In this document: piece by piece, positions 1 through 64,000 of the stretch
Layout: the number at the start of each line of letters is the position of its first letter
Position numbering within the stretch: position 1 is the stretch's first letter
Assembly (NCBI GenBank): GCA_964515735.1
Contig: CAZEVP010000003.1
Span: 18,731-82,730 of the forward strand
Direction of reading: 5' to 3'
From: an uncultured Verrucomicrobiaceae bacterium
GTDB taxonomy: Bacteria; Pseudomonadota; Gammaproteobacteria; Pseudomonadales; CAMLJR01
Length of the DNA stretch: 64,000 nucleotides
Notes under the pieces: model-generated
The model's input: only the letters and a program-made list of their open reading frames with translations
What the model was told of the DNA's origin: nothing
Database searches by the model: none
Translations under genes and position numbers: made by a program

Positions 1-1
1 C

Positions 2-136
2 GGCACCGACCACTTCAACTTCAAATGGCTGACCTCGGGCGGTGCATTCTGGGAAGCGGCGATCGATACGGCGCGACGCAAGCGCGACGACTGGCTGAAC
101 GAACCGCCGCCGCTCGGTGCCGCACAACCGCGATAG
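2..136 (+). CDS. 3' end of an unidentified CDS that enters from the left edge
   Basis: Open frame from position 2 to TAG at 134-136 (…DHFNFKWLTSGGAFWEAAIDTARRKRDDWLNEPPPLGAAQPR*). Codon usage looks coding. Product not recognised. Confidence 0.3.
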   Translation, partial: GTDHFNFKWLTSGGAFWEAAIDTARRKRDDWLNEPPPLGAAQPR

Positions 137-242
137 CAGTGACGACCGGCCCACCGACGGCATCGGCGCGAGACACGCGCCACGCCACCACCAGTCGTGC
201 GAAAATCCGCGCCGCCCTGCCCCCCCAACCGGACCACTTCAC

Positions 243-1532
243 ATGAGCCAGTCGTCTGCCGGCGCGCGTGGCAACTCACCGCGCCGGGTTCTGTTCGCCA
301 GCCTGATCGGCACCACCATCGAATTCTTCGACTTCTACATCTACGCCACCGCCGCCGTGCTGGTGTTCCCGCAGCTGTTCTTCCCGGCCAGCGATCAGGC
401 CACCGCGGTACTGCAGTCGCTGGCCACGTTCGCACTCGCCTTCTTCGCGCGCCCGATCGGCTCGGCGGTGTTCGGCCACTTCGGCGACCGCATCGGCCGC
501 AAGGCGACGCTGGTCGCCGCGCTGCTGACGATGGGTCTGTCGACCGTCGCTATCGGCTTCCTGCCGACCTATGCGTCGATCGGCCTGCTGGCGCCGGCGC
601 TGCTGGCATTGTGCCGTTTCGGTCAGGGGCTCGGGCTCGGCGGCGAATGGGGCGGCGCCGTGCTGCTGGCGACCGAGAACGCGCCGCCCGGCAAACGCGC
701 CTGGTACGGCATGTTCCCGCAGCTCGGCGCGCCTCTCGGCTTTCTCGGCGCCACCGGCGTATTCCTGCTGCTGGGCGCGTGGCTCTCCGACGATGATTTC
801 TTCCAGTGGGGCTGGCGCGTGCCGTTCATCGCCAGCTCGCTGCTGGTGTTCGTCGGCCTCTACGTGCGGCTGAAACTGGAAGAGACGCCCGATTTCCAGA
901 AGGCGATCGACAACGACGAGCGCGTGCGGCTGCCAATGGCGACGGTGCTGACGCAACACCCCGGCATGTTGCTGCTCGGCACGCTGTCGGCGGTGGCGAC
1001 CTTCGTGCTGTTCTACATGATGACGGTGTTCGCGCTGAGCTGGGGCACCAGCGCGCTCGGTTTCAGCCGCAGCGATTTCCTCGTGATCCAGATGATCGGC
1101 GTGCTGTTCTTCGCGCTGACCATTCCGCTGTCGGCGCTGCTGGCCGACCGTTACGGCAGCCGCGCGGTACTGATGGGCTCGGCGCTGCTGGTGATGCTGT
1201 TCGGTCTGGTCTTCGCGCCGCTGTTCAGCGCCGGCAGCCTGTCAGCCGTGCTGCTGTTCCTCTGTCTCGGCCTCGGCCTGATGGGGCTGACCTACGGCCC
1301 GGTCAGCGCGTCGCTGTCCGAACTGTTCCCGACCGCGGTGCGCTACACCGGCGCCTCGCTGACATTCAACCTCGCCGGCATCATCGGCGCCTCGTTCGCG
1401 CCCTATATCGCCCGCTATCTGGCCGACCGCTACGGCCTGCAGTTCGTCGGCTACTACCTGTCGATAGCGGGATTGCTGACCTTCGCCGCGTTGTGGCTGA
1501 TCGGATTGGCACCAGCGCGAAAATCCTCGTGA
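243..1532 (+). CDS. MFS transporter, metabolite:H+ symporter (MHS) type
   Basis: Start taken at internal ATG 243 (MSQSSAG…). N-terminus LIGTTIEFFDFYIYATAAVLVFPQLFF and GHFGDRIGRK are typical of the MHS/ProP/KgtP/ShiA subfamily. About 12 hydrophobic segments. Confidence 0.85.
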   Translation: MSQSSAGARGNSPRRVLFASLIGTTIEFFDFYIYATAAVLVFPQLFFPASDQATAVLQSLATFALAFFARPIGSAVFGHFGDRIGRKATLVAALLTMGLSTVAIGFLPTYASIGLLAPALLALCRFGQGLGLGGEWGGAVLLATENAPPGKRAWYGMFPQLGAPLGFLGATGVFLLLGAWLSDDDFFQWGWRVPFIASSLLVFVGLYVRLKLEETPDFQKAIDNDERVRLPMATVLTQHPGMLLLGTLSAVATFVLFYMMTVFALSWGTSALGFSRSDFLVIQMIGVLFFALTIPLSALLADRYGSRAVLMGSALLVMLFGLVFAPLFSAGSLSAVLLFLCLGLGLMGLTYGPVSASLSELFPTAVRYTGASLTFNLAGIIGASFAPYIARYLADRYGLQFVGYYLSIAGLLTFAALWLIGLAPARKSS

Positions 1533-1625
1533 TGTGCTCGACCACCGGGCTGTGGTGAGGCTGCCTCGCCACCAGGGTGTCAGCACCCACATCATCCCGA
1601 TTCTCGCCCCCGACATAGCCTCATT

Positions 1626-1640
1626 TGTGCAAAATGCACA
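1626..1640. promoter_or_regulatory. Candidate operator palindrome upstream of RES-Xre module 1
   Basis: TGTGCA-AAA-TGCACA inverted repeat, 43 bp upstream of the antitoxin ATG, in a locally AT-richer stretch. Type II antitoxins usually autoregulate at such palindromes. Confidence 0.3.
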
Positions 1641-1682
1641 TACTTGCTACCGTTTGTTCGAATTTCACAAGGAAGAGCCTCC

Positions 1683-2054
1683 ATGCTGGCCCAGATCGAG
1701 ACAGCACCAACACCCAGAGCGGTGCTGGCCAAGGCGGTATTGAAAGCGGCCGAACAGCTCGGACTGAAGCAGGCGGAGCTGGCCGCCGTGCTCGGCATCC
1801 ACCGCACCGCCGTCAGCCGGCTGAGACAGACGCCGTCGCTGGATCCCGACTCCAAGGCCGGCGAGCTGGCACTGCTGCTGATCCGCGTCGCCCGCTCGCT
1901 CTACGCGCTGACCGGTGGTGACGAGGTGTGGATTCGCCACTTCATGCGCACCCCCAACAAGCTCACCGGGGGCGTACCAGCACAGCAGATCGCGCACATT
2001 CAGGGGCTGGTCGCCGTGTTGCAATTCGTCGATGCGATGCGGGGCAAGGTCTGA
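1683..2054 (+). CDS. Xre-like antitoxin with DUF2384 domain (ParS/MbcA family), module 1
   Basis: MLAQIETAP… with HTH (LGLKQAELAAVLGIHRTAVSRL) and C-terminal WIRHFMRTPNKLTGGVPAQQI typical of DUF2384. Its TGA overlaps the toxin ATG (TGATG at 2052-2056). Confidence 0.8.
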   Translation: MLAQIETAPTPRAVLAKAVLKAAEQLGLKQAELAAVLGIHRTAVSRLRQTPSLDPDSKAGELALLLIRVARSLYALTGGDEVWIRHFMRTPNKLTGGVPAQQIAHIQGLVAVLQFVDAMRGKV

Positions 2055-2800
2055 TGATCTGGCAGGCCTGTCGCGGCGCCGAACAGATCGTCCCACTGGC
2101 CGGCACGCTATTCCGGCTGGTCGAGAGCCAGTCGCAGATAGCGACGCTCCACTACGTCGATACGCTGGCCGAACAGGCGCTGCTGGAAGAGATGCTGGAA
2201 AAGGTGAAGCCCCCTTATCCCATCGCCGCCGATGACCTTCATTACCTGCTGAAAACACCGTTCCGCTACCCGCCGCTGCCGTGGGGTTCGCGCTTCGGCC
2301 GCGTGCACGAACCGGGCATCTTCTACGGTGGCAGTAACACCGAAACGACACTGGCCGAACTGGCCTACTACCGTTTCGTCTTCTGGCAGTCGATGGAGGG
2401 CGAGCCGATCAAGGAAAGCATTCGTACCGGGCACACACTGTTTTCGGTGGGTTATCGCTGCGGCAACGGCGTGAAACTTCACAGCGAACCGTTTGCGCAG
2501 TTCACAGCTGCGCTTCGGCATCCGCAGGATTATTCACAGACGCAGCAACTCGGCACCGCGATGCGCGAAGCTGGCGTTGAAGCATTCGAGTATCCGTCGG
2601 CACGCGACCCGCAACGCGGCATCTGCATCGGGCTGTTCACGCCCACCACACTCAGTGAACACAAACCGCGCGAGACGAACGACTGGCTGTGCGAGATCAC
2701 GGCGACCGAAGCCGTGTTCAAGCAGGTGGGGCAGCCGACCGTCATTTCGTTCGGGATCGGCGCCTTTCTGTATGAGGGGAAACTGCCTCAGCCGGCGTAA
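2054..2800 (+). CDS. RES-domain toxin (ParT/MbcT family), module 1
   Basis: Arg/Glu/Ser signature seen: GSRFGRVHEPGIFYGGSNTETTLAELAYY (R…E) and FEYPSARDP (S). Translationally coupled to the upstream DUF2384 gene. Confidence 0.85.
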   Translation: MIWQACRGAEQIVPLAGTLFRLVESQSQIATLHYVDTLAEQALLEEMLEKVKPPYPIAADDLHYLLKTPFRYPPLPWGSRFGRVHEPGIFYGGSNTETTLAELAYYRFVFWQSMEGEPIKESIRTGHTLFSVGYRCGNGVKLHSEPFAQFTAALRHPQDYSQTQQLGTAMREAGVEAFEYPSARDPQRGICIGLFTPTTLSEHKPRETNDWLCEITATEAVFKQVGQPTVISFGIGAFLYEGKLPQPA

Positions 2801-2929
2801 GACGCAGAGGGATCGGTAGCGCCACAGATCGCCGAATGAGGAAGCACAAATCAATGAAACCAATACTTAAACCTCTATAGAAATAGATAGTTATATAAAA
2901 GATGCAAGCGGACTTTAGTGTCCGCCCCC

Positions 2930-3334
2930 ATGAATGACAAAGAAGCCTTCTCCGACCGCCTGAGGGCCGCGATGGTCGCCGCCGGCCACGAACCACGCCC
3001 GGCCGTACTCGAAAAGCTGTTCAATTCGCGCTACTGGGGCCGCTCGGTGACGTTTCAGGCGGTATCGCGCTGGCTCAACGGCGGCTCGATTCCCGCGCAG
3101 GAGAAGCTGGTGATTCTGGCCGATCTGCTGGCCGTCGATCCGCAGGCATTGCGCTATGGCGAGGAGTCGGTAAAAAGCATCCGTGAAAAGCGGGCGCGCT
3201 GGGATTCCGGTCTGGCGCCGGAGGATCGGGAAATCGTCGACCTGCTGCTGACGCTGACGGTCGAGCAGCGCAAGATCGTGCGCGAAGTGGTGCGGGCATT
3301 CGCCGCGGGCGGGAAGCCGAAAATCAGGAAGTGA
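2930..3334 (+). CDS. XRE-family helix-turn-helix transcriptional regulator
   Basis: MNDKEAFSDRLRAAMVAAG…SVTFQAVSRWLNGGSIPAQEKLVILADLLAVDPQALRYG is a Cro/CI-type HTH. Preceded by a markedly AT-rich patch. An alternative GTG start lies at 2918. Confidence 0.7.
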   Translation: MNDKEAFSDRLRAAMVAAGHEPRPAVLEKLFNSRYWGRSVTFQAVSRWLNGGSIPAQEKLVILADLLAVDPQALRYGEESVKSIREKRARWDSGLAPEDREIVDLLLTLTVEQRKIVREVVRAFAAGGKPKIRK

Positions 3335-3398
3335 CCTCGCTCATCGCTCCAAACCCGGCGCCCCCGAAAACCGGAAGGCGCCGGCCCCGTCCATGTGA

Positions 3399-3635
3399 TT
3401 ACTTCAAGTCCGCGATATTCGCACCGAAGTTGATGTGGAACGGCGTGCCGTCCAGCACCAGCGCCGGCACCGACCTGACGCCAGCGGCTTCCGCTTCGGC
3501 GATTCGCGATCCGTCGCTGCCGAGGTGCACGATCTCGACGTCATAGCGCGTGCGGTCGAGCGCGCTGGCCACACCCTGTTCCGCCGCGACGCAGACCGGG
3601 CATCCGGCATGATAGAAAACGGCTTTGGTTTTCAT
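3399..3635 (-). CDS. Small thioredoxin/glutaredoxin-fold protein (CxxC)
   Basis: 78 aa, MKTKAVFYHAGCPVCVAAEQ…VPALVLDGTPF. Has a CPVC redox motif and a cis-Pro-like VPAL motif. Start taken at internal ATG 3635. Divergent from the HxlR gene. Confidence 0.7.
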   Translation of the reverse strand: MKTKAVFYHAGCPVCVAAEQGVASALDRTRYDVEIVHLGSDGSRIAEAEAAGVRSVPALVLDGTPFHINFGANIADLK

Positions 3636-3752
3636 CTTCTTTCTCCTCTGCTGCGATGATGTAATGGCGCGCGCATCGTCACGGTAGCGCCGCGTGCGCA
3701 CCGGCAACAGCGGGAACGGCGCGGTGGGGTAGGCACTTTTCGGTGTAAAACG

Positions 3753-4082
3753 ATGAAAACCCAGACGAAAGAAATTGGCGGGCGCACGCGCAGCCACTAC
3801 CGCAAGCTGGAGGATGTCGTCGGCTGCAAATGGTCGGTGTCGGTGCTGCTGGCCGTGGCGCAGGGCATCAACCGACCCGGTGCGCTGGAGCGGCACATCG
3901 ACGGGATCTCGACCAAGGTATTGTCGGAGCGGCTGCGCAAACTGAGCGCGTATGGCCTGCTCGACAAGCACAGCTTCGCCGAGGTGCCGCCGCGCACCGA
4001 ATATTCGCTGACGACTTCGGGCAGAAAACTCATCGCGATCATCCAGCAGATTCGGGAACTCGATGCCGAGCGCGATGCGTGA
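3753..4082 (+). CDS. HxlR-family winged-helix transcriptional regulator
   Basis: VVGCKWSVSVLLAVAQGINRPGALERHIDGISTKVLSERLRKLSAYGLLDKHSFAEVPPRTEYSLT is a typical HxlR (DUF24) core. Confidence 0.85.
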   Translation: MKTQTKEIGGRTRSHYRKLEDVVGCKWSVSVLLAVAQGINRPGALERHIDGISTKVLSERLRKLSAYGLLDKHSFAEVPPRTEYSLTTSGRKLIAIIQQIRELDAERDA

Positions 4083-4117
4083 AGCGGAATGACGAATCAT
4101 CGATCGGGAGGTGCACC

Positions 4118-4305
4118 ATGAAATATCGCGGCATCTTCAACAAGCACGTCGTCCGGCACGCTTCTGCACGACCTGCGGCATTCATCCGTTCGGCGAGGGT
4201 GTGGGGCCCGATGGCCGGGAGATGGCGGCCATCAACGTGCGCTGCCTCGACGATGTCGATCTCGATGCGCTGAACGTCCGGCACTTCGACGGGCAGGCGC
4301 TGTAG
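4118..4305 (+). pseudogene. 5'-truncated, frameshifted remnant of a GFA-family (glutathione-dependent formaldehyde-activating-like) gene
   Basis: ATG 4118 behind GGGAGG gives MKYRGIFNKHVVRHA. The shifted frame continues FCTTCGIHPFGEG…INVRCLDDVDLDALNVRHFDGQAL*, a GFA C-terminal pattern. The N-terminal Cys-rich zinc half is absent. Confidence 0.45.
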
Positions 4306-4445
4306 CCCGCTGCGCCCGAAACCGTTCGCCAGCGCGCACGGCGGTGCTTCGAAAACAGCGCAAGATTCGGATTGGAAGAGTGCCACCGGCTTCGTAACGT
4401 TCTGTCCCCGACATCGTTCGCAGACAGGACAACAGAGGCAATCCG

Positions 4446-5210
4446 ATGAATGCACTCGCCGATAAAGTTGCCATCGTCACCGGCGCCAGTTCCGGTATCG
4501 GTCATGCAACCGCACGTTTGTTCGCAAGAGAAGGCGCCGCCGTCGTCGTCGCTGCACGGCGACAACAGGAACTCGATGCACTGGTCGAAACGATAACGGC
4601 ACAGGGTGGACATGCCATCGCACTGGCGGGCGACGTCGGCGATGAAGCGTTCGCCAGGGCATTGGTGGAAACGGCCGTGGATCGCTTTGGCGGGCTGGAC
4701 ATTGCCTTCAACAACGCCGGCATACTGGGCGCGATGGGGCCGGTGCCGGAGATGTCGCTGGCGGCGTGGAATCAGGTCATTCACACCAATCTGACCAGTG
4801 CATTTCTCGGTGCGAAGTACCAACTGCCGGCGATGGTTGCGCGCAACGGCGGCTCATTGATTTTCACCTCCACGTTCGTCGGTCACACCGCCGGGATACC
4901 CGGCATGGGGGCCTACGCGGCCAGCAAGGCGGGGCTTGTCGGACTGACGCAGGTGTTGGCGGCGGAATATGGTTCACAGGGAATCCGCGTCAATGCGCTG
5001 CTTCCCGGCGGCACCGACACGCCGGCGGGGCGCGAATTTGCCGACACCCCGGAAGCGCGGGCGCTCGTCGGCAATCTGCACGCGCTGAAGCGCATGGCCA
5101 CGCCCGACGAGATTGCCCGCTCGGCGCTCTATCTGGCGTCGGAGGCGGCCAGCTTCACCACCGGCACCGCGATGCTGGTCGACGGCGGCGTCTCCATCGC
5201 GCGCATGTAG
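4446..5210 (+). CDS. SDR-family short-chain dehydrogenase/reductase
   Basis: VAIVTGASSGIGHATA (TGxxxGxG), NNAG, and YAASKAGLVGL (YxxxK). Confidence 0.9.
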   Translation: MNALADKVAIVTGASSGIGHATARLFAREGAAVVVAARRQQELDALVETITAQGGHAIALAGDVGDEAFARALVETAVDRFGGLDIAFNNAGILGAMGPVPEMSLAAWNQVIHTNLTSAFLGAKYQLPAMVARNGGSLIFTSTFVGHTAGIPGMGAYAASKAGLVGLTQVLAAEYGSQGIRVNALLPGGTDTPAGREFADTPEARALVGNLHALKRMATPDEIARSALYLASEAASFTTGTAMLVDGGVSIARM

Positions 5211-5221
5211 GGATCGAGGTC

Positions 5222-6064
5222 ATGTCCGATTACCAGCGCATCGAAAAGGCGATCGCCTATCTGGTCGAACGCGCCGACGAACAGCCCGGCCTGGAGGAGA
5301 TCGCCGCGCATGTGCATCTGAGCCCGTTCCATTTTCAGCGGATGTTCTGCCAGTGGGCCGGCACGACGCCGAAACGGTTTCTGCAGGTGTTGACGCTGGA
5401 GCGTGGCAAGCACCTGCTCGACGCCTCGCGTTCGCTGCTGGATGTATCCCACACCCTGGGTTTGAGCGGCGGCTCCCGGCTGCACGACCATTTCGTGCAG
5501 ATCGAAGCGGTCACGCCCGGCGAGCACAAGCGCGGGGGCCGCGATCTGCAGATCGAATACGGCGTACACCCGACGCCGTTCGGCGAGATGTTCGTGGCCG
5601 TCACCCCGCGCGGCATCTGCCGGGCCGGATTCGCGGACTTCACGCCGATCGACGAGCAATTGTCCGATTTGCGCAAGAGCTGGCCGCTGGCGTCGCTGAC
5701 GAGAAGCGAACCCGCGACCCGCCCTGTCATCGACGCCATGTTCGCGGCGGCGAAAGCCGGCAAGCAGGGACCACTGTCGATCCATGTGGCGGGCACCAAC
5801 TTTCAGGTTGCCGTGTGGCGGGCGCTGCTGCGAATACCCGAGGGGGCCGTGGTCAGTTACGCCCGGATCGCCAGATCGCTGGATCATCCAGGCGCGTCGC
5901 GCGCGGTCGGCAATGCCATCGGCGCCAATCCCGTCGCATTTCTGATCCCCTGCCATCGGGTCATTCAGCAGAGCGGCGCGCTCGGAGGCTATCGCTGGGG
6001 CCCGGCGAAAAAGCAGCTGATCCAGCTCTGGGAAAGGGCGCGTGCCGCACCCGCGGAACCATGA
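5222..6064 (+). CDS. AraC-type HTH fused to methylated-DNA-protein-cysteine methyltransferase (AdaA/Ogt-like)
   Basis: N-terminal HLSPFHFQRMFCQWAGTTPKRF (AraC HTH). C-terminal IPCHRVI active site and RAVGNAIGANPV helix of the MGMT family. Start taken at ATG 5222. Confidence 0.85.
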   Translation: MSDYQRIEKAIAYLVERADEQPGLEEIAAHVHLSPFHFQRMFCQWAGTTPKRFLQVLTLERGKHLLDASRSLLDVSHTLGLSGGSRLHDHFVQIEAVTPGEHKRGGRDLQIEYGVHPTPFGEMFVAVTPRGICRAGFADFTPIDEQLSDLRKSWPLASLTRSEPATRPVIDAMFAAAKAGKQGPLSIHVAGTNFQVAVWRALLRIPEGAVVSYARIARSLDHPGASRAVGNAIGANPVAFLIPCHRVIQQSGALGGYRWGPAKKQLIQLWERARAAPAEP

Positions 6065-6161
6065 CGGCGCCGTCTGGCCGACGACATCGGGGCCACCTTC
6101 GACGGTAAGATTCGATCCGTCGCCAACCGACCATCCACCCGCACCGGCACAGGAGTCGACC

Positions 6162-6698
6162 ATGTATCGGGAAGTTCTGACGTTCTGGTTCGAGGAGATC
6201 GAACCGAAACAGTGGTGGGCGGTGGAGCCGACGTTCGATGCGCTGATCGAGTCGCGCTTCGGCGAGCTGTTGCAGCGGACTGCGCGCTGCGAGCTGCACG
6301 AGTGGCGCTCGCAACCGAAGGGGCGCCTCGCCGAGATCATCGTGCTCGACCAGTTCTCCCGCAACGTGTTCCGCAACACGCCGCAGGCCTTCACGCAGGA
6401 CCCGATGGCGCTGGCACTGGCGCAGGAAGCCGTGGCCGCCGGCGTGCATCGGTCGCTGTCGCCGATCGAGAACTGCTTTTTATTGATGCCGTACATGCAC
6501 AGCGAATCCGCGCGCATCCACGTCGAGGCCGAGGCGTTGTTCCGGCAGTTCGCGCCAGACGACAACTACCAGTTCGAACTGCAACACAAGGCCATCGTCG
6601 ATCGCTTCAAACGCTATCCGCACCGCAACGCGATTCTGGGGCGTGCGTCGACGCCCGAGGAGATCGAGTTTCTGAAGCAGCCGGGGTCCGGTTTCTGA
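6162..6698 (+). CDS. DUF924-family protein
   Basis: VLTFWFEE…WW, LDQFSRNVFR and RFKRYPHRNAILGRASTPEEIEFL match the DUF924 pattern. Start taken at ATG 6162. Confidence 0.8.
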   Translation: MYREVLTFWFEEIEPKQWWAVEPTFDALIESRFGELLQRTARCELHEWRSQPKGRLAEIIVLDQFSRNVFRNTPQAFTQDPMALALAQEAVAAGVHRSLSPIENCFLLMPYMHSESARIHVEAEALFRQFAPDDNYQFELQHKAIVDRFKRYPHRNAILGRASTPEEIEFLKQPGSGF

Positions 6699-6750
6699 AT
6701 ATTCGATCGTTCGTTTTCTGCAGCCCGCAGCGAACGAGGGACGCCATCCA

Positions 6751-7221
6751 TTACAACAACCGCGCGTCGTACCGCCACGCCCGCAACCGGGTCGCGGTGA
6801 TTCGCCCCGCATCCGGGTGGTGCGGGTTGATCAGCAGGTTGCGCTCTTCGGGGATGATCGCCGACGGCACGTCGAGCAGCGCCGGGCTGGCGCCCTGCAG
6901 CCAGCGGTCGCCGGTCTCGATGCTGGCGATGCCGGCCGGAGTCTGGTTCCAGCCGTCGGGGTACGGTGGTTCGAGCACCGTGCGGCCGGCCCAGAGTTCG
7001 TCGGGCACGTCGATGCGGATGAGGAAGCGGCGCAGCGGCAGCGCGCCGACGTTCATGTGTACCAGCGTCTCCAGACACGCCAGCGCGATGCTCTGCGCCG
7101 CGTAGACCACCGGTCGCCCGGCCGAATGCCAGCGCCCGCCGAACGCGGCGGCGCCGGTGCCCGACAGGTCGTCGGCGGGCCGGGTCGGGAATTCGACGGC
7201 GATGCGCCAGACCGAAGGCAT
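6751..7221 (-). CDS. RES-domain toxin, module 2
   Basis: GGRWHSAGRPVVYAAQSIALACLETLVH (R…E) and LDVPSAIIPEERN (S). 156 aa, downstream of a DUF2384 antitoxin on the same strand. Confidence 0.85.
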   Translation of the reverse strand: MPSVWRIAVEFPTRPADDLSGTGAAAFGGRWHSAGRPVVYAAQSIALACLETLVHMNVGALPLRRFLIRIDVPDELWAGRTVLEPPYPDGWNQTPAGIASIETGDRWLQGASPALLDVPSAIIPEERNLLINPHHPDAGRITATRLRAWRYDARLL

Positions 7222-7246
7222 CAGTGCTGATACCCGGACACTGGCG

Positions 7247-7292
7247 CCTGCTCAGACATCAGTACCTGCTCAGACCGTACCTGCTCAGACAT
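7247..7292. repeat. Three direct copies of CCTGCTCAGAC(AT), spaced 18 and 15 bp
   Basis: Copies at 7247-7259, 7265-7275 and 7280-7292. The third copy contains the last codons and the stop of the antitoxin gene. The others fill the 63-bp antitoxin-toxin spacer. Confidence 0.85.
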
Positions 7293-7845
7293 AGGCGCCG
7301 GCGATGCTCTGCGCCAGCAGGCGCGAGACCAGCAGCTGCCCTTCGGCGCAGTCCATGTATTCGCCCGGCGGCACGTTGCCGAGCGCCGGCAGCGGCTGTT
7401 CGAGCCAGCCGGCCACCCAGACGCCGGCATCGAAGGTGTCCGGATCGACGTCGGCGGCCGCAGCGACGATCTCCTCGACCTGACCAACCAGCGCGAGCAG
7501 GCCGACCAGCCGCGCCGACTGCTCGGTGTCGAGCGCGGCGTCGTCGCGCACCTTGCGGGCCACGGTCGGGCGCGACAGGCCGAGCGTGTCGATCAGGCGA
7601 TCCTGGCTGATGTGCAGCAGGCGGGCGGTGTCGGCCACCCCCTTCGCCTTGACGCCGGCGCGCGCCAGATCGATGCGCTCGACCGGGTTGGCGCGGTAGA
7701 GCGCGCGCGGCGTCGGCAACCCGGTGCCGGTCGCCGCGACGCGCCGAGTGGCCGCGAACGACTCCTTCACTTCGAGCGGTGGCGCCGCGCGCATCGACGC
7801 CCGTGGATAACTCGCATTCCGGGACTTCACCATGCCCCACCCCAC
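7285..7845 (-). CDS. Xre-like antitoxin with DUF2384 domain, module 2
   Basis: HTH (VADTARLLHISQDRLIDTLGLSRPTVARK) plus C-terminal WVAGWLEQPLPALGNVPPGEYM. The true start may be the ATG at 7833 (MVKSRN…). Confidence 0.8.
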   Translation of the reverse strand: MGWGMVKSRNASYPRASMRAAPPLEVKESFAATRRVAATGTGLPTPRALYRANPVERIDLARAGVKAKGVADTARLLHISQDRLIDTLGLSRPTVARKVRDDAALDTEQSARLVGLLALVGQVEEIVAAAADVDPDTFDAGVWVAGWLEQPLPALGNVPPGEYMDCAEGQLLVSRLLAQSIAGAYV

Positions 7846-7846
7846 A

Positions 7847-7858
7847 TATCAATTGATA
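7847..7858. promoter_or_regulatory. Candidate operator palindrome upstream of RES-Xre module 2
   Basis: Perfect 12-bp palindrome TATCAATTGATA at the start of an AT-rich 45-bp stretch, immediately upstream of the antitoxin start on the minus strand. Confidence 0.3.
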
Positions 7859-7898
7859 CCAATGGATGAATCAAATGATACACGAAATGCGCTGACCG

Positions 7899-8474
7899 TC
7901 ACCGCCCTCGCGGCGGCTGCGACGGCGCGAACGCCGGCAGGAAGATTTCGCCGACGATCAGCGGGCGGTCGCCGAGCTCGAAACGCGAGCGCCGGCCCCA
8001 CAACGCACCGTCGCCGGCAAGACGCGGCGGCAGCGTGCGGGCATCGATGCAGGTGAGCTGGAACGGTGTGCGCTGCAAGCCGCGCTGGCGGAACAGCAGC
8101 GAGCCGAGCGAGCTGTTCTGCAGCCGGCGCAGCCGGTAGAGGTCGCCGGTCAGCGTGCGCACCGGCAGCACCGAGCGCGCGTAGACCCACGGCTCGCCCC
8201 GCCCCCACAGAATCACTTCGCGCACCAGCGCCCACTCGCCATGGCCGAGGCCGAGCAGCAGCCGCTCGTCGAGGCGTGGTCGTCGCCAGCTCTGGCTCAG
8301 CCGCTCCACGCGGAAATCGCCGCCGGCCAGCTGCGTCAGCTGGCGCGTCAGCGAGCCGGGGTCGAGCAGCCACGGCCGCAGCGCGCGCGGTATCTGCGTC
8401 GTGCGAAAGCGGCGCCAGTGGTGCCAGCGCACGGGGCGGCTGAGGGAATCGGAGACGGGCAAGGCTCTCGTCAC
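7899..8474 (-). CDS. ubiC: Chorismate pyruvate-lyase
   Basis: C-terminal part of a long ORF: WLLDPGSLTRQLTQL…FRVERLSQSW…REVILWGRGEPWVYARSVLP…LGSLLF is the UbiC pattern. GTG start proposed at 8474; the start is uncertain. Confidence 0.75.
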   Translation of the reverse strand: MTRALPVSDSLSRPVRWHHWRRFRTTQIPRALRPWLLDPGSLTRQLTQLAGGDFRVERLSQSWRRPRLDERLLLGLGHGEWALVREVILWGRGEPWVYARSVLPVRTLTGDLYRLRRLQNSSLGSLLFRQRGLQRTPFQLTCIDARTLPPRLAGDGALWGRRSRFELGDRPLIVGEIFLPAFAPSQPPRGR

Positions 8475-8633
8475 GGTGGCGGTAAGGCGGCCGGCGAGGA
8501 TGCGCGAATCGGCGTGCCGTCGCAAGGCGCCGCCTTTGACCGGCCCCCCGCGGCGCGGGTTAAATGGCGTATTCCACCGGCGGCACCCGGGCCGTCTGCT
8601 GTGTGGCGCAGTGACGCGCCAGGGAGAGAAAAG

Positions 8634-8906
8634 ATGCGCAACCGTGAACTCGTCGCGTTCATCGCCGACCGCGCCGATCTGCCACTGGCCGATGCCGAGC
8701 GCGCGCTGACGGCGATCTTTCGCGAGATCGGCGCAGCGCTGGCGCATGGCGACAGTGTCAGCCTGGTCGGCTTCGGCACATTCGAGCGGCGCCGGCGCGG
8801 CGCGCGCAGCGGCAAGAATCCACGGACCGGCGCGCCTGTCGAGATCGCGGCGTCGGGCAGCGTCGGCTTCCGACCCGGCAAGCCGTTGCGCGACCTGCTG
8901 AACTGA
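8634..8906 (+). CDS. HU-family nucleoid-associated DNA-binding protein
   Basis: MRNRELVAFIADRADL…VSLVGFGTFERRRRGARSGKNPRTGAPVEIAASGSVGFRPGKPLRD, 90 aa. AGGGAGAG Shine-Dalgarno upstream. Confidence 0.9.
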   Translation: MRNRELVAFIADRADLPLADAERALTAIFREIGAALAHGDSVSLVGFGTFERRRRGARSGKNPRTGAPVEIAASGSVGFRPGKPLRDLLN

Positions 8907-8948
8907 CGCCTCCGGCCCGATCCACCCAACCACCGCAGCGGGAACGCA

Positions 8949-10244
8949 ATGGAAGACGAGAAGAAGAAAAAGGGCAGGCTCGCGCTGCACTGGCAGATCC
9001 TGATCGCCATCGTGCTCGGCATGATCGCCGGCTGGCTCAGCGGCCCCGACGGCCACATCGGCCCGCTGGCGCTGGTGCCGATCTTCGAGACCATCGGCAC
9101 GCTGTTCCTGAATGCGCTGAAGATGCTGATCGTGCCGCTGGTGACGTCGGCGCTGATCAGCGGCATCTCCACGATGGGGCGCGGCGCCAACATCGGCCGC
9201 ATGGGGATGAAGGCGGTGGTCTACTACCTGTCGACCAGCGTGCTGGCGATTCTGGTCGGGCTGCTGATGGTCAACCTGATCGCGCCCGGCATCGTCGACG
9301 GCCGCCCCGCCGGCGAGCTGCTGAACCTGCGCCACGACGAAGCCACCGACGCGGCGCTGGCGCAGGTGCAGAACCGCACCGATACCAGCGTCTCCGCCAT
9401 CCTGCTGCAGCTGTTTCCCCCCAACGTCATCGCCGCCGCCGCGGACGGCCAGCTGATCGGGCTGATCATTTTCTCGCTGCTGTTCGGCTACTGCATGATG
9501 CGCATCGAGGATCAGAAGGCGCAGGTGCTGCGCGACTTCTGGCAGGGGCTGTTCGAGACGATGATGTCGGTGACGATGGTGGTCATGCGCATGGCGCCCT
9601 ATGGCGTGTTCGCGCTGATCGCCAAGACCATCGCCACCTCCGGCTTCGCCGCGATCGGGCCGCTGTCGGTCTTCTTCGCCACCGTCGTCCTGGCGCTCGC
9701 CCTCCATGTGTTCGTGACGCTGCCGCTGCTGCTCTTCTTCATCGGCCGGGTCAGGCCATACCGGCATTTCCACGCGATGGCGCCGGCGCTGCTGACCGCC
9801 TTCTCCACCGCCAGCAGCGCCGCCACGCTGCCGCTGTCGATGCGCTGCCTGGAGCAGAACTCGGGCGTCTCCAGCCGCACCGTCGGCTTCGTCATCCCGC
9901 TCGGTTCCACCATCAATATGGATGGCACCGCACTGTACGAGTGCGTGGCGGCGATCTTCATCGCGCAGATCTACGGCCTCGACCTGACCTTCACGCAGCA
10001 GTTCCTGATCGTGTTCCTGGCGCTGCTGACCTCGACCGGCATGGCCGGCATCCCGTCGGCGAGCCTGGTCGCCATCAGCGTCATCCTCGGCGCCATCGGC
10101 CTGCCGCTGGAGGCGATCGGCCTGCTGCTGGTGACCGACCGCCTGCTCGACATGATGCGCACGGCGGCCAATGTCTTCAGCGACTCCTGCGGCGCCGTGG
10201 TGGTGGCGCGCAGCGAGGGTGAGTCGACGGCGATCGATCGATGA
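8949..10244 (+). CDS. Dicarboxylate/amino acid:cation symporter (DAACS, GltP/DctA-like)
   Basis: Multi-pass membrane protein with [25 protein letters not shown] and SAGIP-like [11 protein letters not shown] motifs. Confidence 0.9.
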
Positions 10245-10981
10245 CATCGGCACTCAGACCACTGCTGCTGACGCTGCTGTGCGCGCTGGCGCTGCCGGTG
10301 CGCGCCGCCGACCCGCTGGTGCAGACGCGCCAGCTGCTGGAGTGGAGCGGCGCGCTGGCGCTGCTGGAACAGGTGCGGCCGCTGGCGCAACGCATTCTGG
10401 AGGACGAACTGGCGCAGCGGCCGCAGCCGCTCGATGCGCAGCGGCGGCGCGAGCTGCTGCAGCGCTTCGACGCGAAGCCGCTGCAGCAGGCGCTGGTCGA
10501 GCGCATCGCCGCGCAGCTGCCGGCGGAGCGGCTGGCGCAGACCCGGGAGCTGCTGTCGCAACCGCTGCCGAAACGGGTGCGCTTCTTCGAGCGGGCGCTG
10601 ACGCAATCCGGTGTCGAGCGCGAATGGCAGCAGTGGCGTGAACAGACGCCGGCCCCGACGCCGGAACGACTGGCGCTGCTGCGCGCGATCGACACGGCGG
10701 CGCGCGACAGCCGGCTGGCGGCGCAGTTGCAGACGGCGATCGAGCGCGCCGTGCGCCAGCGGCTCGGGCGGGCCGACGACGGCCTGCGGGCCGAGGCGGT
10801 GGCCGAACGCGAGCGCCACCTGCAGCCGTTCACCGAACAGTATCTGCTCTACGCCTACCGCTATCTGCGCGACGACGAATTACAGCAATACGCGCAGCTG
10901 CTGCGGGACGACGCGCTGCAGCAGTTGTTCGACGCGGTGGCGGAGGGAATCGAGGCCATCGGGCGAGAGCCGGCCCCGTAG
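10241..10981 (+). CDS. Secreted helical protein of unknown function (DUF2059-like C-terminus)
   Basis: Signal peptide [21 protein letters not shown] overlap with the upstream transporter gene. Arg/Leu/Gln-rich helical repeats. Confidence 0.55.
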
Positions 10982-10987
10982 TACAAG

Positions 10988-11012
10988 TCCTCCCCTATGC
11001 AATAGGGGAGGA
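10988..11012. terminator. Perfect 11-bp stem hairpin between convergent genes
   Basis: TCCTCCCCTAT-GCA-ATAGGGGAGGA sits between the stop at 10981 (+) and the stop at 11037 (-). It shares its CTCCCCT/AGGGGAG core and a nearby CCTGCGAAGT with the hairpin at 17877. Confidence 0.5.
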
Positions 11013-11036
11013 TCGTGAGCCTGCGAAGTCCAGCGG

Positions 11037-12413
11037 TCAGGCCGCGAGATTGGCGGCGATGACGTCGATCTCGGCGCTGGCCTCGACCACCTGCTGAATC
11101 GCCGCCATCGCGGCGGCCGGGTCGAGGTGCAGACGTTCGTAGAGCGCTTCCGGAATCGGCTCCGGCGGCGTGCCGCCGATGCCGTGCAGCCGCAGCAGCC
11201 GCACCGCGATGTAGGTCAGGTTGGCGAAGCGGTGACCGGGACCGTCGTAGTCGACGTCGCTCTGGTGGCGCAGCGCGAATACCACCTCTTCCGGCAGCCC
11301 CCACAACCGCAGCAGCCAGCTCGCCATCTGGTCGCGGTCGACGCCGAGCAGGAAGCGTTCGATCAGCGTGTAGTTCAGGTGCAGGTTGGCTTCCTGCAGG
11401 CGGCAGTAGCTGGCGAAGTGCGGCGGAAACACCTCGGCCAGCAGCAGGAAGCCGAAGTTGTGCATCAGCCCCGACAGGTAGGCGAGCCCGATCGTCGGCC
11501 GCTGCCGCGACGGAATGCAGCCGACCAGCGACTCCACCGCCGTCGCCGCGTAGATCGCCTGTTTCCAGTACGGCGTGAAGCCGCGCGGCGCATCCTTCGG
11601 CAGGCTCAGCGTTCTGCCGAGCGCAAGCCCGAGCGCCAGGTTCATCACCAGATCGAAACCGAGCACGCGCACGACAGCGTCGTGCACCGACTGAATTTTT
11701 CCGGGTGCGGCGTAGTACGGCGAGCCGGCCCAGCTGACCACCTGCGCCGCCAGCGCCGGATCCATCTCGACGATGTTGGTCAGGTCGCGGATGTCGGCAT
11801 ACGGGTCGACACGCAGTTTCAGGATGCGCTGCGCGGTGTCCGGCAGCGGCGGCAGTTCGAGCGTCTCTTCGAGGCGCTGGCGGATGCGCAGCTGGGTGAA
11901 GCTGGCCACCGCGCGGGTGATGTCGACGACGTCATCGACATCGGCCAGCGCCGGCCGCCGCAGCTCGGCGACCGGCCGCGTGAAATCGGCGACGGTGGCG
12001 CTGGCCAGCGCGCGCCGGAACTGCTCGCCAGAGAGCTGCACCAGCCGCTGTTCGTCGCCGCTGGTCACCGCCAGCGCCGGCCGCTCCAGCAGCCGGCTGT
12101 CGACGATCGACGGCACGCCGAGCGCGGCCGGCACCGCCGGCAGCTGCTGCATGTGGTGCTGGGCGCACAGCCTGTCGCGCTCGGCCGGCGCCACCGCGCG
12201 CCAGTCGCGACCGGTCAGCCGGTTCAGCGCATCCAGATCGAGCAGCGAGTCGGCGGCGTGGATCACCTGCAGGCGCGCGCTGCCACCGTCGCACAGCAGC
12301 GCCGACAGCACGTCGCCCGCGTGCGGCCCGACACTGCCGGGCGCGGGGTCGAGCACCTGATAGTCGATGTTCTGGTCGCGCAGGATCTGGTCGACGACGG
12401 CGGGGATGGTCAT
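11037..12413 (-). CDS. HDOD-domain signalling protein with extra N-terminal domain
   Basis: LPPLPDTAQRILKLRVDPYADIRDLTNIVEMDPALAAQVVSWAGSPYY is the HDOD signature. About 190 aa precede it. Start taken at ATG 12413 (MTIPAVV). Confidence 0.8.
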   Translation of the reverse strand: MTIPAVVDQILRDQNIDYQVLDPAPGSVGPHAGDVLSALLCDGGSARLQVIHAADSLLDLDALNRLTGRDWRAVAPAERDRLCAQHHMQQLPAVPAALGVPSIVDSRLLERPALAVTSGDEQRLVQLSGEQFRRALASATVADFTRPVAELRRPALADVDDVVDITRAVASFTQLRIRQRLEETLELPPLPDTAQRILKLRVDPYADIRDLTNIVEMDPALAAQVVSWAGSPYYAAPGKIQSVHDAVVRVLGFDLVMNLALGLALGRTLSLPKDAPRGFTPYWKQAIYAATAVESLVGCIPSRQRPTIGLAYLSGLMHNFGFLLLAEVFPPHFASYCRLQEANLHLNYTLIERFLLGVDRDQMASWLLRLWGLPEEVVFALRHQSDVDYDGPGHRFANLTYIAVRLLRLHGIGGTPPEPIPEALYERLHLDPAAAMAAIQQVVEASAEIDVIAANLAA

Positions 12414-12593
12414 ACGGCTCTCTTGATTCCGGGCGGGATGTGCCAACGCGATGGCGGGCGACAGCGAAGACGACTGACGTTGGAGACAACTATAGAAGGC
12501 TCACCGGCGTCGGCCAGCGCAAGCCGGCAGTGGAACCCGTTGCGCGATGCAAATGCGAACTGTGTCAGGCTTTTACAGATCGTGAACCGGCGC

Positions 12594-14702
12594 TCAGACG
12601 CGCGCGAAGCGCTCGCGATCGGGCAGCCAGCGCGCGATCAGCGCATCGCGTGCCGCCCGCCGCGCCGGCGTCTGGAACAGCGCCGCCGCCTCGCGTACCG
12701 CCGGCAGCAGGTCGGCGTCGCGCTGCAGGTCGGCGATGCGCAGCGTCAGCAGGCCGGTCTGGCGCGTGCCGAGCACCTCACCGGGGCCGCGCAGTTCCAG
12801 ATCCTTCTCGGCGATGACGAAGCCGTCGTTCGAATCGCGCAGCACCTGCAGCCGGGCGCGGCCGTTGCGCGACAGCGGCGTCTGGTACAGCAGCACGCAG
12901 AAGCTCTCGGTGGAGCCGCGCCCGACGCGGCCGCGCAGCTGGTGCAGCTGGGCGAGACCGAGCCGCTCCGGGTTCTCGATCACCATCAGACTGGCATTCG
13001 GCACGTCGACGCCGACCTCGATCACCGTCGTCGCCACCAGCAATTGCAACTCGCCAGCCTTGAACGCCGCCATCGTCGCCGCCTTGTCGGCCGGCTTCAT
13101 ACGGCCGTGCAGCAGGCCGACGCGCAGCCCCGGCAGCGCGGCGGTCAGGTCCTGCCAGGTCGCTTCGGCCGCCTGTGCCTCCAGCTGCTCGTTCTCCTCG
13201 ATCAGCGTGCAGACCCAGTAGGCCTGCCGCCCCTGCGCGCAGCTGGTGCGGATGCGCTCGACGATCTCGATGCGGCGCTCGCTGCCGACCACCAGCGTCT
13301 GTACCGGCTGCCGGCCCGGTGGCAGCTCGTCGATGATCGAGGTATCGAGATCGGCGTAGGCGCTCATCGCCAGCGTGCGCGGGATCGGCGTCGCCGTCAT
13401 GATCAGCTGGTGCGGCGCATACTGTTTCCGGTTCTGCCCCTTCTGTTGCAACGCGAGGCGCTGGTGCACGCCGAAGCGATGCTGCTCGTCGATGATGGCC
13501 AGCCCGAGCCGGGCGAATTCGACGTCATCCTGAAACAGCGCGTGGGTGCCGACGACGACCTGCGCGCTGCCATCGGCGATCGCCGCCAGCTGCGCCGCCC
13601 TCGCCTTTCCTTTCACCTTGCCCGACAGCCAGCCGACGGCGATGCCGAGCGGCGCCAGCCACTGCGAGAAGTTGTTGCGATGCTGCTCGGCCAGCAGCTC
13701 GGTCGGCGCCATCAGCGCCACCTGGTAGCCGCTCGCTACCGCGCGCAACGCCGCCAGCGCGGCGACCACGGTCTTGCCGGAGCCGACGTCGCCCTGCACC
13801 AGCCGCAGCATCGGCTTCGGCTGTTTCAGGTCGGCGGCGACCTCGGCGGCGACGCGCTGCTGCGCCGCCGTCAGCGCGAACGGCAGCTGGTCGAGGAAGC
13901 GGCGAATCAGCCCGTTCGGCCCGGTCAGCGCCGGCGCACCGTGCCGTTGCACCTGTTCGCGCAGCTTCTGCATCGACAGCTGCTGCGCCAGCAGCTCCTC
14001 GAACGCGAGCCGGCGCTGGTAGGGGTGAACGCCCTCGATCAGCGCCGCCTGCGGCGCGTCGGGCGGCGGCAGGTGCAGGTAGCGCAGCGCGGCGTCGAGG
14101 CGGATCGCACCGCCCGGTCGCAGCGCCGGCGGCAGCGCGTCGAGGTGGTCGATCAGGCTGTCGGGGCCGAGCTGCCGCAGTGCCTGCCCGCACAGCTTGC
14201 GCCAGCTCGCCTGCTGCAACCCCTCGCTGCTCGGGTAGACCGGCGTCAGCGTCTCGGCCACCGGCGCCGGCGCGTCGCCATCGAGGATGCGGTATTCGGG
14301 ATGGTAGAACTCGAGACCGGCGGCACCGCGCCGCGCCTCGCCGAACACGCGCAACCGCGTGCCGGCGGTCAGCTGCTTCTGCTGCGCGGCGGAGAAATGG
14401 AAGAAGCGCAGCGTGGTCGAGCCGCTGCCGTCCTGCACCCGCACGACGAGGCTGCGGCGGCGGCCGAAGACGATGTCGGCGAGCCGGACTTCCACCTCGA
14501 TGACGGCATCCTGCCCCGGCTGCAGCGCGCCGATCGGCGTGATGCGGGTGCGGTCGAGGTAGCGCAGCGGCAGGTGGAACAGCAGGTCCTGCACGCAGCG
14601 GATGCCGAGCGCGGCGAGCCGGCCAGCCAGCTGCGGACCGACGCCGCGCAGCTCGGTGACCGCTACGCGGTCGAGCGTGCGCGGATCGTTCGCGGTGCTC
14701 AA
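12594..14702 (-). CDS. recG: ATP-dependent DNA helicase RecG
   Basis: Wedge domain, Walker A GDVGSGKT, DEQHRFG, TATPIPRT, QLHQLRGRVGRG. TTG start proposed at 14702, 11 bp after the oxyR stop. No ATG is available in frame. Confidence 0.9.
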   Translation of the reverse strand: MSTANDPRTLDRVAVTELRGVGPQLAGRLAALGIRCVQDLLFHLPLRYLDRTRITPIGALQPGQDAVIEVEVRLADIVFGRRRSLVVRVQDGSGSTTLRFFHFSAAQQKQLTAGTRLRVFGEARRGAAGLEFYHPEYRILDGDAPAPVAETLTPVYPSSEGLQQASWRKLCGQALRQLGPDSLIDHLDALPPALRPGGAIRLDAALRYLHLPPPDAPQAALIEGVHPYQRRLAFEELLAQQLSMQKLREQVQRHGAPALTGPNGLIRRFLDQLPFALTAAQQRVAAEVAADLKQPKPMLRLVQGDVGSGKTVVAALAALRAVASGYQVALMAPTELLAEQHRNNFSQWLAPLGIAVGWLSGKVKGKARAAQLAAIADGSAQVVVGTHALFQDDVEFARLGLAIIDEQHRFGVHQRLALQQKGQNRKQYAPHQLIMTATPIPRTLAMSAYADLDTSIIDELPPGRQPVQTLVVGSERRIEIVERIRTSCAQGRQAYWVCTLIEENEQLEAQAAEATWQDLTAALPGLRVGLLHGRMKPADKAATMAAFKAGELQLLVATTVIEVGVDVPNASLMVIENPERLGLAQLHQLRGRVGRGSTESFCVLLYQTPLSRNGRARLQVLRDSNDGFVIAEKDLELRGPGEVLGTRQTGLLTLRIADLQRDADLLPAVREAAALFQTPARRAARDALIARWLPDRERFARV

Positions 14703-14712
14703 CGGGGATGGA

Positions 14713-15639
14713 TCAGGCAGCCTGGGCGATCGCCAGCGGACACTGCCGGATCGCCTGGCTGACGACGTCGATCGCCTTGTGACGCGGGTAGCTGGCGCGC
14801 CACGCCAGCGCCACGGTGCGGACCGGCTGCGGCTCGACGAACGGTCGCGCCACCAGCGCGCCATCGCCATAGGGCGCGATCTGCGCTGCCGACAGCGGCA
14901 GCACGGTGATGCCGAGGCCGGAGGCGACCATGTGCTTCAGCGTCTCCAGCGAATAGCCCTCGATCACCGACTGCCCCTGCGCGTCGTGCTGGCTGACCGA
15001 CTTCTTCAGCCCCGGGCAGGCAGCCAGCACCTGGTCGCGGAAGCAGTGGCCCTCGCCGAGCAGCATCACCGTCTCCCGCTCCAGCATCTTCGGCGTGATC
15101 GCGTCGCGCTTCGCCAGCGGGTGGCTGGCCGGCATGACGACGACGAACGGCTCCTCGTACAGCACCTGCGTCACCACGTCGGGCTCGTTGAACGGCAGCG
15201 CGACGACGATGGCGTCGAGCTCGCCGGAGCGCAGCTTCTCGCGCAGCACGGCGGTGTAGCTCTCCTCGATGTAGAGCGGCATCTGCGGCGCCAGCTTCTG
15301 CAGCCCCGGCACGAAGCACGGGAACAGATAGGGGCCGACCGTATAGATGGCGCCAATCGCCAGCCGCGCGCCGAGCGGGTCGCGGCCAATCTCGGCCAGC
15401 TCCTTGATCCGGTGCGCCTGCTCCAGCACAGTCTGCGCCTGCGCGACGATCTGCTGGCCGGTCGGCGTCGTGCGCACCTGATTGCGGGTGCGCTCGAACA
15501 GCGCGACGTTCAGCTCATCCTCCAGTTTCTTGATGGCGATCGACAGCGTCGGCTGGCTGACATGACAGCGTTCGGCCGCCTTGCCGAAGTGGCCGGTCTG
15601 GTGCAGCGCGACGATGTAGCGCAGTTCGGTCAGGGTCAT
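14713..15639 (-). CDS. oxyR: LysR-family peroxide sensor OxyR
   Basis: LysR HTH (FGKAAERCHVSQPTLSIAIKKLE) and redox-Cys context LLGEGHCFRDQVLAAC. The oxyR-recG tandem is a known arrangement. Confidence 0.85.
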   Translation of the reverse strand: MTLTELRYIVALHQTGHFGKAAERCHVSQPTLSIAIKKLEDELNVALFERTRNQVRTTPTGQQIVAQAQTVLEQAHRIKELAEIGRDPLGARLAIGAIYTVGPYLFPCFVPGLQKLAPQMPLYIEESYTAVLREKLRSGELDAIVVALPFNEPDVVTQVLYEEPFVVVMPASHPLAKRDAITPKMLERETVMLLGEGHCFRDQVLAACPGLKKSVSQHDAQGQSVIEGYSLETLKHMVASGLGITVLPLSAAQIAPYGDGALVARPFVEPQPVRTVALAWRASYPRHKAIDVVSQAIRQCPLAIAQAA

Positions 15640-15718
15640 ACCGTATCCCGCTCCGTTGGTGATTTAGTTTGGCTATTTATTTAACGCCGCTGTTTATCAG
15701 ACTCAATGAGGTGAATCA

Positions 15719-16564
15719 ATGACTGCGCCCTCTCTGCTGGTCATCGGCTGCGGCGATCTCGGTGGCGGCGTCGCCGAACTCGCCGCCGCGCGCGGCTGGC
15801 GCGTCTGCGGTGTGCGGCGAACCGGCACGGTACCGGCCGGCGTCGAGCGCCTCAGCGCCGATGTCACCGACCCCGCCACGCTGGCGCCACTGGCCGCGCT
15901 GCGCCCCGACTTCGCGCTGGTGGCGCTGACACCGGGCGGCTTCGACGATGACAGCTACCGCCGCACCTACGTCGACGGTCTGCGCAACCTGCTCGCCGTG
16001 CTCGACCGCGATGCGCTGCGCCACCTGCTGTGGGTATCGAGCACCGGCGTCTACCACCAGAACGATGGCGCGCTGGTCGACGAGCGCTCGCCGACCGAAC
16101 CGACCACCTTCTCCGGCCGCCGCCTGCTCGAGGCCGAACGGCTGCTGCGCGACGCCGGGCTGCCGCACAGCTGCATCCGCTTCGGCGGCATCTACGGCCC
16201 CGGCCGCGACCGGCTGCTGCGCCAGCTGCGCGACGGCCGCCGCACCCGCGCCGAACCGGTGCGCTACAGCAACCGCATCCACCGCGACGACTGCGTCGGC
16301 GCGCTCGACTTCCTGCTGCGGCGCGCCGCCGACGGCCGCGCGCTCGATCCGCTCTACGTCGGCGTCGACACCGAGCCGGCGCCGGTCGCGCTGGTCGAGC
16401 GCTGGTTCGCCGCCCGTCTCGGCATCGACTACGACACGCTCGCCGACAGCGACGGCGAACTGCGCGGTGGCGGCCGGCGCTGCTCCAGCGCGCGGCTGCA
16501 GGCGCTCGGCTACCGCTTCCACTACCCGAGCTACCGCGAAGGGCTGCCGACGCTGATCGTTTGA
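15719..16564 (+). CDS. NAD(P)-binding epimerase/SDR-like oxidoreductase
   Basis: N-terminal LLVIGCGDLGGGVA Rossmann motif. STGVY…IYGPGR pattern of atypical SDRs. Confidence 0.75.
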   Translation: MTAPSLLVIGCGDLGGGVAELAAARGWRVCGVRRTGTVPAGVERLSADVTDPATLAPLAALRPDFALVALTPGGFDDDSYRRTYVDGLRNLLAVLDRDALRHLLWVSSTGVYHQNDGALVDERSPTEPTTFSGRRLLEAERLLRDAGLPHSCIRFGGIYGPGRDRLLRQLRDGRRTRAEPVRYSNRIHRDDCVGALDFLLRRAADGRALDPLYVGVDTEPAPVALVERWFAARLGIDYDTLADSDGELRGGGRRCSSARLQALGYRFHYPSYREGLPTLIV

Positions 16565-16674
16565 TCCAGTCGTGGCCGACGGCTCGCCGCGCTTGCCGGC
16601 GTCGCGGGGCGCGCGAATAATGGCCCGGCTCCCATTCTTCGATCACACACGTCTCCGACCACGTCCGAAAAGGA

Positions 16675-17499
16675 ATGCCGCCGATGCGCGCCCTGCTCCG
16701 TCTCCTCTCCCCGCTGCTGCTGCTCGCCGCCCTCGTTCCCGGCACCGCCGTCGCCGCCGGCGCATCGCCGCGCAGCTTCGACCAGATCGTCGCCGCCAGG
16801 ACGCTGCGGGTCGGCGTCAACCTGATGGTGCCGTACGCGATGCAGGGCAAGGAGGGCAAGCTGGTCGGCTCCGAGATCGACATCGCGCAGCGGCTGGCCA
16901 AGGATCTCGGCGTCGCGGCCGACATCAGGACCTACGAGTGGGAACAGCTGGTGCCGGCGCTGCAGAAGGGCGAGATCGACATCATCGTCTCCGGCCTGTC
17001 GATCACGCCGGCGCGCGCGCTGCAGGTCTGGTTCTCGAAGCCGTACGCCCGCTCCGGCATCGGCATCGCCACCAACACCGCGCTGACCAGCGCGTTCGAC
17101 AGCCTCGACGATCTCGACGATGCCAAGGTGGCGATCGGCGTCATCGGCGACACCGTCTCCGAACAGGTGGCGCGCGAGCTGTTCGAGAAGGCCAGCGTCA
17201 AGAAATTCAGCGACGAAAAGCAGCTCGAAGAGGCGCTGGTCAAGGGGCTGCTGCACGCCTACGTCCGCGCCGAGCCGGCACCGCGCTTCCTCGCGCTGCG
17301 CAACCCGAAAACGGTCGACGTACCGATCAGCAAACCGCTGCTCGAAACGCGCGAAGCGTTCGCCGTGCGCCGTGGTGACACCGGCTTCATCAACTTCCTG
17401 AACGCCTGGATCGAGGCGCGCGAAGCCGACGTCTGGCTCACCAGCACCCACCAGTACTGGTTCGAGGGGCTGAGCTGGCAGGATCGGGTGGCGCCATGA
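16675..17499 (+). CDS. Periplasmic solute-binding protein, family 3 (amino-acid ABC type)
   Basis: Signal peptide, then LRVGVN…GSEIDIAQRLAKDLGV…WEQLVPALQKGEIDIIVSGLSITPAR. Confidence 0.85.
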   Translation: MPPMRALLRLLSPLLLLAALVPGTAVAAGASPRSFDQIVAARTLRVGVNLMVPYAMQGKEGKLVGSEIDIAQRLAKDLGVAADIRTYEWEQLVPALQKGEIDIIVSGLSITPARALQVWFSKPYARSGIGIATNTALTSAFDSLDDLDDAKVAIGVIGDTVSEQVARELFEKASVKKFSDEKQLEEALVKGLLHAYVRAEPAPRFLALRNPKTVDVPISKPLLETREAFAVRRGDTGFINFLNAWIEAREADVWLTSTHQYWFEGLSWQDRVAP

Positions 17500-17864
17500 G
17501 GACGGCGGTCATCCAGATGCCGGCGCCGCTGCTGTCGCGCGTACTGCTGCTGGCCGCCGCGTTGCTGCTGGCGGTGGCGGCCGTCGCGCAGAACAAGGCG
17601 CTGTCGCGCGAGCCGGAGCTCCTCAGCGAAAAGGAGTACCCGGTGCAGCTCGAAGAGGTGGTGGTGCGGGCGCAGCAGCCGAAGTGGCGCGAGAAGGCAG
17701 CCCCCGACTGGGAGCGGCCGAAGTTCGAGCTCAAGACCGATACCCAACCGCCGCGACTGCAGCTCGCGCCGAAATACGAACGCGATGAACGCGACGACTA
17801 CATGGACGTGCGCGACCGCATGAACGCCGAGCCGCGCCTCAAGCTGTTCGAGTTCAAGTTCTGA
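17496..17864 (+). CDS. Small secreted hypothetical protein
   Basis: ATGA overlap with the upstream gene. Signal peptide LLLAAALLLAVAAVAQ. Charged C-terminal half. No recognised domain. Confidence 0.45.
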   Translation: MRTAVIQMPAPLLSRVLLLAAALLLAVAAVAQNKALSREPELLSEKEYPVQLEEVVVRAQQPKWREKAAPDWERPKFELKTDTQPPRLQLAPKYERDERDDYMDVRDRMNAEPRLKLFEFKF

Positions 17865-17876
17865 TGTCCCGCTCCG

Positions 17877-17905
17877 GGTTCTCCCCTGCGAAGTAGGGGA
17901 GGACC
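17877..17905. terminator. Hairpin between convergent genes, same family as 10988
   Basis: GGTT-CTCCCCT-GCGAAGT-AGGGGAG-GACC, between the stop at 17864 (+) and the ridA stop at 17912 (-). Confidence 0.5.
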
Positions 17906-17911
17906 GCTACC

Positions 17912-18298
17912 TCACAACGCCAGAATCACCTCTACTTCGATCTGCGCACCGCGCGGCAGCGCCGCCACCTGCACGCAGGCGCGCGCCGGATACGGTTCGC
18001 TGAAATAGCGTTTCATCACTTCATTGACGCGGGCGAAGTCGCCGAGGTCGGTCAGCGAGATGTTGACCTTGACCGCATCGTCAAACGCACCGCCGGCCGC
18101 CTTCGCCACCGCGGCCAGATTGTCGAACACGCGCACCGCCTGCGCCTCGATGTCGCCGTCGATCATCTCCATTGTCTTCGGGTCGAGCGGAATCTGGCCT
18201 GACAGATAGACCGTGTCGCCGACCCGAACCGCCTGCGAGTAGGGGCCGATCGCGGCCGGGGCATCGGCGGTGGCGATGATGGTGCGCTTGCTGCTCAC
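17912..18298 (-). CDS. ridA: RidA/YjgF-family reactive enamine/imine deaminase
   Basis: [12 protein letters not shown]…[11 protein letters not shown]…[22 protein letters not shown]. Confidence 0.9.
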
Positions 18299-18326
18299 GA
18301 AACTCTCCTCTGTGAGTGTTGCCCGG

Positions 18327-18421
18327 CCTCGTCATTCTGCGCGAAGCAAAGCGAAGTCGCAGAATCCATCCGGCTTCGTGCACTGACCGTGGATTCTGCG
18401 ACTGCGCGCAGAATGACGAGG
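18327..18421. repeat. 95-bp nested imperfect palindrome (REP/MITE-like element)
   Basis: Outer arms CCTCGTCATTCTGCGCG (18327-18343) and CGCGCAGAATGACGAGG (18405-18421) are exact. Inner arms GTCGCAGAATCCA (18356-18368) and TGGATTCTGCGAC (18390-18402) are exact. Lies between spoT and ridA. Confidence 0.85.
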
Positions 18422-18438
18422 TTCGGATTCTGAATTTT

Positions 18439-20601
18439 CTAGTGACGAATGCGCACGACTTTAGTCACGCCCTTGACGGTGCGAATCCGCTTCATCACCT
18501 GCGCCAGATGAACGCGGTTGTGGACGCCGACCAGCAGGTGCACCGTCGACAGGCGCGGGTCGTCCTCGTCGACGTTGATTTTCTTGATGCTGGCGTCGGC
18601 GCCGGTGATCCGGGTGGCGATGACGGCGATGACGCCACGGCTCTTCTCCAGCACCACCTTGATCGTCACCGAGAACTCGCCGCCGATGCCATCGGCCCAG
18701 CGCAGCGGCACCAGCCGCTCCGGCTTGTCGCGCATCTCGGCGACGTTGTGGCAGCTGGCGGTGTGCACGACCATGCCGCGCTCGGCGCTGATCAGCCCCA
18801 TGATCGGGTCGCCCGGAATCGGGTGGCAGCACTTGGCGAAGTTGAGCAGGAAACCTTCGGTGCCGTGGATCACCAGCGCGTCATCGGGCTGCGCGCGGCT
18901 CCCCTCCAGCTCGGCCGGCTCGCTCATCAGCTGGCGCGCGGCGATGAAGGCGACGCGGTTGCCGAGGCCGATCTGTTCGAGCACCCGCTCGAACTGGTCG
19001 ACGCCGGCATCGCTCAACAGTCGCTGTTTCTGCTCGTCGGTCAGCTTGTCGACCGAGGTATTGAAATTGACCAGCGCCTTGTCGAGCAGCCGCAGCCCGA
19101 GCTGCACGGCGTCGGCGAGCCGGCGGTGTTTCAGGAAGTGGCGGATCGCGGTGCGCGCGCGCGCGGTGACGACGAAGTTGAGCCAGGCCGGGTTCGGCTG
19201 CGCGCCGGGCGCGGTGATGACCTCGACCGTCTGGCCGCTCTGCAGCACTTCGGACAGCGGCGCCAGCCGGCGGTTGATGCGGCAGGCGACGCAGCTGTTG
19301 CCGACGTCGGAGTGCACGGCGTAGGCGAAGTCGAGCGGCGTCGCCCCCTGCGGCAGTTCCTTGATGTCGCCCCTCGGCGTGAACACGTAGACCTCGTCCG
19401 GGAACAGATCGATTTTTACGTTCTCGATGAATTCGAGACTGTTGCCGGCGCGCTGCTGCATCTCCAGCAATCCCTGCACCCAGCGCCGCGCGCGCGCGTG
19501 CGAGCCGCTCGCCACGTCGCTGCTCGAACTCTTGTAGAGCCAGTGCGCGGCGATGCCGTTGTTGGCCATCTCCTCCATCTCTTCGGTGCGGATCTGGATC
19601 TCGATCGGCACGCCGTGCATGCCGAACAGCACCGTGTGCAGCGACTGGTAGCCGTTGGCCTTGGGGATGGCGATGTAGTCCTTGAACTGTCCCGGCACCG
19701 GCTTGTAGAGGCTGTGCACGCAGCCGAGCACGCGGTAGCAGGTGTCGACGGAGTCGACGACGATGCGGAAGGCGTAGATGTCCATGATTTCCGAAAACGA
19801 CTTCCGCTTCGTTTTCATCTTCTTGTAGATGCTGTACAGGTGCTTCTCTCGCCCCAGCACGCGGGCGTCGTGCCCCTCCTGCTGCAGGTAGTGCTCGATC
19901 GACGAGCGGATGTTCTCCACGATCTCCTTGCGGTTGCCGCGCACCGCCTTCACCGCGGCGCGAATGCGGTCGGCGCGCATCGGGTGCATCGCCGCGAAAC
20001 CGAGATCCTCGAACTCGACCCGCATCGTGTGCATACCGAGCCGCTGCGCGATCGGCGCGTAGATGTCCAGCGTCTCGCGCGCGATGCGGCGGCGCTTGTC
20101 GGGGGCCAGCACGCCGAGCGTGCGCATGTTGTGCAGGCGGTCGGCCAGCTTGACCAGGATGACGCGGATGTCCTTCGCCATCGCCAGCGCCATCTTCTGG
20201 AAGTTTTCGGCCTGCGCCTCGGCCTTCGACTGGAACTCGATCTGGGTCAGCTTGGAGACGCCGTCGACCAGCTCGGCGACGGCATCGCCGAAACGTTCCA
20301 CCAGCACTTCCTTGCCGACGCCGGTGTCCTCGATGACGTCGTGCATCATCGCCGCCATCAGGCTCTGATGGTCCATGTGCATGTCGGCGAGGATGGCGGC
20401 CACCGCCAGCGGGTGGGTGACGTAGGGTTCGCCGCTGTGGCGGCTCTGGCCGGCGTGCGCCTGCTCGGCGAGGAAGTAGGCCTCGCGAACCTGGGCGATC
20501 TCGGCGGGGGAGAGGTAGCTGGCGAGCGAGTCGCTCAGCGAGTCAATGGTCAGCGCCCGGGGTTCGGCCGGCTTCTGGGGAAAAATGCTGAACTGCAGCA
20601 T
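18439..20601 (-). CDS. spoT: Bifunctional (p)ppGpp synthetase/hydrolase SpoT
   Basis: HD hydrolase motif (HPLAVAAILADMHMD…MMHDVIEDT), RelA/SpoT synthetase, TGS and ACT regions. rpoZ-spoT synteny. Confidence 0.9.
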   Translation of the reverse strand: MLQFSIFPQKPAEPRALTIDSLSDSLASYLSPAEIAQVREAYFLAEQAHAGQSRHSGEPYVTHPLAVAAILADMHMDHQSLMAAMMHDVIEDTGVGKEVLVERFGDAVAELVDGVSKLTQIEFQSKAEAQAENFQKMALAMAKDIRVILVKLADRLHNMRTLGVLAPDKRRRIARETLDIYAPIAQRLGMHTMRVEFEDLGFAAMHPMRADRIRAAVKAVRGNRKEIVENIRSSIEHYLQQEGHDARVLGREKHLYSIYKKMKTKRKSFSEIMDIYAFRIVVDSVDTCYRVLGCVHSLYKPVPGQFKDYIAIPKANGYQSLHTVLFGMHGVPIEIQIRTEEMEEMANNGIAAHWLYKSSSSDVASGSHARARRWVQGLLEMQQRAGNSLEFIENVKIDLFPDEVYVFTPRGDIKELPQGATPLDFAYAVHSDVGNSCVACRINRRLAPLSEVLQSGQTVEVITAPGAQPNPAWLNFVVTARARTAIRHFLKHRRLADAVQLGLRLLDKALVNFNTSVDKLTDEQKQRLLSDAGVDQFERVLEQIGLGNRVAFIAARQLMSEPAELEGSRAQPDDALVIHGTEGFLLNFAKCCHPIPGDPIMGLISAERGMVVHTASCHNVAEMRDKPERLVPLRWADGIGGEFSVTIKVVLEKSRGVIAVIATRITGADASIKKINVDEDDPRLSTVHLLVGVHNRVHLAQVMKRIRTVKGVTKVVRIRH

Positions 20602-20643
20602 GTGGTCGGGCTCCCCCCTGGCGCTTCAGCGGTCAGGGCTCGC

Positions 20644-20931
20644 TCAAAGCTCTTGCGGCTGCTGCTCCTCGGCGGCGGCCGCTGCCGCCTCGATCGCGGC
20701 GGCGGCGGCGGCTTCGCGCACTTCGGCCTCGACCTTCATGATCTTGTCGCGGTCGATCAGCCCCTCGGCGATCTCTCGCAGCGCCAGCACGGTCGGCTTG
20801 TCGCCCTGCTCCTGCACCAGCGGATCCTTGCCGCCAACCGACAGCTGGCGTGCACGTTTGCTGGCGATCATGACCAGTTCGAAACGGTTGTCGACCTTGT
20901 CGAGACAATCTTCAACAGTGATGCGCGCCAT
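20644..20931 (-). CDS. rpoZ: RNA polymerase omega subunit
   Basis: [30 protein letters not shown]. Ala-rich C-terminal tail. Confidence 0.9.
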
Positions 20932-21087
20932 CGAGTGCTCCGGTAAATGCGTCTGTCGTTACTGAGTGGGAATGTAAAGCCGCCGCGGCAAGCCGGTTGC
21001 CGCTGTGGATAAGTGCGGAACGGAACATGGTAACAGAGCCGCCGCGGCCGGAGAAAGCCGGGCGCTGCGGCGGGCCGGCACTTTCCA

Positions 21088-22625
<1,538 letters not shown>

Positions 22626-22753
22626 CGGCGGGGTCCGCGAGGCGAGTGAGCCGGCATTCTAGGGTGAATCGACAGGCATGTCCCACCGCCCCGTCGGTGC
22701 GCGCCGATATAATGCCGCCCCTTTTTCCGTACCCCTTCGATCAGGAGCCAGCC

Positions 22754-23479
22754 ATGAGCCGTCCCAGCGGTCGCGCCGCCGACCAGTTGCGTCCGGTGGC
22801 AATCACCCGCCACTTCACCCGCCACGCCGAGGGTTCGGTGCTGGTCAGCTTCGGCGACACCCGCGTCATCTGCACCGCCAGCGTCGAGTCCGGCGTGCCG
22901 CGCTTCCTGCGCGGCTCCGGCCAGGGCTGGATCACCGCCGAGTACGGCATGTTGCCGCGCTCGACCGGCACGCGGATGGACCGCGAGGCGGCGAAGGGCA
23001 AGCAGGGCGGGCGCACAGTCGAGATCCAGCGGCTGATCGGCCGCTCGCTGCGCGCCGGCATCGACCTCGCCGCGCTCGGCGAGAACACCATCACGATCGA
23101 CTGCGACGTGATCCAGGCCGACGGCGGCACCCGCACCGCGGCGATCACCGGCGCCGGCGTGGCGCTGGCCGATGCGCTGGCGGCAATGGCCGAGCGCGGC
23201 CTGCTGGCGGCCGGCGCGAAGCCGTTGAAGCAGCTGGTGGCGGCGGTGTCGGTCGGTATCTACGAGGGCCGGCCGGTGCTCGACCTCGACTACGCCGAGG
23301 ACTCGAAAGCCGAGACCGACATGAACGTGGTGATGACCGAGAGCGGCGGCTTCATCGAGATTCAGGGCACCGCCGAGGGCGAACCGTTCGCCGGTGCCGA
23401 ACTGGAGGAGATGCTGGCGCTGGCGCGCAAGGGAGTGATGGCGCTGGTCGGCAAACAGCGCGAGGCGCTGGCCGGCTGA
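22754..23479 (+). CDS. rph: Ribonuclease PH
   Basis: [13 protein letters not shown]…[19 protein letters not shown]…[14 protein letters not shown]…[14 protein letters not shown]. Confidence 0.95.
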
Positions 23480-23498
23480 TGGCGCTGCCACAAGCAAT

Positions 23499-23527
23499 AA
23501 AAAACCCGGCCTGGGCCGGGTTTTTTG
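23499..23527. terminator. Bidirectional rho-independent terminator
   Basis: AAAAAACCCGGCC-TGG-GCCGGGTTTTTT, between rph (+) and the convergent Crc-like gene (-). Confidence 0.75.
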
Positions 23528-23546
23528 TTACTGCGCGGCGCCGTCC

Positions 23547-24314
23547 TCACAGCTCGTAGTCGTAATCCATGATCACCGGCGCGTGCTGACCGAACTGCTG
23601 GCTCTTGTAGGTGATGCCGTACTCGATGGTGCTGCGCAGACCGGCCGACACCACCTGATAGTCGACGCGCCAGCCGTTGCTGTCGCGCTCGCCGTCGGGC
23701 CACCAGGTGAACTCGTCGGGGTCGGTGTTGACGGCGCGGAAGGCATCGACATAGCCGAGTTCGCCGAACAGCCGGTCCATCCACTGCTGCTCTTCCGGCA
23801 GGTTGCCGGAGGCATCGCGGTTCAGCGTCGGGTCCTGCACGTCCTGCTGGCGGTGGGCGATCCCCCAGTTGCCGCAGATGATGAATTCGCGGCGCTTGTT
23901 GCGCACCTTGTTCAGGTGCGCCTGATAGAGCTCGAAGAAGCGCATCTTGCGCTGCTGCAACTTGACGTCCTTCGGCCAGGCGTTCGGCGCCAGCAGGCAG
24001 CCGACGCTGATGCGGTCGAAATCGGCCTGGATGTAGCGGCCTTCGGCGTCGAACTCGGCGAAACCGAGGCCGGTCATGATCGCCTTCGGCAACGCGCGGC
24101 AGTAGATCGCCACGCCGTTCTCGTCCGGCTCGGCGGAGTCGTAGAAATAGGCGTTGTAGCCGTCGGGGAAGAAGACGGGGTCCTGCAGCCGGTACTCCTG
24201 CACGCCGAGGTTCTGCACGCAGATCAGGTCGGCATCCTGATCCAGCGCCCAGTCGAAAAAGCCCCGCTTGGCGGCATCCTTAATGGAGTCCGCGCAAAAG
24301 CTGATGATACGCAT
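23547..24314 (-). CDS. crc: Crc-like protein (exonuclease III/EEP fold with degenerate catalytic residues)
   Basis: EEP fold, but ExoIII catalytic motifs are replaced: QETK becomes VQNLG, GDMN becomes GNWG, SDHAP becomes GQHAP. GRYIQADFD and QHAPVIMDYDY resemble Pseudomonas Crc. Position between rph and pyrE matches crc synteny. Confidence 0.6.
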   Translation of the reverse strand: MRIISFCADSIKDAAKRGFFDWALDQDADLICVQNLGVQEYRLQDPVFFPDGYNAYFYDSAEPDENGVAIYCRALPKAIMTGLGFAEFDAEGRYIQADFDRISVGCLLAPNAWPKDVKLQQRKMRFFELYQAHLNKVRNKRREFIICGNWGIAHRQQDVQDPTLNRDASGNLPEEQQWMDRLFGELGYVDAFRAVNTDPDEFTWWPDGERDSNGWRVDYQVVSAGLRSTIEYGITYKSQQFGQHAPVIMDYDYEL

Positions 24315-24429
24315 AGCTGCACCACGGAAATATGAGCCGACAATGATAGCCGAGCGGGCGCGGCGGCGCGAAGCGCCGGCGTCCCGGCTGCGCTAGAATT
24401 GCCGGCCACTACCGCCCGGATCGCCGCCC

Positions 24430-25068
24430 ATGCAGAGCCACCAGCAGCGCTTCATCGAACTGGCCGTCGCCCGTCAGGTGCTCGGCTTCGGTGAGTTCAC
24501 GCTGAAATCAGGGCGCATCAGCCCCTACTTCTTCAACGCCGGCAAGTTCAGCTCCGGCCGCGCGCTGCTCGAACTGGGGCGCTGCTACGCCGAGACGCTG
24601 GTGGCGCAGGGCGCGCAGTTCGATCTGCTGTTCGGCCCCGCCTACAAGGGCATTCCGCTGGCCGCCGCCACCGCCTGCGCGCTGGCCGAGCGTTTCGACC
24701 GCGACGTGCCGTTCACCTACAACCGCAAGGAGGCGAAGGATCACGGCGAGGGCGGCACGCTGGTCGGCGCGCCGCTGCGCGGCCGCGTCATGATCGTCGA
24801 CGACGTCATCACCGCCGGCACCGCGGTGCGCGAGGTGGTCGAGATCATCCGCGCCCACGGCGCCGAGCCGGCCGGTGTCGTCATCGGCCTGAACCGGCAG
24901 GAGCGCGGCAAGGGCTCGCTGTCGGCGATCCAGGAGGTCGAGCGCGACTACGGCCTGCCGGTCTACAGCATCATCGCGCTGGAGGACATCGTCGCCTGGC
25001 TGCAGACGCAGGGCGACGACGACCTGCTGGCGCGCGTGCGCGCCTATCGCGCCGAGTACGGCATCTGA
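24430..25068 (+). CDS. pyrE: Orotate phosphoribosyltransferase
   Basis: [19 protein letters not shown]…[10 protein letters not shown]…[13 protein letters not shown]. Confidence 0.95.
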
Positions 25069-25102
25069 CCCGCCCACTCACCCACCGCCGACGCCAATAA
25101 CC

Positions 25103-25771
25103 ATGAATACACGTCGCACCAGAGCCCGCATCCGCCACGGCGCCCTCGCGCTGGCGCTGACACTGCTCGCCGTCGAGGTCGGCCTGGCCGCCGAACAGCC
25201 GCGCAAGGGGCAGCTGCTCTACCGCTACCGCGACAATCGCGGCGTGATGTCGATCGACGACCACGTGCCGCCGGAGTTCATCAAGAACGGTTACCAGGTG
25301 ATCACCCGCGACGGCCGCGTCATCGAGGAGGTCGGCCCGCAGCTCAGCGGTGAAGCGGCCGCGCGCGCGCACGCCGCCGCCAGCGAAGCCAAACGGATAC
25401 GGGAGTGGGACGAATCGCTGCTGCGCCGCTACAGCACCGTCGCCGACATCGAAGCGGCGCGCGAGCGCGCGCTGCGCGAGTTCGACATCCGCATCTCGAT
25501 CCTGAACAGCAACCTGCAGTCGGTGAAGGGGCAGATCGAGCGCGAACAGGCGCGCGCCGCCGACATCGAGCGGCGCGGGCAGCAGGTGCCGACGGATCTG
25601 GCCAGATCGATCGACGATCTGCGCGGCGAGATCGCCGTGACCGAGGAGACGATCGCGCTGCGCAAGCGCGAGCGCGACGAGGTCTACGCCAGCTTCCAGC
25701 GCGACATCGAGCGTTTCCAGTCGTTGAAGGATGTGATCGAGGCGCGCCGTCGCGGCTACGGCGGCGGCTGA
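25103..25771 (+). CDS. Secreted DUF4124-like coiled-coil protein
   Basis: Signal peptide, then LYRYRDNRGVMSIDDHVPPEF (DUF4124-like), then a long heptad-rich charged region. Confidence 0.55.
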   Translation: MNTRRTRARIRHGALALALTLLAVEVGLAAEQPRKGQLLYRYRDNRGVMSIDDHVPPEFIKNGYQVITRDGRVIEEVGPQLSGEAAARAHAAASEAKRIREWDESLLRRYSTVADIEAARERALREFDIRISILNSNLQSVKGQIEREQARAADIERRGQQVPTDLARSIDDLRGEIAVTEETIALRKRERDEVYASFQRDIERFQSLKDVIEARRRGYGGG

Positions 25772-25772
25772 T

Positions 25773-26399
25773 TCAATGGCCGGCGGCCTCGGCGCCGCCG
25801 CGCAGCATCGGCGTCGGGCGGAAGAAACCGTCCATCAGCAGCGGCCACTGCTCCGGCCACGCCTCGGTCGGGCGCCGCTTGAACCCGCTGCGAACGAACT
25901 GCGCGATGCGCCCCTCGGCGGCGGCCAGCAGCAGGTTGGCGCTGGCGGAGACGGTCAGCGTCGTGCGCAACCCCTCGCGCAGCTCGGCCTCGCGCAGCGT
26001 CTGTTTCAACTGGGTTTCGATACGGTCGTAGAGCTGCGCCACGCGCGTGCGCAGCCGCTCGGTCTCGCCGGTCAGCGCGTCGCCGCTGAGCAGCCGGCTG
26101 ATGCCGGGGTTGCGCTCGGCGAACGCCAGCAGCAGGCCGAGGATCTTCTCGCACTGCCCCGCCGCCGTCGCCTCCTCGGACTGGATCAGCGCGATGCGGC
26201 TGAACAGCGTCTCCTCGATGAACTCGATCAGCCCCTCGAACATCTTCGACTTGCTCGGGAAGTGGCGATAGAGCGCCGCCTCGGAGACACCGACGGCGCG
26301 CGCCAGCCCCGCCGTCGTGATGCGCTCGCCGGGGCTGGCTTCGAGCATCTGCGCCAACGCTTCGAGAATCTGCTGGCGGCGCGGGCTCTTCTTGATCAT
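25773..26399 (-). CDS. slmA: Nucleoid occlusion factor SlmA (TetR family)
   Basis: [14 protein letters not shown]…[40 protein letters not shown] closely parallels the SlmA N-terminus. An alternative start lies at 26432. Confidence 0.8.
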
Positions 26400-26647
26400 G
26401 GCGGGGTTCTCAACGGGCGCGATGACGGGCACTGACGGTCAGCTCGCACCAGCATGACCGGTGACTGCCGCAGGGGCGCCCGGTCGTTCATCTCTGTGCG
26501 CGATGGTGGCGACGCCATTCGATGACGGCGAACGACGCCAAAACGGACTCAATCGTAGACGCAGCCCCGGGGGGCTTCAACCTCGCCGGCGGACGCCGGT
26601 CGCAGCGAACGCGACCGCTCGTCGGATCGCCGCGGCTGGCGATGCGA

Positions 26648-27601
<954 letters not shown>

Positions 27602-27641
27602 TTACGGACTGCAGTTACGCACAATGGTGACGGACGACGGA

Positions 27642-27670
27642 TAAAAAAGCGCCCGCGCGAACGGCGGGCA
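27642..27670 (-). terminator. Rho-independent terminator after algC
   Basis: Minus strand reads GCCCGC-CGTTCGC-GCGGGC followed by GCTTTTTTAT, about 20 bp after the algC stop. Confidence 0.6.
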
Positions 27671-27688
27671 GCTTCGGAAACGCGGTAA

Positions 27689-30085
27689 TTAGAAACCAGA
27701 TGCGAGGCGGGGATCAATCGCGCCCAGCCGTTCGCGGAACAGCGCACGCACGCGTTCGAGCGCGTCGTCATCGTCACCCTCGAAGCGCAGCGTCAGTACC
27801 GGCCCGGTGTTGGAGGCGCGCACCAGCCCCCAGCCGTCGGCGAAATCGACGCGGATGCCGTCGAGCGTCGTCACCTTGCCGTCGTCGAAGCGGCACTCGC
27901 TGGCGATGCGCGACACCAGCGCGAACTTCTCCGCCTCGCCGACCTCGACCAGAATCTCCGGCGTGGCGACGCCGCCCGGCAGGCCGGCGAGGTGGTTGTC
28001 GAGGTTCGGGTCGGTGGTGCTGAGGATCTCGACCAGCCGCGCCGCCGCGTACATGCCGTCGTCGAAGCCGAACCAGCGCTCGTTGAAGAAGATGTGGCCG
28101 CTGAACTCGCCGCCGAGCAGCGCGCCGGTCTCCTGCATCTTCTCCTTCATGAACGAGTGGCCGCTCTTCCACATGATCGGGCGGCCGCCGAAAGCGGCGA
28201 CGACGCCGTTCAGCGCGCGCGTGCACTTGACGTCGAACAGCACGTCGGCGCCCGGATTGCGCGCGACCACGTCCTGCGCCAGCAGCATCAGCAGGCGGTC
28301 GGCGGCGACGATGGCGCCGCTGGCGCTGACGATGCCGACGCGGTCGCCATCGCCGTCGAAGGCGATGCCGAGGTCGGCGCCCTGCTCGCGCACCATGTGC
28401 ACCAGATCGCGCAGGTTGGCGGCGACGGTCGGGTCGGGGTGGTGGTTCGGGAAGCGGCCGTCGACGTCGCAGTAGAGCTGCACGACGTCGCAGCCGAGCG
28501 CCTCGAACAGCCGCGGCGCGACGGCACCGGCGACGCCGTTGCCGGCGTCGATCACCACCTTCAGCGGCTGCGCGATGGCGACGTCGTTGACGATGTAGTC
28601 GACGTAGGTCTCGGCGATCTCGGCGCTGCGGTAGCTGCCCTTGCCGCTGTTGAACTGGCGCTTCTCGATGCGCTCCTTCAGCGCCTGGATCGCGCGCCCG
28701 CTCAGCGTGCGGCCGGCGACGACGATCTTGAGGCCGTTGTACTGCGGCGGGTTGTGGCTGCCGGTCACCATGACGCCGGTCTGGGTGCCGAGCTGGTGAG
28801 TGGCGAAGTAGAGCAGCGGCGTCGGCGCCATGCCGACGTCGACGACGTCGCGGCCGCTGTCGCGCAGCCCCTGCACCAGCGCCTCGGCGATCGCCGGGCT
28901 GGAGTCGCGGCCGTCGCGGGCGACGACGACGGTCTGCTGGCCGCGGTCGAGCGCCTCGCTGCCGATCGCCAGACCGATCAGCCGCACGATCTCGGGCGTC
29001 AGCTGATGCGGCACCACGCCGCGAACGTCGTAGGCGCGGAAGATCGTCGCCGGCAGCTCGATGGCCGGTTCATCCATCTCCTCGACAACGACCTCGGGCT
29101 GCGCCGGCACCGCTGCCACGGCCGGCTCGGCGGCGGCGGTCGCAACTGGCGGCGGTGCCGCTTTGCGCTGAGTCAGCCGCTCGCGCAGCGCGGTGAAGCC
29201 GGGCAGGTCGGTGGCCTCGCCTCTGGCGAGCGCGGCGGCGTTGCGCTCCAGCGCCTTGCGGAATTCGCGCGCCGTCACCAGCGCACCGAGCAGGATGCCG
29301 GCCGCGCTGAGTGCCAGCGTCAGATAGAGCGGCAGCGACGACTGCTGCGTCTCGGCAATCCAGGCTCTGGCCGGCGCGACGCGCAGCTGCCAGTTGCCGG
29401 CGGTGAGATCGGTGATGCCGCCGCCCTCGGTGCCGCCACCGCCGGCACTGAGCACGACGCGCTGGCCGCCGTTGCGCTGCAGCAGCTCGGACTGGCCGCG
29501 ATTGCCGAGGTGGCGCTTCAGCAGGTCGGCCAGCAGCTCGGCCGGCAGCCGCACCAGCAGCGCGCCGCTGGCCTGCTGCTCGCCGGCGGCGACCTGCCCC
29601 TGGGCGAAGACGATCACCAGCCGGTCGTCGACCTTGTAGATCTCGGGGTCAACCACCGCGCCATCGGTGACGCGCCGCACCATGTCGATCTCGATGTTGT
29701 TGCGCAGCCCGGCAGCGGTGGTGTCGAGCCCGGCGATGCCGAGCGGGCCGAGCGGCACCAGCGCCACGCTGTGCGCCTCGGGAAACGCGAGCCGGGCCAG
29801 ATTGCCGCCATCGCCCAGCAGCGCCAGATCGGTGGCGGCGGCCTTCAGCCGCGCGCGGTACTGCGCCACCCAGTCGTTGACCAGTGCCGCCTGCGTCTGC
29901 GCCAGCTGCTGCGCGGCGCGTTCGCGCTGCTGTGCGTTGTGGGTCGGCAGATCGTAGAGCAGCAGAAAGACGTAGCAGGCGCCGACCGCCAGCAACCCGA
30001 GCAGCGCGCCGCGCAGTACGAGTCGGATCAGCGTGTTCTGGTCACTGCGCGGGGCAAACGAGTTGGCGGCGGGCTTCTTGGCCAT
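27689..30085 (-). CDS. algC: Phosphomannomutase/phosphoglucomutase with about 345-aa membrane-anchored N-terminal extension
   Basis: C-terminal 453 aa carry TGSHNPPQYNG (phospho-Ser loop), FDGDGDR and GGEFSGH. N-terminal part has two hydrophobic segments and a Pro/Ala linker. ATG 30085 (MAKKPAANS) fixed by frame arithmetic. Confidence 0.85.
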   Translation of the reverse strand: MAKKPAANSFAPRSDQNTLIRLVLRGALLGLLAVGACYVFLLLYDLPTHNAQQRERAAQQLAQTQAALVNDWVAQYRARLKAAATDLALLGDGGNLARLAFPEAHSVALVPLGPLGIAGLDTTAAGLRNNIEIDMVRRVTDGAVVDPEIYKVDDRLVIVFAQGQVAAGEQQASGALLVRLPAELLADLLKRHLGNRGQSELLQRNGGQRVVLSAGGGGTEGGGITDLTAGNWQLRVAPARAWIAETQQSSLPLYLTLALSAAGILLGALVTAREFRKALERNAAALARGEATDLPGFTALRERLTQRKAAPPPVATAAAEPAVAAVPAQPEVVVEEMDEPAIELPATIFRAYDVRGVVPHQLTPEIVRLIGLAIGSEALDRGQQTVVVARDGRDSSPAIAEALVQGLRDSGRDVVDVGMAPTPLLYFATHQLGTQTGVMVTGSHNPPQYNGLKIVVAGRTLSGRAIQALKERIEKRQFNSGKGSYRSAEIAETYVDYIVNDVAIAQPLKVVIDAGNGVAGAVAPRLFEALGCDVVQLYCDVDGRFPNHHPDPTVAANLRDLVHMVREQGADLGIAFDGDGDRVGIVSASGAIVAADRLLMLLAQDVVARNPGADVLFDVKCTRALNGVVAAFGGRPIMWKSGHSFMKEKMQETGALLGGEFSGHIFFNERWFGFDDGMYAAARLVEILSTTDPNLDNHLAGLPGGVATPEILVEVGEAEKFALVSRIASECRFDDGKVTTLDGIRVDFADGWGLVRASNTGPVLTLRFEGDDDDALERVRALFRERLGAIDPRLASGF

Positions 30086-30254
30086 TCCTTGCGGTTCCAG
30101 CTGGTGTGGGGGAGGCCCCCGTTCGGGAGGTCGCTGATTTATAGAATGGTTTTGGCGAATGACCAACGTTTCAGCGGACCGTGGAATGATGGGCGCCGAC
30201 CGGTGGGTTGTCCACTGCCCCACCGCGGCACTTTTCCCCGGGGTGCGGCCCGCG

Positions 30255-31460
30255 TCAGGCCAGCTGCGGCAACCGGCGATGCGCGATCAGCGCGACCAGC
30301 TCGCGCGCCAGCTGCGCCTTGGAGCAGCGCTCGAACACCGTCTCGCCGCTGGCCCACAGCGCGATGGCGGCGTTGTCGTCGCTGTTGAAACCGATGCCGG
30401 CGGCGGCGACGTCATTGGCGACGATCAGGTCGAGCCCTTTGCGCTCGAGCTTGTCGCGCGCGTAGTCGGCCACCCGCTGCGTCTCGGCGGCGAAGCCGAC
30501 CGTGAACGGTCGCGACGAGCGCGCGGCGACGCTGGCGACGATATCGGGGTTGCGCACCAGCGCGATCGTCATCTCGTCCTTCTGCTTCTTTATCTTCTGC
30601 TCGGCGACACTGACCGGGCGATAGTCGGCCACCGCGGCCGAGGCGATGAAGATGTCGCAGGCGTCAATGCGCGCCATCACCGCGTCGAACATCTGCTGCG
30701 CGCTGTCGACATCGACGCGCTGCACCCGCTCCGGTGTCGGCAGGTGTACCGGGCCCGCCACCAGCGTGGTGATGGCGCCGGCGTCGGCCGCCGCGCGCGC
30801 CAGCGCGAAGCCCATCTTTCCCGAGCTGTGGTTGCTGATGAAGCGGACCGGATCGATCGCCTCGCGGGTCGGGCCGGCGGTGATCATCACGCGCAGGCCG
30901 TCGAGCAGCCGCGATTCGAAGCGGGCGGCAACCCGATCGGCCAGCTCGGTCGGCTCCAGCATCCGCCCCGGGCCGACGTCGCCGCAGGCCTGGCTGCCCT
31001 CGGCCGGGCCGAGCAGCGTCACGCCGCGCGCGCGCAGCAGTTCGGCGTTGGCCTGCGTCGCCGGGTCGCGCCACATGCCCTGATTCATCGCCGGCGCCAG
31101 CACCAGCGGCGCGTTCGACGCCAGGCACAGCGTCGTCAGCAGATCGTCGGCCTGCCCGATGGCGAGGCGCGCCATCAGGTCGGCGGTGGCCGGCGCGACC
31201 ACGATCAGGTCGGCCCAGCGCGCCAGCTCGATGTGGCCCATCGCCGCCTCGGCGGCCGGGTCGAGCAGGTCGGTGTGGACCGGGTTGCCGGACAGCGCCT
31301 GCAGCGTCAGCGGCGTGATGAACTCGCGCGCGGCGGCGGTCATCACCACGCGCACGTCGGCGCCCCGATCCTTCAGCCGGCGCACCAGCTCGGCCGACTT
31401 GTAGGCGGCGATGCCGCCGCTGATGCCGAGGAGAATCTGCCGATTGGCGAGGCTGCTCAT
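30255..31460 (-). CDS. coaBC: Bifunctional phosphopantothenoylcysteine decarboxylase/synthetase
   Basis: [42 protein letters not shown]. Start taken at ATG 31460 (MSSLANRQ); the upstream ATG at 31484 is also possible. Confidence 0.9.
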
Positions 31461-31569
31461 GTCGAAAAATCCGGGCGTGTTCAAGGGACGGGCGCGAAGG
31501 AGCGGCTAAGATACGCGCCTGCCCGCCGCGACGGAACCGGCGGCGCCCGACACACCCAGGGAGGGAACG

Positions 31570-32244
31570 ATGGCGATCACCGACTGGCCGCTCGACGAGC
31601 GACCGCGCGAAAAACTGCTGAGCCGCGGTGCCACCGCGCTGTCCGACGCCGAACTGCTGGCGATCTTCCTGCGCACCGGCGTCGCCGGCATCACCGCAGT
31701 CGATCTGGCGCGCGATCTGCTCGGCCGTTTCGGCGGCCTGCGCCAGCTGCTCGACGCCGACCGCCACGACTTCTGCGCCGCGAAGGGACTCGGCAGCGCC
31801 AAGTTCGCGCAGCTGCAGGCGGTGCTGGAGATGGCGCGGCGCCACCTGCACGAACGGCTGCAGCGCGGCGATGCACTGACCAGCCCGGCGCTGACGCGCC
31901 AGTTCCTGCAAGTGCAGCTGCGCGACGAGCCGCACGAGGTGTTCGCGGTGCTCTACCTCGACAGCCAGCACCGCGTGCTGGCGTTCGAGCCGCTGTTTCG
32001 CGGCACCCTCGACAGCGCCGCGGTCTACCCGCGCGAGGTGGTCAAGCGCTGCCTCGCCCACAACGCCGGCGCCGTGATCCTGGCCCACAACCACCCCTCC
32101 GGCATCGCCGAGCCGAGCCAGTCCGACCGTCGCATCACCGAACGGCTGCGCGACGCGCTGGCGCTGGTCGACATCCGCCTGCTCGACCACATCGTCATCG
32201 GCGACGGCGAGGCGGTGTCGCTGGCCGAGCGGGGCTGGCTGTAA
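31570..32244 (+). CDS. radC: RadC-family JAB-domain protein
   Basis: ERPREKLL…[14 protein letters not shown] and the JAMM motif [17 protein letters not shown]. Confidence 0.9.
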
Positions 32245-32284
32245 CGGCTTCGATGTCGCCGGTGTTTTCGTCCCTTCACTGCTG

Positions 32285-32313
32285 TTGCTGACGCGGGGAC
32301 CTTCTGGTATAAA
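32285..32313 (+). promoter_or_regulatory. Candidate sigma-70 promoter for rpmB-rpmG
   Basis: TTGCTG (32285-32290), 17-bp spacer, TGGTATAAA extended -10 (TATAAA at 32308-32313). About 145 bp upstream of the rpmB ATG. Confidence 0.4.
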
Positions 32314-32458
32314 GTCGCGCTCTTTCGCCCGGACCCCGCCCATCGCGGCCCTGAACCGGGCGGCTGTCGCGCCAAACGACAGCGGCTGCGCCTGTCGTCG
32401 GCAGCGGAATCGAATGAATGACACGGCCCTGCGCGGGGTCGTTTACGAGGCAAAGATC

Positions 32459-32695
32459 ATGTCCAGAGTCTGTCAGGTCACCGGCAAGCGCCCGATCACC
32501 GGTAACAACGTGTCCCACGCCAAGAACCGCACCAAGCGCCGGTTCCTGCCGAACCTGCACCACCACCGCTTCTGGGTCGAAGGCGAGAAGCGCTTCGTGA
32601 CGCTGCGCGTGTCGGGCAAAGGTCTGCGCATCATCGACAAGGTGGGCATCGAGTCGGTTCTGACCGACATCCGCGCCCGCGGCGAACAGGTTTGA
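32459..32695 (+). CDS. rpmB: 50S ribosomal protein L28
   Basis: [33 protein letters not shown], 78 aa. Confidence 0.95.
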
Positions 32696-32706
32696 GGAGC
32701 TGACAA

Positions 32707-32877
32707 ATGGCTAAGAAAGGCGCCGTCGACAAAATCCGTCTGGTCTCCTCCGCGGGCACCGGCCACTTCTATACGACCACCAAGAACAAACGCAACACGC
32801 CGGACAAGTTCGAATTCAAGAAGTACGATCCGGTGGTGCGCAAGCATGTGATCTACAAGGAAGCGAAGATCAAGTAA
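32707..32877 (+). CDS. rpmG: 50S ribosomal protein L33
   Basis: Not in the ORF track (56 aa). Hand translation: [62 protein letters not shown] Shine-Dalgarno upstream. Confidence 0.9.
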
Positions 32878-32900
32878 CGCTTCCAGCAGGCAGATCGCAG

Positions 32901-32930
32901 AGCCCCGCCACCGCGCGGGGCTTTTGCTTT
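32901..32930 (+). terminator. Rho-independent terminator after rpmG
   Basis: AGCCCCGC-CACC-GCGGGGCT followed by TTTGCTTTT. Confidence 0.65.
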
Positions 32931-32998
32931 TGGGTATTTTTCATCGCAAGCTCTCACCACCTGTCATCTTGCCGCCGCGCGGCAACGGGGAGGACACC

Positions 32999-33412
32999 AT
33001 GGCAGCACAACCCGCGATCACCATCTCCAGGCTCGACCTCGACCGTCTGGAGGGGTTGCTCGACGCTCTCGGAGAGCAGGCTCACAGCGCCGGCGCGATG
33101 GCGCTGGAGGCTGAACTGAGCCGTGCCGACATCGTCGAGCCGCAATCGGTGCCGCCGACGCTGGTGACGATGAACTCGACCGTGCGCTTCATCTTCGACG
33201 GCAGCGACGAGCAGTTCGAGCTGACGCTCTGCTACCCGCGCGACGCCGGCGCGCCCGGCACCGTCTCGGTGCTGGCACCGATCGGCAGCGCGCTGCTCGG
33301 GCTGTCGGTCGGCGACAGCATCGACTGGCCGGTACCGGGCGGCGGCACGCGCCGCGTCCGCATCCTGGAAGTGCCCTACCAGCCGGAGCGCACCGGCGAA
33401 CTGCACCGCTGA
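32999..33412 (+). CDS. rnk: Rnk (regulator of nucleoside diphosphate kinase), GreA/GreB-family
   Basis: ITISRLDLDRLEGLLD… and C-terminal VSVLAPIGSALLGLSVGDSIDWPVPGG (Gre C-terminal domain). Confidence 0.8.
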   Translation: MAAQPAITISRLDLDRLEGLLDALGEQAHSAGAMALEAELSRADIVEPQSVPPTLVTMNSTVRFIFDGSDEQFELTLCYPRDAGAPGTVSVLAPIGSALLGLSVGDSIDWPVPGGGTRRVRILEVPYQPERTGELHR

Positions 33413-33435
33413 GTCCTCGCGGCCGCGCCCGATGA

Positions 33436-33462
33436 GGCCCCGCCATGCGGGGCCTTTTCGTT
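33436..33462 (+). terminator. Rho-independent terminator after rnk
   Basis: GGCCCCGC-CAT-GCGGGGCC followed by TTTTCGTT. Confidence 0.65.
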
Positions 33463-33660
33463 GGTGCCCCACTCCTGTCCGGCGATCGTTCACACCCGGA
33501 ATCGATCGCCTCCGGACACGGCGCCGCCTTCACCCTCCCGATCTTTTTGCCGGCCGCCGGTCATGGCGCCCGACCGGCGCAGTATCATGCGCGGCGGGTG
33601 CACGCGCCGCCGGCGCCGTGCGTTGAAGGAAGTGAGACGACACTCAACGGAGAAATGATC

Positions 33661-34098
33661 ATGCGGAAACTGTCCCTCGCAGCAGCGTGCTGCGCCGCCC
33701 TCGTCGCCAGCGGCAGCGTACTGGCACGCGACGACAAGCTGATGCTGCCGATCCAGGCCGCGATGACTCAACCGAAAGCGGCCGAAACCCTTGGCACCGA
33801 TGTCAGGTTCTACTTCGGCAACAGCGCCCACCCGGCGGCCGCGCGGACGCTCGGCACCTACACGAGCAACAAGAAGACCAACGGCGTCGGCAAGAGCGAC
33901 GAACAGGCCTGCAACTGGGCCTTCCTGTCGGCGATGATCGCGTTGCGCGACCGCGCGCTGGCCGAGGGCGGCAACGCCGTCGTCAACATCGAGAGCTACT
34001 ACAAGAAGAACACCTTCAGCAGCACGACCGAATACGAGTGCCACGCCGGCAACATCATGTCCGGCGTCGCGCTGCGGGGTCAGGTGGTCAAGCTGTAG
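33661..34098 (+). CDS. Secreted protein of unknown function
   Basis: Signal peptide MRKLSLAAACCAALVASGSVLA. Conserved-looking RFYFGN…ACNWAFLSAMIAL…ECHAGNIMSGVALRG. An alternative ATG lies at 33655. Confidence 0.6.
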   Translation: MRKLSLAAACCAALVASGSVLARDDKLMLPIQAAMTQPKAAETLGTDVRFYFGNSAHPAAARTLGTYTSNKKTNGVGKSDEQACNWAFLSAMIALRDRALAEGGNAVVNIESYYKKNTFSSTTEYECHAGNIMSGVALRGQVVKL

Positions 34099-34148
34099 TG
34101 ACGAGGCGGCCGGCGGCAGCGCCGGCCGCCGGGTACGGAGACCGCGCC

Positions 34149-34292
34149 ATGAAAACCGGACAGACAACACCCCTCGAACAGCAGCGTCAGACGCTGATCG
34201 ACGCTCTGGCCAAAGGCGAACTCGACGCGCGGGAAAAGCGAACGCTGACGCACGCCCAAGCCAGGGAGCGCCTGAAGAAATGGCTGAAATAG
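34149..34292 (+). CDS. Possible 47-aa ORF of unknown function
   Basis: MKTGQTTPLEQQRQTLIDALAKGELDAREKRTLTHAQARERLKKWLK. Coding-like composition but no recognised family and no clear RBS. Confidence 0.25.
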   Translation: MKTGQTTPLEQQRQTLIDALAKGELDAREKRTLTHAQARERLKKWLK

Positions 34293-34314
34293 CCGGAGCT
34301 CGCGCCGCTGTCGG

Positions 34315-35733
34315 TCAGCGGGACGACAGCCGCGCCAGCGCCCGCTGCGCCGCCGCGTTGACCTGCTTTGGCGCCGTGCCGCCGATGTGGTCACGCGCCG
34401 CCACCGAACCCTCCAGCGTCAGCACCGCGAACACATCCTGTTCGATCATCGCGCCGAACTGGCGCAGCTCGTCCAGCGTCATCTCGGCCAGATCCTTGCC
34501 GCTCTGCACGCCGTAGCCGACCGCCTTGCCAACGATCTCGTGGGCGTCGCGGAACGCCACCCCCTTGCGCACCAGGTAGTCGGCCAGATCGGTCGCAGTC
34601 GAGAAGCCGCGCCGCGCCGCCTCGCGCATCACCTCCACCTTCGGCTGGATCGCCGGCACCATGTCGGCGTAGGCCTTCAGGCAGTCCTTGACCGTGTCGA
34701 TGGTGTCGAACAGCGGCTCTTTGTCTTCCTGGTTGTCCTTGTTGTAGGCGAGCGGCTGCGACTTCATCAGCGTCAGCAGCGCGATCAGGTGGCCGTTGAC
34801 GCGCCCCGTCTTGCCGCGCACCAGCTCCGGCACGTCCGGATTCTTCTTCTGCGGCATGATCGATGAACCGGTGCAGAAGCGGTCCGGCAGGTGGACGAAG
34901 TTGAACTGCGCGCTGGTCCACAGCACCAGCTCTTCCGAGAAGCGCGACAGGTGCGTCATCAGCAGGCTGGCGAAGGCGGTGAATTCGATCGCGAAGTCGC
35001 GGTCGGCCACCGAGTCGAGCGAGTTCTCGGTCGGCTTGTCGAAGCCGAGCAGCTGCGCGCTGTAGGCGCGGTCGATCGGGTAGGTGGTGCCGGCCAGCGC
35101 GGCGGCGCCGAGCGGCGACTGGTTCATCCGCGCGCGGCAGTCGAGCAGGCGGCCGTGGTCGCGCTCCAGCATCTCGTTCCACGCCAGCAGGTGATGGCCG
35201 AAGGTGACCGGCTGCGCCGTCTGCAGGTGGGTGAAGCCGGGCATGATGACGTCGGCGTGCTGCGCCGCCAGCTCGACCAGACCGCGCTGCAACCGCGTCA
35301 GCTCAGCGGCGATGGCGTCGATCTCGTCGCGTAAATAAAGGCGCACGTCGGTCGCCACCTGATCGTTGCGCGAACGTCCGGTATGCAGCTTCTTGCCGGC
35401 GATGCCGATCCGGTCGGTCAGCCGCGCCTCGATGTTCATGTGCACGTCTTCGAGCCCGACCGACCAGTGGAAGCGGCCGGCCTCGATGTCGGCGCGGATC
35501 TCCTCCAGCCCGGTTTCGATCAGCCCCAGCTCGTCGGCGCTCAGCACGCCAACCCTGGCCAGCATCCGCGCGTGCGCCAGCGAGCCGTTGATGTCGTGGT
35601 GGTAGAGACGCCGGTCGAAGTTCACCGACGCCGTGAAGCGCTCGACGAAGGCGTCGGTCGGCTCGCTGAAGCGGCCGCCCCAGGGTTTCAGGGTCGATTC
35701 CAAAGCCTTCGGGGTCGATTCAGAGTCGCTCAT
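34315..35733 (-). CDS. argH: Argininosuccinate lyase
   Basis: WGGRFSE…[13 protein letters not shown]…[12 protein letters not shown] (fumarate-lyase signature). Confidence 0.95.
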
Positions 35734-35966
35734 CGGTTCGGTTCCGGCTGCGGGAGGTGATGAAAAGGGGCGCGATTATAGCAGCGCCGCGCACCGCCCT
35801 TCGCGAGCGCGACGGCGTTCACACCCGCCCGACCATCCATGCCGCCCCGGCGCCCGTTCGGCCGCCCCGCCCCCGGCAGGGTCGCGGGTTGTCGTCTACC
35901 CTTGCGGAGGTTTTGCACGGGCGTCGTGCGGGTATCCCGACAGCGGAGGCGGCAGCGGTAGCGACG

Positions 35967-37034
35967 ATGAACGCAAAGGCGCGCGCCGGCATGGAGGCGA
36001 CGGCACAGGCCGACGACTTCTTCCTGCCCGATCTGTGCCGGGTGCAGCCGCTGCTCCTGCTGGTGCTGTTCGGCGAGCTGCTGGCGCTGCTGCTGACGCT
36101 GGCGGCGACCGGGCTGCGCGGCTTCGACTGGCAGCACTTCGCGATGGCTTCGCTGTTCGTGCAGTGGGCGGCGCTGCTGGCCGCGGCCGGCCTGTGCCTG
36201 TTGCGGCGCCGGCTGCTCCACTGGCATCCGGCGCCGGCGGCGGCGCTCTGCTTCGGCTGGCTGCTGCTGGCCACCGCGCTGGTCGGGCTGGCGGCGCAGT
36301 GGCTGCTCGGTGGCGGCCTGCAGGGGCGCTGGCGGCCGAACGGCTGGCTGCTGGCGGAGCAGCTGCTGATCGCGGCCGTGGTCGGCGGCATCGCGCTGCG
36401 CCACTTCTATCTGGCGCAGGCGCTGCAGCGGCGCCAGCGCGCCGAGCTGGAGGCGCGCATCGGCGCGCTGCAGGCGCGCATCCGCCCGCACTTCCTGTTC
36501 AACACGATGAACAGCATCGCCAGCCTGATCGCCATCGACGCGCGCGCCGCCGAGGCGGCGGTGGAGGATCTGGCGGCGCTGTTCCGCGCCTCGCTGGCGC
36601 AGGGCGGGGCCGAGGTGACGCTGGCCGAGGAGCTGGAGCTGTGCCGGCGCTACCTGCAGATCGAACAGCTGCGGCTCGGCTCGCGGCTGCAGGTGCAGTG
36701 GCGGCTGGACCAGCTGCCGCAGGATCTGCCGATTCCGGCGCTGAGCCTGCAGCCGCTGATCGAGAACGCCGTCTACCACGGCGTGCAGGCGCGGCCGGCG
36801 GGCGGGCTGATCACGATCAGCGGCGCGCTGGCCGGCGGCGAGGTGCGGCTGACCGTCTGCAACCCGCTGGCGGAAGGCCCGCGCGAGAACCACCGCGGCA
36901 ACCGCATGGCGCTGGAGAACATCGGTGACCGCCTGCGCGCGCTCTACGGCGACGACGCGGCGCTGGTCGCCAGGGAGGAGGGAGGCGAGTTCTGCGCCGA
37001 GCTGCGCTACCGCCCCCGCATGGAGACGACATGA
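35967..37034 (+). CDS. algZ: LytS-type sensor histidine kinase (AlgZ/FimS-like)
   Basis: Four to five N-terminal TM segments, then RIRPHFLFNTMNSIASLI (His_kinase PF06580-type) and PLIENAVYHG. argH-algZ-algR-hemC synteny. The start is uncertain (35967 or 35991). Confidence 0.8.
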   Translation: MNAKARAGMEATAQADDFFLPDLCRVQPLLLLVLFGELLALLLTLAATGLRGFDWQHFAMASLFVQWAALLAAAGLCLLRRRLLHWHPAPAAALCFGWLLLATALVGLAAQWLLGGGLQGRWRPNGWLLAEQLLIAAVVGGIALRHFYLAQALQRRQRAELEARIGALQARIRPHFLFNTMNSIASLIAIDARAAEAAVEDLAALFRASLAQGGAEVTLAEELELCRRYLQIEQLRLGSRLQVQWRLDQLPQDLPIPALSLQPLIENAVYHGVQARPAGGLITISGALAGGEVRLTVCNPLAEGPRENHRGNRMALENIGDRLRALYGDDAALVAREEGGEFCAELRYRPRMETT

Positions 37035-37780
37035 ACATGATGGCAACGACGCGGGTTCTGATCGCCGACGACGAGCCGCTGGCGCGCGCGCGCCTGCGCC
37101 GGTTGCTGGAGAGCCAGCCCGGCGTGGCGGTGGTCGGCGAGGCCGAGAACGGCGAGCAGGCGCTGCGGGCCTGTTCGGCGCTGGAGCCGCACGTGCTGCT
37201 GCTCGACATCCGCATGCCCGGCGTCGACGGCCTGTCGGTGGCGCGCGCGCTGGCCGAGCAGCCGCAGGCGCCGGCGGTGATCTTCTGCACCGCCTACGAC
37301 GACTATGCGATCGAAGCGTTCGAGGCCAATGCCATCGGCTACCTGCTGAAGCCGGTCAGCCAGGAGAAGCTGGCGCTGGCGCTGGCCAAGGCCGAGCGGC
37401 TCGCCGCCAATCGCATCCCGATCGTCGACGACTCGCCGCGGCCGCGCGCGCGCAGCCACCTCAGCGCGCGCTCGCGGCGCGGCGTCGAACTGCTGCCGCT
37501 GGCGCAGGCGCGCTACTTCCTCGCCGACCACAAGTACGTCACCGTCTACCACACCGGCGGCGAGCTGCTGATCGACGACACGCTGAAGGAGCTGGAGGAC
37601 GAGTTCGGCAGGCGCCTGCTGCGCGTGCACCGCAACGCGCTGGTGATGGTCGACTACGTGCTCGGGCTGGAGCGGCTGCCGCGCGGCCAGTACCGGATCC
37701 GGCTGGCCGATGTCGCACAGGGGCCGACCGTCAGCCGCCGCCACCTGCCGCTGGTGCGCGAGGCGCTGGAGGTACTGTAA
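37031..37780 (+). CDS. algR: LytTR-family response regulator (AlgR-like)
   Basis: Receiver domain (VLIADDEP…LLLDIRMPGVDG) plus LytTR DNA-binding domain (ADHKYVTVYH…LLRVHRNALV). ATGA overlap with the kinase gene. Confidence 0.85.
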   Translation: MNMMATTRVLIADDEPLARARLRRLLESQPGVAVVGEAENGEQALRACSALEPHVLLLDIRMPGVDGLSVARALAEQPQAPAVIFCTAYDDYAIEAFEANAIGYLLKPVSQEKLALALAKAERLAANRIPIVDDSPRPRARSHLSARSRRGVELLPLAQARYFLADHKYVTVYHTGGELLIDDTLKELEDEFGRRLLRVHRNALVMVDYVLGLERLPRGQYRIRLADVAQGPTVSRRHLPLVREALEVL

Positions 37781-37849
37781 CGAGGCGACGGGGGAGGACT
37801 AACAGCGGCTCGTCACCTATCATGGCCGCTTTTCCAGCACCGGCCCGCC

Positions 37850-38806
37850 ATGTCCGCTCTCCGTTCCGACACCATCCGCATCGCCACCCGCAAGAGCCCG
37901 CTCGCGCTGTGGCAGGCCGAATTCGTCCGCGCCGAACTGCAGCGCCACCACCCCGGCCTCGGCGTCGAGCTGGTCACCTTCACCACCCGCGGCGACAAGA
38001 TCCTCGACACGCCGCTGGCCAAGATCGGCGGCAAGGGGCTGTTCGTGAAGGAGCTGGAGACGGCGCTGCTGGCGGGCGACGCCGACCTCGCCGTGCACTC
38101 GATGAAGGACGTGCCGATGGTGTTCCCGGACGGCCTCGGCCTCGCCACCATCTGCGAGCGCGAGGACCCGCGCGACGCCTTCGTCTCCAACCGCTTCGAC
38201 ACGCTCGACGCGCTGCCGCACGGCGCCGTGGTCGGCACGTCGAGCCTGCGCCGCCACTGCCAGCTGCGCGCGCTGCGCCCCGATCTCGACATCCGCTCGC
38301 TGCGCGGCAACGTCAACACCCGGCTGGCCAAACTCGACGCCGGCGAGTTCGACGCCATCATCCTCGCCACCGCCGGTCTGCTGCGGCTCGACCTCGCCGA
38401 ACGTATCCGCGCGCGCCTCGAGCCGGGCGTCAGCCTGCCGGCCGGCGGTCAGGGCGCGGTCGGCATCGAGATCCGCGAGGCGGACACGCGCCTTCGCCAA
38501 CTGCTGGCGCCGCTGCACCACGAGCCGACGGCGCTGCGCGTGCGCGCCGAACGGGCGCTGAACCGCCACCTGCACGGCGGCTGCCAGGTGCCGATCGCCT
38601 GCTACGCCGAACTCGACGGCGACACGCTGTGGCTGCGCGGGCTGGTCGGCGACCCGGAGGGCGGCGAGCTGCTGCAGGCGCAGATACGCGGTTCGGCGCG
38701 CGACCCGGAAGCGCTCGGCATCGACGTCGCCGAACAGCTGCTGGCACAGGGCGCCGGCGCCATCCTGCGCAAGGTCTACGGCGACAACGGCGCGAACGAG
38801 GAATAA
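37850..38806 (+). CDS. hemC: Hydroxymethylbilane synthase (porphobilinogen deaminase)
   Basis: [18 protein letters not shown]…TTRGDKILD…[10 protein letters not shown]…[10 protein letters not shown]. Confidence 0.95.
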
Positions 38807-38809
38807 GCC

Positions 38810-39589
38810 GTGACGTTCAGCGTGCTGGTGACCCGCCCGAGCGGCCGCGCCGATGCGCTGATGGCGGCGCTGGCGGCGGCCGGTTTCGACGCGCGCCACG
38901 TGCCGCTGCTGTCGGTGGCCGCGCTCGACCCGGTCGCCGATGCCGACATTCACCAGCGCACCAAGGCGCTGCTGCTCGATCTCGACCGCTACCAGCGCGT
39001 CCTGGCCGTCAGCGTCAATGCAGTACACTTCGGCGTCGACTGGCTGGCGCAGTACTGGCCGCAGTGGCCGCTCGGATTGCGCTGGTACTGCGTCGGCCCG
39101 GCCACCGCCGAAGCGCTGAAGCGCTACGACATCGACGCCATCGAGCCGGGTGGCAGCCAGAACAGCGAGGCGCTGCTGGCGCTGCCGGAATTCGCCGATC
39201 TGTCCGGCGAGCGGGTGCTGATCCTGCGCGGTGTCGGCGGCCGCGAACTGCTGGCGCAGACGCTGCGCACGCGCGGCGCCCACGTCGACTACGCCGAGTG
39301 CTACCGGCGGCTGCCGCCGCAGCTCGGCGAGCGCGAGGCGCAGGCGCTGTGGCAGCCACCGGCCGATGCCGTCTGCCTGAACAGCGCCGAGACGCTGCAG
39401 CAGTTCTGGCAGCTGCTGCCACCGCCGGCGCGCGCGCTCTATCGCGACCGCGCCGTGATCGTGCCGAGCGAGCGGGTGGCGGCGCTGGCACGCGAACTCG
39501 GGCTGCAACGTGTCGTCGTCGCCGCCAACGCCAGCGACGCCGCCACCGTCGCCGCCCTGCAACAGCTGACCAAGGACTTACAACAATGA
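38810..39589 (+). CDS. hemD: Uroporphyrinogen-III synthase
   Basis: GTG start 3 bp after the hemC stop. VLVTRP…, position and size typical of hemD. Confidence 0.85.
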   Translation: MTFSVLVTRPSGRADALMAALAAAGFDARHVPLLSVAALDPVADADIHQRTKALLLDLDRYQRVLAVSVNAVHFGVDWLAQYWPQWPLGLRWYCVGPATAEALKRYDIDAIEPGGSQNSEALLALPEFADLSGERVLILRGVGGRELLAQTLRTRGAHVDYAECYRRLPPQLGEREAQALWQPPADAVCLNSAETLQQFWQLLPPPARALYRDRAVIVPSERVAALARELGLQRVVVAANASDAATVAALQQLTKDLQQ

Positions 39590-40746
39590 ACGACGTGGTC
39601 GACAACGCCGAAAGCAAGGAGAGCGCAGCGGCCCAGCCCCTGCCGACGCCGACCCCCGCTCCCTCTCCGACACCCGCTCCGGCACCGGCGCGCGCCGGCA
39701 ACGGCGTCGCCTGGCTGGCGCTGCTGCTGGCGGCCGGCGCGCTCGGCGCGGTCGGCTTCGTCACCTACCGCGACACCGCCCAGCGCCAGCTCGACGAGTT
39801 CCGGCTGCAGTCGTCGCTGCAGGAACAGGTGCTCGGGTTGAATGAGCTGCAGCGCCAGCTCTCGAACCAGCGCGCCAACGCCCGCAGCGCGCGCGAACAG
39901 CTGCAGAAGCAGCTCGGCGAACTGCAGGCGGCGCAGCTGCAGCAGAGCCAGCAGATCGGCGAGCTGGCGCGCGTCGACCGCAGCGCCTGGCAGCTGGCCG
40001 AAACCGAATACCTGCTGCAGCTGTCCAGCCAGCGGCTGTTGCTCGGCGGCGACCGCGATTCGGCGCAGCGGATGCTGCAGCAGGCCGACGAGATCCTGCG
40101 CGACCTCGATGACAGCGCGCTGCTGCCGGTGCGCGCCGCCCTCGCCAACGACCTGGCGGCACTGAAGGCGGTGCCGGCGATCGATATCGAGGGCATCTAC
40201 CTCGCGCTCGACGCCGCCGCCGCGCAGGCGCGCCAGCTGCAGCTGATCCGCCCGGTGGCGCCGTCCGGCAACGGCGGCGACGCGGCCGCGATCGACGCGC
40301 AGGCGACCTGGGGCGAGCGGCTGCAGACCGGCCTGCGCGCCGCCGTCGCCCGGCTCGCCGAGCTGGTGCAGATCCGCCGCCGCGACGAGCCCTACCGCGC
40401 ACTGCTGGCGCCCGAGCACGAGGCGGCGCTGCGCCACAACCTGCAGCTGCTGTTCGAGCAGGCGCAGCTGGCGCTGCTGGCCGGCAACGACACGTTGTAC
40501 CAGCGCAGCCTCGAAAAATGCGGCGACTGGCTGCGCACCTACTTCACGCTCGACGAGGCTGCCGCGCAGGCGCTGGCAACCACCATCGACGAGCTGCGGC
40601 AGCGGCCGGTGACGGCGACGATGCCCGACATCGGCAGCTCGCGCCGGCTGCTGAAGGCCTACCTCGAACAGCGCCTCGGCGTGCCGGCGGCAGCGACGCC
40701 GGCACCGGCTCCAGCACCGGCGGCAACGGCGGAGCCGCAGCCATGA
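39586..40746 (+). CDS. hemX: HemX-family membrane protein of the heme operon
   Basis: ATGA overlap with hemD. Pro/Ala-rich N-terminus, one TM (VAWLALLLAAGALGAVGFV), Gln-rich coiled coil, and WQLAETEYLLQLSSQRL. Confidence 0.8.
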   Translation: MNDVVDNAESKESAAAQPLPTPTPAPSPTPAPAPARAGNGVAWLALLLAAGALGAVGFVTYRDTAQRQLDEFRLQSSLQEQVLGLNELQRQLSNQRANARSAREQLQKQLGELQAAQLQQSQQIGELARVDRSAWQLAETEYLLQLSSQRLLLGGDRDSAQRMLQQADEILRDLDDSALLPVRAALANDLAALKAVPAIDIEGIYLALDAAAAQARQLQLIRPVAPSGNGGDAAAIDAQATWGERLQTGLRAAVARLAELVQIRRRDEPYRALLAPEHEAALRHNLQLLFEQAQLALLAGNDTLYQRSLEKCGDWLRTYFTLDEAAAQALATTIDELRQRPVTATMPDIGSSRRLLKAYLEQRLGVPAAATPAPAPAPAATAEPQP

Positions 40747-41987
40747 AGCGCCTGTTCATCGCCGTGCTGCTGGTGCTGCTGCTGGCCGCGCTGCTGGCGG
40801 CGGCGATCGTCAGCGACCCCGGCTACATCCTGCTCGCCTACGGCCACTACACACTGGAGACCACCGTCTGGGTCGGGCTGGCGCTGCTGCTGGCGACGCT
40901 GCTGGTGATGTACATCGCCGTGTCGCTGCTGCACCGCAGCCTGCGTCGCGCCGGCATGGTCGGCCGCTGGCGCATCGAACGCCGCGTGCGCCGCGACCAG
41001 CAGCTGACGACGCGCGCCATCGTCGCCGCCATCGAGGGCAACCCGACCCGCGCGCGCCGCCAGCACGAGCGCGCCGCGCTGCGCTCCGACGCGCCGCTGG
41101 TCAACCACCTGCTCGCCGCCCGCGCCAGCGCCGAGCTCGGCGACGCCACCGCGGTCGAGATGAACCTGCGCCGCGCCGAGCAGGGGCGCCCGCGCGCGAT
41201 GACGGCGGTGCTGCTGACGCGCGCCGAACTCGAACTGCGGGCGGGCCGGCCGGAGACCGCGCTGGCGACGCTGCAGCGGCTCGGCCGCAACGCCCGCCGG
41301 CTGCCGCAGGCACTGGTGCTGCAGCGCGACGCACTACTGCAAACCGGCGACTGGCCGGTGCTGATCGCACTGCTGCCGGACCTGCGCCGCCACCTGAAAC
41401 CGTCGACCGAGGCACTCGCAGCACTCGAACTGCGCGCCGGCAGCGGCCTGCTCGACAATGTCTCAGTACAGAGCGCCGCGACGCAGGGCGTCGACGCGCT
41501 GCGCGACGGCTGGCGAACGCTGCCGAAGCCGCTGCGCAAACTGCCGGCACTGGCCGGCCACTACGCCGGGCTGCTGCTGCAGGACGGCGCCCACGGCGAT
41601 GCCGAGGCGGTGCTGGTCGACGCGCTGAAGCGCGGCTGGAGCCCGGCGCTGGTCGAGCTCTACGGCCGCACGCACAGTGCCGACCCGCGCCGCCAGCTAC
41701 TGCTGGCCGAGGGCTGGCTCGACGCCCACGGCGACGACCCGGCGCTGCGCCGCTGCCTCGGCCGGCTGGCGCTGCGCAACCAGCTGTGGGGGCAGGCGCG
41801 CGACCACTTCGAAGCGGCTCTGCGCCTGAGCGAAGCCGCCGGCGACCATGACGGCTGCGCCGAGGCCGGCGCCGAACTGGGCCGGCTGCTGCAACAGCTC
41901 GGCGAGCGCGACGCCGCCGCGCGCTGCTTCGAGCGCGTCGTGCAGGCGCTGGCGCCGGCACCGAACCCGTCGCTGCCGCGACCGTGA
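40743..41987 (+). CDS. hemY: HemY-family membrane protein
   Basis: ATGA overlap with hemX. Two N-terminal TM segments then TPR-like helices. Conserved operon position. Confidence 0.8.
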   Translation: MKRLFIAVLLVLLLAALLAAAIVSDPGYILLAYGHYTLETTVWVGLALLLATLLVMYIAVSLLHRSLRRAGMVGRWRIERRVRRDQQLTTRAIVAAIEGNPTRARRQHERAALRSDAPLVNHLLAARASAELGDATAVEMNLRRAEQGRPRAMTAVLLTRAELELRAGRPETALATLQRLGRNARRLPQALVLQRDALLQTGDWPVLIALLPDLRRHLKPSTEALAALELRAGSGLLDNVSVQSAATQGVDALRDGWRTLPKPLRKLPALAGHYAGLLLQDGAHGDAEAVLVDALKRGWSPALVELYGRTHSADPRRQLLLAEGWLDAHGDDPALRRCLGRLALRNQLWGQARDHFEAALRLSEAAGDHDGCAEAGAELGRLLQQLGERDAAARCFERVVQALAPAPNPSLPRP

Positions 41988-42910
41988 GCGCATCGGCCAT
42001 CAGCCATCGCCCGCCGGCGCGACCGCTGCCCTCCCCGGAGCACGATCCGCTGACGGGACACGGCGGCCGTCCCGCCGCCGACCCGCCGGTGCCGGACTGG
42101 GCCAGCCTCGAACTGCCCGACGCCTGGCCCGACCAGCTCGACCTGCGCCGCCCGCGCCAGCTGCTGACACTGCTGCGCGGCATCGCCGGCCGGGGCCGGC
42201 GCGTGCAGCTACCGGAACGGCTGCCGGGCCGCGAGCTGCTGCCGAAATACCTGCTGCAGGAGTTCCACAACCTGCCGAACGGCAACTATTCGCGGCGCAT
42301 CTCGCGCGGCTACCTGACCGGTTTCGACCGCGTCATGCTCGGCCACATGCGAGGCGCCCGCGCCCGCCTCGCCGACTTCCTGCGCGGCTGCGACAGCGCC
42401 ATCGACATCGGCTGCGGCGGTGGTCGCACCGCCGCCGCATTGCGCGAGGCCGGCGTGCGCGAGGTGTGGGGGCTCGACCCGTCGCCGTACCTGCTGCAGC
42501 ACGCCGCGCACGATTTCCCCACGGTCAGGTTCGTGCAGGGGCTGGCCGAGCAGACCGGCTTCCCCGAGCGCCGCTTCGACGGCATCGCCGCCTGCTTCCT
42601 GCTGCACGAACTGCCGCCGCGCCAGACCGGGCACGCGCTGGCCGAGTTCGCGCGCATCCTGCGCCCGGGCGGGCGGCTGGCGATCTGCGAACCGTCGCCG
42701 CTGCAGATGCGCCGGCCCGGCTGGCAGCTGTGGCGGCGCGAGGTCTGGCGCGCGCACTACTTCCACCGGCTGGCGCGGCTGGTGCACGAGCCGTTCATCG
42801 ACGCCTGGCACCGCTGCGATGCGCGCGCCCTGCTCGCCGCGCACGGCTTCGAGCTGGTCGGCGAGGAGCAGCAACTGCCGCTCGCATTCCTGTTCGCGCG
42901 CAAACGGTAG
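41984..42910 (+). CDS. Class I SAM-dependent methyltransferase
   Basis: GTGA overlap with the hemY stop. SAM motif I AIDIGCGGGRTA, and LRPGGRLAICEP. Confidence 0.8.
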   Translation: MSASAISHRPPARPLPSPEHDPLTGHGGRPAADPPVPDWASLELPDAWPDQLDLRRPRQLLTLLRGIAGRGRRVQLPERLPGRELLPKYLLQEFHNLPNGNYSRRISRGYLTGFDRVMLGHMRGARARLADFLRGCDSAIDIGCGGGRTAAALREAGVREVWGLDPSPYLLQHAAHDFPTVRFVQGLAEQTGFPERRFDGIAACFLLHELPPRQTGHALAEFARILRPGGRLAICEPSPLQMRRPGWQLWRREVWRAHYFHRLARLVHEPFIDAWHRCDARALLAAHGFELVGEEQQLPLAFLFARKR

Positions 42911-42916
42911 CGGCGC

Positions 42917-43887
<971 letters not shown>

Positions 43888-43891
<4 letters not shown>

Positions 43892-45072
43892 GCGCGCTGC
43901 TCGCCTGCATCGCCAAGGAGCTGCTGCTGGTGCGGCGCGACCTGCACGGCCTCGCGCTGCTGTTCCTGATGCCGCTGGCGTTCGTGCTGATCATGTCGCT
44001 GGCGATGCAGGAGACCTTCGCCAGCCGCGCCGGCAAACAGGTGCAGGTGCTGCTGGTCGACGCCGATGACAGCGCCGCCTCGAAGCAGCTGGCCGAACGC
44101 ATCGGCAACAGCGGCGCGTTCGCGCTGATCGACGGCGATGGCGCGCAGGTCGACGCGGCGCTGGACGACGGCCGCGCCCATTTCGCGCTGCTGATCGACG
44201 CCGGCTTCGGCGAGCGGCTGCAGCAACCATCCAGCGCCGATGAAGAGCCACTGCTGCGATTGCAGGTGGCACCCGACACGCCGCGCCAGACCGAACAGCT
44301 GCTGCGCGCCGCGCTGCGCGAGGCGCTCGGCCGTCAGCGCGTCGATCTGCTGCTGAGCGCACTGCCGTTCGACACCTCATCGGCACGCGCCGACGATGAC
44401 ACGCTCGCCACTGAAATCGCCGTCACCTATCGCTACCGCGACGACGGCCGCGCGCCGAGCGCGGTGCAGCAGAGCGTGCCGGCGTGGCTGGTGTTCGGCG
44501 TCTTCTTCATCGTCATTCCGCTGTCGAACACGCTGATCCGCGAGCGCGACTGCGGCGCGCTGCGGCGGCTGCGCTCGACCAACCTGACGCCGCTGACGCA
44601 GCTCGGCGCCAAGTGGCTGACCTTCTTCGCGCTCAACCAGCTGCAGGTGGTGGCGATGCTGGCCGCCGGCCGCTACCTGGTGCCGCTGCTCGGCGGCGAG
44701 GCGCTGCAACTGAACGGCTCGATGGCGGCGCTGGCGCTGGTGGCGGCCGCGCTGTCGGTGGCGGCGATCGGCTACGCGCTGCTGATCGCGACGCTGGCGC
44801 GCAGCAGCGAGCAGGCGACACTGGCCGGCGGCGCCGGCAACATCGTGCTGGCGGCGCTCGGCGGCATCATGGTGCCGGCCTTCCTGATGCCGGCGACGAT
44901 GCAGCGGCTGGCCGAGCTGTCGCCGATGGCGTGGGGGCTGCGCGGCTTCCTCGACGTGCTGCTGCGCGGCGGCGGCATCGAACAGGTGTGGCCGGAGGCG
45001 CTGCTGCTGACCGGCTTCGGCGCGGCCGCGCTGGCACTGGCCGGGCTGCGGCTGGCACATGCGAACGAGTGA
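43888..45072 (+). CDS. ABC-2 family transporter permease
   Basis: ATGA overlap with the ATPase gene. N-terminal TM, large loop, then five C-terminal TM segments. Confidence 0.8.
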
Positions 45073-45078
45073 GACGAG

Positions 45079-45369
45079 ATGACGACCGGAGAACGGGAGC
45101 CGCCCATGGAGCGGGAGACATTGATACGGGCGCTGAAGGCGATGATCGTCGCCGAGTGCGACAAGGAGATCGAACCGGACGAGATCGGCGACGACGAGAC
45201 GCTGATCGGCGGCCCGCTCGCGCTCGATTCGCTCGACGCGCTGCAGATCTGCATGGCGGTCAAGAACCGCTGGGGCGTGCGCATCGAGAGCGGGCCGTCG
45301 GCGCGGCGCGCGCTGCAGAGCGTCGCCACGCTGGCCGACACCATCCTCACCGCCGGGCACGACGCCTAG
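45079..45369 (+). CDS. Acyl carrier protein 1
   Basis: Phosphopantetheine site GGPLALDSLDALQI. The true start may be ATG 45106 (MERETLI). Confidence 0.8.
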   Translation: MTTGEREPPMERETLIRALKAMIVAECDKEIEPDEIGDDETLIGGPLALDSLDALQICMAVKNRWGVRIESGPSARRALQSVATLADTILTAGHDA

Positions 45370-46526
45370 TGTTCGGGCGCGTCCACATCCGCGGCGCCGG
45401 CCTGCACACCGCGCTCGGCGCCGCGCTGCCCGAACAGATCGCGGCACTGCGCCGGCCGCTGGCGCCGGTCGAGCGCGCCGAGGTCGTCTACGCCGATCAG
45501 TGCGAGCGCGTGCCATACCGGCTGCTGGCCGGCCTGCCGCTGCGCGCGCCGGCCGAACGCCTCGAACAGGCACTTCATGGCGCGATCGGCGCCGCGCTCG
45601 ACACGGCCGGCCTCGATGCCGCCCAGCGGCGCCGGCTCGGCCTGTTCGTCGGCACCTCGTCGTTCGACATTTCGGTGTCGGAAGCGCAGTTTCGCGACGA
45701 ACTGCAATGCGACGGCGACGGCGCGATACCGCTGTCGCGCTCCAGCAGCCTCGGCAACCTCGCCGTCGCGCTGCGCCGGCGGTGGGATCTGCGCGGCCCC
45801 GACTTCTCCCTCAACACCGCCTGCACCGCCAGCGCCAACGCGCTGCTGTACGCGGCGCGGATGATCGAGCACGGCGAGCTGGAATCCGCGCTGGTGGTCG
45901 GCCTCGAACTGTGCAACACCGTCACCGCGATGGGCTTCCACGGCCTCGACCTGCTGGCGTCGAACGGCATGCGCCCGTTCGACACCGGGCGCGACGGGCT
46001 GGTGCCGGGCGAGGCGGTCGGCGCGCTGGTGCTGAGCGCGCGGCCCGGGCGTGCAACGTTCCGGCTGCGCGGCGGTGCCACGCTGTGCGACACCCACAGC
46101 ATCTCCGCCGCCAACCCCGACGGCTCGACCGTGGCCGAGGTGATGCGCGCGGCGCTGGCCGACGCCGGCCTCGAACGCGACGACATCGCCGCGCTGAAGA
46201 CGCACGGCACCGCCAGCCTGCTCAACGACGAGGCCGAGGTGGCCGGCATGAAACGGCTGTGGGGCGACGCGCTGCCGCCGCTGTGCGCGCTGAAGCCGTT
46301 CATCGGCCACACCTTCGGCGCCTGCGGCCTCGCCGAGCTGCTGCTGTTCTGCGGCGCCGCCGAACAGGGCTTCCTGCCGCCGCTGCCGGGTATCTGTGCC
46401 GAGCCATCCGACCTCGGCATCCGCCTCGCGCAGGCGCCAACCTCGCAGCCGCCCGGCCACTTCCTGCTGAACTACTTCGGCTTCGGCGGCAACAACACCT
46501 CGCTGGTGGTCGGCAATGTCGACTGA
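45369..46526 (+). CDS. Beta-ketoacyl-ACP synthase (FabB/F-like, APE elongation KS type)
   Basis: GTG start overlapping the ACP stop (TAGTG). Cys-His-His triad contexts NTACTASANAL, KTHGTASLLND, IGHTFGACG. Confidence 0.85.
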   Translation: MFGRVHIRGAGLHTALGAALPEQIAALRRPLAPVERAEVVYADQCERVPYRLLAGLPLRAPAERLEQALHGAIGAALDTAGLDAAQRRRLGLFVGTSSFDISVSEAQFRDELQCDGDGAIPLSRSSSLGNLAVALRRRWDLRGPDFSLNTACTASANALLYAARMIEHGELESALVVGLELCNTVTAMGFHGLDLLASNGMRPFDTGRDGLVPGEAVGALVLSARPGRATFRLRGGATLCDTHSISAANPDGSTVAEVMRAALADAGLERDDIAALKTHGTASLLNDEAEVAGMKRLWGDALPPLCALKPFIGHTFGACGLAELLLFCGAAEQGFLPPLPGICAEPSDLGIRLAQAPTSQPPGHFLLNYFGFGGNNTSLVVGNVD

Positions 46527-47412
46527 CGCGATCGCGATCCGCGGCAGCGGCGACTACTGCGCGGCGGTCGATGCCGACGTGCCGGAATTGAAGGCGCTGG
46601 TGCGCGAGACGCTCGGCGAGCCGGTGCGGCGCATCGGCCGCTTCATCCAGCTGGCGCTGATCGGCGCCGGCCGCTGCGTCGGCGGTGAAACGCTGGCGCC
46701 GGCCACCGCGGTCTACCTGAGCTCCGGCCGCGGCGACCTGGAGATCACCATCGAGGTGATGGAGACGCTGTTCCGCGCCGGCCATTCGCCGATGCCACTG
46801 AGCTTCATCAACACCGTCAGCAACTCGGCCTGCTACTACATCGCGCGCCAGTTCGGCCTGCACGGCCGCTCCAACTTCATCTGCAACCGCCACTTCGCGT
46901 TCGAGAGCGCGCTGCAGCTGGCGCTGCTCGACCTGCGCGCCGGGCTGGTCGACTCGGCGCTGGTCGGCAGCGTCGACGTCGCTGTGGCGCCGCTGCGCGA
47001 CCACCGCCGCCGGCTCGAACTCGCCGCCGATGCCGCGCTGGCGGAGGGCAGCCACTGGCTGTGGCTGCAGCACGCGCCGGCCGGCGACGGCGCGCCGCAA
47101 CTGCTCGACGCACGCCAGTTCGCCGACCGCGCCGACCTCGATGCGTGGCTGCGCACGCTGTCGCCACAACGCACGGCGATCGCGCTGGCCAGCGGGCAGT
47201 TCCTGCCGACGGCCATCGCTGACGACATCGCCGAGGCGCACGGCTTCGACGCGCACTTCGATTACCGCAGCGGGCGCGGCTACTACGACAGCCAGAGCGG
47301 CGCCGTGCTCGGTGCATTCCTGCACCGCGCCGATCCTCGGCCGCTGCTGCTGCACCTGAACGCCGATCCGGACGGCCGCTTCAGCGCGATGCTGGTGCGC
47401 GCACCGCGCTGA
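46516..47412 (+). CDS. Ketosynthase-like partner lacking the canonical active-site motif (chain-length-factor-like)
   Basis: 11-bp overlap with the KS gene. Thiolase-like segments (FINTVSNSACYYIARQFGLHG) without DTACSS- or HGTG-type motifs. Confidence 0.7.
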   Translation: MSTDAIAIRGSGDYCAAVDADVPELKALVRETLGEPVRRIGRFIQLALIGAGRCVGGETLAPATAVYLSSGRGDLEITIEVMETLFRAGHSPMPLSFINTVSNSACYYIARQFGLHGRSNFICNRHFAFESALQLALLDLRAGLVDSALVGSVDVAVAPLRDHRRRLELAADAALAEGSHWLWLQHAPAGDGAPQLLDARQFADRADLDAWLRTLSPQRTAIALASGQFLPTAIADDIAEAHGFDAHFDYRSGRGYYDSQSGAVLGAFLHRADPRPLLLHLNADPDGRFSAMLVRAPR

Positions 47413-47496
47413 TCGCCGCCGCTTCATCACCGCATCGCATCACCGGCACGACGACGGCCGCGACGTGACCCCTATCGCGGCGCGGCCCGGCGCTGC

Positions 47497-48654
47497 GTGG
47501 TTGAATGGCTCCATCCCCGGAAGAGAGCCAGACCCGTGCCGTCGACCGTACCGAACCGAGGCGTCAGCGCCATTTCGTCCGTCCTGCCGACGCTGCTGCT
47601 GGGCGCGCTGCTTCTGCTGCAGGCCGGCTGCCAGCTGCAGCCGCCCGAGCCGGAAGTACCCGCACTGCCACCACCGGCGGCGACCCACAGCTTCACGCTG
47701 GCGCCCGGTGGCGACGTCGTCGGCGAGGTACAGCGCGTGCAGGCCTACTACGAGGACACCTTTTCCGACCTCGCCCGCCGCTTCAACCTCGGCTACGAGG
47801 AGCTGGTGCGTGCCAACCCCGGCGTCGACCCGTGGCTGCCGCGCGAGGGCACCGAGATCGTGCTGCCGACCCGCTTCGTGCTGCCGGACGTGCCGCGCGA
47901 GGGGGTCGTCATCAACCTCGCCGCGCTGCGCCTCTATTACTTCCCGAAGGCGGCGCCCGGCGAGCCGCAGCGCGTCGTCACCCACCCGATCGGCATCGGC
48001 CGCGTCGGCTGGCGCACGCCGGAAGGCAGCACGAAGGTGACGAGGAAGCAGAAGGACCCGCCGTGGTTCCCGCCGGCGTCAGTGCGGCGCGAGCACGCCG
48101 CCAACGGCGACCCGCTGCCGGCGCGGGTCGAGCCGGGCCCGGACAACCCGCTCGGCCGCCACGTGCTGCGGCTCGGCTGGCCGAGCTACCTGATCCACGG
48201 CACCAACAACCCCTACGCCGTCGGCCTGCGCGCCAGCCACGGCTGCGTGCGCCTCTACCCCGAGGACATCGAGCTGCTGCACGACGAGATCCCGGTCGGC
48301 ACCAAAGTGACGGTGGTCAACCAGCCGGTGGTCTACGGCTGGGATGGCGACACGCTCTACCAGCAGGCCTACCCGGCGCTGGAGGACGACAAGCGCAATC
48401 AGACGCAGCTGGAGAAAAAGGCGCTGGAGGCGGCGCGCAAGCGGGCGCCGGCGGGTATGCGGGTCGACGGCGACAGCGCTTCACGCCTGCTGGCCGAGCG
48501 GCGCGGCATCGCGCTGCCGGTGGCGGCTCAGACCGAACCACAAGCCGTCGTGGCCAACGCCCCGCAAGTCGAGAACCGGCTGCCGGCCGGTGCGACCTGG
48601 AACGGCAGTGATCCGCAGCTGGCAGCGGGGGACAGTACCGTGACAGTGCCATGA
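47497..48654 (+). CDS. Lipoprotein L,D-transpeptidase (YkuD domain) with LysM-like segment
   Basis: Lipobox LLLLQAGC. LysM-like TFSDLARRFNLGYEELVRANP. YkuD catalytic motif YLIHGTNNPYAVGLRASHGCVRL. The ORF-track start is GTG; the true start is uncertain. Confidence 0.85.
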   Translation: MVEWLHPRKRARPVPSTVPNRGVSAISSVLPTLLLGALLLLQAGCQLQPPEPEVPALPPPAATHSFTLAPGGDVVGEVQRVQAYYEDTFSDLARRFNLGYEELVRANPGVDPWLPREGTEIVLPTRFVLPDVPREGVVINLAALRLYYFPKAAPGEPQRVVTHPIGIGRVGWRTPEGSTKVTRKQKDPPWFPPASVRREHAANGDPLPARVEPGPDNPLGRHVLRLGWPSYLIHGTNNPYAVGLRASHGCVRLYPEDIELLHDEIPVGTKVTVVNQPVVYGWDGDTLYQQAYPALEDDKRNQTQLEKKALEAARKRAPAGMRVDGDSASRLLAERRGIALPVAAQTEPQAVVANAPQVENRLPAGATWNGSDPQLAAGDSTVTVP

Positions 48655-48696
48655 CCCGTGCAGGAACCGCGGGGTCATTACACACAGATCGACAAG

Positions 48697-48714
48697 GTAA
48701 GGAATAATCCTTAC
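48697..48714. promoter_or_regulatory. Candidate operator palindrome upstream of prlF-yhaV
   Basis: GTAAGGA-ATAA-TCCTTAC, 31 bp upstream of the antitoxin ATG, in an AT-richer patch. Confidence 0.35.
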
Positions 48715-48744
48715 AGTACAGGCATTGCTATCGGGAGAGCCGCC

Positions 48745-49062
48745 ATGCCTGAAATCCATGAAACCGCCACGCTGACGTCCAAGGGCCAGATCACGCTGCC
48801 CAAGTCCATCCGGCAGGTGTTGGGCGTGGACACTGGCGGCAAGGTAGCCTTCGATCTGCGTGGAGGCGAGGTCGTCGTGACGCGTGCCGACGCCGGGCAT
48901 GAAGACCCGGCCATCGGCGCCTTTCTGGGTCTGCTGGAGGCGGACATCCGCGCCGGCCGGCATGTCCGGTCCCTGCCGGAGGATCTCGCCCACGCCATGC
49001 TGGCACGTGCCGGTCAGGCGGTGGACCTGGATGAAGATATTGATGGCGAAGTAGCGATCTGA
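48745..49062 (+). CDS. prlF: AbrB/SpoVT-fold antitoxin, PrlF(SohA)-like
   Basis: ATLTSKGQITLPKSIRQVLGV (SpoVT-AbrB swapped hairpin). Acidic C-terminus. Stop overlaps the toxin ATG (TGATG). Confidence 0.8.
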   Translation: MPEIHETATLTSKGQITLPKSIRQVLGVDTGGKVAFDLRGGEVVVTRADAGHEDPAIGAFLGLLEADIRAGRHVRSLPEDLAHAMLARAGQAVDLDEDIDGEVAI

Positions 49063-49544
49063 TGCAGAGACATGGATGGACACTGCTGTTTCACGAGGGC
49101 GTGATCGAGCAGCTGCGCAAGCTGCAAACGGCTGCGGAACGGGCCGAACAGAACGACCCGCAAGGCTTCGAGAGCAACGCCAACGTCAAGCTGTTCCGGG
49201 CGCTGAGCCAGTTGATCATGGAGGTCGTGCCGAGCGCCCCCTCGCGCGACGAGTTTCGTCAGGGCAATACCTTGAGGCCGGCGTTCCGCCACTGGCGGCG
49301 CGCGAAGATTGGACGGCGATTTCGCCTGTTCTTTCGCTACGACGCCAAAGCCAGAGTGATCGTGTACGCGTGGGTCAATGACGAACAGACCCTGCGGTCG
49401 GCAGGCAGCAAGTCCGATCCCTACGCGGTGTTCGAGAGGATGCTCGGTCGTGGCACTCCGCCTGATGATTGGGCGGCGCTGGTAACGGCGAGCCAAGCGG
49501 ATTGGCGCGCAACGGAGAAACGCTCATCACCCGGTAGTGGCTGA
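49062..49544 (+). CDS. yhaV: YhaV-family type II toxin (ribonuclease)
   Basis: GWTLLFHEGVIEQL…FRQGNTLRPAFRHWRRAKIGRRFRLFFRYDAKARVIVYAWVNDEQTLRSAGSKSDPYAVFERML matches the YhaV pattern. Confidence 0.85.
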   Translation: MQRHGWTLLFHEGVIEQLRKLQTAAERAEQNDPQGFESNANVKLFRALSQLIMEVVPSAPSRDEFRQGNTLRPAFRHWRRAKIGRRFRLFFRYDAKARVIVYAWVNDEQTLRSAGSKSDPYAVFERMLGRGTPPDDWAALVTASQADWRATEKRSSPGSG

Positions 49545-49600
49545 CAGTACGTCTCGGTCATGATCCCGCAGCCTCTTATACAAGCCAGTCTGCCCCCGCC

Positions 49601-50590
49601 CTACACAAACCCCTTCAACAACCCCCACACCGCCGCCTCGCGGTCGGCGCAGCGATTGAGAATCGCCGCCAGCTCATCGACGTCGAGTGCGCTGCGGCCG
49701 CGCGCCATCTTGCTGGCGCGCAGCGCGAACAGCCGCCACTCGTCGCCGGCCTCAGTCAGATCGAGCGCTGCCTGCTTCAGCAGGTCGCTGTCGCACAGCT
49801 TCGCCGCCTCCTGCAGGAACGATGCGTAGATGAAACGGAAACCGGCACCGCCGGTGCCGATCTCCTCCTGCATCCGCACGATGTGGGCGAGATAGAGATT
49901 CAGGTGCTCGCGGTCGGCGCCGGGGCGGCCGAGCCTGACGATGCACTTCGCCAGATGGCGGATTCCGCGAATGCCGATCACCGGCAGCGGCGCCTGATTC
50001 ATGATGCGGTGGTTGGCCTTCAGCGCGGCGCGGATCGCCGGGCGCAGGTCGACGTCGGTCGGCACTCGCGTCGGGCGGTACAGCAGCCCGCGCGCCGCCA
50101 GCGCGCCGCGCGCGAAACGCGCCTTGCGCAGATCGGTTGCCGCACAGCGTGCCGTGGTCTCGAACACCGGGTCGGAGATCAGGTAGTCGTCGCCGTCGCG
50201 GCCGTAGACGATCAGGTTGTGCGCGTTGAAGTGGAAGCGCATCTGTTCGGGAAAGTACGGCAGCCAGAACACGCTGGTCTGCAGCCCGGCGATCTGGCCG
50301 CTGTCGAGCAGCGCGTCGAGTTCGCGCATGCCGCGACCGGCGTCGCGGTAGGTGGCGCGCTGCATCGTCACGCCGAGCCGCTGCGCGACGCCCTTGATGA
50401 TGCGGCCGGGCGGCATCCGGTAGGCGATCAGCGGCATCCCGGACAGCTTCACCAGCGGGATGTAGGCGAAGGTCAGCGCGTTGGCGAGGCCGAACGCCAT
50501 CGGCTCGCTGAGCGGCAGGCCGTGGTGGGTGAGCAGGTTCGACACCACGCCGCTTTCGCAGTGGGCCGACTGGCGGTGCTGGTAGTCCAT
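49601..50590 (-). CDS. BtrH_N/DUF4872-type protein (butirosin BtrH-like ACP-dependent transferase fold)
   Basis: N-terminus SAHCESGVVSNLLTHHGLPLSEPMAFGLANALTFAY is the BtrH_N pattern with a catalytic-type Cys. Last gene of the minus-strand dar operon (4-bp gap to the upstream gene). Confidence 0.7.
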   Translation of the reverse strand: MDYQHRQSAHCESGVVSNLLTHHGLPLSEPMAFGLANALTFAYIPLVKLSGMPLIAYRMPPGRIIKGVAQRLGVTMQRATYRDAGRGMRELDALLDSGQIAGLQTSVFWLPYFPEQMRFHFNAHNLIVYGRDGDDYLISDPVFETTARCAATDLRKARFARGALAARGLLYRPTRVPTDVDLRPAIRAALKANHRIMNQAPLPVIGIRGIRHLAKCIVRLGRPGADREHLNLYLAHIVRMQEEIGTGGAGFRFIYASFLQEAAKLCDSDLLKQAALDLTEAGDEWRLFALRASKMARGRSALDVDELAAILNRCADREAAVWGLLKGFV

Positions 50591-50594
50591 CGGA

Positions 50595-51008
50595 TCAGAT
50601 CGTCTCGGAAGAGTCCGGCAGCGACTGCAGCTCGGCGACGCTCAGGCCGAGCGCCTCGGCGTAGCGAGCCAGCAGCCGCGGCGACAGCCGGGCGAAGCGG
50701 CGCGGGTCGAAGTGGCGGCGGATGCGCCACTGCCACAGGCCGCTGGTCTGCGCCAGCAGCGCCAGATCCATGCGGCGGCGGTACATGTGGAATTCGAGCG
50801 GCGCGGTGTCACCGCGCCGGGCGCGCGCCCAAGCGTCGTCGCGCTGGCGGTTGACGGCATCGATCGCCGCCTGTGTCGCCGCGGTCTCGACCTCCCAGCC
50901 GGCGGAGTGGACGCCGCCGTAGTCGCCGCGCTCGTCGACGGCGTAGAACAGCTTGCGCTGACCGCCGTAGTTGGGCGACGGATCCTGCGGCACCTCCTCC
51001 TTTTTCAT
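50595..51008 (-). CDS. 137-aa protein of unknown function with possible C-terminal HTH
   Basis: Lies 4 bp after the darB stop and 4 bp before the BtrH-like ATG. C-terminal MDLALLAQTSGL…LLARYAEALGLSVAELQ looks XRE-HTH-like. N-terminal half is unrecognised. Confidence 0.5.
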   Translation of the reverse strand: MKKEEVPQDPSPNYGGQRKLFYAVDERGDYGGVHSAGWEVETAATQAAIDAVNRQRDDAWARARRGDTAPLEFHMYRRRMDLALLAQTSGLWQWRIRRHFDPRRFARLSPRLLARYAEALGLSVAELQSLPDSSETI

Positions 51009-51012
51009 CGCT

Positions 51013-53244
51013 TCAGACAGCCGTCAGCTGCAGCAGCGCGGCCGAGAAGCGGCCGCTCTCCGGCACCCAGCACAGCAGCCGCTGGCCGCGCTCGATGCGG
51101 CCGCTGCGGCGCAGTTCGTCGAGGATGATGTAGATCGATGCGGCGCCGGTGTTGCCGCGCTCGGTCAGATTGGTGAACCAGCGCGATTGCGGAATCTCGA
51201 ATTCCGCATTGCGCAGGCCGTCGAGCACGCGGTCGCGGAAGTAGTTCGACGAGTAGTGCGGCAGGAACCAGTCGATGTCGCTGGCCCGCAGGCCGCGCTT
51301 CTGTTGCAGCACGCGCAGCGGTTTCTCGACCGTGTAATGCACGATGTGATCGTTCAGCAGCTTCACGTCCTGCTTGACCGCCAGCACCGACACCGCGTTG
51401 CGCTGTTCGGGGTCGAGCATGGCCCAGCCGGTCAGCGTGCCGTCGTCGTTCTTGACGGCGCCGGCGTACATGCAGGCTTCCATCTCGCCGGCATACGAGA
51501 AGATGTCGATCCAGTCGATGCGCAGGTTGAGCTGGCCCGGCTTCGGCTCGGGCCGCAGCAACGCGGCGCCGGCGCCGTCGGAGAGCATCCAGCGCAGGAA
51601 ATCCTTCTCGAATGCCAGCTCGGGTCGTTTCTCCAGGACATCGGCGTCGGCTTCGAACGCCGCCACCGCTTCGCCCTGATAGTTGCGTGCGCACAACATC
51701 GACGACGACAGCTCGGAGCCGGTGGCGATGGCACTGTCGTGCTGGCCCGAGGCCACCGCCATCCAGCCGTACTTCAGCGCGCTGACACCGCTGACGCAGA
51801 CGCCGCCGGTGGCGACCGTCTCCAGCACCGGCAGCTTCAGTTCGCCCTGCACCATCACCGCATGGTTCGGCATCAGCTGGTCCGGAATCGACGTGCCGCA
51901 GCCGAGGCAGCCGAGCTGGCTCAGGTCGAAATCGGCATCGCTGGCGAGCCTGCGCACCGCCGCCGCCGTCAGCGAGGCGTTGCTGTGGGTGGCGGCGCCG
52001 GTGCGCGGATCGATCGCGTAGTGACGGCTGCGGATGCCGTTGCTGCGCAGGATGGTGCGGCGCGCGCGCGACGGCCGCTCGCCGACCTGGCCGAGCACCT
52101 GCTCCATGCGGTCGTTGTCGACCGGCTCGTTCGGCAGGAAGGCGGCGGTGTCGGTGATGTAGACGCTACGGCTCATGCGGGGCGGTCTGCTCTGGCGATG
52201 TCTGTGAAAACGGTCGATGAAAATAGTCGGTAAAAGAGCGCAACGACGGCTCAGGCCGCGCCGGCCGCATCGGGCCGCATCGGGCCGCTGCAGCGGCAGC
52301 GGCTCGGGCGCGCGCTCCTCGCCGGACGGCGCCGCGAAATAGGCGCGCTGACGCGCGATGCGCGCGCGCGTCAGCGGTGCCAGCAGCCGCTTGATGACGG
52401 CGCTGAGCGGCACCACGGTCAGGATCAGCGTCACCAGGAACACGACGTAGAACACCAGCACCGCGCGCCGCAGCGGCGTGCCCGGCTTGCCGAGCGCGCG
52501 CAGCAGGCCGCCCCAGATGCGGAAGCTGCGGCGCGCGATCGTCTCCGAGGCGATCAACCGCTCGTTGATCGTCACCGCGCCGAGGCCGCGCAGCATCGGC
52601 GAGTCGTCGGCGGCATCGCGCTGCGGCAGCTGCGCGGCGATGGCGCGACCGAAACGGGCGGCATCGTCGATGTCGGCGCGGGTCACGCCGGCCTCCGGAA
52701 TCAGCCCGCCGAGCAGCGCGTTGCTCTTGCCGGTCAGCATCCAGCGCGGCGTCGAGATGAAGGTGAAGGCGCTGTGGCAGCTGTCGGTCAGCACGACGTT
52801 GTCGACCAGCCGCGCGCCGAGGCGTTGCAGGTGCTCCTTGACGATCTCCTGCGCCATCAGCCACATGTTGCGGCAGCCGATCAGCGTGATCACCGGCTTG
52901 CCGCGCAGCAGCCTCAAAGCCTGTTCGCTCTGCAGGAACGCCGTGGTCGGCAGCGATGGCGACAGGAACCAGACCTGGTAGGCGAGGATGACCAGATCGA
53001 ATTCAGCGTCGTCGGCGATGTCGAGCGGTTCGATCGGCGCGCTCTCGGTGTCGCCGTAAACCGTCTCCGGGAAGGTGTCGAAGAAGCGCCAGAACGGCCA
53101 CGGAAACGGGAACGGCCGGCGCGGGCGGACTACCGCCGTCGTCAGCGCGATGTCCGGGCTGGCCGCCAGCGGCGCGCAGACCGACCGCACGATCTCGCCG
53201 AGCTGGCCCGATTGCGAAAAATGGATGACGAGAACTCGTTTCAT
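51013..53244 (-). CDS. darAB: DarA-DarB fused reading frame (flavodoxin-like DarA module + KAS III-like dialkylresorcinol condensing enzyme DarB)
   Basis: DarA part is MKRVLVIHFSQSGQLGEIV… DarB part starts at internal ATG 52176 (MSRSVYITDTAAFLPNEPV) with Cys-His-Asn contexts GGVCVSG, LPHYSS, RGNTGAAS. There is no stop between them in this sequence. Confidence 0.75.
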   Translation of the reverse strand: MKRVLVIHFSQSGQLGEIVRSVCAPLAASPDIALTTAVVRPRRPFPFPWPFWRFFDTFPETVYGDTESAPIEPLDIADDAEFDLVILAYQVWFLSPSLPTTAFLQSEQALRLLRGKPVITLIGCRNMWLMAQEIVKEHLQRLGARLVDNVVLTDSCHSAFTFISTPRWMLTGKSNALLGGLIPEAGVTRADIDDAARFGRAIAAQLPQRDAADDSPMLRGLGAVTINERLIASETIARRSFRIWGGLLRALGKPGTPLRRAVLVFYVVFLVTLILTVVPLSAVIKRLLAPLTRARIARQRAYFAAPSGEERAPEPLPLQRPDAARCGRRGLSRRCALLPTIFIDRFHRHRQSRPPRMSRSVYITDTAAFLPNEPVDNDRMEQVLGQVGERPSRARRTILRSNGIRSRHYAIDPRTGAATHSNASLTAAAVRRLASDADFDLSQLGCLGCGTSIPDQLMPNHAVMVQGELKLPVLETVATGGVCVSGVSALKYGWMAVASGQHDSAIATGSELSSSMLCARNYQGEAVAAFEADADVLEKRPELAFEKDFLRWMLSDGAGAALLRPEPKPGQLNLRIDWIDIFSYAGEMEACMYAGAVKNDDGTLTGWAMLDPEQRNAVSVLAVKQDVKLLNDHIVHYTVEKPLRVLQQKRGLRASDIDWFLPHYSSNYFRDRVLDGLRNAEFEIPQSRWFTNLTERGNTGAASIYIILDELRRSGRIERGQRLLCWVPESGRFSAALLQLTAV
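52263..52288. repeat. 10-bp unit GGCCGCATCG in 2.6 tandem copies at the darA/darB junction
   Basis: 52263-52272 and 52273-52282 are identical, followed by the partial copy GGCCGC. Deleting one unit restores an in-frame TGA (TCA at 52251-52253) for darA. Confidence 0.9.
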
Positions 53245-53326
53245 CAACGAGCGCTTCCCTCTCAACTGGATGGACGCCCTGTTATCTCCCGCCGGCGGCG
53301 CAGGCCGCCGCACCGCGGGGGCCGGA

Positions 53327-53623
53327 TTATGACACGCCCGTGACCAGCGTCAGCTGCCCCTCGGCCAGCGGCTCGGCACCGACGCGGCAGACGAAACGCA
53401 AACCGCCATTGCGCGGCTCCGCCCAATGCACCTCGAACGGCTCGCCGCCGCGCAGTGGCCGCAGGAACTTCAGCTTGCGCACGCCGGTGGCTCGCAGCTG
53501 TGGCCGCTCGACGGCGAGCCGCAACAGCAGGCGGTCGAGAATGACCACAGCCGGCACCAGCGGCTGCCCCGGGAAATGGCCCGGCAGCGCGGGGTGGTCG
53601 GCTTCGATCTGCAGTGTCGGCAT
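53327..53623 (-). CDS. Small hot-dog-fold (FabA/FabZ-like) dehydratase
   Basis: HPALPGHFPGQPLVPAVVILD, a FabZ-like HxxxGHFPxxPxxPG motif. 98 aa. First gene of the minus-strand operon. Confidence 0.7.
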   Translation of the reverse strand: MPTLQIEADHPALPGHFPGQPLVPAVVILDRLLLRLAVERPQLRATGVRKLKFLRPLRGGEPFEVHWAEPRNGGLRFVCRVGAEPLAEGQLTLVTGVS

Positions 53624-53700
53624 CGGCGGCTCCTCGGCGGGCGGCCATTATAAGGAAGCGCGGCGCTGCTAGAATCCGCCACCTCGCCACCGGAGCCGCC
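53624..53700. promoter_or_regulatory. Divergent promoter region of the pigment cluster
   Basis: 77-bp spacer between divergent dehydratase genes. TGCTAGAAT extended -10-like element at 53667-53675 (+) with TTATAA about 16 bp upstream. Confidence 0.3.
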
Positions 53701-54135
53701 ATGACCACGCTCGACCGCCAACAGATCGCCGCCCGCATCCCGCACGCCGGCCGCATGTGCCTGCTGGAACGGGTCGAGCACTGGAGCGAGTGCGACATCG
53801 GCTGCATCGCCACCGGCCACCGCGATCCGGACAACCCGCTGCGCAGCGGCGACCGACTGCCGGTCACCGCCGGCATCGAGTACGCGGCGCAGGCGATGGC
53901 GGTGCACGGCAGCCTGGTGGAGCCGGTCGACGGCCCGCCACGACGCGGTTACCTCGCCGTACTGAGCCGGGTCGAGTGGACCGTCGAGCAGCTCGATGAC
54001 ATCGGAGGCCCGCTACGGGTGGAAGCGGTGCGCGAGACCGTCATCGACGGCGGCCGCAGCTACCGCTTCGCGGTGCACGGTGACGGGCGGCTGCTGCTCA
54101 GCGGTGCCGCGGTGATCGCTCTCGAACCGGCGTGA
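53701..54135 (+). CDS. Hot-dog-fold dehydratase-like protein
   Basis: IPHAGRMCLLERV…TAGIEYAAQAMAVHG pattern of APE-cluster dehydratase/thioesterase-fold proteins. Start at ATG 53701. Confidence 0.65.
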   Translation: MTTLDRQQIAARIPHAGRMCLLERVEHWSECDIGCIATGHRDPDNPLRSGDRLPVTAGIEYAAQAMAVHGSLVEPVDGPPRRGYLAVLSRVEWTVEQLDDIGGPLRVEAVRETVIDGGRSYRFAVHGDGRLLLSGAAVIALEPA

Positions 54136-54333
54136 CCGTCGCGCCGGTGACCGGGGTACACGGCGAGGTGTGGTATTCTTCGCGCCGTTTTCAGGGGTTC
54201 GAAGGCAGCGCCCACACCGCCGTCCGCGCCAGATCGCGGCGGTGCCACGCATAACGATCAGCGGGCGCTCCGCCATGGGGCGTCGGTCGCGACAGCGCGG
54301 CCGACAGGACAGTGACGTTTTCCACTTTTCAGA

Positions 54334-55059
54334 ATGCACGCAGTGCTCTCTCTTTCTCTGCTCCGCTGGTCCGCCTGGACGCCGGGAGTGGCCAGTGCCG
54401 ACGAATGGCGCGTCTGGCTGCGCGACCCGGCCACAGCCAGTGCCGATGCCGCCGCGCCGAAGGTCGACTTCGTGCCGCCGCTGCTGCGCCGGCGGCTGTC
54501 GACGCTGAGCCGCGCCGCGCTGGCGGTGGCCGCCGACTGCCTCGGCGACGAGCGCAGCGACTGCCGCACGATCTTCGCCTCGCCGCACGGTGAGGTGGCC
54601 CGCACCGTCGAACTGCTGCAACAGCTGGCGGCCGCCGAGCCGCTGTCGCCGAACGCCTTCAGCCTCTCCGTGCACAACACCGCCTCCGGCCTGTTCGCGA
54701 TGGCGACCGGCAACCGCTCCGCCTCGACCGCGCTGGCCGCGGGCCGCGACACGCTGCCGCTGGCCTTCGTCGAGGCCGCCGGCCGGCTGGCGCGCGACCC
54801 GCAGCCGCTGCTGCTGGTGTTCGCCGACGAGCCGCTGCCCGATTTCTACCGGCACTGGCAGCCGCAACCGGCGCGGGCCTTCGCGCTGGCGCTGCTGCTG
54901 GCCCCGGCGCCGGGTGCGGCGGTACTGACGCTGAGCCGCGCCGACACCGCTGCCGCTACCCCGGCCGACCCGCTGGCGCTGCTGCCGCTGCTGCTCGACG
55001 ATGCCGACCAGGCCCGCTGCGGCGGCGAGCGCGGCGGCTGGCGCTGGCAGCGGTCATGA
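54334..55059 (+). CDS. Beta-ketoacyl synthase N-terminal-like protein (Ketoacyl-synt_2 type)
   Basis: LRWSAWTPGV…FVPPLLRRRLSTLSRAAL…LSPNAFSLSVHNTASG is typical of the KS-like protein that opens APE-type operons. No catalytic Cys context. Confidence 0.7.
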   Translation: MHAVLSLSLLRWSAWTPGVASADEWRVWLRDPATASADAAAPKVDFVPPLLRRRLSTLSRAALAVAADCLGDERSDCRTIFASPHGEVARTVELLQQLAAAEPLSPNAFSLSVHNTASGLFAMATGNRSASTALAAGRDTLPLAFVEAAGRLARDPQPLLLVFADEPLPDFYRHWQPQPARAFALALLLAPAPGAAVLTLSRADTAAATPADPLALLPLLLDDADQARCGGERGGWRWQRS

Positions 55060-55979
55060 GCGGGAAGCCGGACATGGCGCTGGAGACGCCGCGCGCGAGC
55101 CGCCCCCGGGGCGTGGCCGCGCTCGGCTACTGGGCCAACTACGGCTGGCGCGTGGTCGCCACCGGCTACAATTTCGCGTTCTTTTTCATCGGCGGGCTGG
55201 TGCTGGCGCTGACGGCGCTGCCGCTGGCGCGGCTGCTGCCGGGCACGGCGGCGCGCAAGAACGAGCGCGCCCGCGCAGTCGTGCACCGCATCTTCCGCTA
55301 CTTTGTCTGGCAGATGCAGGTCACCGGCTGCATCCGCGTCGAGGTGCGCGACCGCGCGCGGCTCGACGCCTGCGACGGCCTGCTGGTGGTGGCGAACCAC
55401 CCGACGCTGATCGACGTCGTGCTGCTGATCGCGCTGTTGCCGCGCGCCAGCTGCGTGGTCAAGGCCGAGCTGTTCCGCAGCGCGACGCTGCGCGGCGTGG
55501 TCCGCGCCACCGGCTACATCAGCAATTCGGACCCCGAGTCGCTGCTGCGGCAGTGCCGCGACAGCTTCGCAGCCGGCCAGTCGATCATCGTGTTCCCGGA
55601 GGGGACGCGCAGCCGCACCGGCGAACCGTTGCAGTTCCAGCGCGGCGCGGCGCAGATCGCGGTGCGCTGCAACGCCGACGTCGCGCCGGTGCTGATCACC
55701 TGCGAGCCGCCGATGCTGCGCAAGGGCGAGCCGTGGTACCGGGTCCCGCCGCGCCGCGGCGAGATCGTCGTGCAGCCGCTGCCGCGCTGGCCGCTGGCCG
55801 AGCTGATCGACACCGGCGCGCCGCCGCCGCTGGCGACGCGCCAGCTCAACCGCGCGCTCGAGGCACGCTTTCGCGCGCTGCTCGGGCAGCAACCCGCAAC
55901 CAATGCGTCCACGCCGGCCGGCGCGGGCGCGACCACCGGCCCCGACGGGGCCACACAACGAGTGTGCAGCAATGTCTGA
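55056..55979 (+). CDS. Lysophospholipid (PlsC-type) acyltransferase
   Basis: ATGA overlap. N-terminal TM. HX4D box VVANHPTLIDV and FPEGTRS box. Confidence 0.85.
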   Translation: MSGKPDMALETPRASRPRGVAALGYWANYGWRVVATGYNFAFFFIGGLVLALTALPLARLLPGTAARKNERARAVVHRIFRYFVWQMQVTGCIRVEVRDRARLDACDGLLVVANHPTLIDVVLLIALLPRASCVVKAELFRSATLRGVVRATGYISNSDPESLLRQCRDSFAAGQSIIVFPEGTRSRTGEPLQFQRGAAQIAVRCNADVAPVLITCEPPMLRKGEPWYRVPPRRGEIVVQPLPRWPLAELIDTGAPPPLATRQLNRALEARFRALLGQQPATNASTPAGAGATTGPDGATQRVCSNV

Positions 55980-56232
55980 CCTGGCAACGGAACTGAAACA
56001 ACTGATCATCGACTGCCTCGATCTCGAGGAAATCGGCGTCGACGACATCGACAGCGACGCACCGCTGTTCGTCGACGGCCTCGGCCTCGACTCGATCGAC
56101 GCGCTGGAGCTCGGGCTGCACATCCAGAAGCGCTACAACATCAAGCTCGACGCCAACTCGGCCGAGACCAAACAGCACTTCGCGTCGGTCAACGCGCTGA
56201 AGGCGCTGATCGAATCGCACCAGCCGGCCTGA
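55972..56232 (+). CDS. Acyl carrier protein 2
   Basis: VDGLGLDSIDALEL phosphopantetheine site. 8-bp overlap with the acyltransferase gene. Confidence 0.85.
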   Translation: MSDLATELKQLIIDCLDLEEIGVDDIDSDAPLFVDGLGLDSIDALELGLHIQKRYNIKLDANSAETKQHFASVNALKALIESHQPA

Positions 56233-56252
56233 CAGTGACGGAAGAGAGCCCC

Positions 56253-56501
56253 ATGAACGACCGCGACACGATTTTCGCCGAGCTGCGCCGCATCCTGGCC
56301 GAATCCTTCGAGATCGAGCCCGACAGCATCACGCTGCAGTCCGGCCTCTACGACGACCTCAAGCTCGACTCCATCGACGCCATCGACCTGATCGTCAGCG
56401 TGCAGGAACTGATCGGCCGCAAGGTGCAGCCGGAGCAGTTCAAGAACGCGCGCACGGTCAGCGACGTGGTGGAGATCGTGCATCAGCTGATCCACGGCTG
56501 A
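56253..56501 (+). CDS. Acyl carrier protein 3
   Basis: DDLKLDSIDAIDLI site. ATG 56253 behind GAAGAGAG. The ORF-track GTG at 56235 is an alternative start. Confidence 0.85.
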   Translation: MNDRDTIFAELRRILAESFEIEPDSITLQSGLYDDLKLDSIDAIDLIVSVQELIGRKVQPEQFKNARTVSDVVEIVHQLIHG

Positions 56502-56509
56502 CACAGCCG

Positions 56510-57091
56510 ATGAGCCGACTCGGCCGCCTCGGCGCACCGCTGCTCGGCGCGCTGCTGCTGCTCTACCCCGCCGCGGTCTTCTACGGCCTGCAGCACGGTT
56601 CGGCGCGTCTGGTCGGGCTGCTGCTCGGCGCCGCCGTGGTCGCGCGCTGGTGGCTGCTGCGCGGCCGGCCGGTGGCCGGGCTGACGCCGGTGCTGCTGGC
56701 CGGGCTCGGCTGCGCGCTGGCGGCATCGATCGCCGACAGCGGCATCGCGCTGCGGCTGCTGCCGGTGCTGGTCTCGCTGATCATGCTGGCGACGTTCGGC
56801 TACACGCTGTGGCGGCCGCCGAGCATGGTCGAACGCTTCGCGCGCGCCATCGAGCGCGACGAACTGCCGCCGCAGGCGATCGCCTACACGCGCCGCGTCA
56901 CCCAGGTCTGGTGCCTGTTCTTCATCGTCAACGGGGCGATCGCGCTCTACACCGCGCTGTTCGCCCCGCTCGCGCTGTGGACGCTCTACAACGGCCTGAT
57001 CTCGTACCTGCTGATGGGGCTGCTGTTCGCCGGCGAGTGGCTGGTGCGCCGGCGCTTCCAGCGGCGGCTGCGCGGGGAGATCGCACCATGA
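56510..57091 (+). CDS. Integral membrane protein of APE-type clusters (COG4648-like)
   Basis: Five to six TM segments. Conserved-looking MVERFARAIERDELPPQAIAYTRRVTQVWCLFFIVNG. Confidence 0.65.
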   Translation: MSRLGRLGAPLLGALLLLYPAAVFYGLQHGSARLVGLLLGAAVVARWWLLRGRPVAGLTPVLLAGLGCALAASIADSGIALRLLPVLVSLIMLATFGYTLWRPPSMVERFARAIERDELPPQAIAYTRRVTQVWCLFFIVNGAIALYTALFAPLALWTLYNGLISYLLMGLLFAGEWLVRRRFQRRLRGEIAP

Positions 57092-58821
57092 CGGCGACGC
57101 TCGCCACGCTGCTGGCCAGCGCGCGTGCCGACGACCATCCGGTCGCGCTGCGCCCCCACCCGGCCCTGCCGGAAAAAGAGCCGCAGTCGCTGTACTGGCG
57201 CGACCTGCGCGCCGCCGTCGCCGCCACGATCGACGCCTTAAAAGAACAGCCCGGCGGCCGCTGGGCGCTGTACGACAGCGACACCTTCCGCTTCGCCGCC
57301 GGCCTGCTGGCACTGCTGCACAGCGGCCGCACACCGCTGCTGCCCGGCAACGCGCAGCCCGGCACGCTGCGCGAACTGGCGCCGCAGGTGCAGGGTTTTC
57401 TCGGCGAGCTGCACGGCGTCGATGCCATCGCCATCGGCGACGGCGGCGATGCGAATGACACCAGCGCCGCGCTGCCCGCGATCGCCGCCGACGCGACGAT
57501 CGAGCTGATGACCTCCGGCTCGACCGGCGACGCCAAACGCATCGTCAAGCGACTGGCGCAACTCGACACCGAGGTCGCCTGCCATCTGCACGCGTGGCGC
57601 GACCTCATCGACGAACGCACGCTGTTCGTCGCCAGCGTCAGCCACCAGCACATCTACGGCCTGCTGTTCCGGCTGCTGCTGCCGCTGCTGCGCGGCGCGC
57701 CGTTCACGACCCAAACCTTCGACTACAACGAATCGCTCTACGCCAGCGCCGCTGCCAGCGACAGGGCAGTCGTCGTCACCAGCCCGGCGCATCTGACGCG
57801 GCTGCCGCCGGCGCTCGACGGCGACGCGGTGCGGCCGCGACTGGCGCTGCTGCTGTCATCGGGCGGGCCGCTGCCGGCCGCCGCCGCGCGGCAGGCACTG
57901 GCGCTGTTCGGGCAGGTGCCGCTGGAGATCTTCGGTTCCACCGAAACCGGCGGCATCGCCTGTCGTCGCCAGAACGAAAACGACCGCTGGCAGCCACTGC
58001 CCGGCGTCGACATCGGGATCGACGACGACGGCCTGCTGCTGGTGCGCTCGGCGTGGGCCGACGGCGGCGAGCAACGCACCGCCGACCGCGCACGGCGCGA
58101 CGATGACGGTCGCTTCGCGCTGCTCGGCCGCGCCGACACCGTGGTCAAGATCGAAGAGAAGCGACTCAGCCTCGACGAGATGAACCGGCGCCTGCGCGAA
58201 CACCCGCTGGTGGTCGATGCGCGCGCCGTGCTGCTGCCGGAGCGGCGGCGGCTCGGCGCCGTCGTCGCGCTCACCGATGCCGGCCGCGCGCGGGCGCAGC
58301 GCGATCGCGCCGCCGTGATCGCCGACCTGCGCGACCATCTCGGCCAGTTCTTCGAACGCACGCTGCTGCCGCGCAAATGGCGACTGCCCGACGCGCTGCC
58401 GCAGGATGCGCAGGGCAAGGTGACGCTGCGCGCGCTGCAGGCACTGTTCGCCCCGTCACCCACGGAGCCGCCCGGCGAGCTGCTGAGCCGCGACGAGAAC
58501 AGCTGCGACATCGCCATCGACCTGCGCCGCTGCGCGCAGGTGTTCGACGGCCACTTCCCGGGGCTGCCGGTACTGCCCGGCGTCTACCAGCTCGACTGGG
58601 CGATACGCCACGCGCGCCGCCACCTGCTGCCGCCGTCGCTGCGCTTCGTCGCCGTCGACCAGCTGAAATTCTCCGAGGCGATCGCGCCCGACCTGCCGCT
58701 GACGCTGCGGCTGACCCGCAGCGGCGAGCGTGTCGAATTCGCCTACCGCTGCGGCGCGCTGCCGCTCTCCAGCGGCCGCATCCAGTTCGCGGCCGACGAC
58801 GACGGGGAGACGGCAGCGTGA
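57088..58821 (+). CDS. AMP-dependent (adenylate-forming) ligase fused to a C-terminal hot-dog domain
   Basis: ATGA overlap. MTSGSTGDAKRI (AMP-binding P-loop), GSTETGGIA. C-terminal FDGHFPGLPVLPGVYQLDW dehydratase-like module. Confidence 0.85.
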   Translation: MTATLATLLASARADDHPVALRPHPALPEKEPQSLYWRDLRAAVAATIDALKEQPGGRWALYDSDTFRFAAGLLALLHSGRTPLLPGNAQPGTLRELAPQVQGFLGELHGVDAIAIGDGGDANDTSAALPAIAADATIELMTSGSTGDAKRIVKRLAQLDTEVACHLHAWRDLIDERTLFVASVSHQHIYGLLFRLLLPLLRGAPFTTQTFDYNESLYASAAASDRAVVVTSPAHLTRLPPALDGDAVRPRLALLLSSGGPLPAAAARQALALFGQVPLEIFGSTETGGIACRRQNENDRWQPLPGVDIGIDDDGLLLVRSAWADGGEQRTADRARRDDDGRFALLGRADTVVKIEEKRLSLDEMNRRLREHPLVVDARAVLLPERRRLGAVVALTDAGRARAQRDRAAVIADLRDHLGQFFERTLLPRKWRLPDALPQDAQGKVTLRALQALFAPSPTEPPGELLSRDENSCDIAIDLRRCAQVFDGHFPGLPVLPGVYQLDWAIRHARRHLLPPSLRFVAVDQLKFSEAIAPDLPLTLRLTRSGERVEFAYRCGALPLSSGRIQFAADDDGETAA

Positions 58822-60524
58822 CGACCGCCTTCAACCCCTGCCTGCTGATCCCCTGCTACAACCACGGCCGCCAGATCGGCGCCACGGTTTCTGCGTTAGA
58901 GCCGCTGTGCCTGCCGTGCCTGCTGGTCGACGACGGCAGCGACGCCGACACCGCGCGCGAACTCGACCGGCTGGCCGCGCAACACGACTGGCTGACGCTG
59001 GCGCGGCTGCCGGCCAATCGCGGCAAGGGCGTGGCGGTGACGCACGGCATCGAGCTGGCGGCGGCGCGCGGCCACACACACGCGCTGCAGATCGACGCCG
59101 ACGGCCAGCACGACACCCTCGACGTGCCGGCGCTGCTGGCGCTGGCGCGCGACAACCCCGACGCGCTGGTCAGCGGCTGGCCGCAATACGGCGACGACAT
59201 GCCGGCCTCGCGCCGCTACGGCCGTCAGATCACCCACTTCTGGGTCTGGATCGAGACGCTGTCGTTGTCGATCCGCGATTCGATGTGCGGCTTTCGCGTC
59301 TACCCGGTGGCGGCGACGCGCGCGCTGCTGACACGGCGCGCACTCGGCGAGCGCATGGATTTCGACACCGAGGTGATGGTGCGGCTCTACTGGGATGGCG
59401 TGCCGGTGCTGTTCCACCCGACCCGCGTGCGCTACCCCGACGACGGCCAGTCGCACTTCCGGCTGTGGCGCGACAACCTGCGCATCAGCTGGATGCACAC
59501 GCGGCTGGTGTGCGAAATGCCGCTGCACCTGCCACGGCTTCTCGGCGCCAGAGCAGATTCTTCACGCACGGCAGACCGGGCGTGGGCGCAGCACGCGGAA
59601 CGCGGCGCGCAGTGGGGCCTGCGCGCCTGCCTGTACTGCTTCCGCCTGCTCGGCCGGCGCGGCCTCGGCCTGCTGCTCTACCCGGTGATCGCCTATTTCT
59701 TCGTCGCCAATCGCGACGCTCGCGCCGCTTCGCGCGACTACCAGCAGCGGTTGCACCGGCTCGGCGTGTTGCCGTTGCCGCCGGACAACCGCTCGATCTA
59801 CCGCCACTTCCTCGCCTTCGGCAGCGCGCTGGCCGACCGGCTGGCATCGTGGGCCGGCGCGGTGAACCGCGACCAGCTGACCTTCCACAATTACGAGGCG
59901 TTCCAGCGTCAGGTCGACAGCGGCCACGGCGCCATCATCTTCTCCGGCCATATCGGCAACATCGAGCTGACGCGCTCGCTGCTGCGGCAGAGCCCGAATG
60001 CGCATGTGAAGGTCAACGTGCTGGTGTTCACGCGCCACGCCGAGCGCTTCAACCAGCTGATGCGCGACGTCAACCCGGATGCCGGCATGGAGTTGATCCA
60101 GGTCGACGAACTGAACCCGGCATCGGCGCTGGTGCTGCAGCAAAAAATCGAAGCCGGCGAATGGCTGGTGGTCGCCATCGACCGCCCCTCGCCGAATGCA
60201 CCCGAGCGTGTCGTCGCCGTGCCGTTTCTCGGCGATCCGGCGCCGTTCCCGCAGGGAGCCTTCATCCTGGCGGCACTGCTGCGCTGCCCGGTGCTGCTGC
60301 TGTTCTGCCTGCGTGAAGCCGACGGTTATCACGTGTATGTCGAAGCCTTCGCCGACCGCATCGAGCTGCCACGCAAACAGCGCGAAGTCGCACTCGCCGC
60401 CTACGCGCAGCGATTCGCCGGCTCGCTGGAACAAATGGTGCGGCGCGCACCACTGCAGTGGTTCAACTTTTTCGACTTCTGGCGCCTGCCAGCCACCGAC
60501 TCATCGACCAAGAAATCGCAATGA
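58818..60524 (+). CDS. GT2 glycosyltransferase fused to LpxL/HtrB-like acyltransferase domain
   Basis: GTGA overlap. PCYNHG…LLVDDGSDADT…QIDADGQH (GT-A DxD). Central TM region. C-terminal lipid-A-acyltransferase-like half. Confidence 0.8.
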   Translation: MTTAFNPCLLIPCYNHGRQIGATVSALEPLCLPCLLVDDGSDADTARELDRLAAQHDWLTLARLPANRGKGVAVTHGIELAAARGHTHALQIDADGQHDTLDVPALLALARDNPDALVSGWPQYGDDMPASRRYGRQITHFWVWIETLSLSIRDSMCGFRVYPVAATRALLTRRALGERMDFDTEVMVRLYWDGVPVLFHPTRVRYPDDGQSHFRLWRDNLRISWMHTRLVCEMPLHLPRLLGARADSSRTADRAWAQHAERGAQWGLRACLYCFRLLGRRGLGLLLYPVIAYFFVANRDARAASRDYQQRLHRLGVLPLPPDNRSIYRHFLAFGSALADRLASWAGAVNRDQLTFHNYEAFQRQVDSGHGAIIFSGHIGNIELTRSLLRQSPNAHVKVNVLVFTRHAERFNQLMRDVNPDAGMELIQVDELNPASALVLQQKIEAGEWLVVAIDRPSPNAPERVVAVPFLGDPAPFPQGAFILAALLRCPVLLLFCLREADGYHVYVEAFADRIELPRKQREVALAAYAQRFAGSLEQMVRRAPLQWFNFFDFWRLPATDSSTKKSQ

Positions 60525-62053
60525 CAACCGACAGTGTCATCTTCGGCGACGGCCGCCTGACCATCGAACAGATCGGCGCCATCGCCCGCGGCGAAGCGCA
60601 GGCGCAACTGAGCGGCAGCGACCGCTTCCGCGCCCGCATCGAACGCGGCGCCGCCTTCCTCGATTCGCTGCTGGCCGAGCGCGGCGTCATCTACGGCGTC
60701 ACCACCGGCTACGGCGACTCCTGCACGGTGGCGGTGCCGCCGGAGCTGGTCGAGGAACTGCCGCTGCACCTGACCCGCTTCCACGGCTGCGGCCTCGGCG
60801 ACGTGTTCGAGCCGGTGCAGGGCCGCGCGATCCTGGCGACGCGCCTCGCGTCGCTGGCGCAGGGCTGCTCCGGCGTGCGCTGGGCGCTGTTGCAACAGCT
60901 CGAAACCTTCCTGCGCGAGGACATCGTGCCGGTGATTCCGCAGGAGGGCTCGGTCGGTGCCAGCGGCGACCTGACGCCGCTCTCCTACGTCGCCGCCGCG
61001 CTGATCGGCGAGCGCGAGGTATGGCACGCCGGCGAGCGCCGCAACACCGTCGACGTGCTGCGCGAACAGGCGATCGCGCCGCTGGCGCTGCGGCCGAAGG
61101 AGGCGCTGGCGATCATGAACGGCACCGCCGTGATGACCGCACTGGCCTGCCTCGCGTTCGAGCGCGCCGACTACCTGATGCGACTGGCGACGCGCATCAC
61201 CGCGATGAACTCGGTGGCGCTGGCCGGCAACGCCAGCCATTTCGACGAGCGCCTGTTCGCGGTGAAACCGCACGCCGGTCAGCAGCGCATCGCCGCCTGG
61301 CTGCGCGCCGACCTCGAACAGCACGACGCGCCGCGCGAGGGCACGCGGCTGCAGGACCGCTACTCGATCCGCTGCGCGCCGCACGTCGTCGGCGTGCTGG
61401 CCGACTCGCTGCCATGGCTGCGCCAGTTCATCGAGAACGAACTGAACAGCGCCAACGACAACCCGATCATCGACGGCGACGGCGAACACGTGCTGCACGG
61501 CGGCCACTTCTACGGCGGCCACATCGCCTTCGCGATGGACAGCCTGAAGAACATGGTGGCGAACATCGCCGACCTGCTCGACCGCCAGCTGGCGCTGCTG
61601 GTCGACGAGAAGTTCAACTGCGGCCTGCCACGCAACCTCAGCGGCGCCAGCGGCGCGCGCGCGCCGATCAACCACGGCTTCAAGGCAGTGCAGATCGGCA
61701 CCAGCGCGTGGACCGCAGAGGCGCTGAAGCTGACGATGCCGGCCAGCGTCTTCTCGCGCTCGACCGAGTGCCACAACCAGGACAAGGTCAGCATGGGCAC
61801 CATCGCCGCGCGCGACTGCCTGCGCGTGCTGCAGCTGACCGAACAGGTGGCGGCGGCGCTGCTGCTGGCAGCGACACAGGCGCTGGAACTGCGCGCACGC
61901 CGCGACGGCACCGCGCTGACGCCGGCGCTGGCCGACATGAGGGCGCAGGTGTTCACGCAGTTCGATTTCGTCGACGAGGACCGGCCGCTGGAAGCGACGC
62001 TGCGCCAGTTCGTCGCGGCGATCCAGCAGCGGCAGTGGACGCTGTACGACTAG
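60521..62053 (+). CDS. MIO-dependent aromatic amino acid ammonia-lyase (HAL/PAL/TAL family)
   Basis: ATGA overlap. GSVGASGDLTPLS (Ala-Ser-Gly MIO triad), YGVTTGYG, NDNPI. Substrate is not assignable by eye. Confidence 0.9.
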   Translation: MTTDSVIFGDGRLTIEQIGAIARGEAQAQLSGSDRFRARIERGAAFLDSLLAERGVIYGVTTGYGDSCTVAVPPELVEELPLHLTRFHGCGLGDVFEPVQGRAILATRLASLAQGCSGVRWALLQQLETFLREDIVPVIPQEGSVGASGDLTPLSYVAAALIGEREVWHAGERRNTVDVLREQAIAPLALRPKEALAIMNGTAVMTALACLAFERADYLMRLATRITAMNSVALAGNASHFDERLFAVKPHAGQQRIAAWLRADLEQHDAPREGTRLQDRYSIRCAPHVVGVLADSLPWLRQFIENELNSANDNPIIDGDGEHVLHGGHFYGGHIAFAMDSLKNMVANIADLLDRQLALLVDEKFNCGLPRNLSGASGARAPINHGFKAVQIGTSAWTAEALKLTMPASVFSRSTECHNQDKVSMGTIAARDCLRVLQLTEQVAAALLLAATQALELRARRDGTALTPALADMRAQVFTQFDFVDEDRPLEATLRQFVAAIQQRQWTLYD

Positions 62054-62069
62054 GAACGCGGAAAAACCG

Positions 62070-62501
62070 ATGGACAAAGACCAGAAACTGAGCGCCGACG
62101 TACTGATCCAGATTCCGTTCCACGACTGCGACATGATGCGCATCGTCTGGCACGGCCATTACACGAAGTACTTCGAGATCGCGCGCTGCGCGCTGTTCGA
62201 CCTGATCGACTACAACTACGCCACGATGGAAGCGTCGGGCTATGCGTGGCCGATCGTCGAGTGCCAGCTGAAATACATCCGCCCTGCCCACTTCGGCTCG
62301 CGCGTGCGCGTGCGCGCGACGCTGACCGAGTACCAGAACCGCCTCGGCGTCGACTACCTGATCACCGACGACGCCAGCGGCGAGCGGCTGACCAAGGGAC
62401 GCAGCCTGCAGGTCGCGGTCGACATGAAGAACGGCGAGCTGCAGTTCGCCACACCGCCGATCCTGACGGAGAAGATCGAATGCGCGCTGCGCCGGCTCTG
62501 A
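62070..62501 (+). CDS. 4HBT/YbgC-type acyl-(CoA/ACP) thioesterase
   Basis: IPFHDCDMMRIVWHGHYTKYFE (hot-dog thioesterase with catalytic Asp context). Confidence 0.85.
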   Translation: MDKDQKLSADVLIQIPFHDCDMMRIVWHGHYTKYFEIARCALFDLIDYNYATMEASGYAWPIVECQLKYIRPAHFGSRVRVRATLTEYQNRLGVDYLITDDASGERLTKGRSLQVAVDMKNGELQFATPPILTEKIECALRRL

Positions 62502-63181
62502 TCGCACTCGCCGTTCTGCTGGCGCTGGCCGCACCCGGCCACACTGCCACTGCCGATGGCGACGACGCACTGTGGCGACAACCACCGGCCTCGCTCGACG
62601 ACCCGCTGCTGCGCGCGATCGGCGCACGGCTGGCGCAGGATGAAACGCTGGCGCGCCGCTTCGAACAACAGAAACAACTGAAGATATTGCAGCGACCGCT
62701 GCGCACCTCCGGCGTCATGCTCTATCGCGCCGGCCTCGGCGTCTGCTGGCATACCGAAACGCCGGTAGTCAGCACGCTGGTACTGGAACCGGAACGGCTG
62801 CGCCAGCTCGGTGACGGCGCGCACGGCGACGCCGACGAACTGGTCATCGGCGCCGCCGAACAACCGGCGCTGTTCGGCTTCACGCAGCTGTTCTTCTCGC
62901 TGCTGGCCGGCCGTGTCGACACTGCCACCGATCAGTTCGAACTGCGCGTCGCAGGCGATGCCGCCGACTGGCGCATCGGCCTGCTGCCGCGCAGCGCGCT
63001 GCTGCGCCGTTTCATCGCGCGGATGCAGCTCGACGGCGGCGAACAGGTCGACGCCGTGACCGTCACCGATCCCGAGGGCGACCGCACGCTGATCCATTTC
63101 GCGCCGCTCGATGTTGCCGACCCGACACTGGAGCAGCGCTGCTTCGGCGCACCGTCGTCGCAGGAACCGGCGCATGGTTGA
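62480..63181 (+). CDS. LolA-like outer-membrane lipoprotein-carrier-fold protein
   Basis: 22-bp overlap with the thioesterase gene. Signal peptide ALIALAVLLALAAPGHTA. F.Q.K…L..PL..SG pattern (FEQQKQLKILQRPLRTSG). Confidence 0.7.
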   Translation: MRAAPALIALAVLLALAAPGHTATADGDDALWRQPPASLDDPLLRAIGARLAQDETLARRFEQQKQLKILQRPLRTSGVMLYRAGLGVCWHTETPVVSTLVLEPERLRQLGDGAHGDADELVIGAAEQPALFGFTQLFFSLLAGRVDTATDQFELRVAGDAADWRIGLLPRSALLRRFIARMQLDGGEQVDAVTVTDPEGDRTLIHFAPLDVADPTLEQRCFGAPSSQEPAHG

Positions 63182-64000
63182 CTGGCTGGTCGCGCGGCTG
63201 CTGGTGACGCCGCGGCGCGGGCTGCAGCTGTGCGCGCTGATGGCGGCGCTGATCGCGCTCGCCTTCGCCGTCAGCTTCTGGCGCGGCGCGCAGATCGAAA
63301 CCAACGTCATGGCGTTGCTGCCACCGACCGAACGCGACCCGGTGGTCGCCGCCGCCGTGCAGCGCTTCGACGAACAGCTGGCGCGGCGCCATCTGCTGCT
63401 GGTCGGCGCCGCCGATTTCGATGCCGCGCGCGCCGGCGCCGAGCGGCTGGCCGGCCTGCTGTGCGACAGCGAGCAGTTCGCCGAGGTGACGCTGCGCGTC
63501 GCCGGCGACACCAATACCACCGCGCGCCTCTACGGCGACCATCGCGCGCAGCTGCTGACGCCGGCGCTGCGCGACGCGCTCGCCGAGGGCGGCGCCGATG
63601 CGGCGGTCGAGCACGCGCTGCGGCTGCTCTACAACCCGGCGGCACCGATCAACTCGGCGCTGCTGGCGCACGATCCACTGTTGCTGTTCTACGACTTCGT
63701 CGCCAGTCAGCGCGGCGGCAACGGCGCGCTCGAACTGCGCGACGGCCTGCTGACGGCGCGGCACGACGGCCTGCACTACGTGCTGCTGCAACTGCAGCTG
63801 AACGGCGACCCGTTCTCAATCGAACTGCAGCAGCGCGTGGTGCCGGCACTGGATCGCGTGCTGGCACAACTGCAACAGGAACAGCCGGCGCTGCGGCTGC
63901 TCGACATCGGCGCCGTGCGCTACGCCCGCGCCGGCGTCGAGGCGGCACAGCGCGAGGTGTCGACGATCGGCACGCTGTCGCTGATCGGCATCATCGCCAT
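63174..64000 (+). CDS. MMPL/RND-like exporter, 5' part (runs off the window)
   Basis: Not in the ORF track because no stop lies inside the window. Hand translation from ATG 63174: MVDWLVARLLVTPRRGLQLCALMAALIALAF…ETNVMALLP…GVEAAQREVSTIGTLSLIGIIA. 8-bp overlap with the LolA-like gene. Confidence 0.75.
   Translation, partial: MVDWLVARLLVTPRRGLQLCALMAALIALAFAVSFWRGAQIETNVMALLPPTERDPVVAAAVQRFDEQLARRHLLLVGAADFDAARAGAERLAGLLCDSEQFAEVTLRVAGDTNTTARLYGDHRAQLLTPALRDALAEGGADAAVEHALRLLYNPAAPINSALLAHDPLLLFYDFVASQRGGNGALELRDGLLTARHDGLHYVLLQLQLNGDPFSIELQQRVVPALDRVLAQLQQEQPALRLLDIGAVRYARAGVEAAQREVSTIGTLSLIGIIA

Follow-up and report, generated by a model that had tools for sequence, protein, structure and literature searches.

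The locus considered here carries aryl-polyene genes next to dialkylresorcinol (dar) genes, raising the question of whether the two sets serve one pathway or two. The genes present, the families they belong to, their order and their conservation all support the former: the region from 41984 to beyond 64000 of the window (the whole 64,000-nucleotide stretch that was analysed) is very probably a single cluster of biosynthetic genes whose product is an aryl-polyene/dialkylresorcinol (APE-DAR) pigment, about 28 kb in size and reaching at least the window-equivalent position 69974. The cluster genes stand out by GC3 bias among the many spurious ORFs of this approximately 70% GC DNA, and Pfam/NCBIfam profile searches gave a family match for each of them, except that the protein at the ApeG position had no match in Pfam.

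Extent of the cluster and the upstream genes

The original prediction had placed the cluster at 45079-64000, and all of the genes that it listed are present at the positions given. The range holds the cluster but omits three upstream genes (the methyltransferase, 41984-42910, and the ABC-2 transporter, 42917-45072) and takes in three unrelated inserts (L,D-transpeptidase, PrlF and YhaV, 47497-49544). The left end of the cluster is the methyltransferase at 41984, not 45079, and what had been described as three blocks is two operon groups separated by inserted genes.

41984..42910, plus strand: SAM-dependent methyltransferase (Methyltransf_25/11), the true left end of the cluster
42917..43891, plus strand: ABC transporter ATPase, DarF-like in the Azoarcus naming (ABC_tran 105 bits; DrrA subfamily 236 bits)
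43888..45072, plus strand: ABC-2 permease, DarI-like (ABC2_membrane_3 114 bits)
45079..45369, plus strand: ACP1, DarC-like carrier protein with a DSL site (LDSLDAL)
45369..46526, plus strand: ketosynthase KS1, DarJ-like (Ketoacyl-synt N and C domains)
46516..47412, plus strand: KS1p, inactive KS partner, DarK-like and chain-length-factor-like (weak ketoacyl-synt match)
47497..48654, plus strand: L,D-transpeptidase (YkuD + LysM), inserted, outside the pathway
48745..49544, plus strand: PrlF-YhaV type II toxin-antitoxin pair, inserted cassette, outside the pathway

The methyltransferase start overlaps the hemY stop. Among 80 dar loci, each fetched with up to 10 kb of flank on either side, 61-62% identical homologues of the methyltransferase adjoin the ABC ATPase in Halioxenophilus sp. 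WMMB6 (L010) and in L008, and a 53% identical homologue is found in L052. ACP1, whose start the gene caller placed at 45106, scores 18.7 bits against Pfam PP-binding, under the cut-off of 20.8, and 39 bits against PRK09184. Cys152, His279 and His314 of KS1 align with the catalytic residues of Thermus thermophilus FabF (1J3N), and at least 90% of the 45 homologues compared retain them. KS1p overlaps KS1 by 11 nt and has His126 at the Cys position, which varies between Y, H, D and C among 27 homologues; it is weakly similar to the ApeC-like protein described below (E 0.004).

DarA-DarB-DarG-DarH occurs in 74 of the 80 genomes and is adjoined by the ABC ATPase in 58, the permease in 53, ACP1 in 53, KS1 in 55 and KS1p in 39. 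Since the ABC-2 transporter, ACP and KS with its inactive partner usually adjoin DarABGH in these genomes, the first block is assigned to the resorcinol half; the ACP, KS and partner genes predicted here are real, but do not belong to the polyene half.

On comparative grounds, the genes at 47497-49544 are insertions. The L,D-transpeptidase is missing between DarH and KS1p in L010, L011, L063, L068 and L081 and present in L033, while PrlF (PrlF_antitoxin, 56 bits) and YhaV (Toxin_YhaV, 184 bits) had no match to either protein in the other 80 genome loci; Halioxenophilus and Rheinheimera lack all three genes. Promoter-like sites lie upstream of PrlF-YhaV at 48679-48717.

The dar operon

Both darA and darB had been predicted on the opposite strand and both are there, but as one 743-aa ORF, and DarG and DarH had been missed. 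The minus-strand block is DarA-DarB-DarG-DarH, and curated NCBIfam models put its genes in the dialkylresorcinol/flexirubin set, in agreement with the flexirubin-type layout originally proposed.

49601..50590, minus strand: DarH, BtrH-like acyltransferase, candidate esterifying enzyme (NF053550 479 bits, cut-off 300)
50595..51008, minus strand: DarG-family protein (NF053536 170 bits, cut-off 70)
51013..53244, minus strand: DarA-DarB, single 743-aa ORF
51013-52173, minus strand: DarB (StlD/DarB NF005293 570 bits, cut-off 450; aa 384-766 of the long ORF)
52174-52317, minus strand: 48-aa DarA-DarB linker
52268..52287, minus strand: 10-nt tandem duplication (CGGCCCGATG x2) within the linker
52318-53244, minus strand: DarA domain, homologous to the gene upstream of darB in 80/80 loci
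53327..53623, minus strand: HDi, ApeI-like hot-dog dehydratase subunit, first gene of the dar operon
53698..54135, plus strand: HDp, ApeP-like hot-dog dehydratase subunit, divergent from HDi

DarH comprises BtrH_N and DUF4872 domains, and 70 homologues show no variation at its H10-C11-E12, H120, H124 or D140. A C-terminal XRE/Cro-type five-helix domain is predicted for the DarG-family protein (AF2, pLDDT >94, residues 50-130); Foldseek matched the model to ClgR, C.AhdI, 434 Cro and SinR with rmsd 1.4-2.8 Å, but with E values of 0.02-0.15.

The identical DarA-DarB ORF is found in two further assemblies. The 10-nt duplication removes the DarA stop: with one copy deleted, DarA would stop at a TGA after 327 aa, with a 74-nt spacer behind it; in the nearest relative, L033, darA and darB meet in an ATGA overlap and a 137-nt segment is absent. 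The read-through could impair the enzymes. Elsewhere DarA is fused to an ApeI-like hot-dog domain (P0008) or an SDR (P0009).

HDi adjoins the dar genes in 33/80 genomes and HDp in 29/80, the latter also in loci whose fetched flank showed no APE genes. HDi and the C-terminal ApeI-like domain of the AMP-ligase are paralogous (blastp 1.7e-7), and precomputed Pfam annotation calls HDi ApeI-like, while our own Pfam scan returned FabA alone (E 0.003). HDp matches the ApeP-like family (hhalign 98.5%, E 3.7e-15) and has the conserved P-H motif.

The polyene genes and their continuation

54334..55059, plus strand: ApeC-like chain-length factor (Ketoacyl-synt_2, PF13723 214.6 bits)
55056..55979, plus strand: ApeD-like lysophospholipid (PlsC-type) acyltransferase (PF01553 73 bits)
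55972..56232, plus strand: ACP2, ApeE position (LDSIDAL; PP-binding 35.6 bits, above the Pfam cut-off; PRK09184 85.9 bits, cut-off 70)
56235..56501, plus strand: ACP3, ApeF position (LDSIDAI; PP-binding 44.4 bits, above the Pfam cut-off; PRK05350 112.7 bits, cut-off 65)
56510..57091, plus strand: membrane protein, ApeG position (conserved position; homologues in APE-bearing loci)
57088..58821, plus strand: ApeH-like adenylating enzyme fused to ApeI-like dehydratase (AMP-binding + PF22818)
58818..60524, plus strand: ApeJ-like GT2 glycosyltransferase/LpxL-type acyltransferase (PF00535 + PF03279)
60521..62053, plus strand: MIO aromatic amino-acid ammonia-lyase (PF00221 538 bits; ASG/MIO motif)
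62070..62501, plus strand: ApeK-like 4HBT thioesterase (4HBT_2 52 bits)
62480..63181, plus strand: ApeL-like LolA-type carrier (weak LolA and LolA_3 matches)
63174..64000, plus strand: ApeM-like MMPL/RND exporter, cut by the window end (PF03176 on the full L001 protein, 807 aa)

A metagenome contig (L001) that is 100% identical to window positions 61799-64000 continues past 64000 with, in order, the MMPL exporter, a flavin halogenase (motifs GxGxxG, WFWLIP and FLDPVFSSG), DUF3261, the ApeO-like ketosynthase KS2 (PRK09185 529 bits, cut-off 407; KS1 is 35% identical to it), an ApeP-like dehydratase and a ketoreductase (KR; TIGR01831 FabG2 408 bits, cut-off 339). The earlier guess that a ketoreductase and DUF3261 were to be expected past 64000 was thus right, since this contig carries both; an ApeR-type initiating KS falls outside the view because L001 ends first.

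The plus-strand block from 54334 and L001 together are colinear with apeC-apeQ of Escherichia coli CFT073 and Xenorhabdus doucetiae, reading apeC, D, E, F, G, H/I, J, K, L, M, N, O, P, Q against CFT073. The genes of the block run in the order listed for E. coli ape in Table 1 of PMC8253772, bearing out the block's description as an aryl-polyene gene set. The predicted overlaps are also real, with ATGA junctions at 55056, 57088 and 60521, GTGA at 58818 and longer overlaps at 55972 (8 nt), 62480 (22 nt) and 63174 (8 nt); overlapping reading frames are common to this cluster and the E. coli/Xenorhabdus one. Relative to E. coli, just two genes are added: the lyase, which follows J and precedes K, and the flavin halogenase, which separates M from N. 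In contrast to the E. coli and Xenorhabdus clusters, ApeH and ApeI are fused, apeA/apeB are absent from the head, the methyltransferase lies at the outer edge of the dar half, the polyene genes are joined to a complete dar module and the starter is probably 4-coumarate instead of 4-hydroxybenzoate.

Profile searches, proposed with the original prediction as its check, recovered the dar and APE families and refuted a housekeeping fatty-acid synthesis origin, the probability of which is now negligible. The KS, ACP, KR and dehydratases resemble FAS proteins in fold, but KS1 and KS2 score far under the FabF and FabB equivalog cut-offs, and a Ketoacyl-synt_2 chain-length factor, inactive KS partner, DarB, DarG, DarH, lyase and halogenase are present.

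The ammonia-lyase is a probable tyrosine ammonia-lyase, judging by its closest relatives: its top PDB match is Rhodobacter sphaeroides TAL, followed by tyrosine aminomutases, with HAL scoring lower, and it has the NQD motif. At the selectivity switch it has F-H, and the Phe in place of RsTAL His89 is a point against tyrosine; phenylalanine, yielding cinnamate, is a conceivable substrate. The top NCBIfam match of the ApeH-like enzyme is 4-coumarate-CoA ligase TIGR02372 (101 bits, under cut-off). A xanthomonadin/arcuflavin-type cluster, taking 3- or 4-hydroxybenzoate from chorismate via a XanB2-type enzyme as aryl starter, is highly improbable: the flavin halogenase recalls the brominated xanthomonadins and the lipid and export genes are common to all such clusters, but a scan of the genes from 41984 to the L001 end turned up no chorismatase/XanB2-like protein, an aromatic ammonia-lyase lies within the operon instead, and the genes are ordered as in E. 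coli ape and not as in the Xanthomonas pig cluster.

One hybrid product or two

Going by characterised E. coli and Xenorhabdus homologues, the ammonia-lyase would convert tyrosine to 4-coumarate, which the ApeH-like enzyme would adenylate and load onto ACP2 or ACP3. Elongation would fall to the ApeO-like KS, ApeC-like chain-length factor, FabG2-type KR and ApeI/ApeP-like dehydratases, and ring decoration to the flavin halogenase and methyltransferase. In the resorcinol half, KS1, KS1p, ACP1 and the HDi/HDp pair would constitute a paralogous small type II synthase, which we infer provides the beta-ketoacyl and 2-enoyl thioesters that DarB would condense to a cyclohexanedione and DarA would aromatise. 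DarH, as a BtrH-like Cys-His acyltransferase, most likely transfers the polyene acyl group from ACP to a resorcinol hydroxyl, and the PlsC, GT2/LpxL, LolA-like, MMPL, DUF3261 and ABC-2 proteins may serve to anchor the pigment in the membrane and export it to the outer membrane. The outcome is likely to be an aryl polyene primed with 4-coumarate, halogenated and possibly methylated, in ester linkage with a dialkylresorcinol; the substrates, the ester bond of this APE-DAR product and what each accessory dar gene contributes are inferred.

Alternatively, two independent pathways could lie side by side, an E. coli-type APE-lipid pathway and a separate dar pathway for free dialkylresorcinols, acting as antioxidant or signal and exported by their own ABC-2 transporter, with no ester formed. 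Such an arrangement is unlikely, but most of the 80 loci do have DarABGH with ABC, ACP and KS genes and no APE genes detected in flanks of up to 10 kb each side, and the dar side here has its own transporter. Furthermore, the APE block retains the full PlsC, GT2/LpxL, LolA-like, MMPL and DUF3261 set for lipid attachment and export that E. coli uses without any DAR, its lipid-anchoring genes kept as in DAR-free APE-lipid clusters. Against this, the two halves adjoin in equal relative arrangement in distant lineages (L010, L028, L033, L085 and Neisseria/Kingella L038-L044); the full layout from methyltransferase to LolA-like gene, without the inserted genes, is found in Halioxenophilus sp. WMMB6 and largely recurs in Rheinheimera maricola (L028) and the 90%-identical L033. 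DarH, moreover, is of acyltransferase type and has no obvious role in free resorcinol synthesis.

Known systems also argue for a joint product. Flexirubin clusters carry lipid and export genes, yet make APE-DAR esters (PMC3992019). Those of the Bacteroidota (Chitinophaga pinensis, Flavobacterium johnsoniae) share with this cluster the ammonia-lyase-primed polyene, DarA-DarB-DarG-DarH, the ABC transporter and the ACP, and Mucilaginibacter (L082) has an equal dar core plus lyase. DarH passes its NCBIfam equivalog cut-off, while matches to five further models stay below theirs (FlxA, for the lyase, far below at 329 against 700; flexirubin DarG 130/170; FlxB 286/340; LolA2_flexi, for the ApeL-like carrier, 41/125; resorcinol DarB 464/550, all in bits); the polyene half here follows the proteobacterial ape order, and the lyase has F-H, not S-H, at the selectivity switch. 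The Azoarcus sp. BH72 dar locus contains darA, darB, a hypothetical gene, a BtrH-like gene, two ABC genes, an ACP (darC), a KS (darJ) and a hypothetical gene (darK)(PMC3949708), the same components as the dar half here, and likewise harbours a toxin-antitoxin pair. Its polyene genes, in contrast, are of xanthomonadin type with a XanB2 chorismatase and no ammonia-lyase and are spread over two unlinked loci, yet the unlinked arc and dar loci still yield the polyene-DAR hybrid arcuflavin (PMC3949708).

Hybrid APE-DAR clusters are thus already on record, from flexirubin and arcuflavin to the marine Pseudomonadaceae, where the predicted clusters V1-V3 (PMC10165715) likewise join an E. coli/V. fischeri-type APE to DAR in a gammaproteobacterium; the likeness is at whole-cluster level, and the host here is an uncultured bacterium of about 70% GC. 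Its cluster probably specifies a yellow-orange membrane pigment, an aryl-polyene acid joined to a dialkylresorcinol in the manner of the flexirubins.

Gene map and cluster borders

The GC content of the cluster region is ~69-73 %, and for this reason the mechanical ORF list was crowded with false ORFs. The gene map was built from ORFs picked by third-position GC bias, which gave a clean result, and an independent gene caller recovered the same genes in other assemblies of the same DNA, five of them with slightly shorter starts. The gene-junction sequences and the DSL or DSI serines of three acyl carrier proteins (ACPs) are as described in the original prediction.

Genes in and beside the cluster (window positions)
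Upstream of the cluster: hemC, hemD and hemY
41984-42910, plus strand: methyltransferase
42917-43891, plus strand: ABC ATPase
43888-45072, plus strand: ABC-2 permease
45079-45369, plus strand: carrier protein ACP1, DSL serine
45369-46526, plus strand: ketosynthase KS1
46516-47412, plus strand: KS1p, overlapping partner of KS1
47497-48654, plus strand: L,D-transpeptidase, unrelated to the pathway
48745-49544, plus strand: PrlF and YhaV, unrelated to the pathway
49601-50590, minus strand: DarH
50595-51008, minus strand: DarG
51013-53244, minus strand: DarA and DarB in a single ORF
53327-53623, minus strand: small hot-dog protein HDi
53698-54135, plus strand: second hot-dog protein HDp
54334 to the window end, plus strand: run of aryl polyene (APE) genes

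The cluster begins on the left with the methyltransferase at 41984, which is kept beside the ABC ATPase in Halioxenophilus sp. WMMB6 (L010) and in a second locus, L008, and has a homologue in a third, L052. An APE-dialkylresorcinol (DAR) cluster had been predicted at 45079-64000 in three blocks; its genes stand but its borders do not, as the cluster starts at 41984 and contains three inserted genes, and its layout is contiguous in Halioxenophilus sp. WMMB6 and here forms two operon groups split by those inserted genes. With the borders and gene assignments corrected in this way, the underlying observation is confirmed and its interpretation supported.

In Halioxenophilus sp. WMMB6 the LolA-like gene, APE genes, HDp/HDi, DarABGH, KS1p, KS1, ACP1, ABC genes and methyltransferase form one contiguous series in which DarH and KS1p run towards each other with 11 nt between them, and the layout in Rheinheimera maricola (L028) is similar. 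The corresponding gap in L033, the nearest relative of the window cluster (~90 % protein identity), holds the transpeptidase and an SDR gene without the toxin-antitoxin pair. Given the contiguity in the former and the missing pair in the latter, the L,D-transpeptidase and PrlF/YhaV are insertions at the convergent dar junction (47497-49544). Promoter-like sites lie directly ahead of prlF; the promoter/terminator scan found nothing convincing for the cluster, and neither Rfam nor tRNA searches gave a match in the window. The Azoarcus BH72 dar cluster also holds an internal toxin-antitoxin pair, there PilT/Phd (PMC3949708), and with such pairs inside both dar clusters the convergent junction seems prone to insertions.

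Elsewhere in the window, two pairs of Xre/ParS-type antitoxin and RES-domain toxin genes were identified by Pfam (1644-2800, plus strand, and 6751-7845, minus strand), in and beside a stretch of lower GC (0.62-0.64 at 2-6 kb) that also encodes an SDR, a thioredoxin-like protein and an Ada-like AraC/methyltransferase. Neighbouring genes on the chromosome are recG, spoT, yicC, argB, an algC-like gene, coaBC, radC, argH, a LytS/LytTR pair and hemCDXY, an order that resembles that of Pseudomonas-like gammaproteobacteria. The phosphomannomutase/phosphoglucomutase ORF (27689-30223) has 844 aa, and its four PGM/PMM domains begin only at residue 394, reflecting either a long N-terminal extension or an over-called start. 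The contig of L033 (CAYLRA010000029.1), the closest cluster relative, is labelled 'uncultured Verrucomicrobiaceae', whereas the window neighbourhood looks gammaproteobacterial; the mismatch may stem from a wrong bin label or from transfer of the cluster.

The resorcinol half and its accessory module

Window proteins were mapped by tblastn onto 80 fetched genome loci. DarA-DarB-DarG-DarH was recovered in 74 of the 80, the ABC ATPase in 58, KS1 in 55, the ABC-2 permease in 53, ACP1 in syntenic position in 53, KS1p in 39, HDi in 33 and HDp in 29, and the accessory genes travel with the dar core regardless of nearby APE genes and in either relative orientation. The Azoarcus BH72 dar locus consists of darA, darB, a hypothetical gene, a BtrH-like gene, an ABC ATPase, an ABC permease, the ACP gene darC, the KS gene darJ and the hypothetical gene darK (PMC3949708). 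Because of the synteny across the 80 loci and the presence of the same parts in Azoarcus, the plus-strand block with ACP1, KS1 and KS1p is assigned to the resorcinol half.

The roles described for DarB and DarA are those of cyclase and aromatase, respectively (PMC3949708). Profile searches place DarB in the StlD/DarB family, as predicted (NF005293, 570 bits, cut-off 450), while its score of 464 bits against the narrower resorcinol_DarB model is below the cut-off of 550. No Pfam or NCBIfam model matched the 312-aa N-terminal part of the long ORF; in every one of the 80 loci, Bacteroidota included, the gene upstream of darB is a homologue (34-89 %) of the DarA part. DarA is fused elsewhere to an ApeI-like hot-dog dehydratase (protein P0008) or to an SDR reductase (P0009), fusions that tie it to a dehydratase and a reductase of its own.

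The claim of a Cys-His-His ketosynthase is borne out for KS1, in which Cys152, His279 and His314 align on the catalytic triad of T. thermophilus FabF; at least 90 % of 45 homologues share these residues. For KS1p the match covers just the N-terminal half of a ketosynthase, and the protein indeed lacks the canonical active-site motif, with His126 in place of the cysteine; the equivalent position is Y, H, D or C among 27 homologues, as expected for a non-catalytic partner. KS1 shares 35 % identity with KS2, the ApeO-like ketosynthase encoded just outside the window, and KS1p has faint similarity to the ApeC-like protein. ACP1 carries the DSL serine and scores below the Pfam and NCBIfam cut-offs. 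For the hot-dog pair (53327-54135), precomputed Pfam gives ApeI-like and ApeP-like domains, whereas our own hmmscan fell below those families even at E = 1; the assignment was settled by blastp, which makes HDi paralogous to the ApeI-like AMP-ligase domain, and by profile comparison, in which HDp is ApeP-like (hhalign 98.5 %, E 3.7e-15).

DarH matches the BtrH-related acyltransferase model (NCBIfam NF053550) at 479 bits, against a cut-off of 300, and His10-Cys11-Glu12, His120, His124 and Asp140 are invariant in 70 of 70 homologues, a pattern in keeping with an acyl-enzyme transferase of papain-like type, as BtrH is. DarH is the best candidate for forming the ester between polyene and resorcinol. 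DarG belongs to an NCBIfam family (170 bits, cut-off 70) named 'biosynthesis protein' (50595-51008) and has no Pfam match, although two of 22 homologues weakly touch HTH_26; PDB sequence searches gave nothing usable for DarG (by profile) or DarH. An AlphaFold model of DarG built with 50 homologues is confident at residues 50-130 and consists of a long helix and, after it, a five-helix bundle; the bundle superposes on ClgR, C.AhdI, 434 Cro and SinR at 1.4-2.8 A. Foldseek gave E-values no better than 0.02-0.15, and because these are weak despite the tight superpositions the helix-turn-helix reading is kept tentative: DarG may act not as an enzyme but as a small regulator or adaptor of the XRE type.

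The dar module thus described may carry its own small type II synthase, which would supply beta-ketoacyl and enoyl thioesters for the DarB condensation. The full proposal, advanced tentatively and at clearly less than even odds, is that the resorcinol half works as a second, self-contained synthase of type II, comprising a ketosynthase with non-catalytic partner, an ACP and an ApeI/ApeP-like pair, that provides both acyl precursors of DarB, with DarH as the ester-forming enzyme, DarG as a non-enzymatic regulator or scaffold of XRE/Cro type and the DarA-DarB read-through as a recent fusion.

The DarA-DarB read-through

The DarA-DarB ORF, 743 aa long, recurs unchanged in two more assemblies, made from other sequencing runs. 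In L033 the darA stop overlaps the darB start as ATGA; compared with this relative, the window has 137 extra nt at the junction, where the linker occupies 52174-52317 on the minus strand. A perfect 10-nt tandem duplication (52268-52287) lies inside the extra segment and removes the DarA stop codon, and deletion of one copy of the duplication in silico gives a TGA after a 327-aa DarA, leaving a 74-nt spacer of 55 % GC. The fusion therefore has the look of a recent read-through caused by a frameshift. Six of the 80 loci (Stutzerimonas, Pseudomonas and Arcobacter) have settled DarAB fusions, in frame and with short linkers, and by analogy with these the fused enzyme here is likely to work. Under the full proposal above, a recent DarA-DarB fusion would have been caught in the act, parallel to the settled fusions of those three genera.

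None of the 12 matches listed in a homologue search with the fused ORF is a full-length DarA-DarB fusion. One protein, P0005, was considered as a partial fusion and rejected; its source assembly (L007) is full of split genes. DarA residues ~250-275 (52400-52500) form a single 24-residue hydrophobic helix with flanking positive charges, just before the DarB junction. Were this helix membrane-spanning, the fused DarB would lie on the wrong side; alternatively, it may be a monotopic anchor.

The polyene half and known pigment pathways

The polyene half begins with a chain-length factor (54334-55059; PF13723, Ketoacyl-synt_2, 214.6 bits), and family matches across 54334-64000 comprise Ketoacyl-synt_2, a PlsC acyltransferase, two ACPs (ACP2 and ACP3, both above the Pfam and NCBIfam cut-offs), an aromatic lyase, a 4HBT thioesterase and LolA. 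The acyl-ACP synthetase combines AMP-binding and PF22818 (ApeI-like dehydratase) domains in one protein, and another gene combines a GT2 domain with a lipid A acyltransferase (LpxL) domain. A search with the LolA-like protein led to the metagenome contig L001, which is 100 % identical to window positions 61799-64000 and extends 6 kb beyond; it ends 79 nt past the ketoreductase gene, ahead of any gene for the initiating ketosynthase ApeR. It completes the MMPL exporter (807 aa), followed by a flavin-dependent halogenase, DUF3261, a ketosynthase, an ApeP-like dehydratase (65.6 bits) and a FabG2-type ketoreductase (TIGR01831, 408 bits, cut-off 339); the prediction of a ketoreductase and a DUF3261 gene beyond 64000 is thus correct. 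The ketosynthase, KS2, matches PRK09185 (529 bits, cut-off 407), in keeping with the predicted APE identity. The halogenase (Trp_halogenase, 88 bits) has the motifs GxGxxG, WxWxIP and FxxPxxSxG as GAGPSG at 20, WFWLIP at 224 and FLDPVFSSG at 307.

Window and L001 together encode the parts of an E. coli-type ape system, with a ketosynthase and chain-length factor, tandem ACPs, synthetase, ApeI/ApeP dehydratases and FabG2-type ketoreductase, and an attachment and export set of PlsC, GT/LpxL, thioesterase, LolA-like protein, MMPL and DUF3261 in ape order. They match the apeC to apeQ order of the E. coli cluster (Table 1 of PMC8253772), except that the lyase and halogenase are inserted and ApeH and ApeI are fused here.

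The lyase carries the ASG (MIO) motif, and its best solved relatives are the R. sphaeroides tyrosine ammonia-lyase (RsTAL) and tyrosine aminomutases, with histidine ammonia-lyase (HAL) scoring lower. The NQD motif of Tyr/Phe enzymes is present, but RsTAL His89-Leu90 is replaced by Phe-His; at this selectivity switch, F/Y-H or F-C occurs in related lyases linked to clusters, and S-H in the Mucilaginibacter lyase. The switch motif does not settle the substrate, because FlxA, a proven TAL, has a HAL-like motif there (PMC3992019). By sequence, tyrosine is the most likely substrate and phenylalanine a possible one. Among named models the AMP-ligase best matches that of a 4-coumarate ligase, with a score under the cut-off.

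Pigments of the aryl-polyene and flexirubin types shield Gram-negative bacteria from oxidative stress and influence biofilms, and the structure of the APE/DAR hybrid pigment of Variovorax paradoxus B4 was reportedly characterised by Schoner et al. in 2016. The APE pigments described so far fall into four classes, with flexirubin and arcuflavin among them as APE-DAR hybrids, and hybrid clusters of E. coli-type APE plus DAR are recorded in marine Pseudomonadaceae, without product chemistry (PMC10165715). Against the Bacteroidota flexirubin equivalog models, the DarH cut-off was exceeded, while FlxA (329 of 700 bits), DarG (129.6 of 170), FlxB (286.5 of 340) and LolA2 (41.2 of 125) fell short; the cluster would work like the flexirubin pathway but is, as judged by these scores, not a Bacteroidota equivalog set. 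No chorismatase domain of the XanB2 type known from xanthomonadin and arcuflavin was present among the scanned cluster proteins (41984-64000 and L001). The locus fits the known APE-DAR hybrid class.

The locus alone adds little and the comparison of 80 genomes is more useful. For annotation, the gain lies in corrected cluster borders and in flagging the three inserted genes and the fused DarA-DarB. The comparison defines a conserved dar module of DarABGH, ABC-2 transporter, ACP, ketosynthase with inactive partner and dehydratase pair, and it points to roles for DarH, DarG and the ketosynthase pair that can be tested; further progress could come only from this accessory module and these proposed roles.

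Follow-up and report, generated by a model that had tools for sequence, protein, structure and literature searches.

Flexirubin-type pigments serve as chemotaxonomic markers and act as antioxidants in membranes, and we know of no enzyme that has been experimentally assigned to the step in which their polyene and resorcinol parts are joined. The genes darG and darH are present in hybrid producers, among them Chitinophaga pinensis and Flavobacterium johnsoniae (Fjoh_1098/1097) (PMC3949708 Table 1; PMC12968099 Table 3 legend), in whose flexirubin clusters the run darA-darB-darG-darH is followed by ABC genes, darC and darD (PMC12968099 Table 3 legend). The same gene order for Chitinophaga, Flavobacterium and Azoarcus was given in two 2014 papers. 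In the arcuflavin dar locus of Azoarcus sp. BH72 the pair goes under the names darD (azo0291, hypothetical) and darE (azo0290, 'BtrH-like peptidase') and is located directly after darA-darB, with an ABC ATPase, a permease, darC, a ketosynthase and darK following and with a toxin-antitoxin pair interrupting the locus (PMC3949708 Table 1). The names thus differ, the 'darG/darH' of Azoarcus being the Phd/PIN toxin-antitoxin genes.

The pair is needed for neither half of such a pigment alone, since clusters making free dialkylresorcinol (DAR) hold just darABC plus regulators (PMC6403133), darAB alone gives DAR in E. coli (PMC3992019, PMC3949708) and neither a BtrH-like gene nor a DarG gene is present in apeA-R, the aryl polyene (APE)-only cluster of E. 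coli (PMC8253772 Table 1). The minimal darABC(+darSR) cluster of Pseudomonas chlororaphis, for 2-hexyl-5-propylresorcinol, has the DarA/DarB/DarC core chemistry in common with the locus described here, but it makes free DAR and has no darG, darH, ABC genes, darD or darK (PMC6403133). This contrast points to a role of DarG and DarH in the hybrid pigment and not in ring formation.

Among characterised enzymes, the nearest to DarH are the papain-like transacylases BtrH (butirosin), AsbE (petrobactin), CtaG (closthioamide) and CcbD (celesticetin). CtaG, AsbE and BtrH have been grouped into a single class of transacylases that depend on carrier proteins, use a Cys-His-Asp triad and carry a helical domain at the C-terminus (PMC12865890). 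None of these four proteins has been reported with a DarG-like partner, and no experimental work on any DarG or DarH was found in the searchable literature.

In the window, that is, the whole stretch of 64,000 nucleotides that was analysed, the following features were identified:

42917-43891, plus strand: ABC ATPase (NCBIfam DrrA-type ATPase), darI/darJ equivalent together with the next gene
43888-45072, plus strand: ABC-2 permease (NCBIfam)
45079-45369, plus strand: darC, acyl carrier protein
45366-46526, plus strand: darD, ketosynthase
46516-47412, plus strand: darK-like ketosynthase (KS)-related protein, 298 aa
49601-50590, minus strand: darH, 329 aa, BtrH_N and DUF4872, predicted papain-like transacylase of BtrH type
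50595-51008, minus strand: darG, 137 aa, NCBIfam DarG_fam
51013-53244 (open frame from 53313), minus strand: darA-darB as a single ORF (NCBIfam and tblastn)
53327-53623, minus strand: hotdog (FabZ/ApeI-like) dehydratase, 98 aa, with weak FabA/FabZ matches, upstream of darA
53614-62501, plus strand: divergent aryl-polyene (ape-type) operon
55056-55979, plus strand: ApeD-like lysophospholipid acyltransferase within this operon
58818-60524, plus strand: ApeJ-like acyltransferase within this operon

The 137-aa and 329-aa ORFs are almost certainly darG and darH, standard members of the extended dar module. The pairing of the two is already known, both being named genes with curated NCBIfam models, a place in published gene tables and darA/darB as neighbours in hundreds of species of bacteria, and the statement of the first-pass annotation that they are not part of canonical Dar clusters was found to be mistaken. 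As the families are already named and modelled, the pair here is a routine instance of them, from which little new is learned by sequence alone. The ORF coordinates give the minus-strand order of hotdog dehydratase, fused DarA-DarB, 137-aa ORF and 329-aa ORF, and both of the last junctions measure exactly 4 nt (TGA-AGCG-ATG and TGA-TCCG-ATG), as had been read in that annotation. GC3 is approximately 0.9 in all four ORFs, the level expected for real genes at 70% GC.

The extended dar module consists of darA, darB, darG, darH, the ABC ATPase, the permease, darC, darD and darK, and is situated back-to-back with the ape-type operon. [quoted passage not shown] This gene order matches that of E. coli apeC-apeK (PMC8253772 Table 1). 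Three ACP genes are thereby present in the cluster, at 45079, 55903 and 56235. With darA, darB, ape-type genes and an aryl starter unit, which are the marks of a flexirubin/arcuflavin-type APE-DAR hybrid, the module and the operon together form what is predicted from their genes to be a hybrid pigment cluster of that type, in a genome of 70% GC that is probably gammaproteobacterial.

Compared with the clusters of C. pinensis and F. johnsoniae, the window has its ABC-darC-darD-darK block in inverted, convergent orientation and its darA and darB in a single fused ORF. Compared with Azoarcus, in which the dar locus is unlinked to both arc (polyene) loci (PMC3949708) and XanB2-derived hydroxybenzoate is used, the ape genes of the window adjoin dar and a tyrosine ammonia-lyase is carried.

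The neighbourhood was compared across 80 loci from different species of several phyla, with 10 kb being read on each side of the match. These loci were found among Gamma-, Beta- and Alphaproteobacteria, Campylobacterota, Desulfobacterota, Leptospirales, Planctomycetota and Acidobacteriota. DarH is immediately preceded by DarG in 75 of the 80, a run of DarB-DarG-DarH is present in 71, and DarA and DarB were found with tblastn in at least 66; a conserved linkage of the pair with darAB, the check that had been proposed for it at the outset, is therefore strong. Across the 75 loci the estimated gap is mostly -5 to +15 nt between DarG and DarH and mostly -11 to +12 nt between DarB and DarG, and since short gaps recur in this way the 4-nt spacing of the window is not due to chance. 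The ABC ATPase/permease pair, which in the window is oriented towards darH, has a counterpart in 67 of the 80 loci, with the darC, darD and darK-like genes adjoining the ABC genes in 48-67 of them.

The product of darG scored 170.1 bits against the NCBIfam model NF053536 (DarG_fam, cutoff 70). It was assigned to the wider proteobacterial branch because its score against the flexirubin-specific DarG equivalog NF053545 was 129.6 bits, below the cutoff of 170. Neither a Pfam match (HTH models included) nor a PDB sequence match was obtained for DarG at E up to 10. In the AF2 model a long helix at residues 38-64 precedes a five-helix XRE-type HTH-like domain at residues ~66-130 (nt 50813-50619), pLDDT being above 94 across residues 50-130. 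The best fold matches found with Foldseek were all Cro/C1/XRE HTH domains, namely those of ClgR, C.AhdI, 434 Cro and repressor, SinR and DdrO, with a probability of ~1.0, a target TM of 0.6-0.72 and an rmsd of ~2 Å over 58-60 residues, at E values of only 0.02-0.1. An XRE-HTH-like C-terminal part behind an unrecognised N-terminal part had been proposed for this ORF from its letters, and the AF2 and Foldseek results bear this out. DarG shares the predicted five-helix fold with XRE/Cro-C1 domains, including the copies in the enzymes HppE, HEPD and MPnS that do not bind DNA, but differs from them in having an extra conserved N-terminal segment and the long helix, with no sequence-profile match. 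The N-terminal ~35 residues are conserved in the family yet of low confidence in the model, as one would expect if this segment were to fold on a partner.

The product of darH scored 479 bits against NF053550 (BtrH-related acyltransferase DarH, the DarH_acyl equivalog, cutoff 300), with residues 2-325 spanning profile positions 1-324 of 325; the word 'acyltransferase' in the name of this model rests on homology. Pfam identified BtrH_N as a full-length domain match at residues 10-141 (E 4e-49) and DUF4872 at residues 153-322 (E 3e-50). The AF2 model (pLDDT 83, pTM 0.85) has a papain-like N-terminal and a helical C-terminal domain. Its top PDB fold in Foldseek was AziU2/U3 (E 5e-10, TM 0.70), with further matches to CtaG (E 1e-7 to 1e-8) and to CcbD, which was crystallised with a PCP domain (E 1e-5). 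Overall, matches to these proteins ranged from E 5e-10 to 5e-5 and TM 0.55-0.70, the next match having an E above 0.1. Searches of PDB chains with the DarH sequence and a DarH profile gave no meaningful match (profile best E 0.2, to unrelated chains), and thus the link between DarH and CtaG, CcbD and AziU2/U3 is visible only via predicted structure.

Residues C11, H124 and D140 are each conserved in at least 97% of 81 DarH sequences. On the minus strand the codons of this putative triad are:

50560-50558, minus strand: Cys11
50221-50219, minus strand: His124
50173-50171, minus strand: Asp140

The catalytic variants of CtaG named in the PDB are C11A, H128A and D144N, and the His-to-Asp spacing is 16 residues in both DarH (H124/D140) and CtaG (H128/D144). 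Sequence and model together indicate that DarH is probably a member of the Cys-His-Asp papain-like transacylase class. A BtrH-type enzyme had been called for this ORF in the first-pass annotation, with the catalytic Cys context in alignments as the point on which the call would turn; that context is present among the 81 sequences, and the call stands.

The best explanation of these results, which we hold tentatively from sequence, predicted structure and analogy, is that DarH would transfer an aryl-polyenoyl group to dialkylresorcinol with DarG as its partner. DarH would be a papain-like enzyme of the cytoplasm, using a Cys11-His124-Asp140 triad and belonging to the fold class of BtrH, CtaG, CcbD and AsbE, for which the precedent is that an acyl group passes from a carrier protein to the active-site cysteine and then to an acceptor. 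The finished aryl-polyenoyl chain would be taken off one of the ACPs of the cluster as the presumed donor and placed on a hydroxyl group of the presumed acceptor, the dialkylresorcinol that DarB and DarA produce; the resulting ester would be the defining bond of flexirubin-type pigments, and the DrrAB-like ABC transporter encoded alongside may then handle the lipid. DarG, probably coupled translationally to DarB and DarH, would act as a small partner or adaptor of DarH via its conserved N-terminal segment, with its XRE-like helical domain being a module for a protein or ligand, not a classical repressor. A partnership of DarG and DarH is most likely on the combined evidence of the N-terminal pattern, the lack of a conserved palindromic operator in 68 loci and one natural DarG-DarH fusion of 482 aa (P0261), which is a single sequence on one contig in the representative library. 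Two other candidate DarG fusions (P0351 and P0363) have the look of chimeras arising from a frameshift or from assembly and were discarded.

It is plausible, then, that DarH is the aryl polyene-resorcinol esterifying enzyme, and it is a well-founded candidate for the joining step; if this is true, DarH extends the newly recognised protease-like transacylase class from amide to ester formation. That DarH is all at once the long-missing esterifying enzyme, the first O-acylating member of the BtrH/CtaG class and one half of an obligate pair with a non-DNA-binding XRE-fold adaptor, DarG, is a doubtful proposition. All characterised members of the fold class form amides with amine acceptors, and AziU2/U3 is not a transacylase (PMC12865890); an aryl ester, with a phenolic hydroxyl as the proposed acceptor, would therefore be new chemistry for the class. 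A KOH-positive strain without a darG or darH BLAST match has been listed (PMC12968099 Table 3), and KOH-negative species of Cellulophaga are also without either gene (PMC12968099). This table, resting on BLAST with E below 1e-3 and a colour test, carries little weight, as the KOH test does not show the DAR ester.

DarH could instead act in the DAR branch, the ester being made by the ApeD- or ApeJ-like acyltransferases, which is possible although on the unlikely side. It could in this case be a thioesterase-like off-loader that frees a carboxy-cyclohexanedione or DAR intermediate from DarC or CoA, or it could move fatty-acyl/beta-ketoacyl units between AcpP or CoA and DarC, thus feeding DarD, DarK and DarB. 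DarH has a far closer linkage with darAB than with ape genes, being accompanied by darA and darB in 71 of the 80 loci and by darC, darD and the ABC genes in ~65, with an ape-type marker within 10 kb in about half (28 of the 55 loci with full flanks), and the Azoarcus dar locus lies apart from both arc loci (PMC3949708); to these linkages a role in the DAR branch fits equally well. CtaG also shows that the fold can work between two carrier proteins (PMC12865890), and enzymes of the ApeD and ApeJ types, which are conserved among flexirubin clusters and have been proposed to attach the APE in E. coli (PMC8253772), are encoded in the window and could make the ester. However, free DAR arises without DarH in P. 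chlororaphis from darABC only (PMC6403133) and in E. coli from darAB alone (PMC3992019, PMC3949708), so that off-loading or priming by DarH is not chemically required, and the ApeD and ApeJ homologues do not explain a DAR-specific step because they are present in APE-only clusters as well. A further point against the DAR branch is a locus (L066) in which DarG-DarH directly follows KS, LPLAT and PlsY genes, with DarAB absent from the flanks read.

Regarding DarG, it is unlikely that the dar operon is autoregulated by it as a true DNA-binding member of the XRE family, with DarH acting alone. The resemblance of its predicted C-terminal fold to ClgR, C.AhdI, the 434 proteins, SinR and DdrO would agree with this, as would the conserved turn glycine (G90), the conserved basic third helix (W94, R95, R98 and H99) and a median net charge of +4 in the C-terminal half. 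Against it, the non-DNA-binding domains of HppE, HEPD and MPnS score equally in the fold search, no HTH model of Pfam matches, the family median pI is 6.7, and one member is fused to DarH. Moreover, the gene lies in mid-operon in several phyla, its junctions overlapping or 4 nt long, and this is not usual for a regulator. When k-mers and gapped palindromes upstream of darA in 68 loci were compared with shuffled sequences, none was clearly enriched, and because a promoter-like -10 element was the sole common feature, a conserved DarG binding site is not supported. It is highly improbable that DarH serves the adjacent ABC exporter as a C39-like accessory, processing or handing over its lipid cargo and not building it. 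BtrH_N is classified beside two peptidase groups, C39 and C70, that typically accompany ABC transporters (PMC10318531), and an ABC ATPase directly follows DarH on the same strand in 29 of the 80 loci; however, the ABC genes are on the opposite strand in 36, the window included, the closest solved folds are biosynthetic transacylases and not C39 domains, and DarH, which lacks membrane and signal segments, is a protein separate from the transporter.

The darA-darB ORF matched the StlD/DarB family over its C-terminal half (570 bits, cutoff 450, NCBIfam), and the DarA/DarB junction was compared with that of one related locus (L001). Its parts, together with a promoter-like site just before darA, are:

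~53244 to 52312, minus strand: DarA part
52311-52177, minus strand: 45-aa linker
52176 (Met) to 51013, minus strand: DarB part
53326-53353, minus strand: promoter-like site, CTGACG-16-CATAAT with TG upstream

Most likely darA starts at the ATG at 53244 (MKRVLVIHF) and not at the first position of the frame at 53313; GAGAGGGAAG is found just before this ATG, and the dehydratase stop is located ~80 nt earlier. A dehydratase in the same position and on the same strand was also identified in L001, L004, L005, L008, L010, L033 and L065. Inverted repeats in the divergent region fall within the dehydratase gene, and no meaning is evident for them. The extended -10 of the promoter-like site (TGTCATAAT) overlaps the dehydratase stop codon, and a related TG(T/G)GCATAATCC element is present upstream of darA in 20 other loci. 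The flanks hold housekeeping genes (argH, hemCDXY, spoT) and biosynthetic genes.

The first-pass annotation described a minus-strand order of a dehydratase, darA and darB, a 137-aa ORF and a BtrH_N/DUF4872 ORF, with 4-bp gaps at the last two junctions. This was confirmed by four consecutive ORFs and by both junction sequences, the DarB-DarG and DarG-DarH junctions reading TGA-AGCG-ATG and TGA-TCCG-ATG, with a gap of exactly 4 nt in each. The GC content of the window is approximately 70%, and real genes were recognisable by a third-position GC near 0.9.

Features of the dar locus and its surroundings
41984-42910, plus strand: class I SAM methyltransferase, between hemY and the ABC ATPase
42917 (start), plus strand, left of the pair: ABC ATPase
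43888 (start), plus strand, left of the pair: ABC-2 permease
45079 (start), plus strand, left of the pair: ACP (DarC)
45366 (start), plus strand, left of the pair: ketosynthase (DarD)
46516 (start), plus strand, left of the pair: 298-aa KS-related, DarK-like protein
47497-48654, plus strand: L,D-transpeptidase (YkuD with LysM), in the gap between darK and darH
48658-49544, plus strand: PrlF (AbrB/MazE-type) antitoxin and YhaV toxin, between darH and the rest of the dar module
50590..49601, minus strand: 329-aa ORF (DarH); Pfam BtrH_N (E 4e-49) and DUF4872 (E 3e-50), NCBIfam NF053550
51008..50595, minus strand: 137-aa ORF (DarG); no Pfam family, NCBIfam NF053536
53313..51013, minus strand: DarA and DarB in one open frame (ORF call)
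53623..53327, minus strand: 98-aa ORF, dehydratase; weak FabA/FabZ hotdog matches
57088-58821, plus strand: ApeH-ApeI fusion (aryl-activating AMP-ligase with ApeI-like dehydratase domain)
60458-62053, plus strand: tyrosine ammonia-lyase, inserted between ApeJ-like and ApeK-like genes

The left-hand plus-strand block, from methyltransferase to toxin-antitoxin pair, converges on darH, with housekeeping genes (argH, a LytTR two-component pair, hemCDXY, spoT and others) lying farther left. An ape-type operon diverges from the 98-aa dehydratase gene on the right; it follows the E. coli order from apeC to apeK (PMC8253772, Table 1) and consists of a dehydratase, KS-CLF, lysophospholipid acyltransferase, two ACPs, a membrane protein, the AMP-ligase fused to the ApeI-like dehydratase, a GT2/LpxL-type acyltransferase, the inserted tyrosine ammonia-lyase and a thioesterase. 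The AMP-ligase fusion and the ammonia-lyase imply a putative flexirubin-style initiation with 4-coumarate in a proteobacterial ape cluster. This neighbouring gene set identifies the locus as a chromosomal cluster for a hybrid aryl-polyene/dialkylresorcinol pigment whose initiation is flexirubin-like (tyrosine-derived).

The DarG-DarH pair belongs to extended dar clusters as a routine component whose genes already have names. The 329-aa protein scored 479 bits against NF053550, 'BtrH-related acyltransferase DarH' (equivalog cutoff 300), and the 137-aa protein 170 bits against NF053536, 'DarG family dialkylresorcinol biosynthesis protein' (cutoff 70), the latter falling below the cutoff of the narrower flexirubin_DarG equivalog (129.6 bits, cutoff 170). 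Equivalents are listed for Chitinophaga pinensis, as darA, B, G (hypothetical), H (BtrH N-terminal domain protein), I and J (ABC), C, D and E, and for F. johnsoniae, as Fjoh_1098 (G) and Fjoh_1097 (H) (PMC12968099, Table 3 legend). The arcuflavin locus of Azoarcus BH72 comprises darA, darB, darD (conserved hypothetical), darE ('BtrH-like peptidase'), an ABC ATPase, a toxin-antitoxin pair, an ABC permease, darC (ACP), darJ (ketosynthase) and darK (PMC3949708, Table 1). These curated models and gene lists therefore make the pairing, which the first-pass annotation did not recognise as part of canonical APE or Dar clusters, the canonical one. The interruption of the Azoarcus locus by a toxin-antitoxin pair (Phd/PIN) is a curious parallel to the PrlF/YhaV pair of the window.

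Clustered at 90% identity, the DarH family comprises at least 7,962 clusters. When one genome per species was scanned, at least 598 DarH matches were confirmed, of which the best 80 loci were analysed with 10-kb flanks, neighbours being located by tblastn with the window proteins. These 80 loci belong to Gamma-, Beta- and Alphaproteobacteria, Campylobacterota, Desulfobacterota, Leptospirales, Planctomycetota and Acidobacteriota. DarG was found directly 5' of DarH in 75 of them, DarB-DarG-DarH in 71 and DarA-DarB-DarG-DarH in 66, with many of the exceptions being loci cut by contig ends; the DarB-DarG-DarH junctions typically overlap or are separated by a few nt. The linkage of both genes with darAB is therefore kept in other genomes and is very strong, while that with polyene genes is looser: of the 55 loci whose flanks were complete, 28 had ape-type markers at a distance of up to 10 kb. 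In approximately 65-67 of the 80 loci the module is accompanied by the ABC genes, darC and darD, which lie directly downstream in 29 and are convergent, as in the window, in 36. In a Syntrophaceae MAG (L066, 7095-10978), DarG-DarH follows a ketosynthase, an LPLAT acyltransferase and a PlsY-like acyltransferase, with no DarA or DarB within 10 kb upstream or 2.4 kb downstream, and in a Desulfocapsa locus (L048) the genes preceding DarG-DarH-ABC are a methyltransferase and housekeeping genes. The pair can thus also be found apart from darAB.

The AlphaFold2 model of DarH (26-sequence alignment; pLDDT 83, pTM 0.85) combines an N-terminal alpha/beta domain with a C-terminal domain of six helices. 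No sequence-level similarity to a solved structure was detectable in a search against PDB chains. Foldseek against the PDB matched the model at E <1e-3 only to AziU2/U3 (E 5e-10, TM 0.70), CtaG (E approximately 1e-7 to 1e-8) and CcbD, which was matched also as a complex with a PCP domain (E approximately 1e-5); the match ranked next had E >0.1. CtaG, AsbE, BtrH and MllDE have been described as one class of protease-like, carrier-protein-dependent transacylases with a common Cys-His-Asp triad and a helical C-terminal region (PMC12865890, 2026), and BtrH_N has been classified beside the C39 and C70 peptidases (PMC10318531). Across 81 sequences, DarH C11, H124 and D140 show conservation of 97% or more, so the catalytic Cys context of the proposed BtrH-type enzyme is present on alignment; their spacing parallels that of CtaG C11, H128 and D144, the residues named in its PDB entries. 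The helical domain carries a second motif with strong conservation, RMQEEIGTGGxGFR (residues 239-252).

Free DAR is produced by P. chlororaphis with only darABC and two regulators (PMC6403133) and is formed in E. coli by darA and darB alone (PMC3992019, PMC3949708). The APE-only cluster of E. coli is without a BtrH-like or DarG gene (PMC8253772, Table 1). Thus neither the DAR nor the APE half requires DarG or DarH when made alone, and the two genes occur in hybrid producers. Since DarH is the sole transacylase-fold protein within the extended dar module, and ACP-dependent precedents exist in BtrH, AsbE and CcbD, O-acyl transfer from aryl-polyenoyl-ACP to DAR may tentatively be put forward as the single most likely reaction. 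In the main rival, which we consider somewhat less likely, DarH would act within the DAR branch as an off-loading enzyme or a shuttle for acyl groups, the ester being made by an ApeD- or ApeJ-like acyltransferase; this rival is favoured by the tighter linkage of DarH to darAB than to ape genes, and by all characterised DarH relatives forming amides, not esters. A 2014 flexirubin paper had guessed that a different, ligase-like enzyme, FlxW, joins the halves. In a literature search, no experimental study of a DarG or DarH protein was found. As the ester-forming catalyst, DarH is a reasonable and easily testable candidate on the biochemistry side; the first-pass observation was real and its structural intuition good, the pair itself being already known.

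The DarG family comprises 541 representative clusters (E up to 1e-3) among 1.84 billion proteins, nearly all being stand-alone proteins of 130-145 aa. Residues 1-35 were modelled with low AlphaFold2 confidence (42 sequences), despite which P7, G16, Y22, A23, G28, S35, G37, W38 and E41 are invariant; a long helix (38-64) is followed by a compact helical domain (pLDDT >94). The top Foldseek matches were all Cro/C1/XRE-type HTH proteins, namely ClgR, C.AhdI (rmsd 2.0 A over 58 residues), 434 Cro and repressor, SinR and DdrO, consistent with one another at modest E-values of 0.02-0.1. An unrecognised N-terminal half with an XRE-HTH-like C-terminal half was thereby borne out at the level of predicted fold. 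HTH-like domains of the enzymes HppE, HEPD and MPnS scored equally. We lean towards DarG being a partner protein rather than a regulator because a Pfam search gave no HTH profile match, its mid-operon, translationally coupled position is kept across phyla, no conserved palindrome was found upstream of darA across related loci, and a natural in-frame DarG-DarH fusion exists (P0261 of the representative protein library; L081, 305-1753; 482 aa, linker of approximately 25 residues), this being a single sequence at the end of one 134-kb contig with unrelated genes downstream. The modestly basic C-terminal half of DarG counts against a partner role.

The start of darA is most likely ATG 53244, after the ribosome-binding region GAGAGGGAAG. 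A promoter-like CTGACG-16-CATAAT with upstream TG (53326-53353) overlaps the stop codon of the 98-aa dehydratase, and an extended -10-like element, TG(T/G)GCATAATCC, which reads TGTCATAATCC in the window, is common to 20 other loci 5' of darA (L001-L003, L007, L016-L019, L024-L028, L030, L034, L035, L037, L042, L045, L046). This common element suggests a candidate promoter belonging to darA-B-G-H itself. In several Pseudomonas loci, a AGAATTCT palindrome lies just 5' of the element. The divergent dehydratase ORFs of 98 and 173 aa overlap by 10 nt at their mechanically called starts (53614-53623); the 173-aa gene probably begins further in, near an MTTLDRQQ stretch, and a short promoter region would then separate the divergent genes.

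From this start, darA and darB form one continuous ORF (51013-53244, minus strand). Compared with L001, the closest relative among the best 80 loci (approximately 90% identical), a lower-GC insertion of approximately 110 nt at the junction (52177-52311) replaces the overlapping stop/start (GCATGAG), placing DarA in frame with DarB via a 45-aa linker. No such fusion was found in the 66 other loci carrying both genes; a genuine fusion of recent date and a sequence error are both possible explanations.

L001 (CAYLRA010000029.1), also the closest whole-locus relative, has a DarH 92% identical and the same hemY-adjacent context. The L,D-transpeptidase is conserved there at the same place (75% identity), and the Azoarcus arc locus also includes a peptidoglycan-binding protein. 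The PrlF/YhaV pair is absent from L001, as is the methyltransferase gene, hemY abutting the ABC gene, so the window cluster may make a methylated variant. L001 is labelled an uncultured Verrucomicrobiaceae MAG, an assignment that looks doubtful because every other close DarH relative is gammaproteobacterial, as is the housekeeping synteny of the window (argH, algZ/algR-like, hemCDXY).

Follow-up and report, generated by a model that had tools for sequence, protein, structure and literature searches.

Does the locus described here encode one protein or two and, if one, by what event were two enzymes that have always been described as separate joined? The question arises within a window of 64,000 nucleotides (the whole stretch of DNA that was analysed), in which an earlier note had read darA and darB as a single frame, fused by a short tandem duplication. 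Three readings were offered there: a recent slippage event, a switchable length polymorphism, and an assembly or sequencing error in a GC-rich repeat. We consider it highly probable that the event is real, derived, of the slippage type and polymorphic, a judgement that concerns the genetic event and not the activity of the fused protein.

The darA and darB genes

Dialkylresorcinols, the products of DarA and DarB, act as antibiotics and signals, and they also supply the lipid-like half of pigments of the flexirubin and arcuflavin type. The ketosynthase DarB (StlD, BrtD) condenses two fatty-acyl thioesters head-to-head to a carboxy-cyclohexanedione, which is then aromatised by DarA (StlC, BrtC) (PMC6836626). 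In its two enzymes and their order, the window resembles the darABC, stlCD and brtCD loci (Pseudomonas aurantiaca BL915, Photorhabdus luminescens, Synechocystis salina). Next to these two genes are aryl-polyene genes (ApeI, ApeP, an acyltransferase and ACPs), an arrangement also known from flexirubin and arcuflavin clusters. The two parts of the frame are as follows.

52312..53244, minus strand: conserved DarA core, residues 1-311 (family alignment, AlphaFold2, Foldseek, homologue names)
51013..52176, minus strand: darB, 387 aa, a head-to-head ketosynthase of the StlD/DarB family (NCBIfam, PDB StlD)

No Pfam or NCBIfam model covers the DarA half, and its assignment as a DarA-type aromatase rests on homology, the conserved core and gene order. 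Few of its 3,561 homologues (E <= 1e-20) carry an NCBI name, and nearly all of those that do are called 'dialkylresorcinol condensing enzyme'. The family alignment contains 53 invariant columns, which run through ...PSG(E), and the core ends at the family-conserved motif ...AYFAAPSGE. In the AlphaFold2 model (pLDDT 86.8 for the core), a flavodoxin/WrbA-like domain, matched by Foldseek to flavodoxin and WrbA, is followed by a helix at residues 228-250 and by a second, long one (257-304) that is hydrophobic in part. A 26-residue hydrophobic segment near the C-terminus is conserved.

The second half belongs by profile to the StlD/DarB family and is not the Pseudomonas-type equivalog. NCBIfam NF005293 (StlD/DarB family) reaches 570.3 bits, above its cutoff of 450, over residues 384-766 of the 766-residue ORF and the whole profile (1-378 of 378), and the narrower exception model 'resorcinol_DarB', NF053539, scores 464 bits, under its cutoff of 550. 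The StlD structure (PDB 5gk0) matches DarB over residues 1-387 with E = 1e-133 and 449 bits. All 80 related loci have a same-strand darA homologue immediately upstream of darB. Together, NF005293, the StlD match, the DarA homologue names and this gene order uphold the identities that the earlier note had given to the two genes.

A 10-bp duplication joins the two frames

Unlike the described systems and all 80 related loci, in which DarA and DarB are separate polypeptides, the window contains one 743-aa ORF. The features of the junction are listed here.

51013..53244, minus strand: fused darA-darB ORF, 743 codons plus stop (ORF list, translation)
52263-52288, minus strand: perfect 10-bp tandem repeat, period 10, 2.6 copies, 100% matches (TRF, unit GGCCGCATCG)
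52251..52253, minus strand: former darA stop, TGA (sequence, in-silico deletion, gene call on the one-copy allele)
52177..52250, minus strand: former darA-darB spacer, 74 nt (57% GC against 69% for the window)
52177..52311, minus strand: linker of the fusion, 45 residues, 312-356 (translation, pLDDT, family alignment)
52284..52297, no strand assigned: perfect 14-bp palindrome GCCGCTGCAGCGGC (self-match to the opposite strand), which abuts and overlaps the first repeat unit

The ORF at 51013..53313 on the minus strand has 766 aa from a GTG start and 743 aa from the ATG at 53244, and comprises in the latter form the DarA core, the 45-residue linker and the whole of DarB. The exact 743-aa product is present in a public protein collection, in NCBI and Logan entries. 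Read on the minus strand, positions 52263-52288 are GCGGCCCGAT GCGGCCCGAT GCGGCC, and the extra 10-mer is the duplication that causes the fusion; the codons across the repeat are ...CAG CGG CCC GAT GCG GCC CGA TGC GGC CGG CGC GGC CTG AGC... The TGA at 52253-52251 is out of frame in this allele. Deletion of one 10-mer in silico yields a DarA of 327 aa that ends PDAAGAA*. Thus the sequence confirms the duplication with its partial third copy, and the sequence, the ORF list and the translation confirm the loss of the stop and the in-frame joining over 743 codons. The positions proposed for the TGA, the darB ATG (52176) and the 74-nt spacer are likewise all correct.

Short tandem repeats are common in this window of 69% GC (45 TRF rows), and nearly all of them have periods that are multiples of 3; the 10-bp repeat in darA is one of only four that are perfect. 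A pattern search with up to 2 mismatches allowed gave a single site in the window for the 20-mer GGCCGCATCGGGCCGCATCG, which is contained in 0 of 100 dinucleotide-preserving shuffles.

The arrangement suggests how the duplication could have arisen. The coding strand of the parental allele reads GCGGCC-CGAT-GCGGCC, a 6-bp direct repeat 10 bp apart, and a nascent strand that misaligned there would have gained one 10-bp unit (GCGGCCCGAT). The site lies in a GC-rich, non-conserved and indel-prone tail, 14-17 codons past the last motif that DarA proteins conserve. A gain of 10 nt acts as a +1 frameshift that puts the TGA out of frame; as the 74-nt spacer contains no stop in the new frame, a ribosome would read across it into the frame of darB. 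Slippage driven by a hairpin at the adjoining palindrome was considered and rejected: the stability of the hairpin does not differ significantly from that of shuffled sequence (z = -1.26), suggesting that the slippage had no special structural driver. Rfam identifies no RNA genes across the window.

The product would be a protein of 743 aa in which an intact DarA (aromatase) core and an intact DarB are connected by a basic linker of about 45 residues. The first part of the linker is the lineage-specific DarA tail, RAPEPLPLQRPDAA; the second part, RCGRRGLSRRCALLPTIFIDRFHRHRQSRPPR, consists of the frame-shifted end of the old tail, the old stop and the 74-nt spacer. Disorder is predicted for the linker, since residues 313-356 have a pLDDT below 50 in an AlphaFold2 model that covers DarA plus linker only. 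The read-through linker contains two Cys and many Arg. The spacer itself holds an imperfect 13-bp direct repeat at 52205-52229.

Both alleles occur in one clone

The fused allele is found in public assemblies of SRR16797981 (contig of 16,069 bp), SRR16797980 (16,071 bp) and SRR16798010 (4,283 bp, a contig common to one further sample), and also on an NCBI contig of 95,545 bp. The three contigs fetched match the window at 100% identity, without a mismatch in up to 16,071 bp. The one-copy allele is present on a 2,949-bp contig from SRR16797978 (L083), whose alignment with the window shows no mismatch and one gap of 10 bp; this indel, with 0 SNPs, is its only difference from the window and from L081, L082 and L087. 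The repeat has 1.6 copies there against 2.6 in the fused allele. Gene calls on the one-copy contig show DarA with 327 aa and the end ...PDAAGAA*, then a spacer of 74 nt, then DarB with 387 aa. This is exactly the form that had been predicted with the DarA end at 52251-52253, its TGA now in frame. The DarB sequence is identical in the two alleles (P0014 is identical). Among the available runs, the fused allele is the commoner of the two in assemblies, which are independent as assemblies but perhaps not as populations, because the runs have neighbouring accessions and are probably from one study.

The polymorphism within one otherwise identical clone is real. Since both alleles are present in the DNA of that clone, the event itself appears to be real, young and still segregating. 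Could the extra copy be an artefact of assembly or sequencing, with darA and darB truly separate? In favour of this, the region is repetitive and rich in GC, the extra copy is missing from one assembly (L083), and the source of the window is apparently a metagenome-derived contig. However, the identical 10-bp insertion is present in three separately assembled runs, in the further sample with the same contig, and on the NCBI contig. Self-similarity extends over just 16 bp with one copy and 26 bp with two, less than the length of the assembler's k-mer. Logan assembles with k = 31, and a de Bruijn graph at this k cannot collapse or expand the tract unless there are reads carrying those k-mers. 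Exact 10-bp indels are, moreover, not a typical error of Illumina sequencing. An artefact is therefore very improbable.

A second alternative accepts the polymorphism and takes it for a reversible phase-variation switch, in which frequent gain and loss of 10-bp units would toggle the locus between three states that differ in the output of dialkylresorcinol or pigment. With one or four copies the genes would be separate, and with two or five the protein would be fused; with none or three, DarA would carry 35 additional residues and end at a TAG spanning nucleotides 9-11 of darB. Two copy-number states in a clone that otherwise shows no SNP over 2.9-16 kb fit this reading, as does a 10-bp unit that is not a multiple of 3, by which the three reading-frame outcomes cycle with copy number. 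The contingency loci of Neisseria and Haemophilus are similar in having such a unit, a copy number that varies within a clone, and a shifting frame. Variation in tandem-repeat copy number is also known from M. tuberculosis (PMC12817950).

The window differs from contingency loci in that there are only two alleles, of just 1.6 and 2.6 copies, in that the repeat is not conserved in relatives, and in that the outcome is fused or separate proteins rather than ON or OFF. With the repeat absent from relatives, the tract is no conserved device. Products of 0-, 3- and 4-copy alleles are absent from a collection of 15 billion proteins, and scans of JGI metagenomes for the junction with 0-30 nt of extra repeat, and for the core of the spacer, gave no match that would show further alleles. 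Classical slipped-strand switches carry many more repeat units than the 2.6 found here. With so few units and only two alleles seen, a high-frequency switch is decidedly unlikely. Among the three readings offered by the earlier note, recent slippage is the best supported and error is largely excluded; the switchable polymorphism is half right, in that two alleles do exist in one clone, although their few repeat units do not favour rapid, reversible switching.

A derived fusion, so far unique among the sequences compared

The comparison of darA 3' ends and spacers in relatives, which the earlier note had recommended, was carried out on 80 related genome loci. All 80 keep the darA stop, and their DarA proteins have 298-323 aa. 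The darA-darB spacer is -4 nt (an ATGA overlap) in 19 loci, -11 nt in one, 0-30 nt in 35, 31-80 nt in 18, and more than 80 nt in 7. Where darA and darB share a frame, which is so in at least 50 of the loci listed, the intervening stop is always kept.

Protein searches agree. The best 120 of the 3,561 DarA homologues are single-domain proteins of 307-342 aa, the best 120 of 7,885 DarB homologues are single-domain proteins of 379-399 aa, and the best 150 phmmer matches in 1.84 billion representative proteins include no in-frame DarA-DarB fusion. P0020 (568 aa), the only two-domain candidate among these matches, and P0005 (476 aa), which came from a search with the whole fused protein, looked like further fusions but are frameshifted read-throughs with out-of-frame junk between or after the domains. 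Five Stutzerimonas and Pseudomonas loci that seemed fused reflect extension of the tblastn alignment through an in-frame stop; a rescan from the HSP start found the stops. With none of the 80 loci fused, the sequences do not indicate a recurring family of bifunctional DarA-DarB proteins, and the fusion is, by these comparisons, derived and so far unique. This polarity rests on the outgroups; alternatively, the one-copy contig might have arisen from the fused allele by reversion.

The DarA tail beyond PSGE is not conserved in the family alignment, and close relatives show in-frame indels in it, namely a 42-bp insertion in the lineage of the window and a 21-bp duplication in L085. The tail is 14 residues longer in the window lineage than in the 91% relatives L084 and L085. 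A stretch of 137 bp that is absent from L026 was considered as a fresh insertion or mobile element. Neither the window nor the 80 loci contain another copy, and L084 and L085 have a homologous darA-darB spacer, so this reading was rejected; the difference points to local turnover of indels.

Comparison with established gene fusions

In 'Rosetta-stone' fusions such as hisIE and trpCF, adjacent genes of an operon have been joined by loss of the intervening stop. The window resembles them in that consecutive, co-oriented pathway enzymes become one polypeptide and the spacer is translated as a linker. It differs in that the pre- and post-fusion alleles exist in the same clone, the causal mutation is known to the base, and the DarA-DarB fusion is fixed in no lineage. 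With a single 10-bp mutation turning two proteins into one, and both states found in one clone, the locus offers a clean natural experiment on how operon neighbours become bifunctional enzymes and on whether tethering aids the hand-over of the carboxy-cyclohexanedione. Anyone wishing to engineer such a fusion also finds a finished design in it. Annotators should leave the 743-aa ORF as it stands and not repair it as though it were a frameshift error.

Activity and expression of the fused protein

The fusion plausibly keeps activity, because both domains are intact and the linker is flexible by prediction. The alternative is a loss of function, in which DarA, DarB or both are inactivated by misfolding, by mislocalisation behind the hydrophobic helix of DarA, or by blocked dimerisation of DarB, and in which the dialkylresorcinol branch of the aryl-polyene pigment pathway is on its way to being lost from the clone. 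Such a loss concerns the consequence of the duplication rather than its reality, and so overlaps with the reading of a recent slippage event. It would be consistent with the absence of a fixed fusion from every other lineage (80 loci and the best-ranked DarA, DarB and phmmer matches), and the stop kept in all of the at least 50 same-frame loci listed is consistent with selection against fusion. The linker is unselected sequence with its two Cys and many Arg, and the C-terminal helix of DarA is hydrophobic and conserved; if the 26-residue segment spans the membrane with the C-terminus outside, DarB would be mislocalised.

Against this, both domains are complete and are joined by a long linker for which disorder is predicted, and across runs the majority allele is the fused one. 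Under the positive-inside rule, a positively charged flank stays cytoplasmic, and the 6 Arg/Lys in the flank C-terminal to the hydrophobic helix (family alignment) argue that this flank is cytoplasmic and the fusion topologically possible. Crystallised StlD chains carry 20 residues ahead of the position aligned to DarB residue 1. Loss of function is a serious possibility but a doubtful one. If the fusion is inactive, the locus shows merely a young loss-of-function mutation of local interest.

A search for expression signals in 51900-53500 gave a single sigma-70-like site.

53326..53353, minus strand: site resembling a sigma-70 promoter, some 80 nt ahead of the darA ATG (consensus match only)

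The spacer (52177..52250) contains no promoter-like or terminator-like site. Among 11 genes compared, the Shine-Dalgarno duplex of darB is weak (-2.2 kcal/mol) and falls inside the range of closely coupled downstream genes (-1.8 to -3.0 kcal/mol), with darA at -6.3 and apeI at -8.1 kcal/mol. Since darB is without a promoter-like match of its own and its Shine-Dalgarno is weak, most DarB is probably made as the fusion from the fused allele.

Many relatives have the ATGA overlap, whereas the window lineage has the 74-nt spacer and a longer DarA tail. The fusion may even restore the 1:1 coupled expression that these relatives obtain from the stop/start overlap. A stronger form of this idea starts from the lack of that overlap in this lineage, where a weak darB Shine-Dalgarno lies 74 nt past the darA stop. 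It holds that the duplication is adaptive rather than neutral or damaging, in that it would restore stoichiometric DarB, tether the ketosynthase to a possibly membrane-associated aromatase and channel the unstable carboxy-cyclohexanedione, and that the alleles could interconvert by slippage, which would give the clonal population two states of pigment or signal output. This seems unlikely; were it true, a fusion of genes for consecutive enzymes would have been caught while polymorphic, its causal mutation known.

The fused darA-darB reading frame

At the end of darA, a real and recent slippage duplication that has remained polymorphic joins two consecutive dialkylresorcinol enzymes in a single ORF. 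The minus strand at this point reads ...CTG CAG CGG CCC GAT GCG GCC CGA TGC GGC CGG CGC GGC CTG AGC CGT..., and the region contains the following features:

51013..53313, minus strand: long ORF, open for 766 codons
52263-52288: perfect 10-bp tandem repeat, 2.6 copies, plus-strand unit GGCCGCATCG (Tandem Repeats Finder)
52253-52251, minus strand: out-of-frame TGA, the old darA stop
52176, minus strand: ATG of darB

From the ATG at 53244, which is preceded by a reasonable Shine-Dalgarno match, the ORF has 743 codons. Both the DarA core and DarB are intact within it, joined by a segment of 45 residues, RAPEPLPLQRPDAA and then RCGRRGLSRRCALLPTIFIDRFHRHRQSRPPR; residues 313 to 356 are unstructured in the AlphaFold2 model (pLDDT <50). 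The positions that an earlier note had assigned to the TGA and the darB start, with a former spacer of 74 nt, all proved right. The 20-mer of the repeat occurs once in the window and in 0 of 100 shuffles. Of the 45 short tandem repeats in the window, only four are perfect, and nearly all have a period that is a multiple of 3.

The spacer also contains an imperfect 13-bp direct repeat, CGACTATTTTCAT / CGACCGTTTTCAC (minus strand, 52205-52229), in a patch of 57% GC versus 69% for the window. This candidate element may serve as a binding site for a regulator; in the fusion it is translated within the linker.

Two alleles in public assemblies

The exact 743-aa product is present in a public protein collection, and the two-copy (fused) allele is found in these contigs:

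SRR16797981: 16,069 bp, separate assembly
SRR16797980: 16,071 bp, separate assembly
SRR16798010: 4,283 bp, separate assembly; same contig in one further sample
NCBI contig: 95.5 kb

The fused copies fetched match the window at 100% identity (0 mismatches in 16,071 bp). The one-copy allele, which the earlier note had predicted by deleting one 10-mer, exists in exactly that form in a 2,949-bp contig of SRR16797978, whose sole difference from the window is one 10-bp gap. Gene calling on this contig gives a DarA of 327 aa with the C-terminus ...PLQRPDAAGAA and, after a 74-nt spacer, a DarB of 387 aa.

Logan assemblies use k = 31. Since the self-similar stretch at the repeat is only 16-26 bp, graph collapse cannot account for either allele, and both are presumably present in reads. 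An assembly or sequencing error, one of three explanations first considered, is thus largely excluded by the separate assemblies of both alleles, whose presence supports the description and main inference of the earlier note, a 10-bp duplication fusing DarA to DarB; of the three explanations, a recent slippage event is the best supported. Products of hypothetical 0-, 3- and 4-copy alleles are absent from a collection of 15 billion proteins, and two JGI metagenome scans gave no additional copies of the darA-darB locus.

The third explanation was a switchable length polymorphism. Two copy-number states do occur in one clone without SNPs, which would fit slipped-strand phase variation, and the reading-frame outcome cycles through three states with copy number. 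However, with a tract of only 2.6 units, no more than two known alleles, and no such repeat in relatives, an evolved contingency locus is improbable. For another GC-rich bacterium, phase variation by tandem-repeat copy number is reported, but in promoters and with units of at least 57 bp (PMC12817950).

DarA, DarB and the surrounding locus

The halves joined by the slippage duplication are a DarA and a DarB. Across residues 384-766, the long ORF gives a full-length match to the NCBIfam StlD/DarB ketosynthase family (570 bits, cutoff 450); a narrower Pseudomonas-type DarB model gives 464 bits, under its cutoff of 550. The DarB part (387 aa) scores 449 bits against crystallised StlD. No Pfam or NCBIfam model matches the N-terminal half. 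At E <= 1e-20 this half has 3,561 homologues, those named by NCBI being nearly all 'dialkylresorcinol condensing enzyme', and a homologue lies directly upstream of darB in 80 of the 80 related genome loci fetched. The AlphaFold2 model of DarA plus linker, built from 57 sequences, is confident (pLDDT 86.8, pTM 0.84) and consists of a flavodoxin-like domain and, after it, a pair of helices; the second helix, residues 257 to 304, is long and partly hydrophobic. Its Foldseek matches are flavodoxins and WrbA. DarB converts two fatty-acyl thioesters to a carboxy-cyclohexanedione, which DarA aromatises (PMC6836626).

The neighbours are aryl-polyene genes (ApeI-like, ApeP-like, acyltransferase, ACPs, and AMP-ligase), which identifies the locus as the dialkylresorcinol branch of an aryl-polyene/DAR pigment cluster. 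After darB, at 4-nt spacings (49601-51008, minus strand), come a conserved 137-aa protein without a Pfam match and a BtrH_N/DUF4872 protein. Both are also found downstream of darB in two compared loci, L084 and L086, and probably belong to the dar module as additional, uncharacterised components. A PrlF-antitoxin/YhaV-toxin pair adjoins the cluster (48658-49544, plus strand), followed by a YkuD L,D-transpeptidase gene.

The nearest species-level genome, at about 88% DNA identity, is L026 (CAYLRA010000029.1), a MAG labelled 'uncultured Verrucomicrobiaceae bacterium'. Steroidobacteraceae and Caulobacterales MAGs come next, and all relatives of the locus other than L026 belong to these groups or to other Pseudomonadota. 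Probably the L026 contig is mis-binned or the locus was transferred.

The fused state among relatives

Comparison of darA 3' ends and spacers in relatives, as proposed in the earlier note, revealed no fusion: darA keeps its own stop in 80 of 80 loci, with a DarA of 298-323 aa. In 20 of these loci darA and darB overlap, by 4 nt (ATGA) in 19 and by 11 nt in one; the gap is 0-30 nt in 35 loci, 31-80 nt in 18, and above 80 nt in 7. Lengths range from 307 to 342 aa in the best 120 of the 3,561 DarA homologues and from 379 to 399 aa in the best 120 of 7,885 DarB homologues. In a phmmer search of 1.84 billion representatives, where a true DarA-DarB fusion would rank first, the top match is a plain 385-aa DarB, and no in-frame fusion is among the matches listed. 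Together, these results argue that the fused state is derived and, within the collections searched, unique. It gives a well-known two-gene system a new architecture and is a neat case of gene fusion in progress.

Two apparent fusions were rejected. P0020 (568 aa), the only two-domain phmmer match listed, has about 130 residues out of frame between its domains; it and P0005 (476 aa) are DarA ORFs running frameshifted into darB DNA as long Arg/Pro/Ala-rich junk. Both show how the rarity of stops in GC-rich DNA lets frameshifted genes pass as fusions. DarB is naturally fused in other proteins, though to different partners, which are attached to its C-terminus: nine homologues of 613-868 aa (P0063, P0080, P0094, P0097, P0108, P0121, P0124, P0147, and P0011) have the ketosynthase N-terminal and about 250-490 extra residues C-terminal, which in P0011 include Pfam PF14518.

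The darA 3' tail and the origin of the duplication

Conservation in the DarA family runs to ...RQRAYFAAPSGE, with P306, S307, and G308 invariant; the tails beyond are 0-20 residues and freely variable. In L084 and L085, relatives at 91% identity, DarA ends in ...PSGEERAA before a homologous spacer of about 64 nt, and compared with them the window lineage carries an additional 42 bp, in frame and with many GCCGCT and GCGGCC repeats. L085 (positions 1-70, ENA ERZ23499817) has an in-frame 21-bp tandem duplication that encodes FAAPSGE twice, independent evidence that the darA end is slippage-prone. In L026 (90% identity) the spacer is gone entirely, the darA TGA overlapping the darB ATG as ATGA. 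These indels make the darA 3' tail a local indel hot spot, in which the 10-bp duplication is the latest event and the only out-of-frame one.

Short direct repeats are a classical substrate of slippage duplication. The parental allele has GCGGCC twice, 10 bp apart, and slippage between this pair would generate the 10-bp duplication. The repeat is flanked directly by a 14-bp palindrome, but shuffled sequences form hairpins just as stable as that of the palindrome.

Expression and activity of the fusion

The spacer contains no promoter-like or terminator-like site, and the sole promoter match lies upstream of darA. In a comparison of 11 genes only, the Shine-Dalgarno duplex of darB is weak (-2.2 kcal/mol): it falls in the -1.8 to -3.0 span of the closely coupled genes downstream, and those of darA (-6.3) and apeI (-8.1) are stronger. 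In the one-copy allele, darB would begin 74 nt past the darA stop and would lack good initiation signals. With two copies, each ribosome completing DarA would continue into DarB, so that DarB would mostly be made as the fusion.

The intact domains, the long, flexible linker, and the majority status of the fused allele favour activity of the fused protein, as do the 20 residues that crystallised StlD chains have before the position aligned to DarB residue 1. A further point in favour is the strongly basic flank on the C-terminal side of DarA's hydrophobic helix, which probably stays cytoplasmic for that reason. On the other hand, the fusion is fixed in no other lineage, although many have darA and darB in the same frame with one stop between. 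The hydrophobic helix of DarA could also mislocalise DarB.

A second perfect tandem duplication with a unit that is not a multiple of 3 lies at 21088-21127 (20 bp x 2.0, GCAGCAGCTGCCCGATCAGC), either shortly before a 417-aa ORF (21133..22386, plus strand) or at its 5' end. With one copy removed, another frame becomes the open one here, and its stop-to-stop length goes from 450 to 462 codons; this could be another frameshifting or start-shifting duplication.
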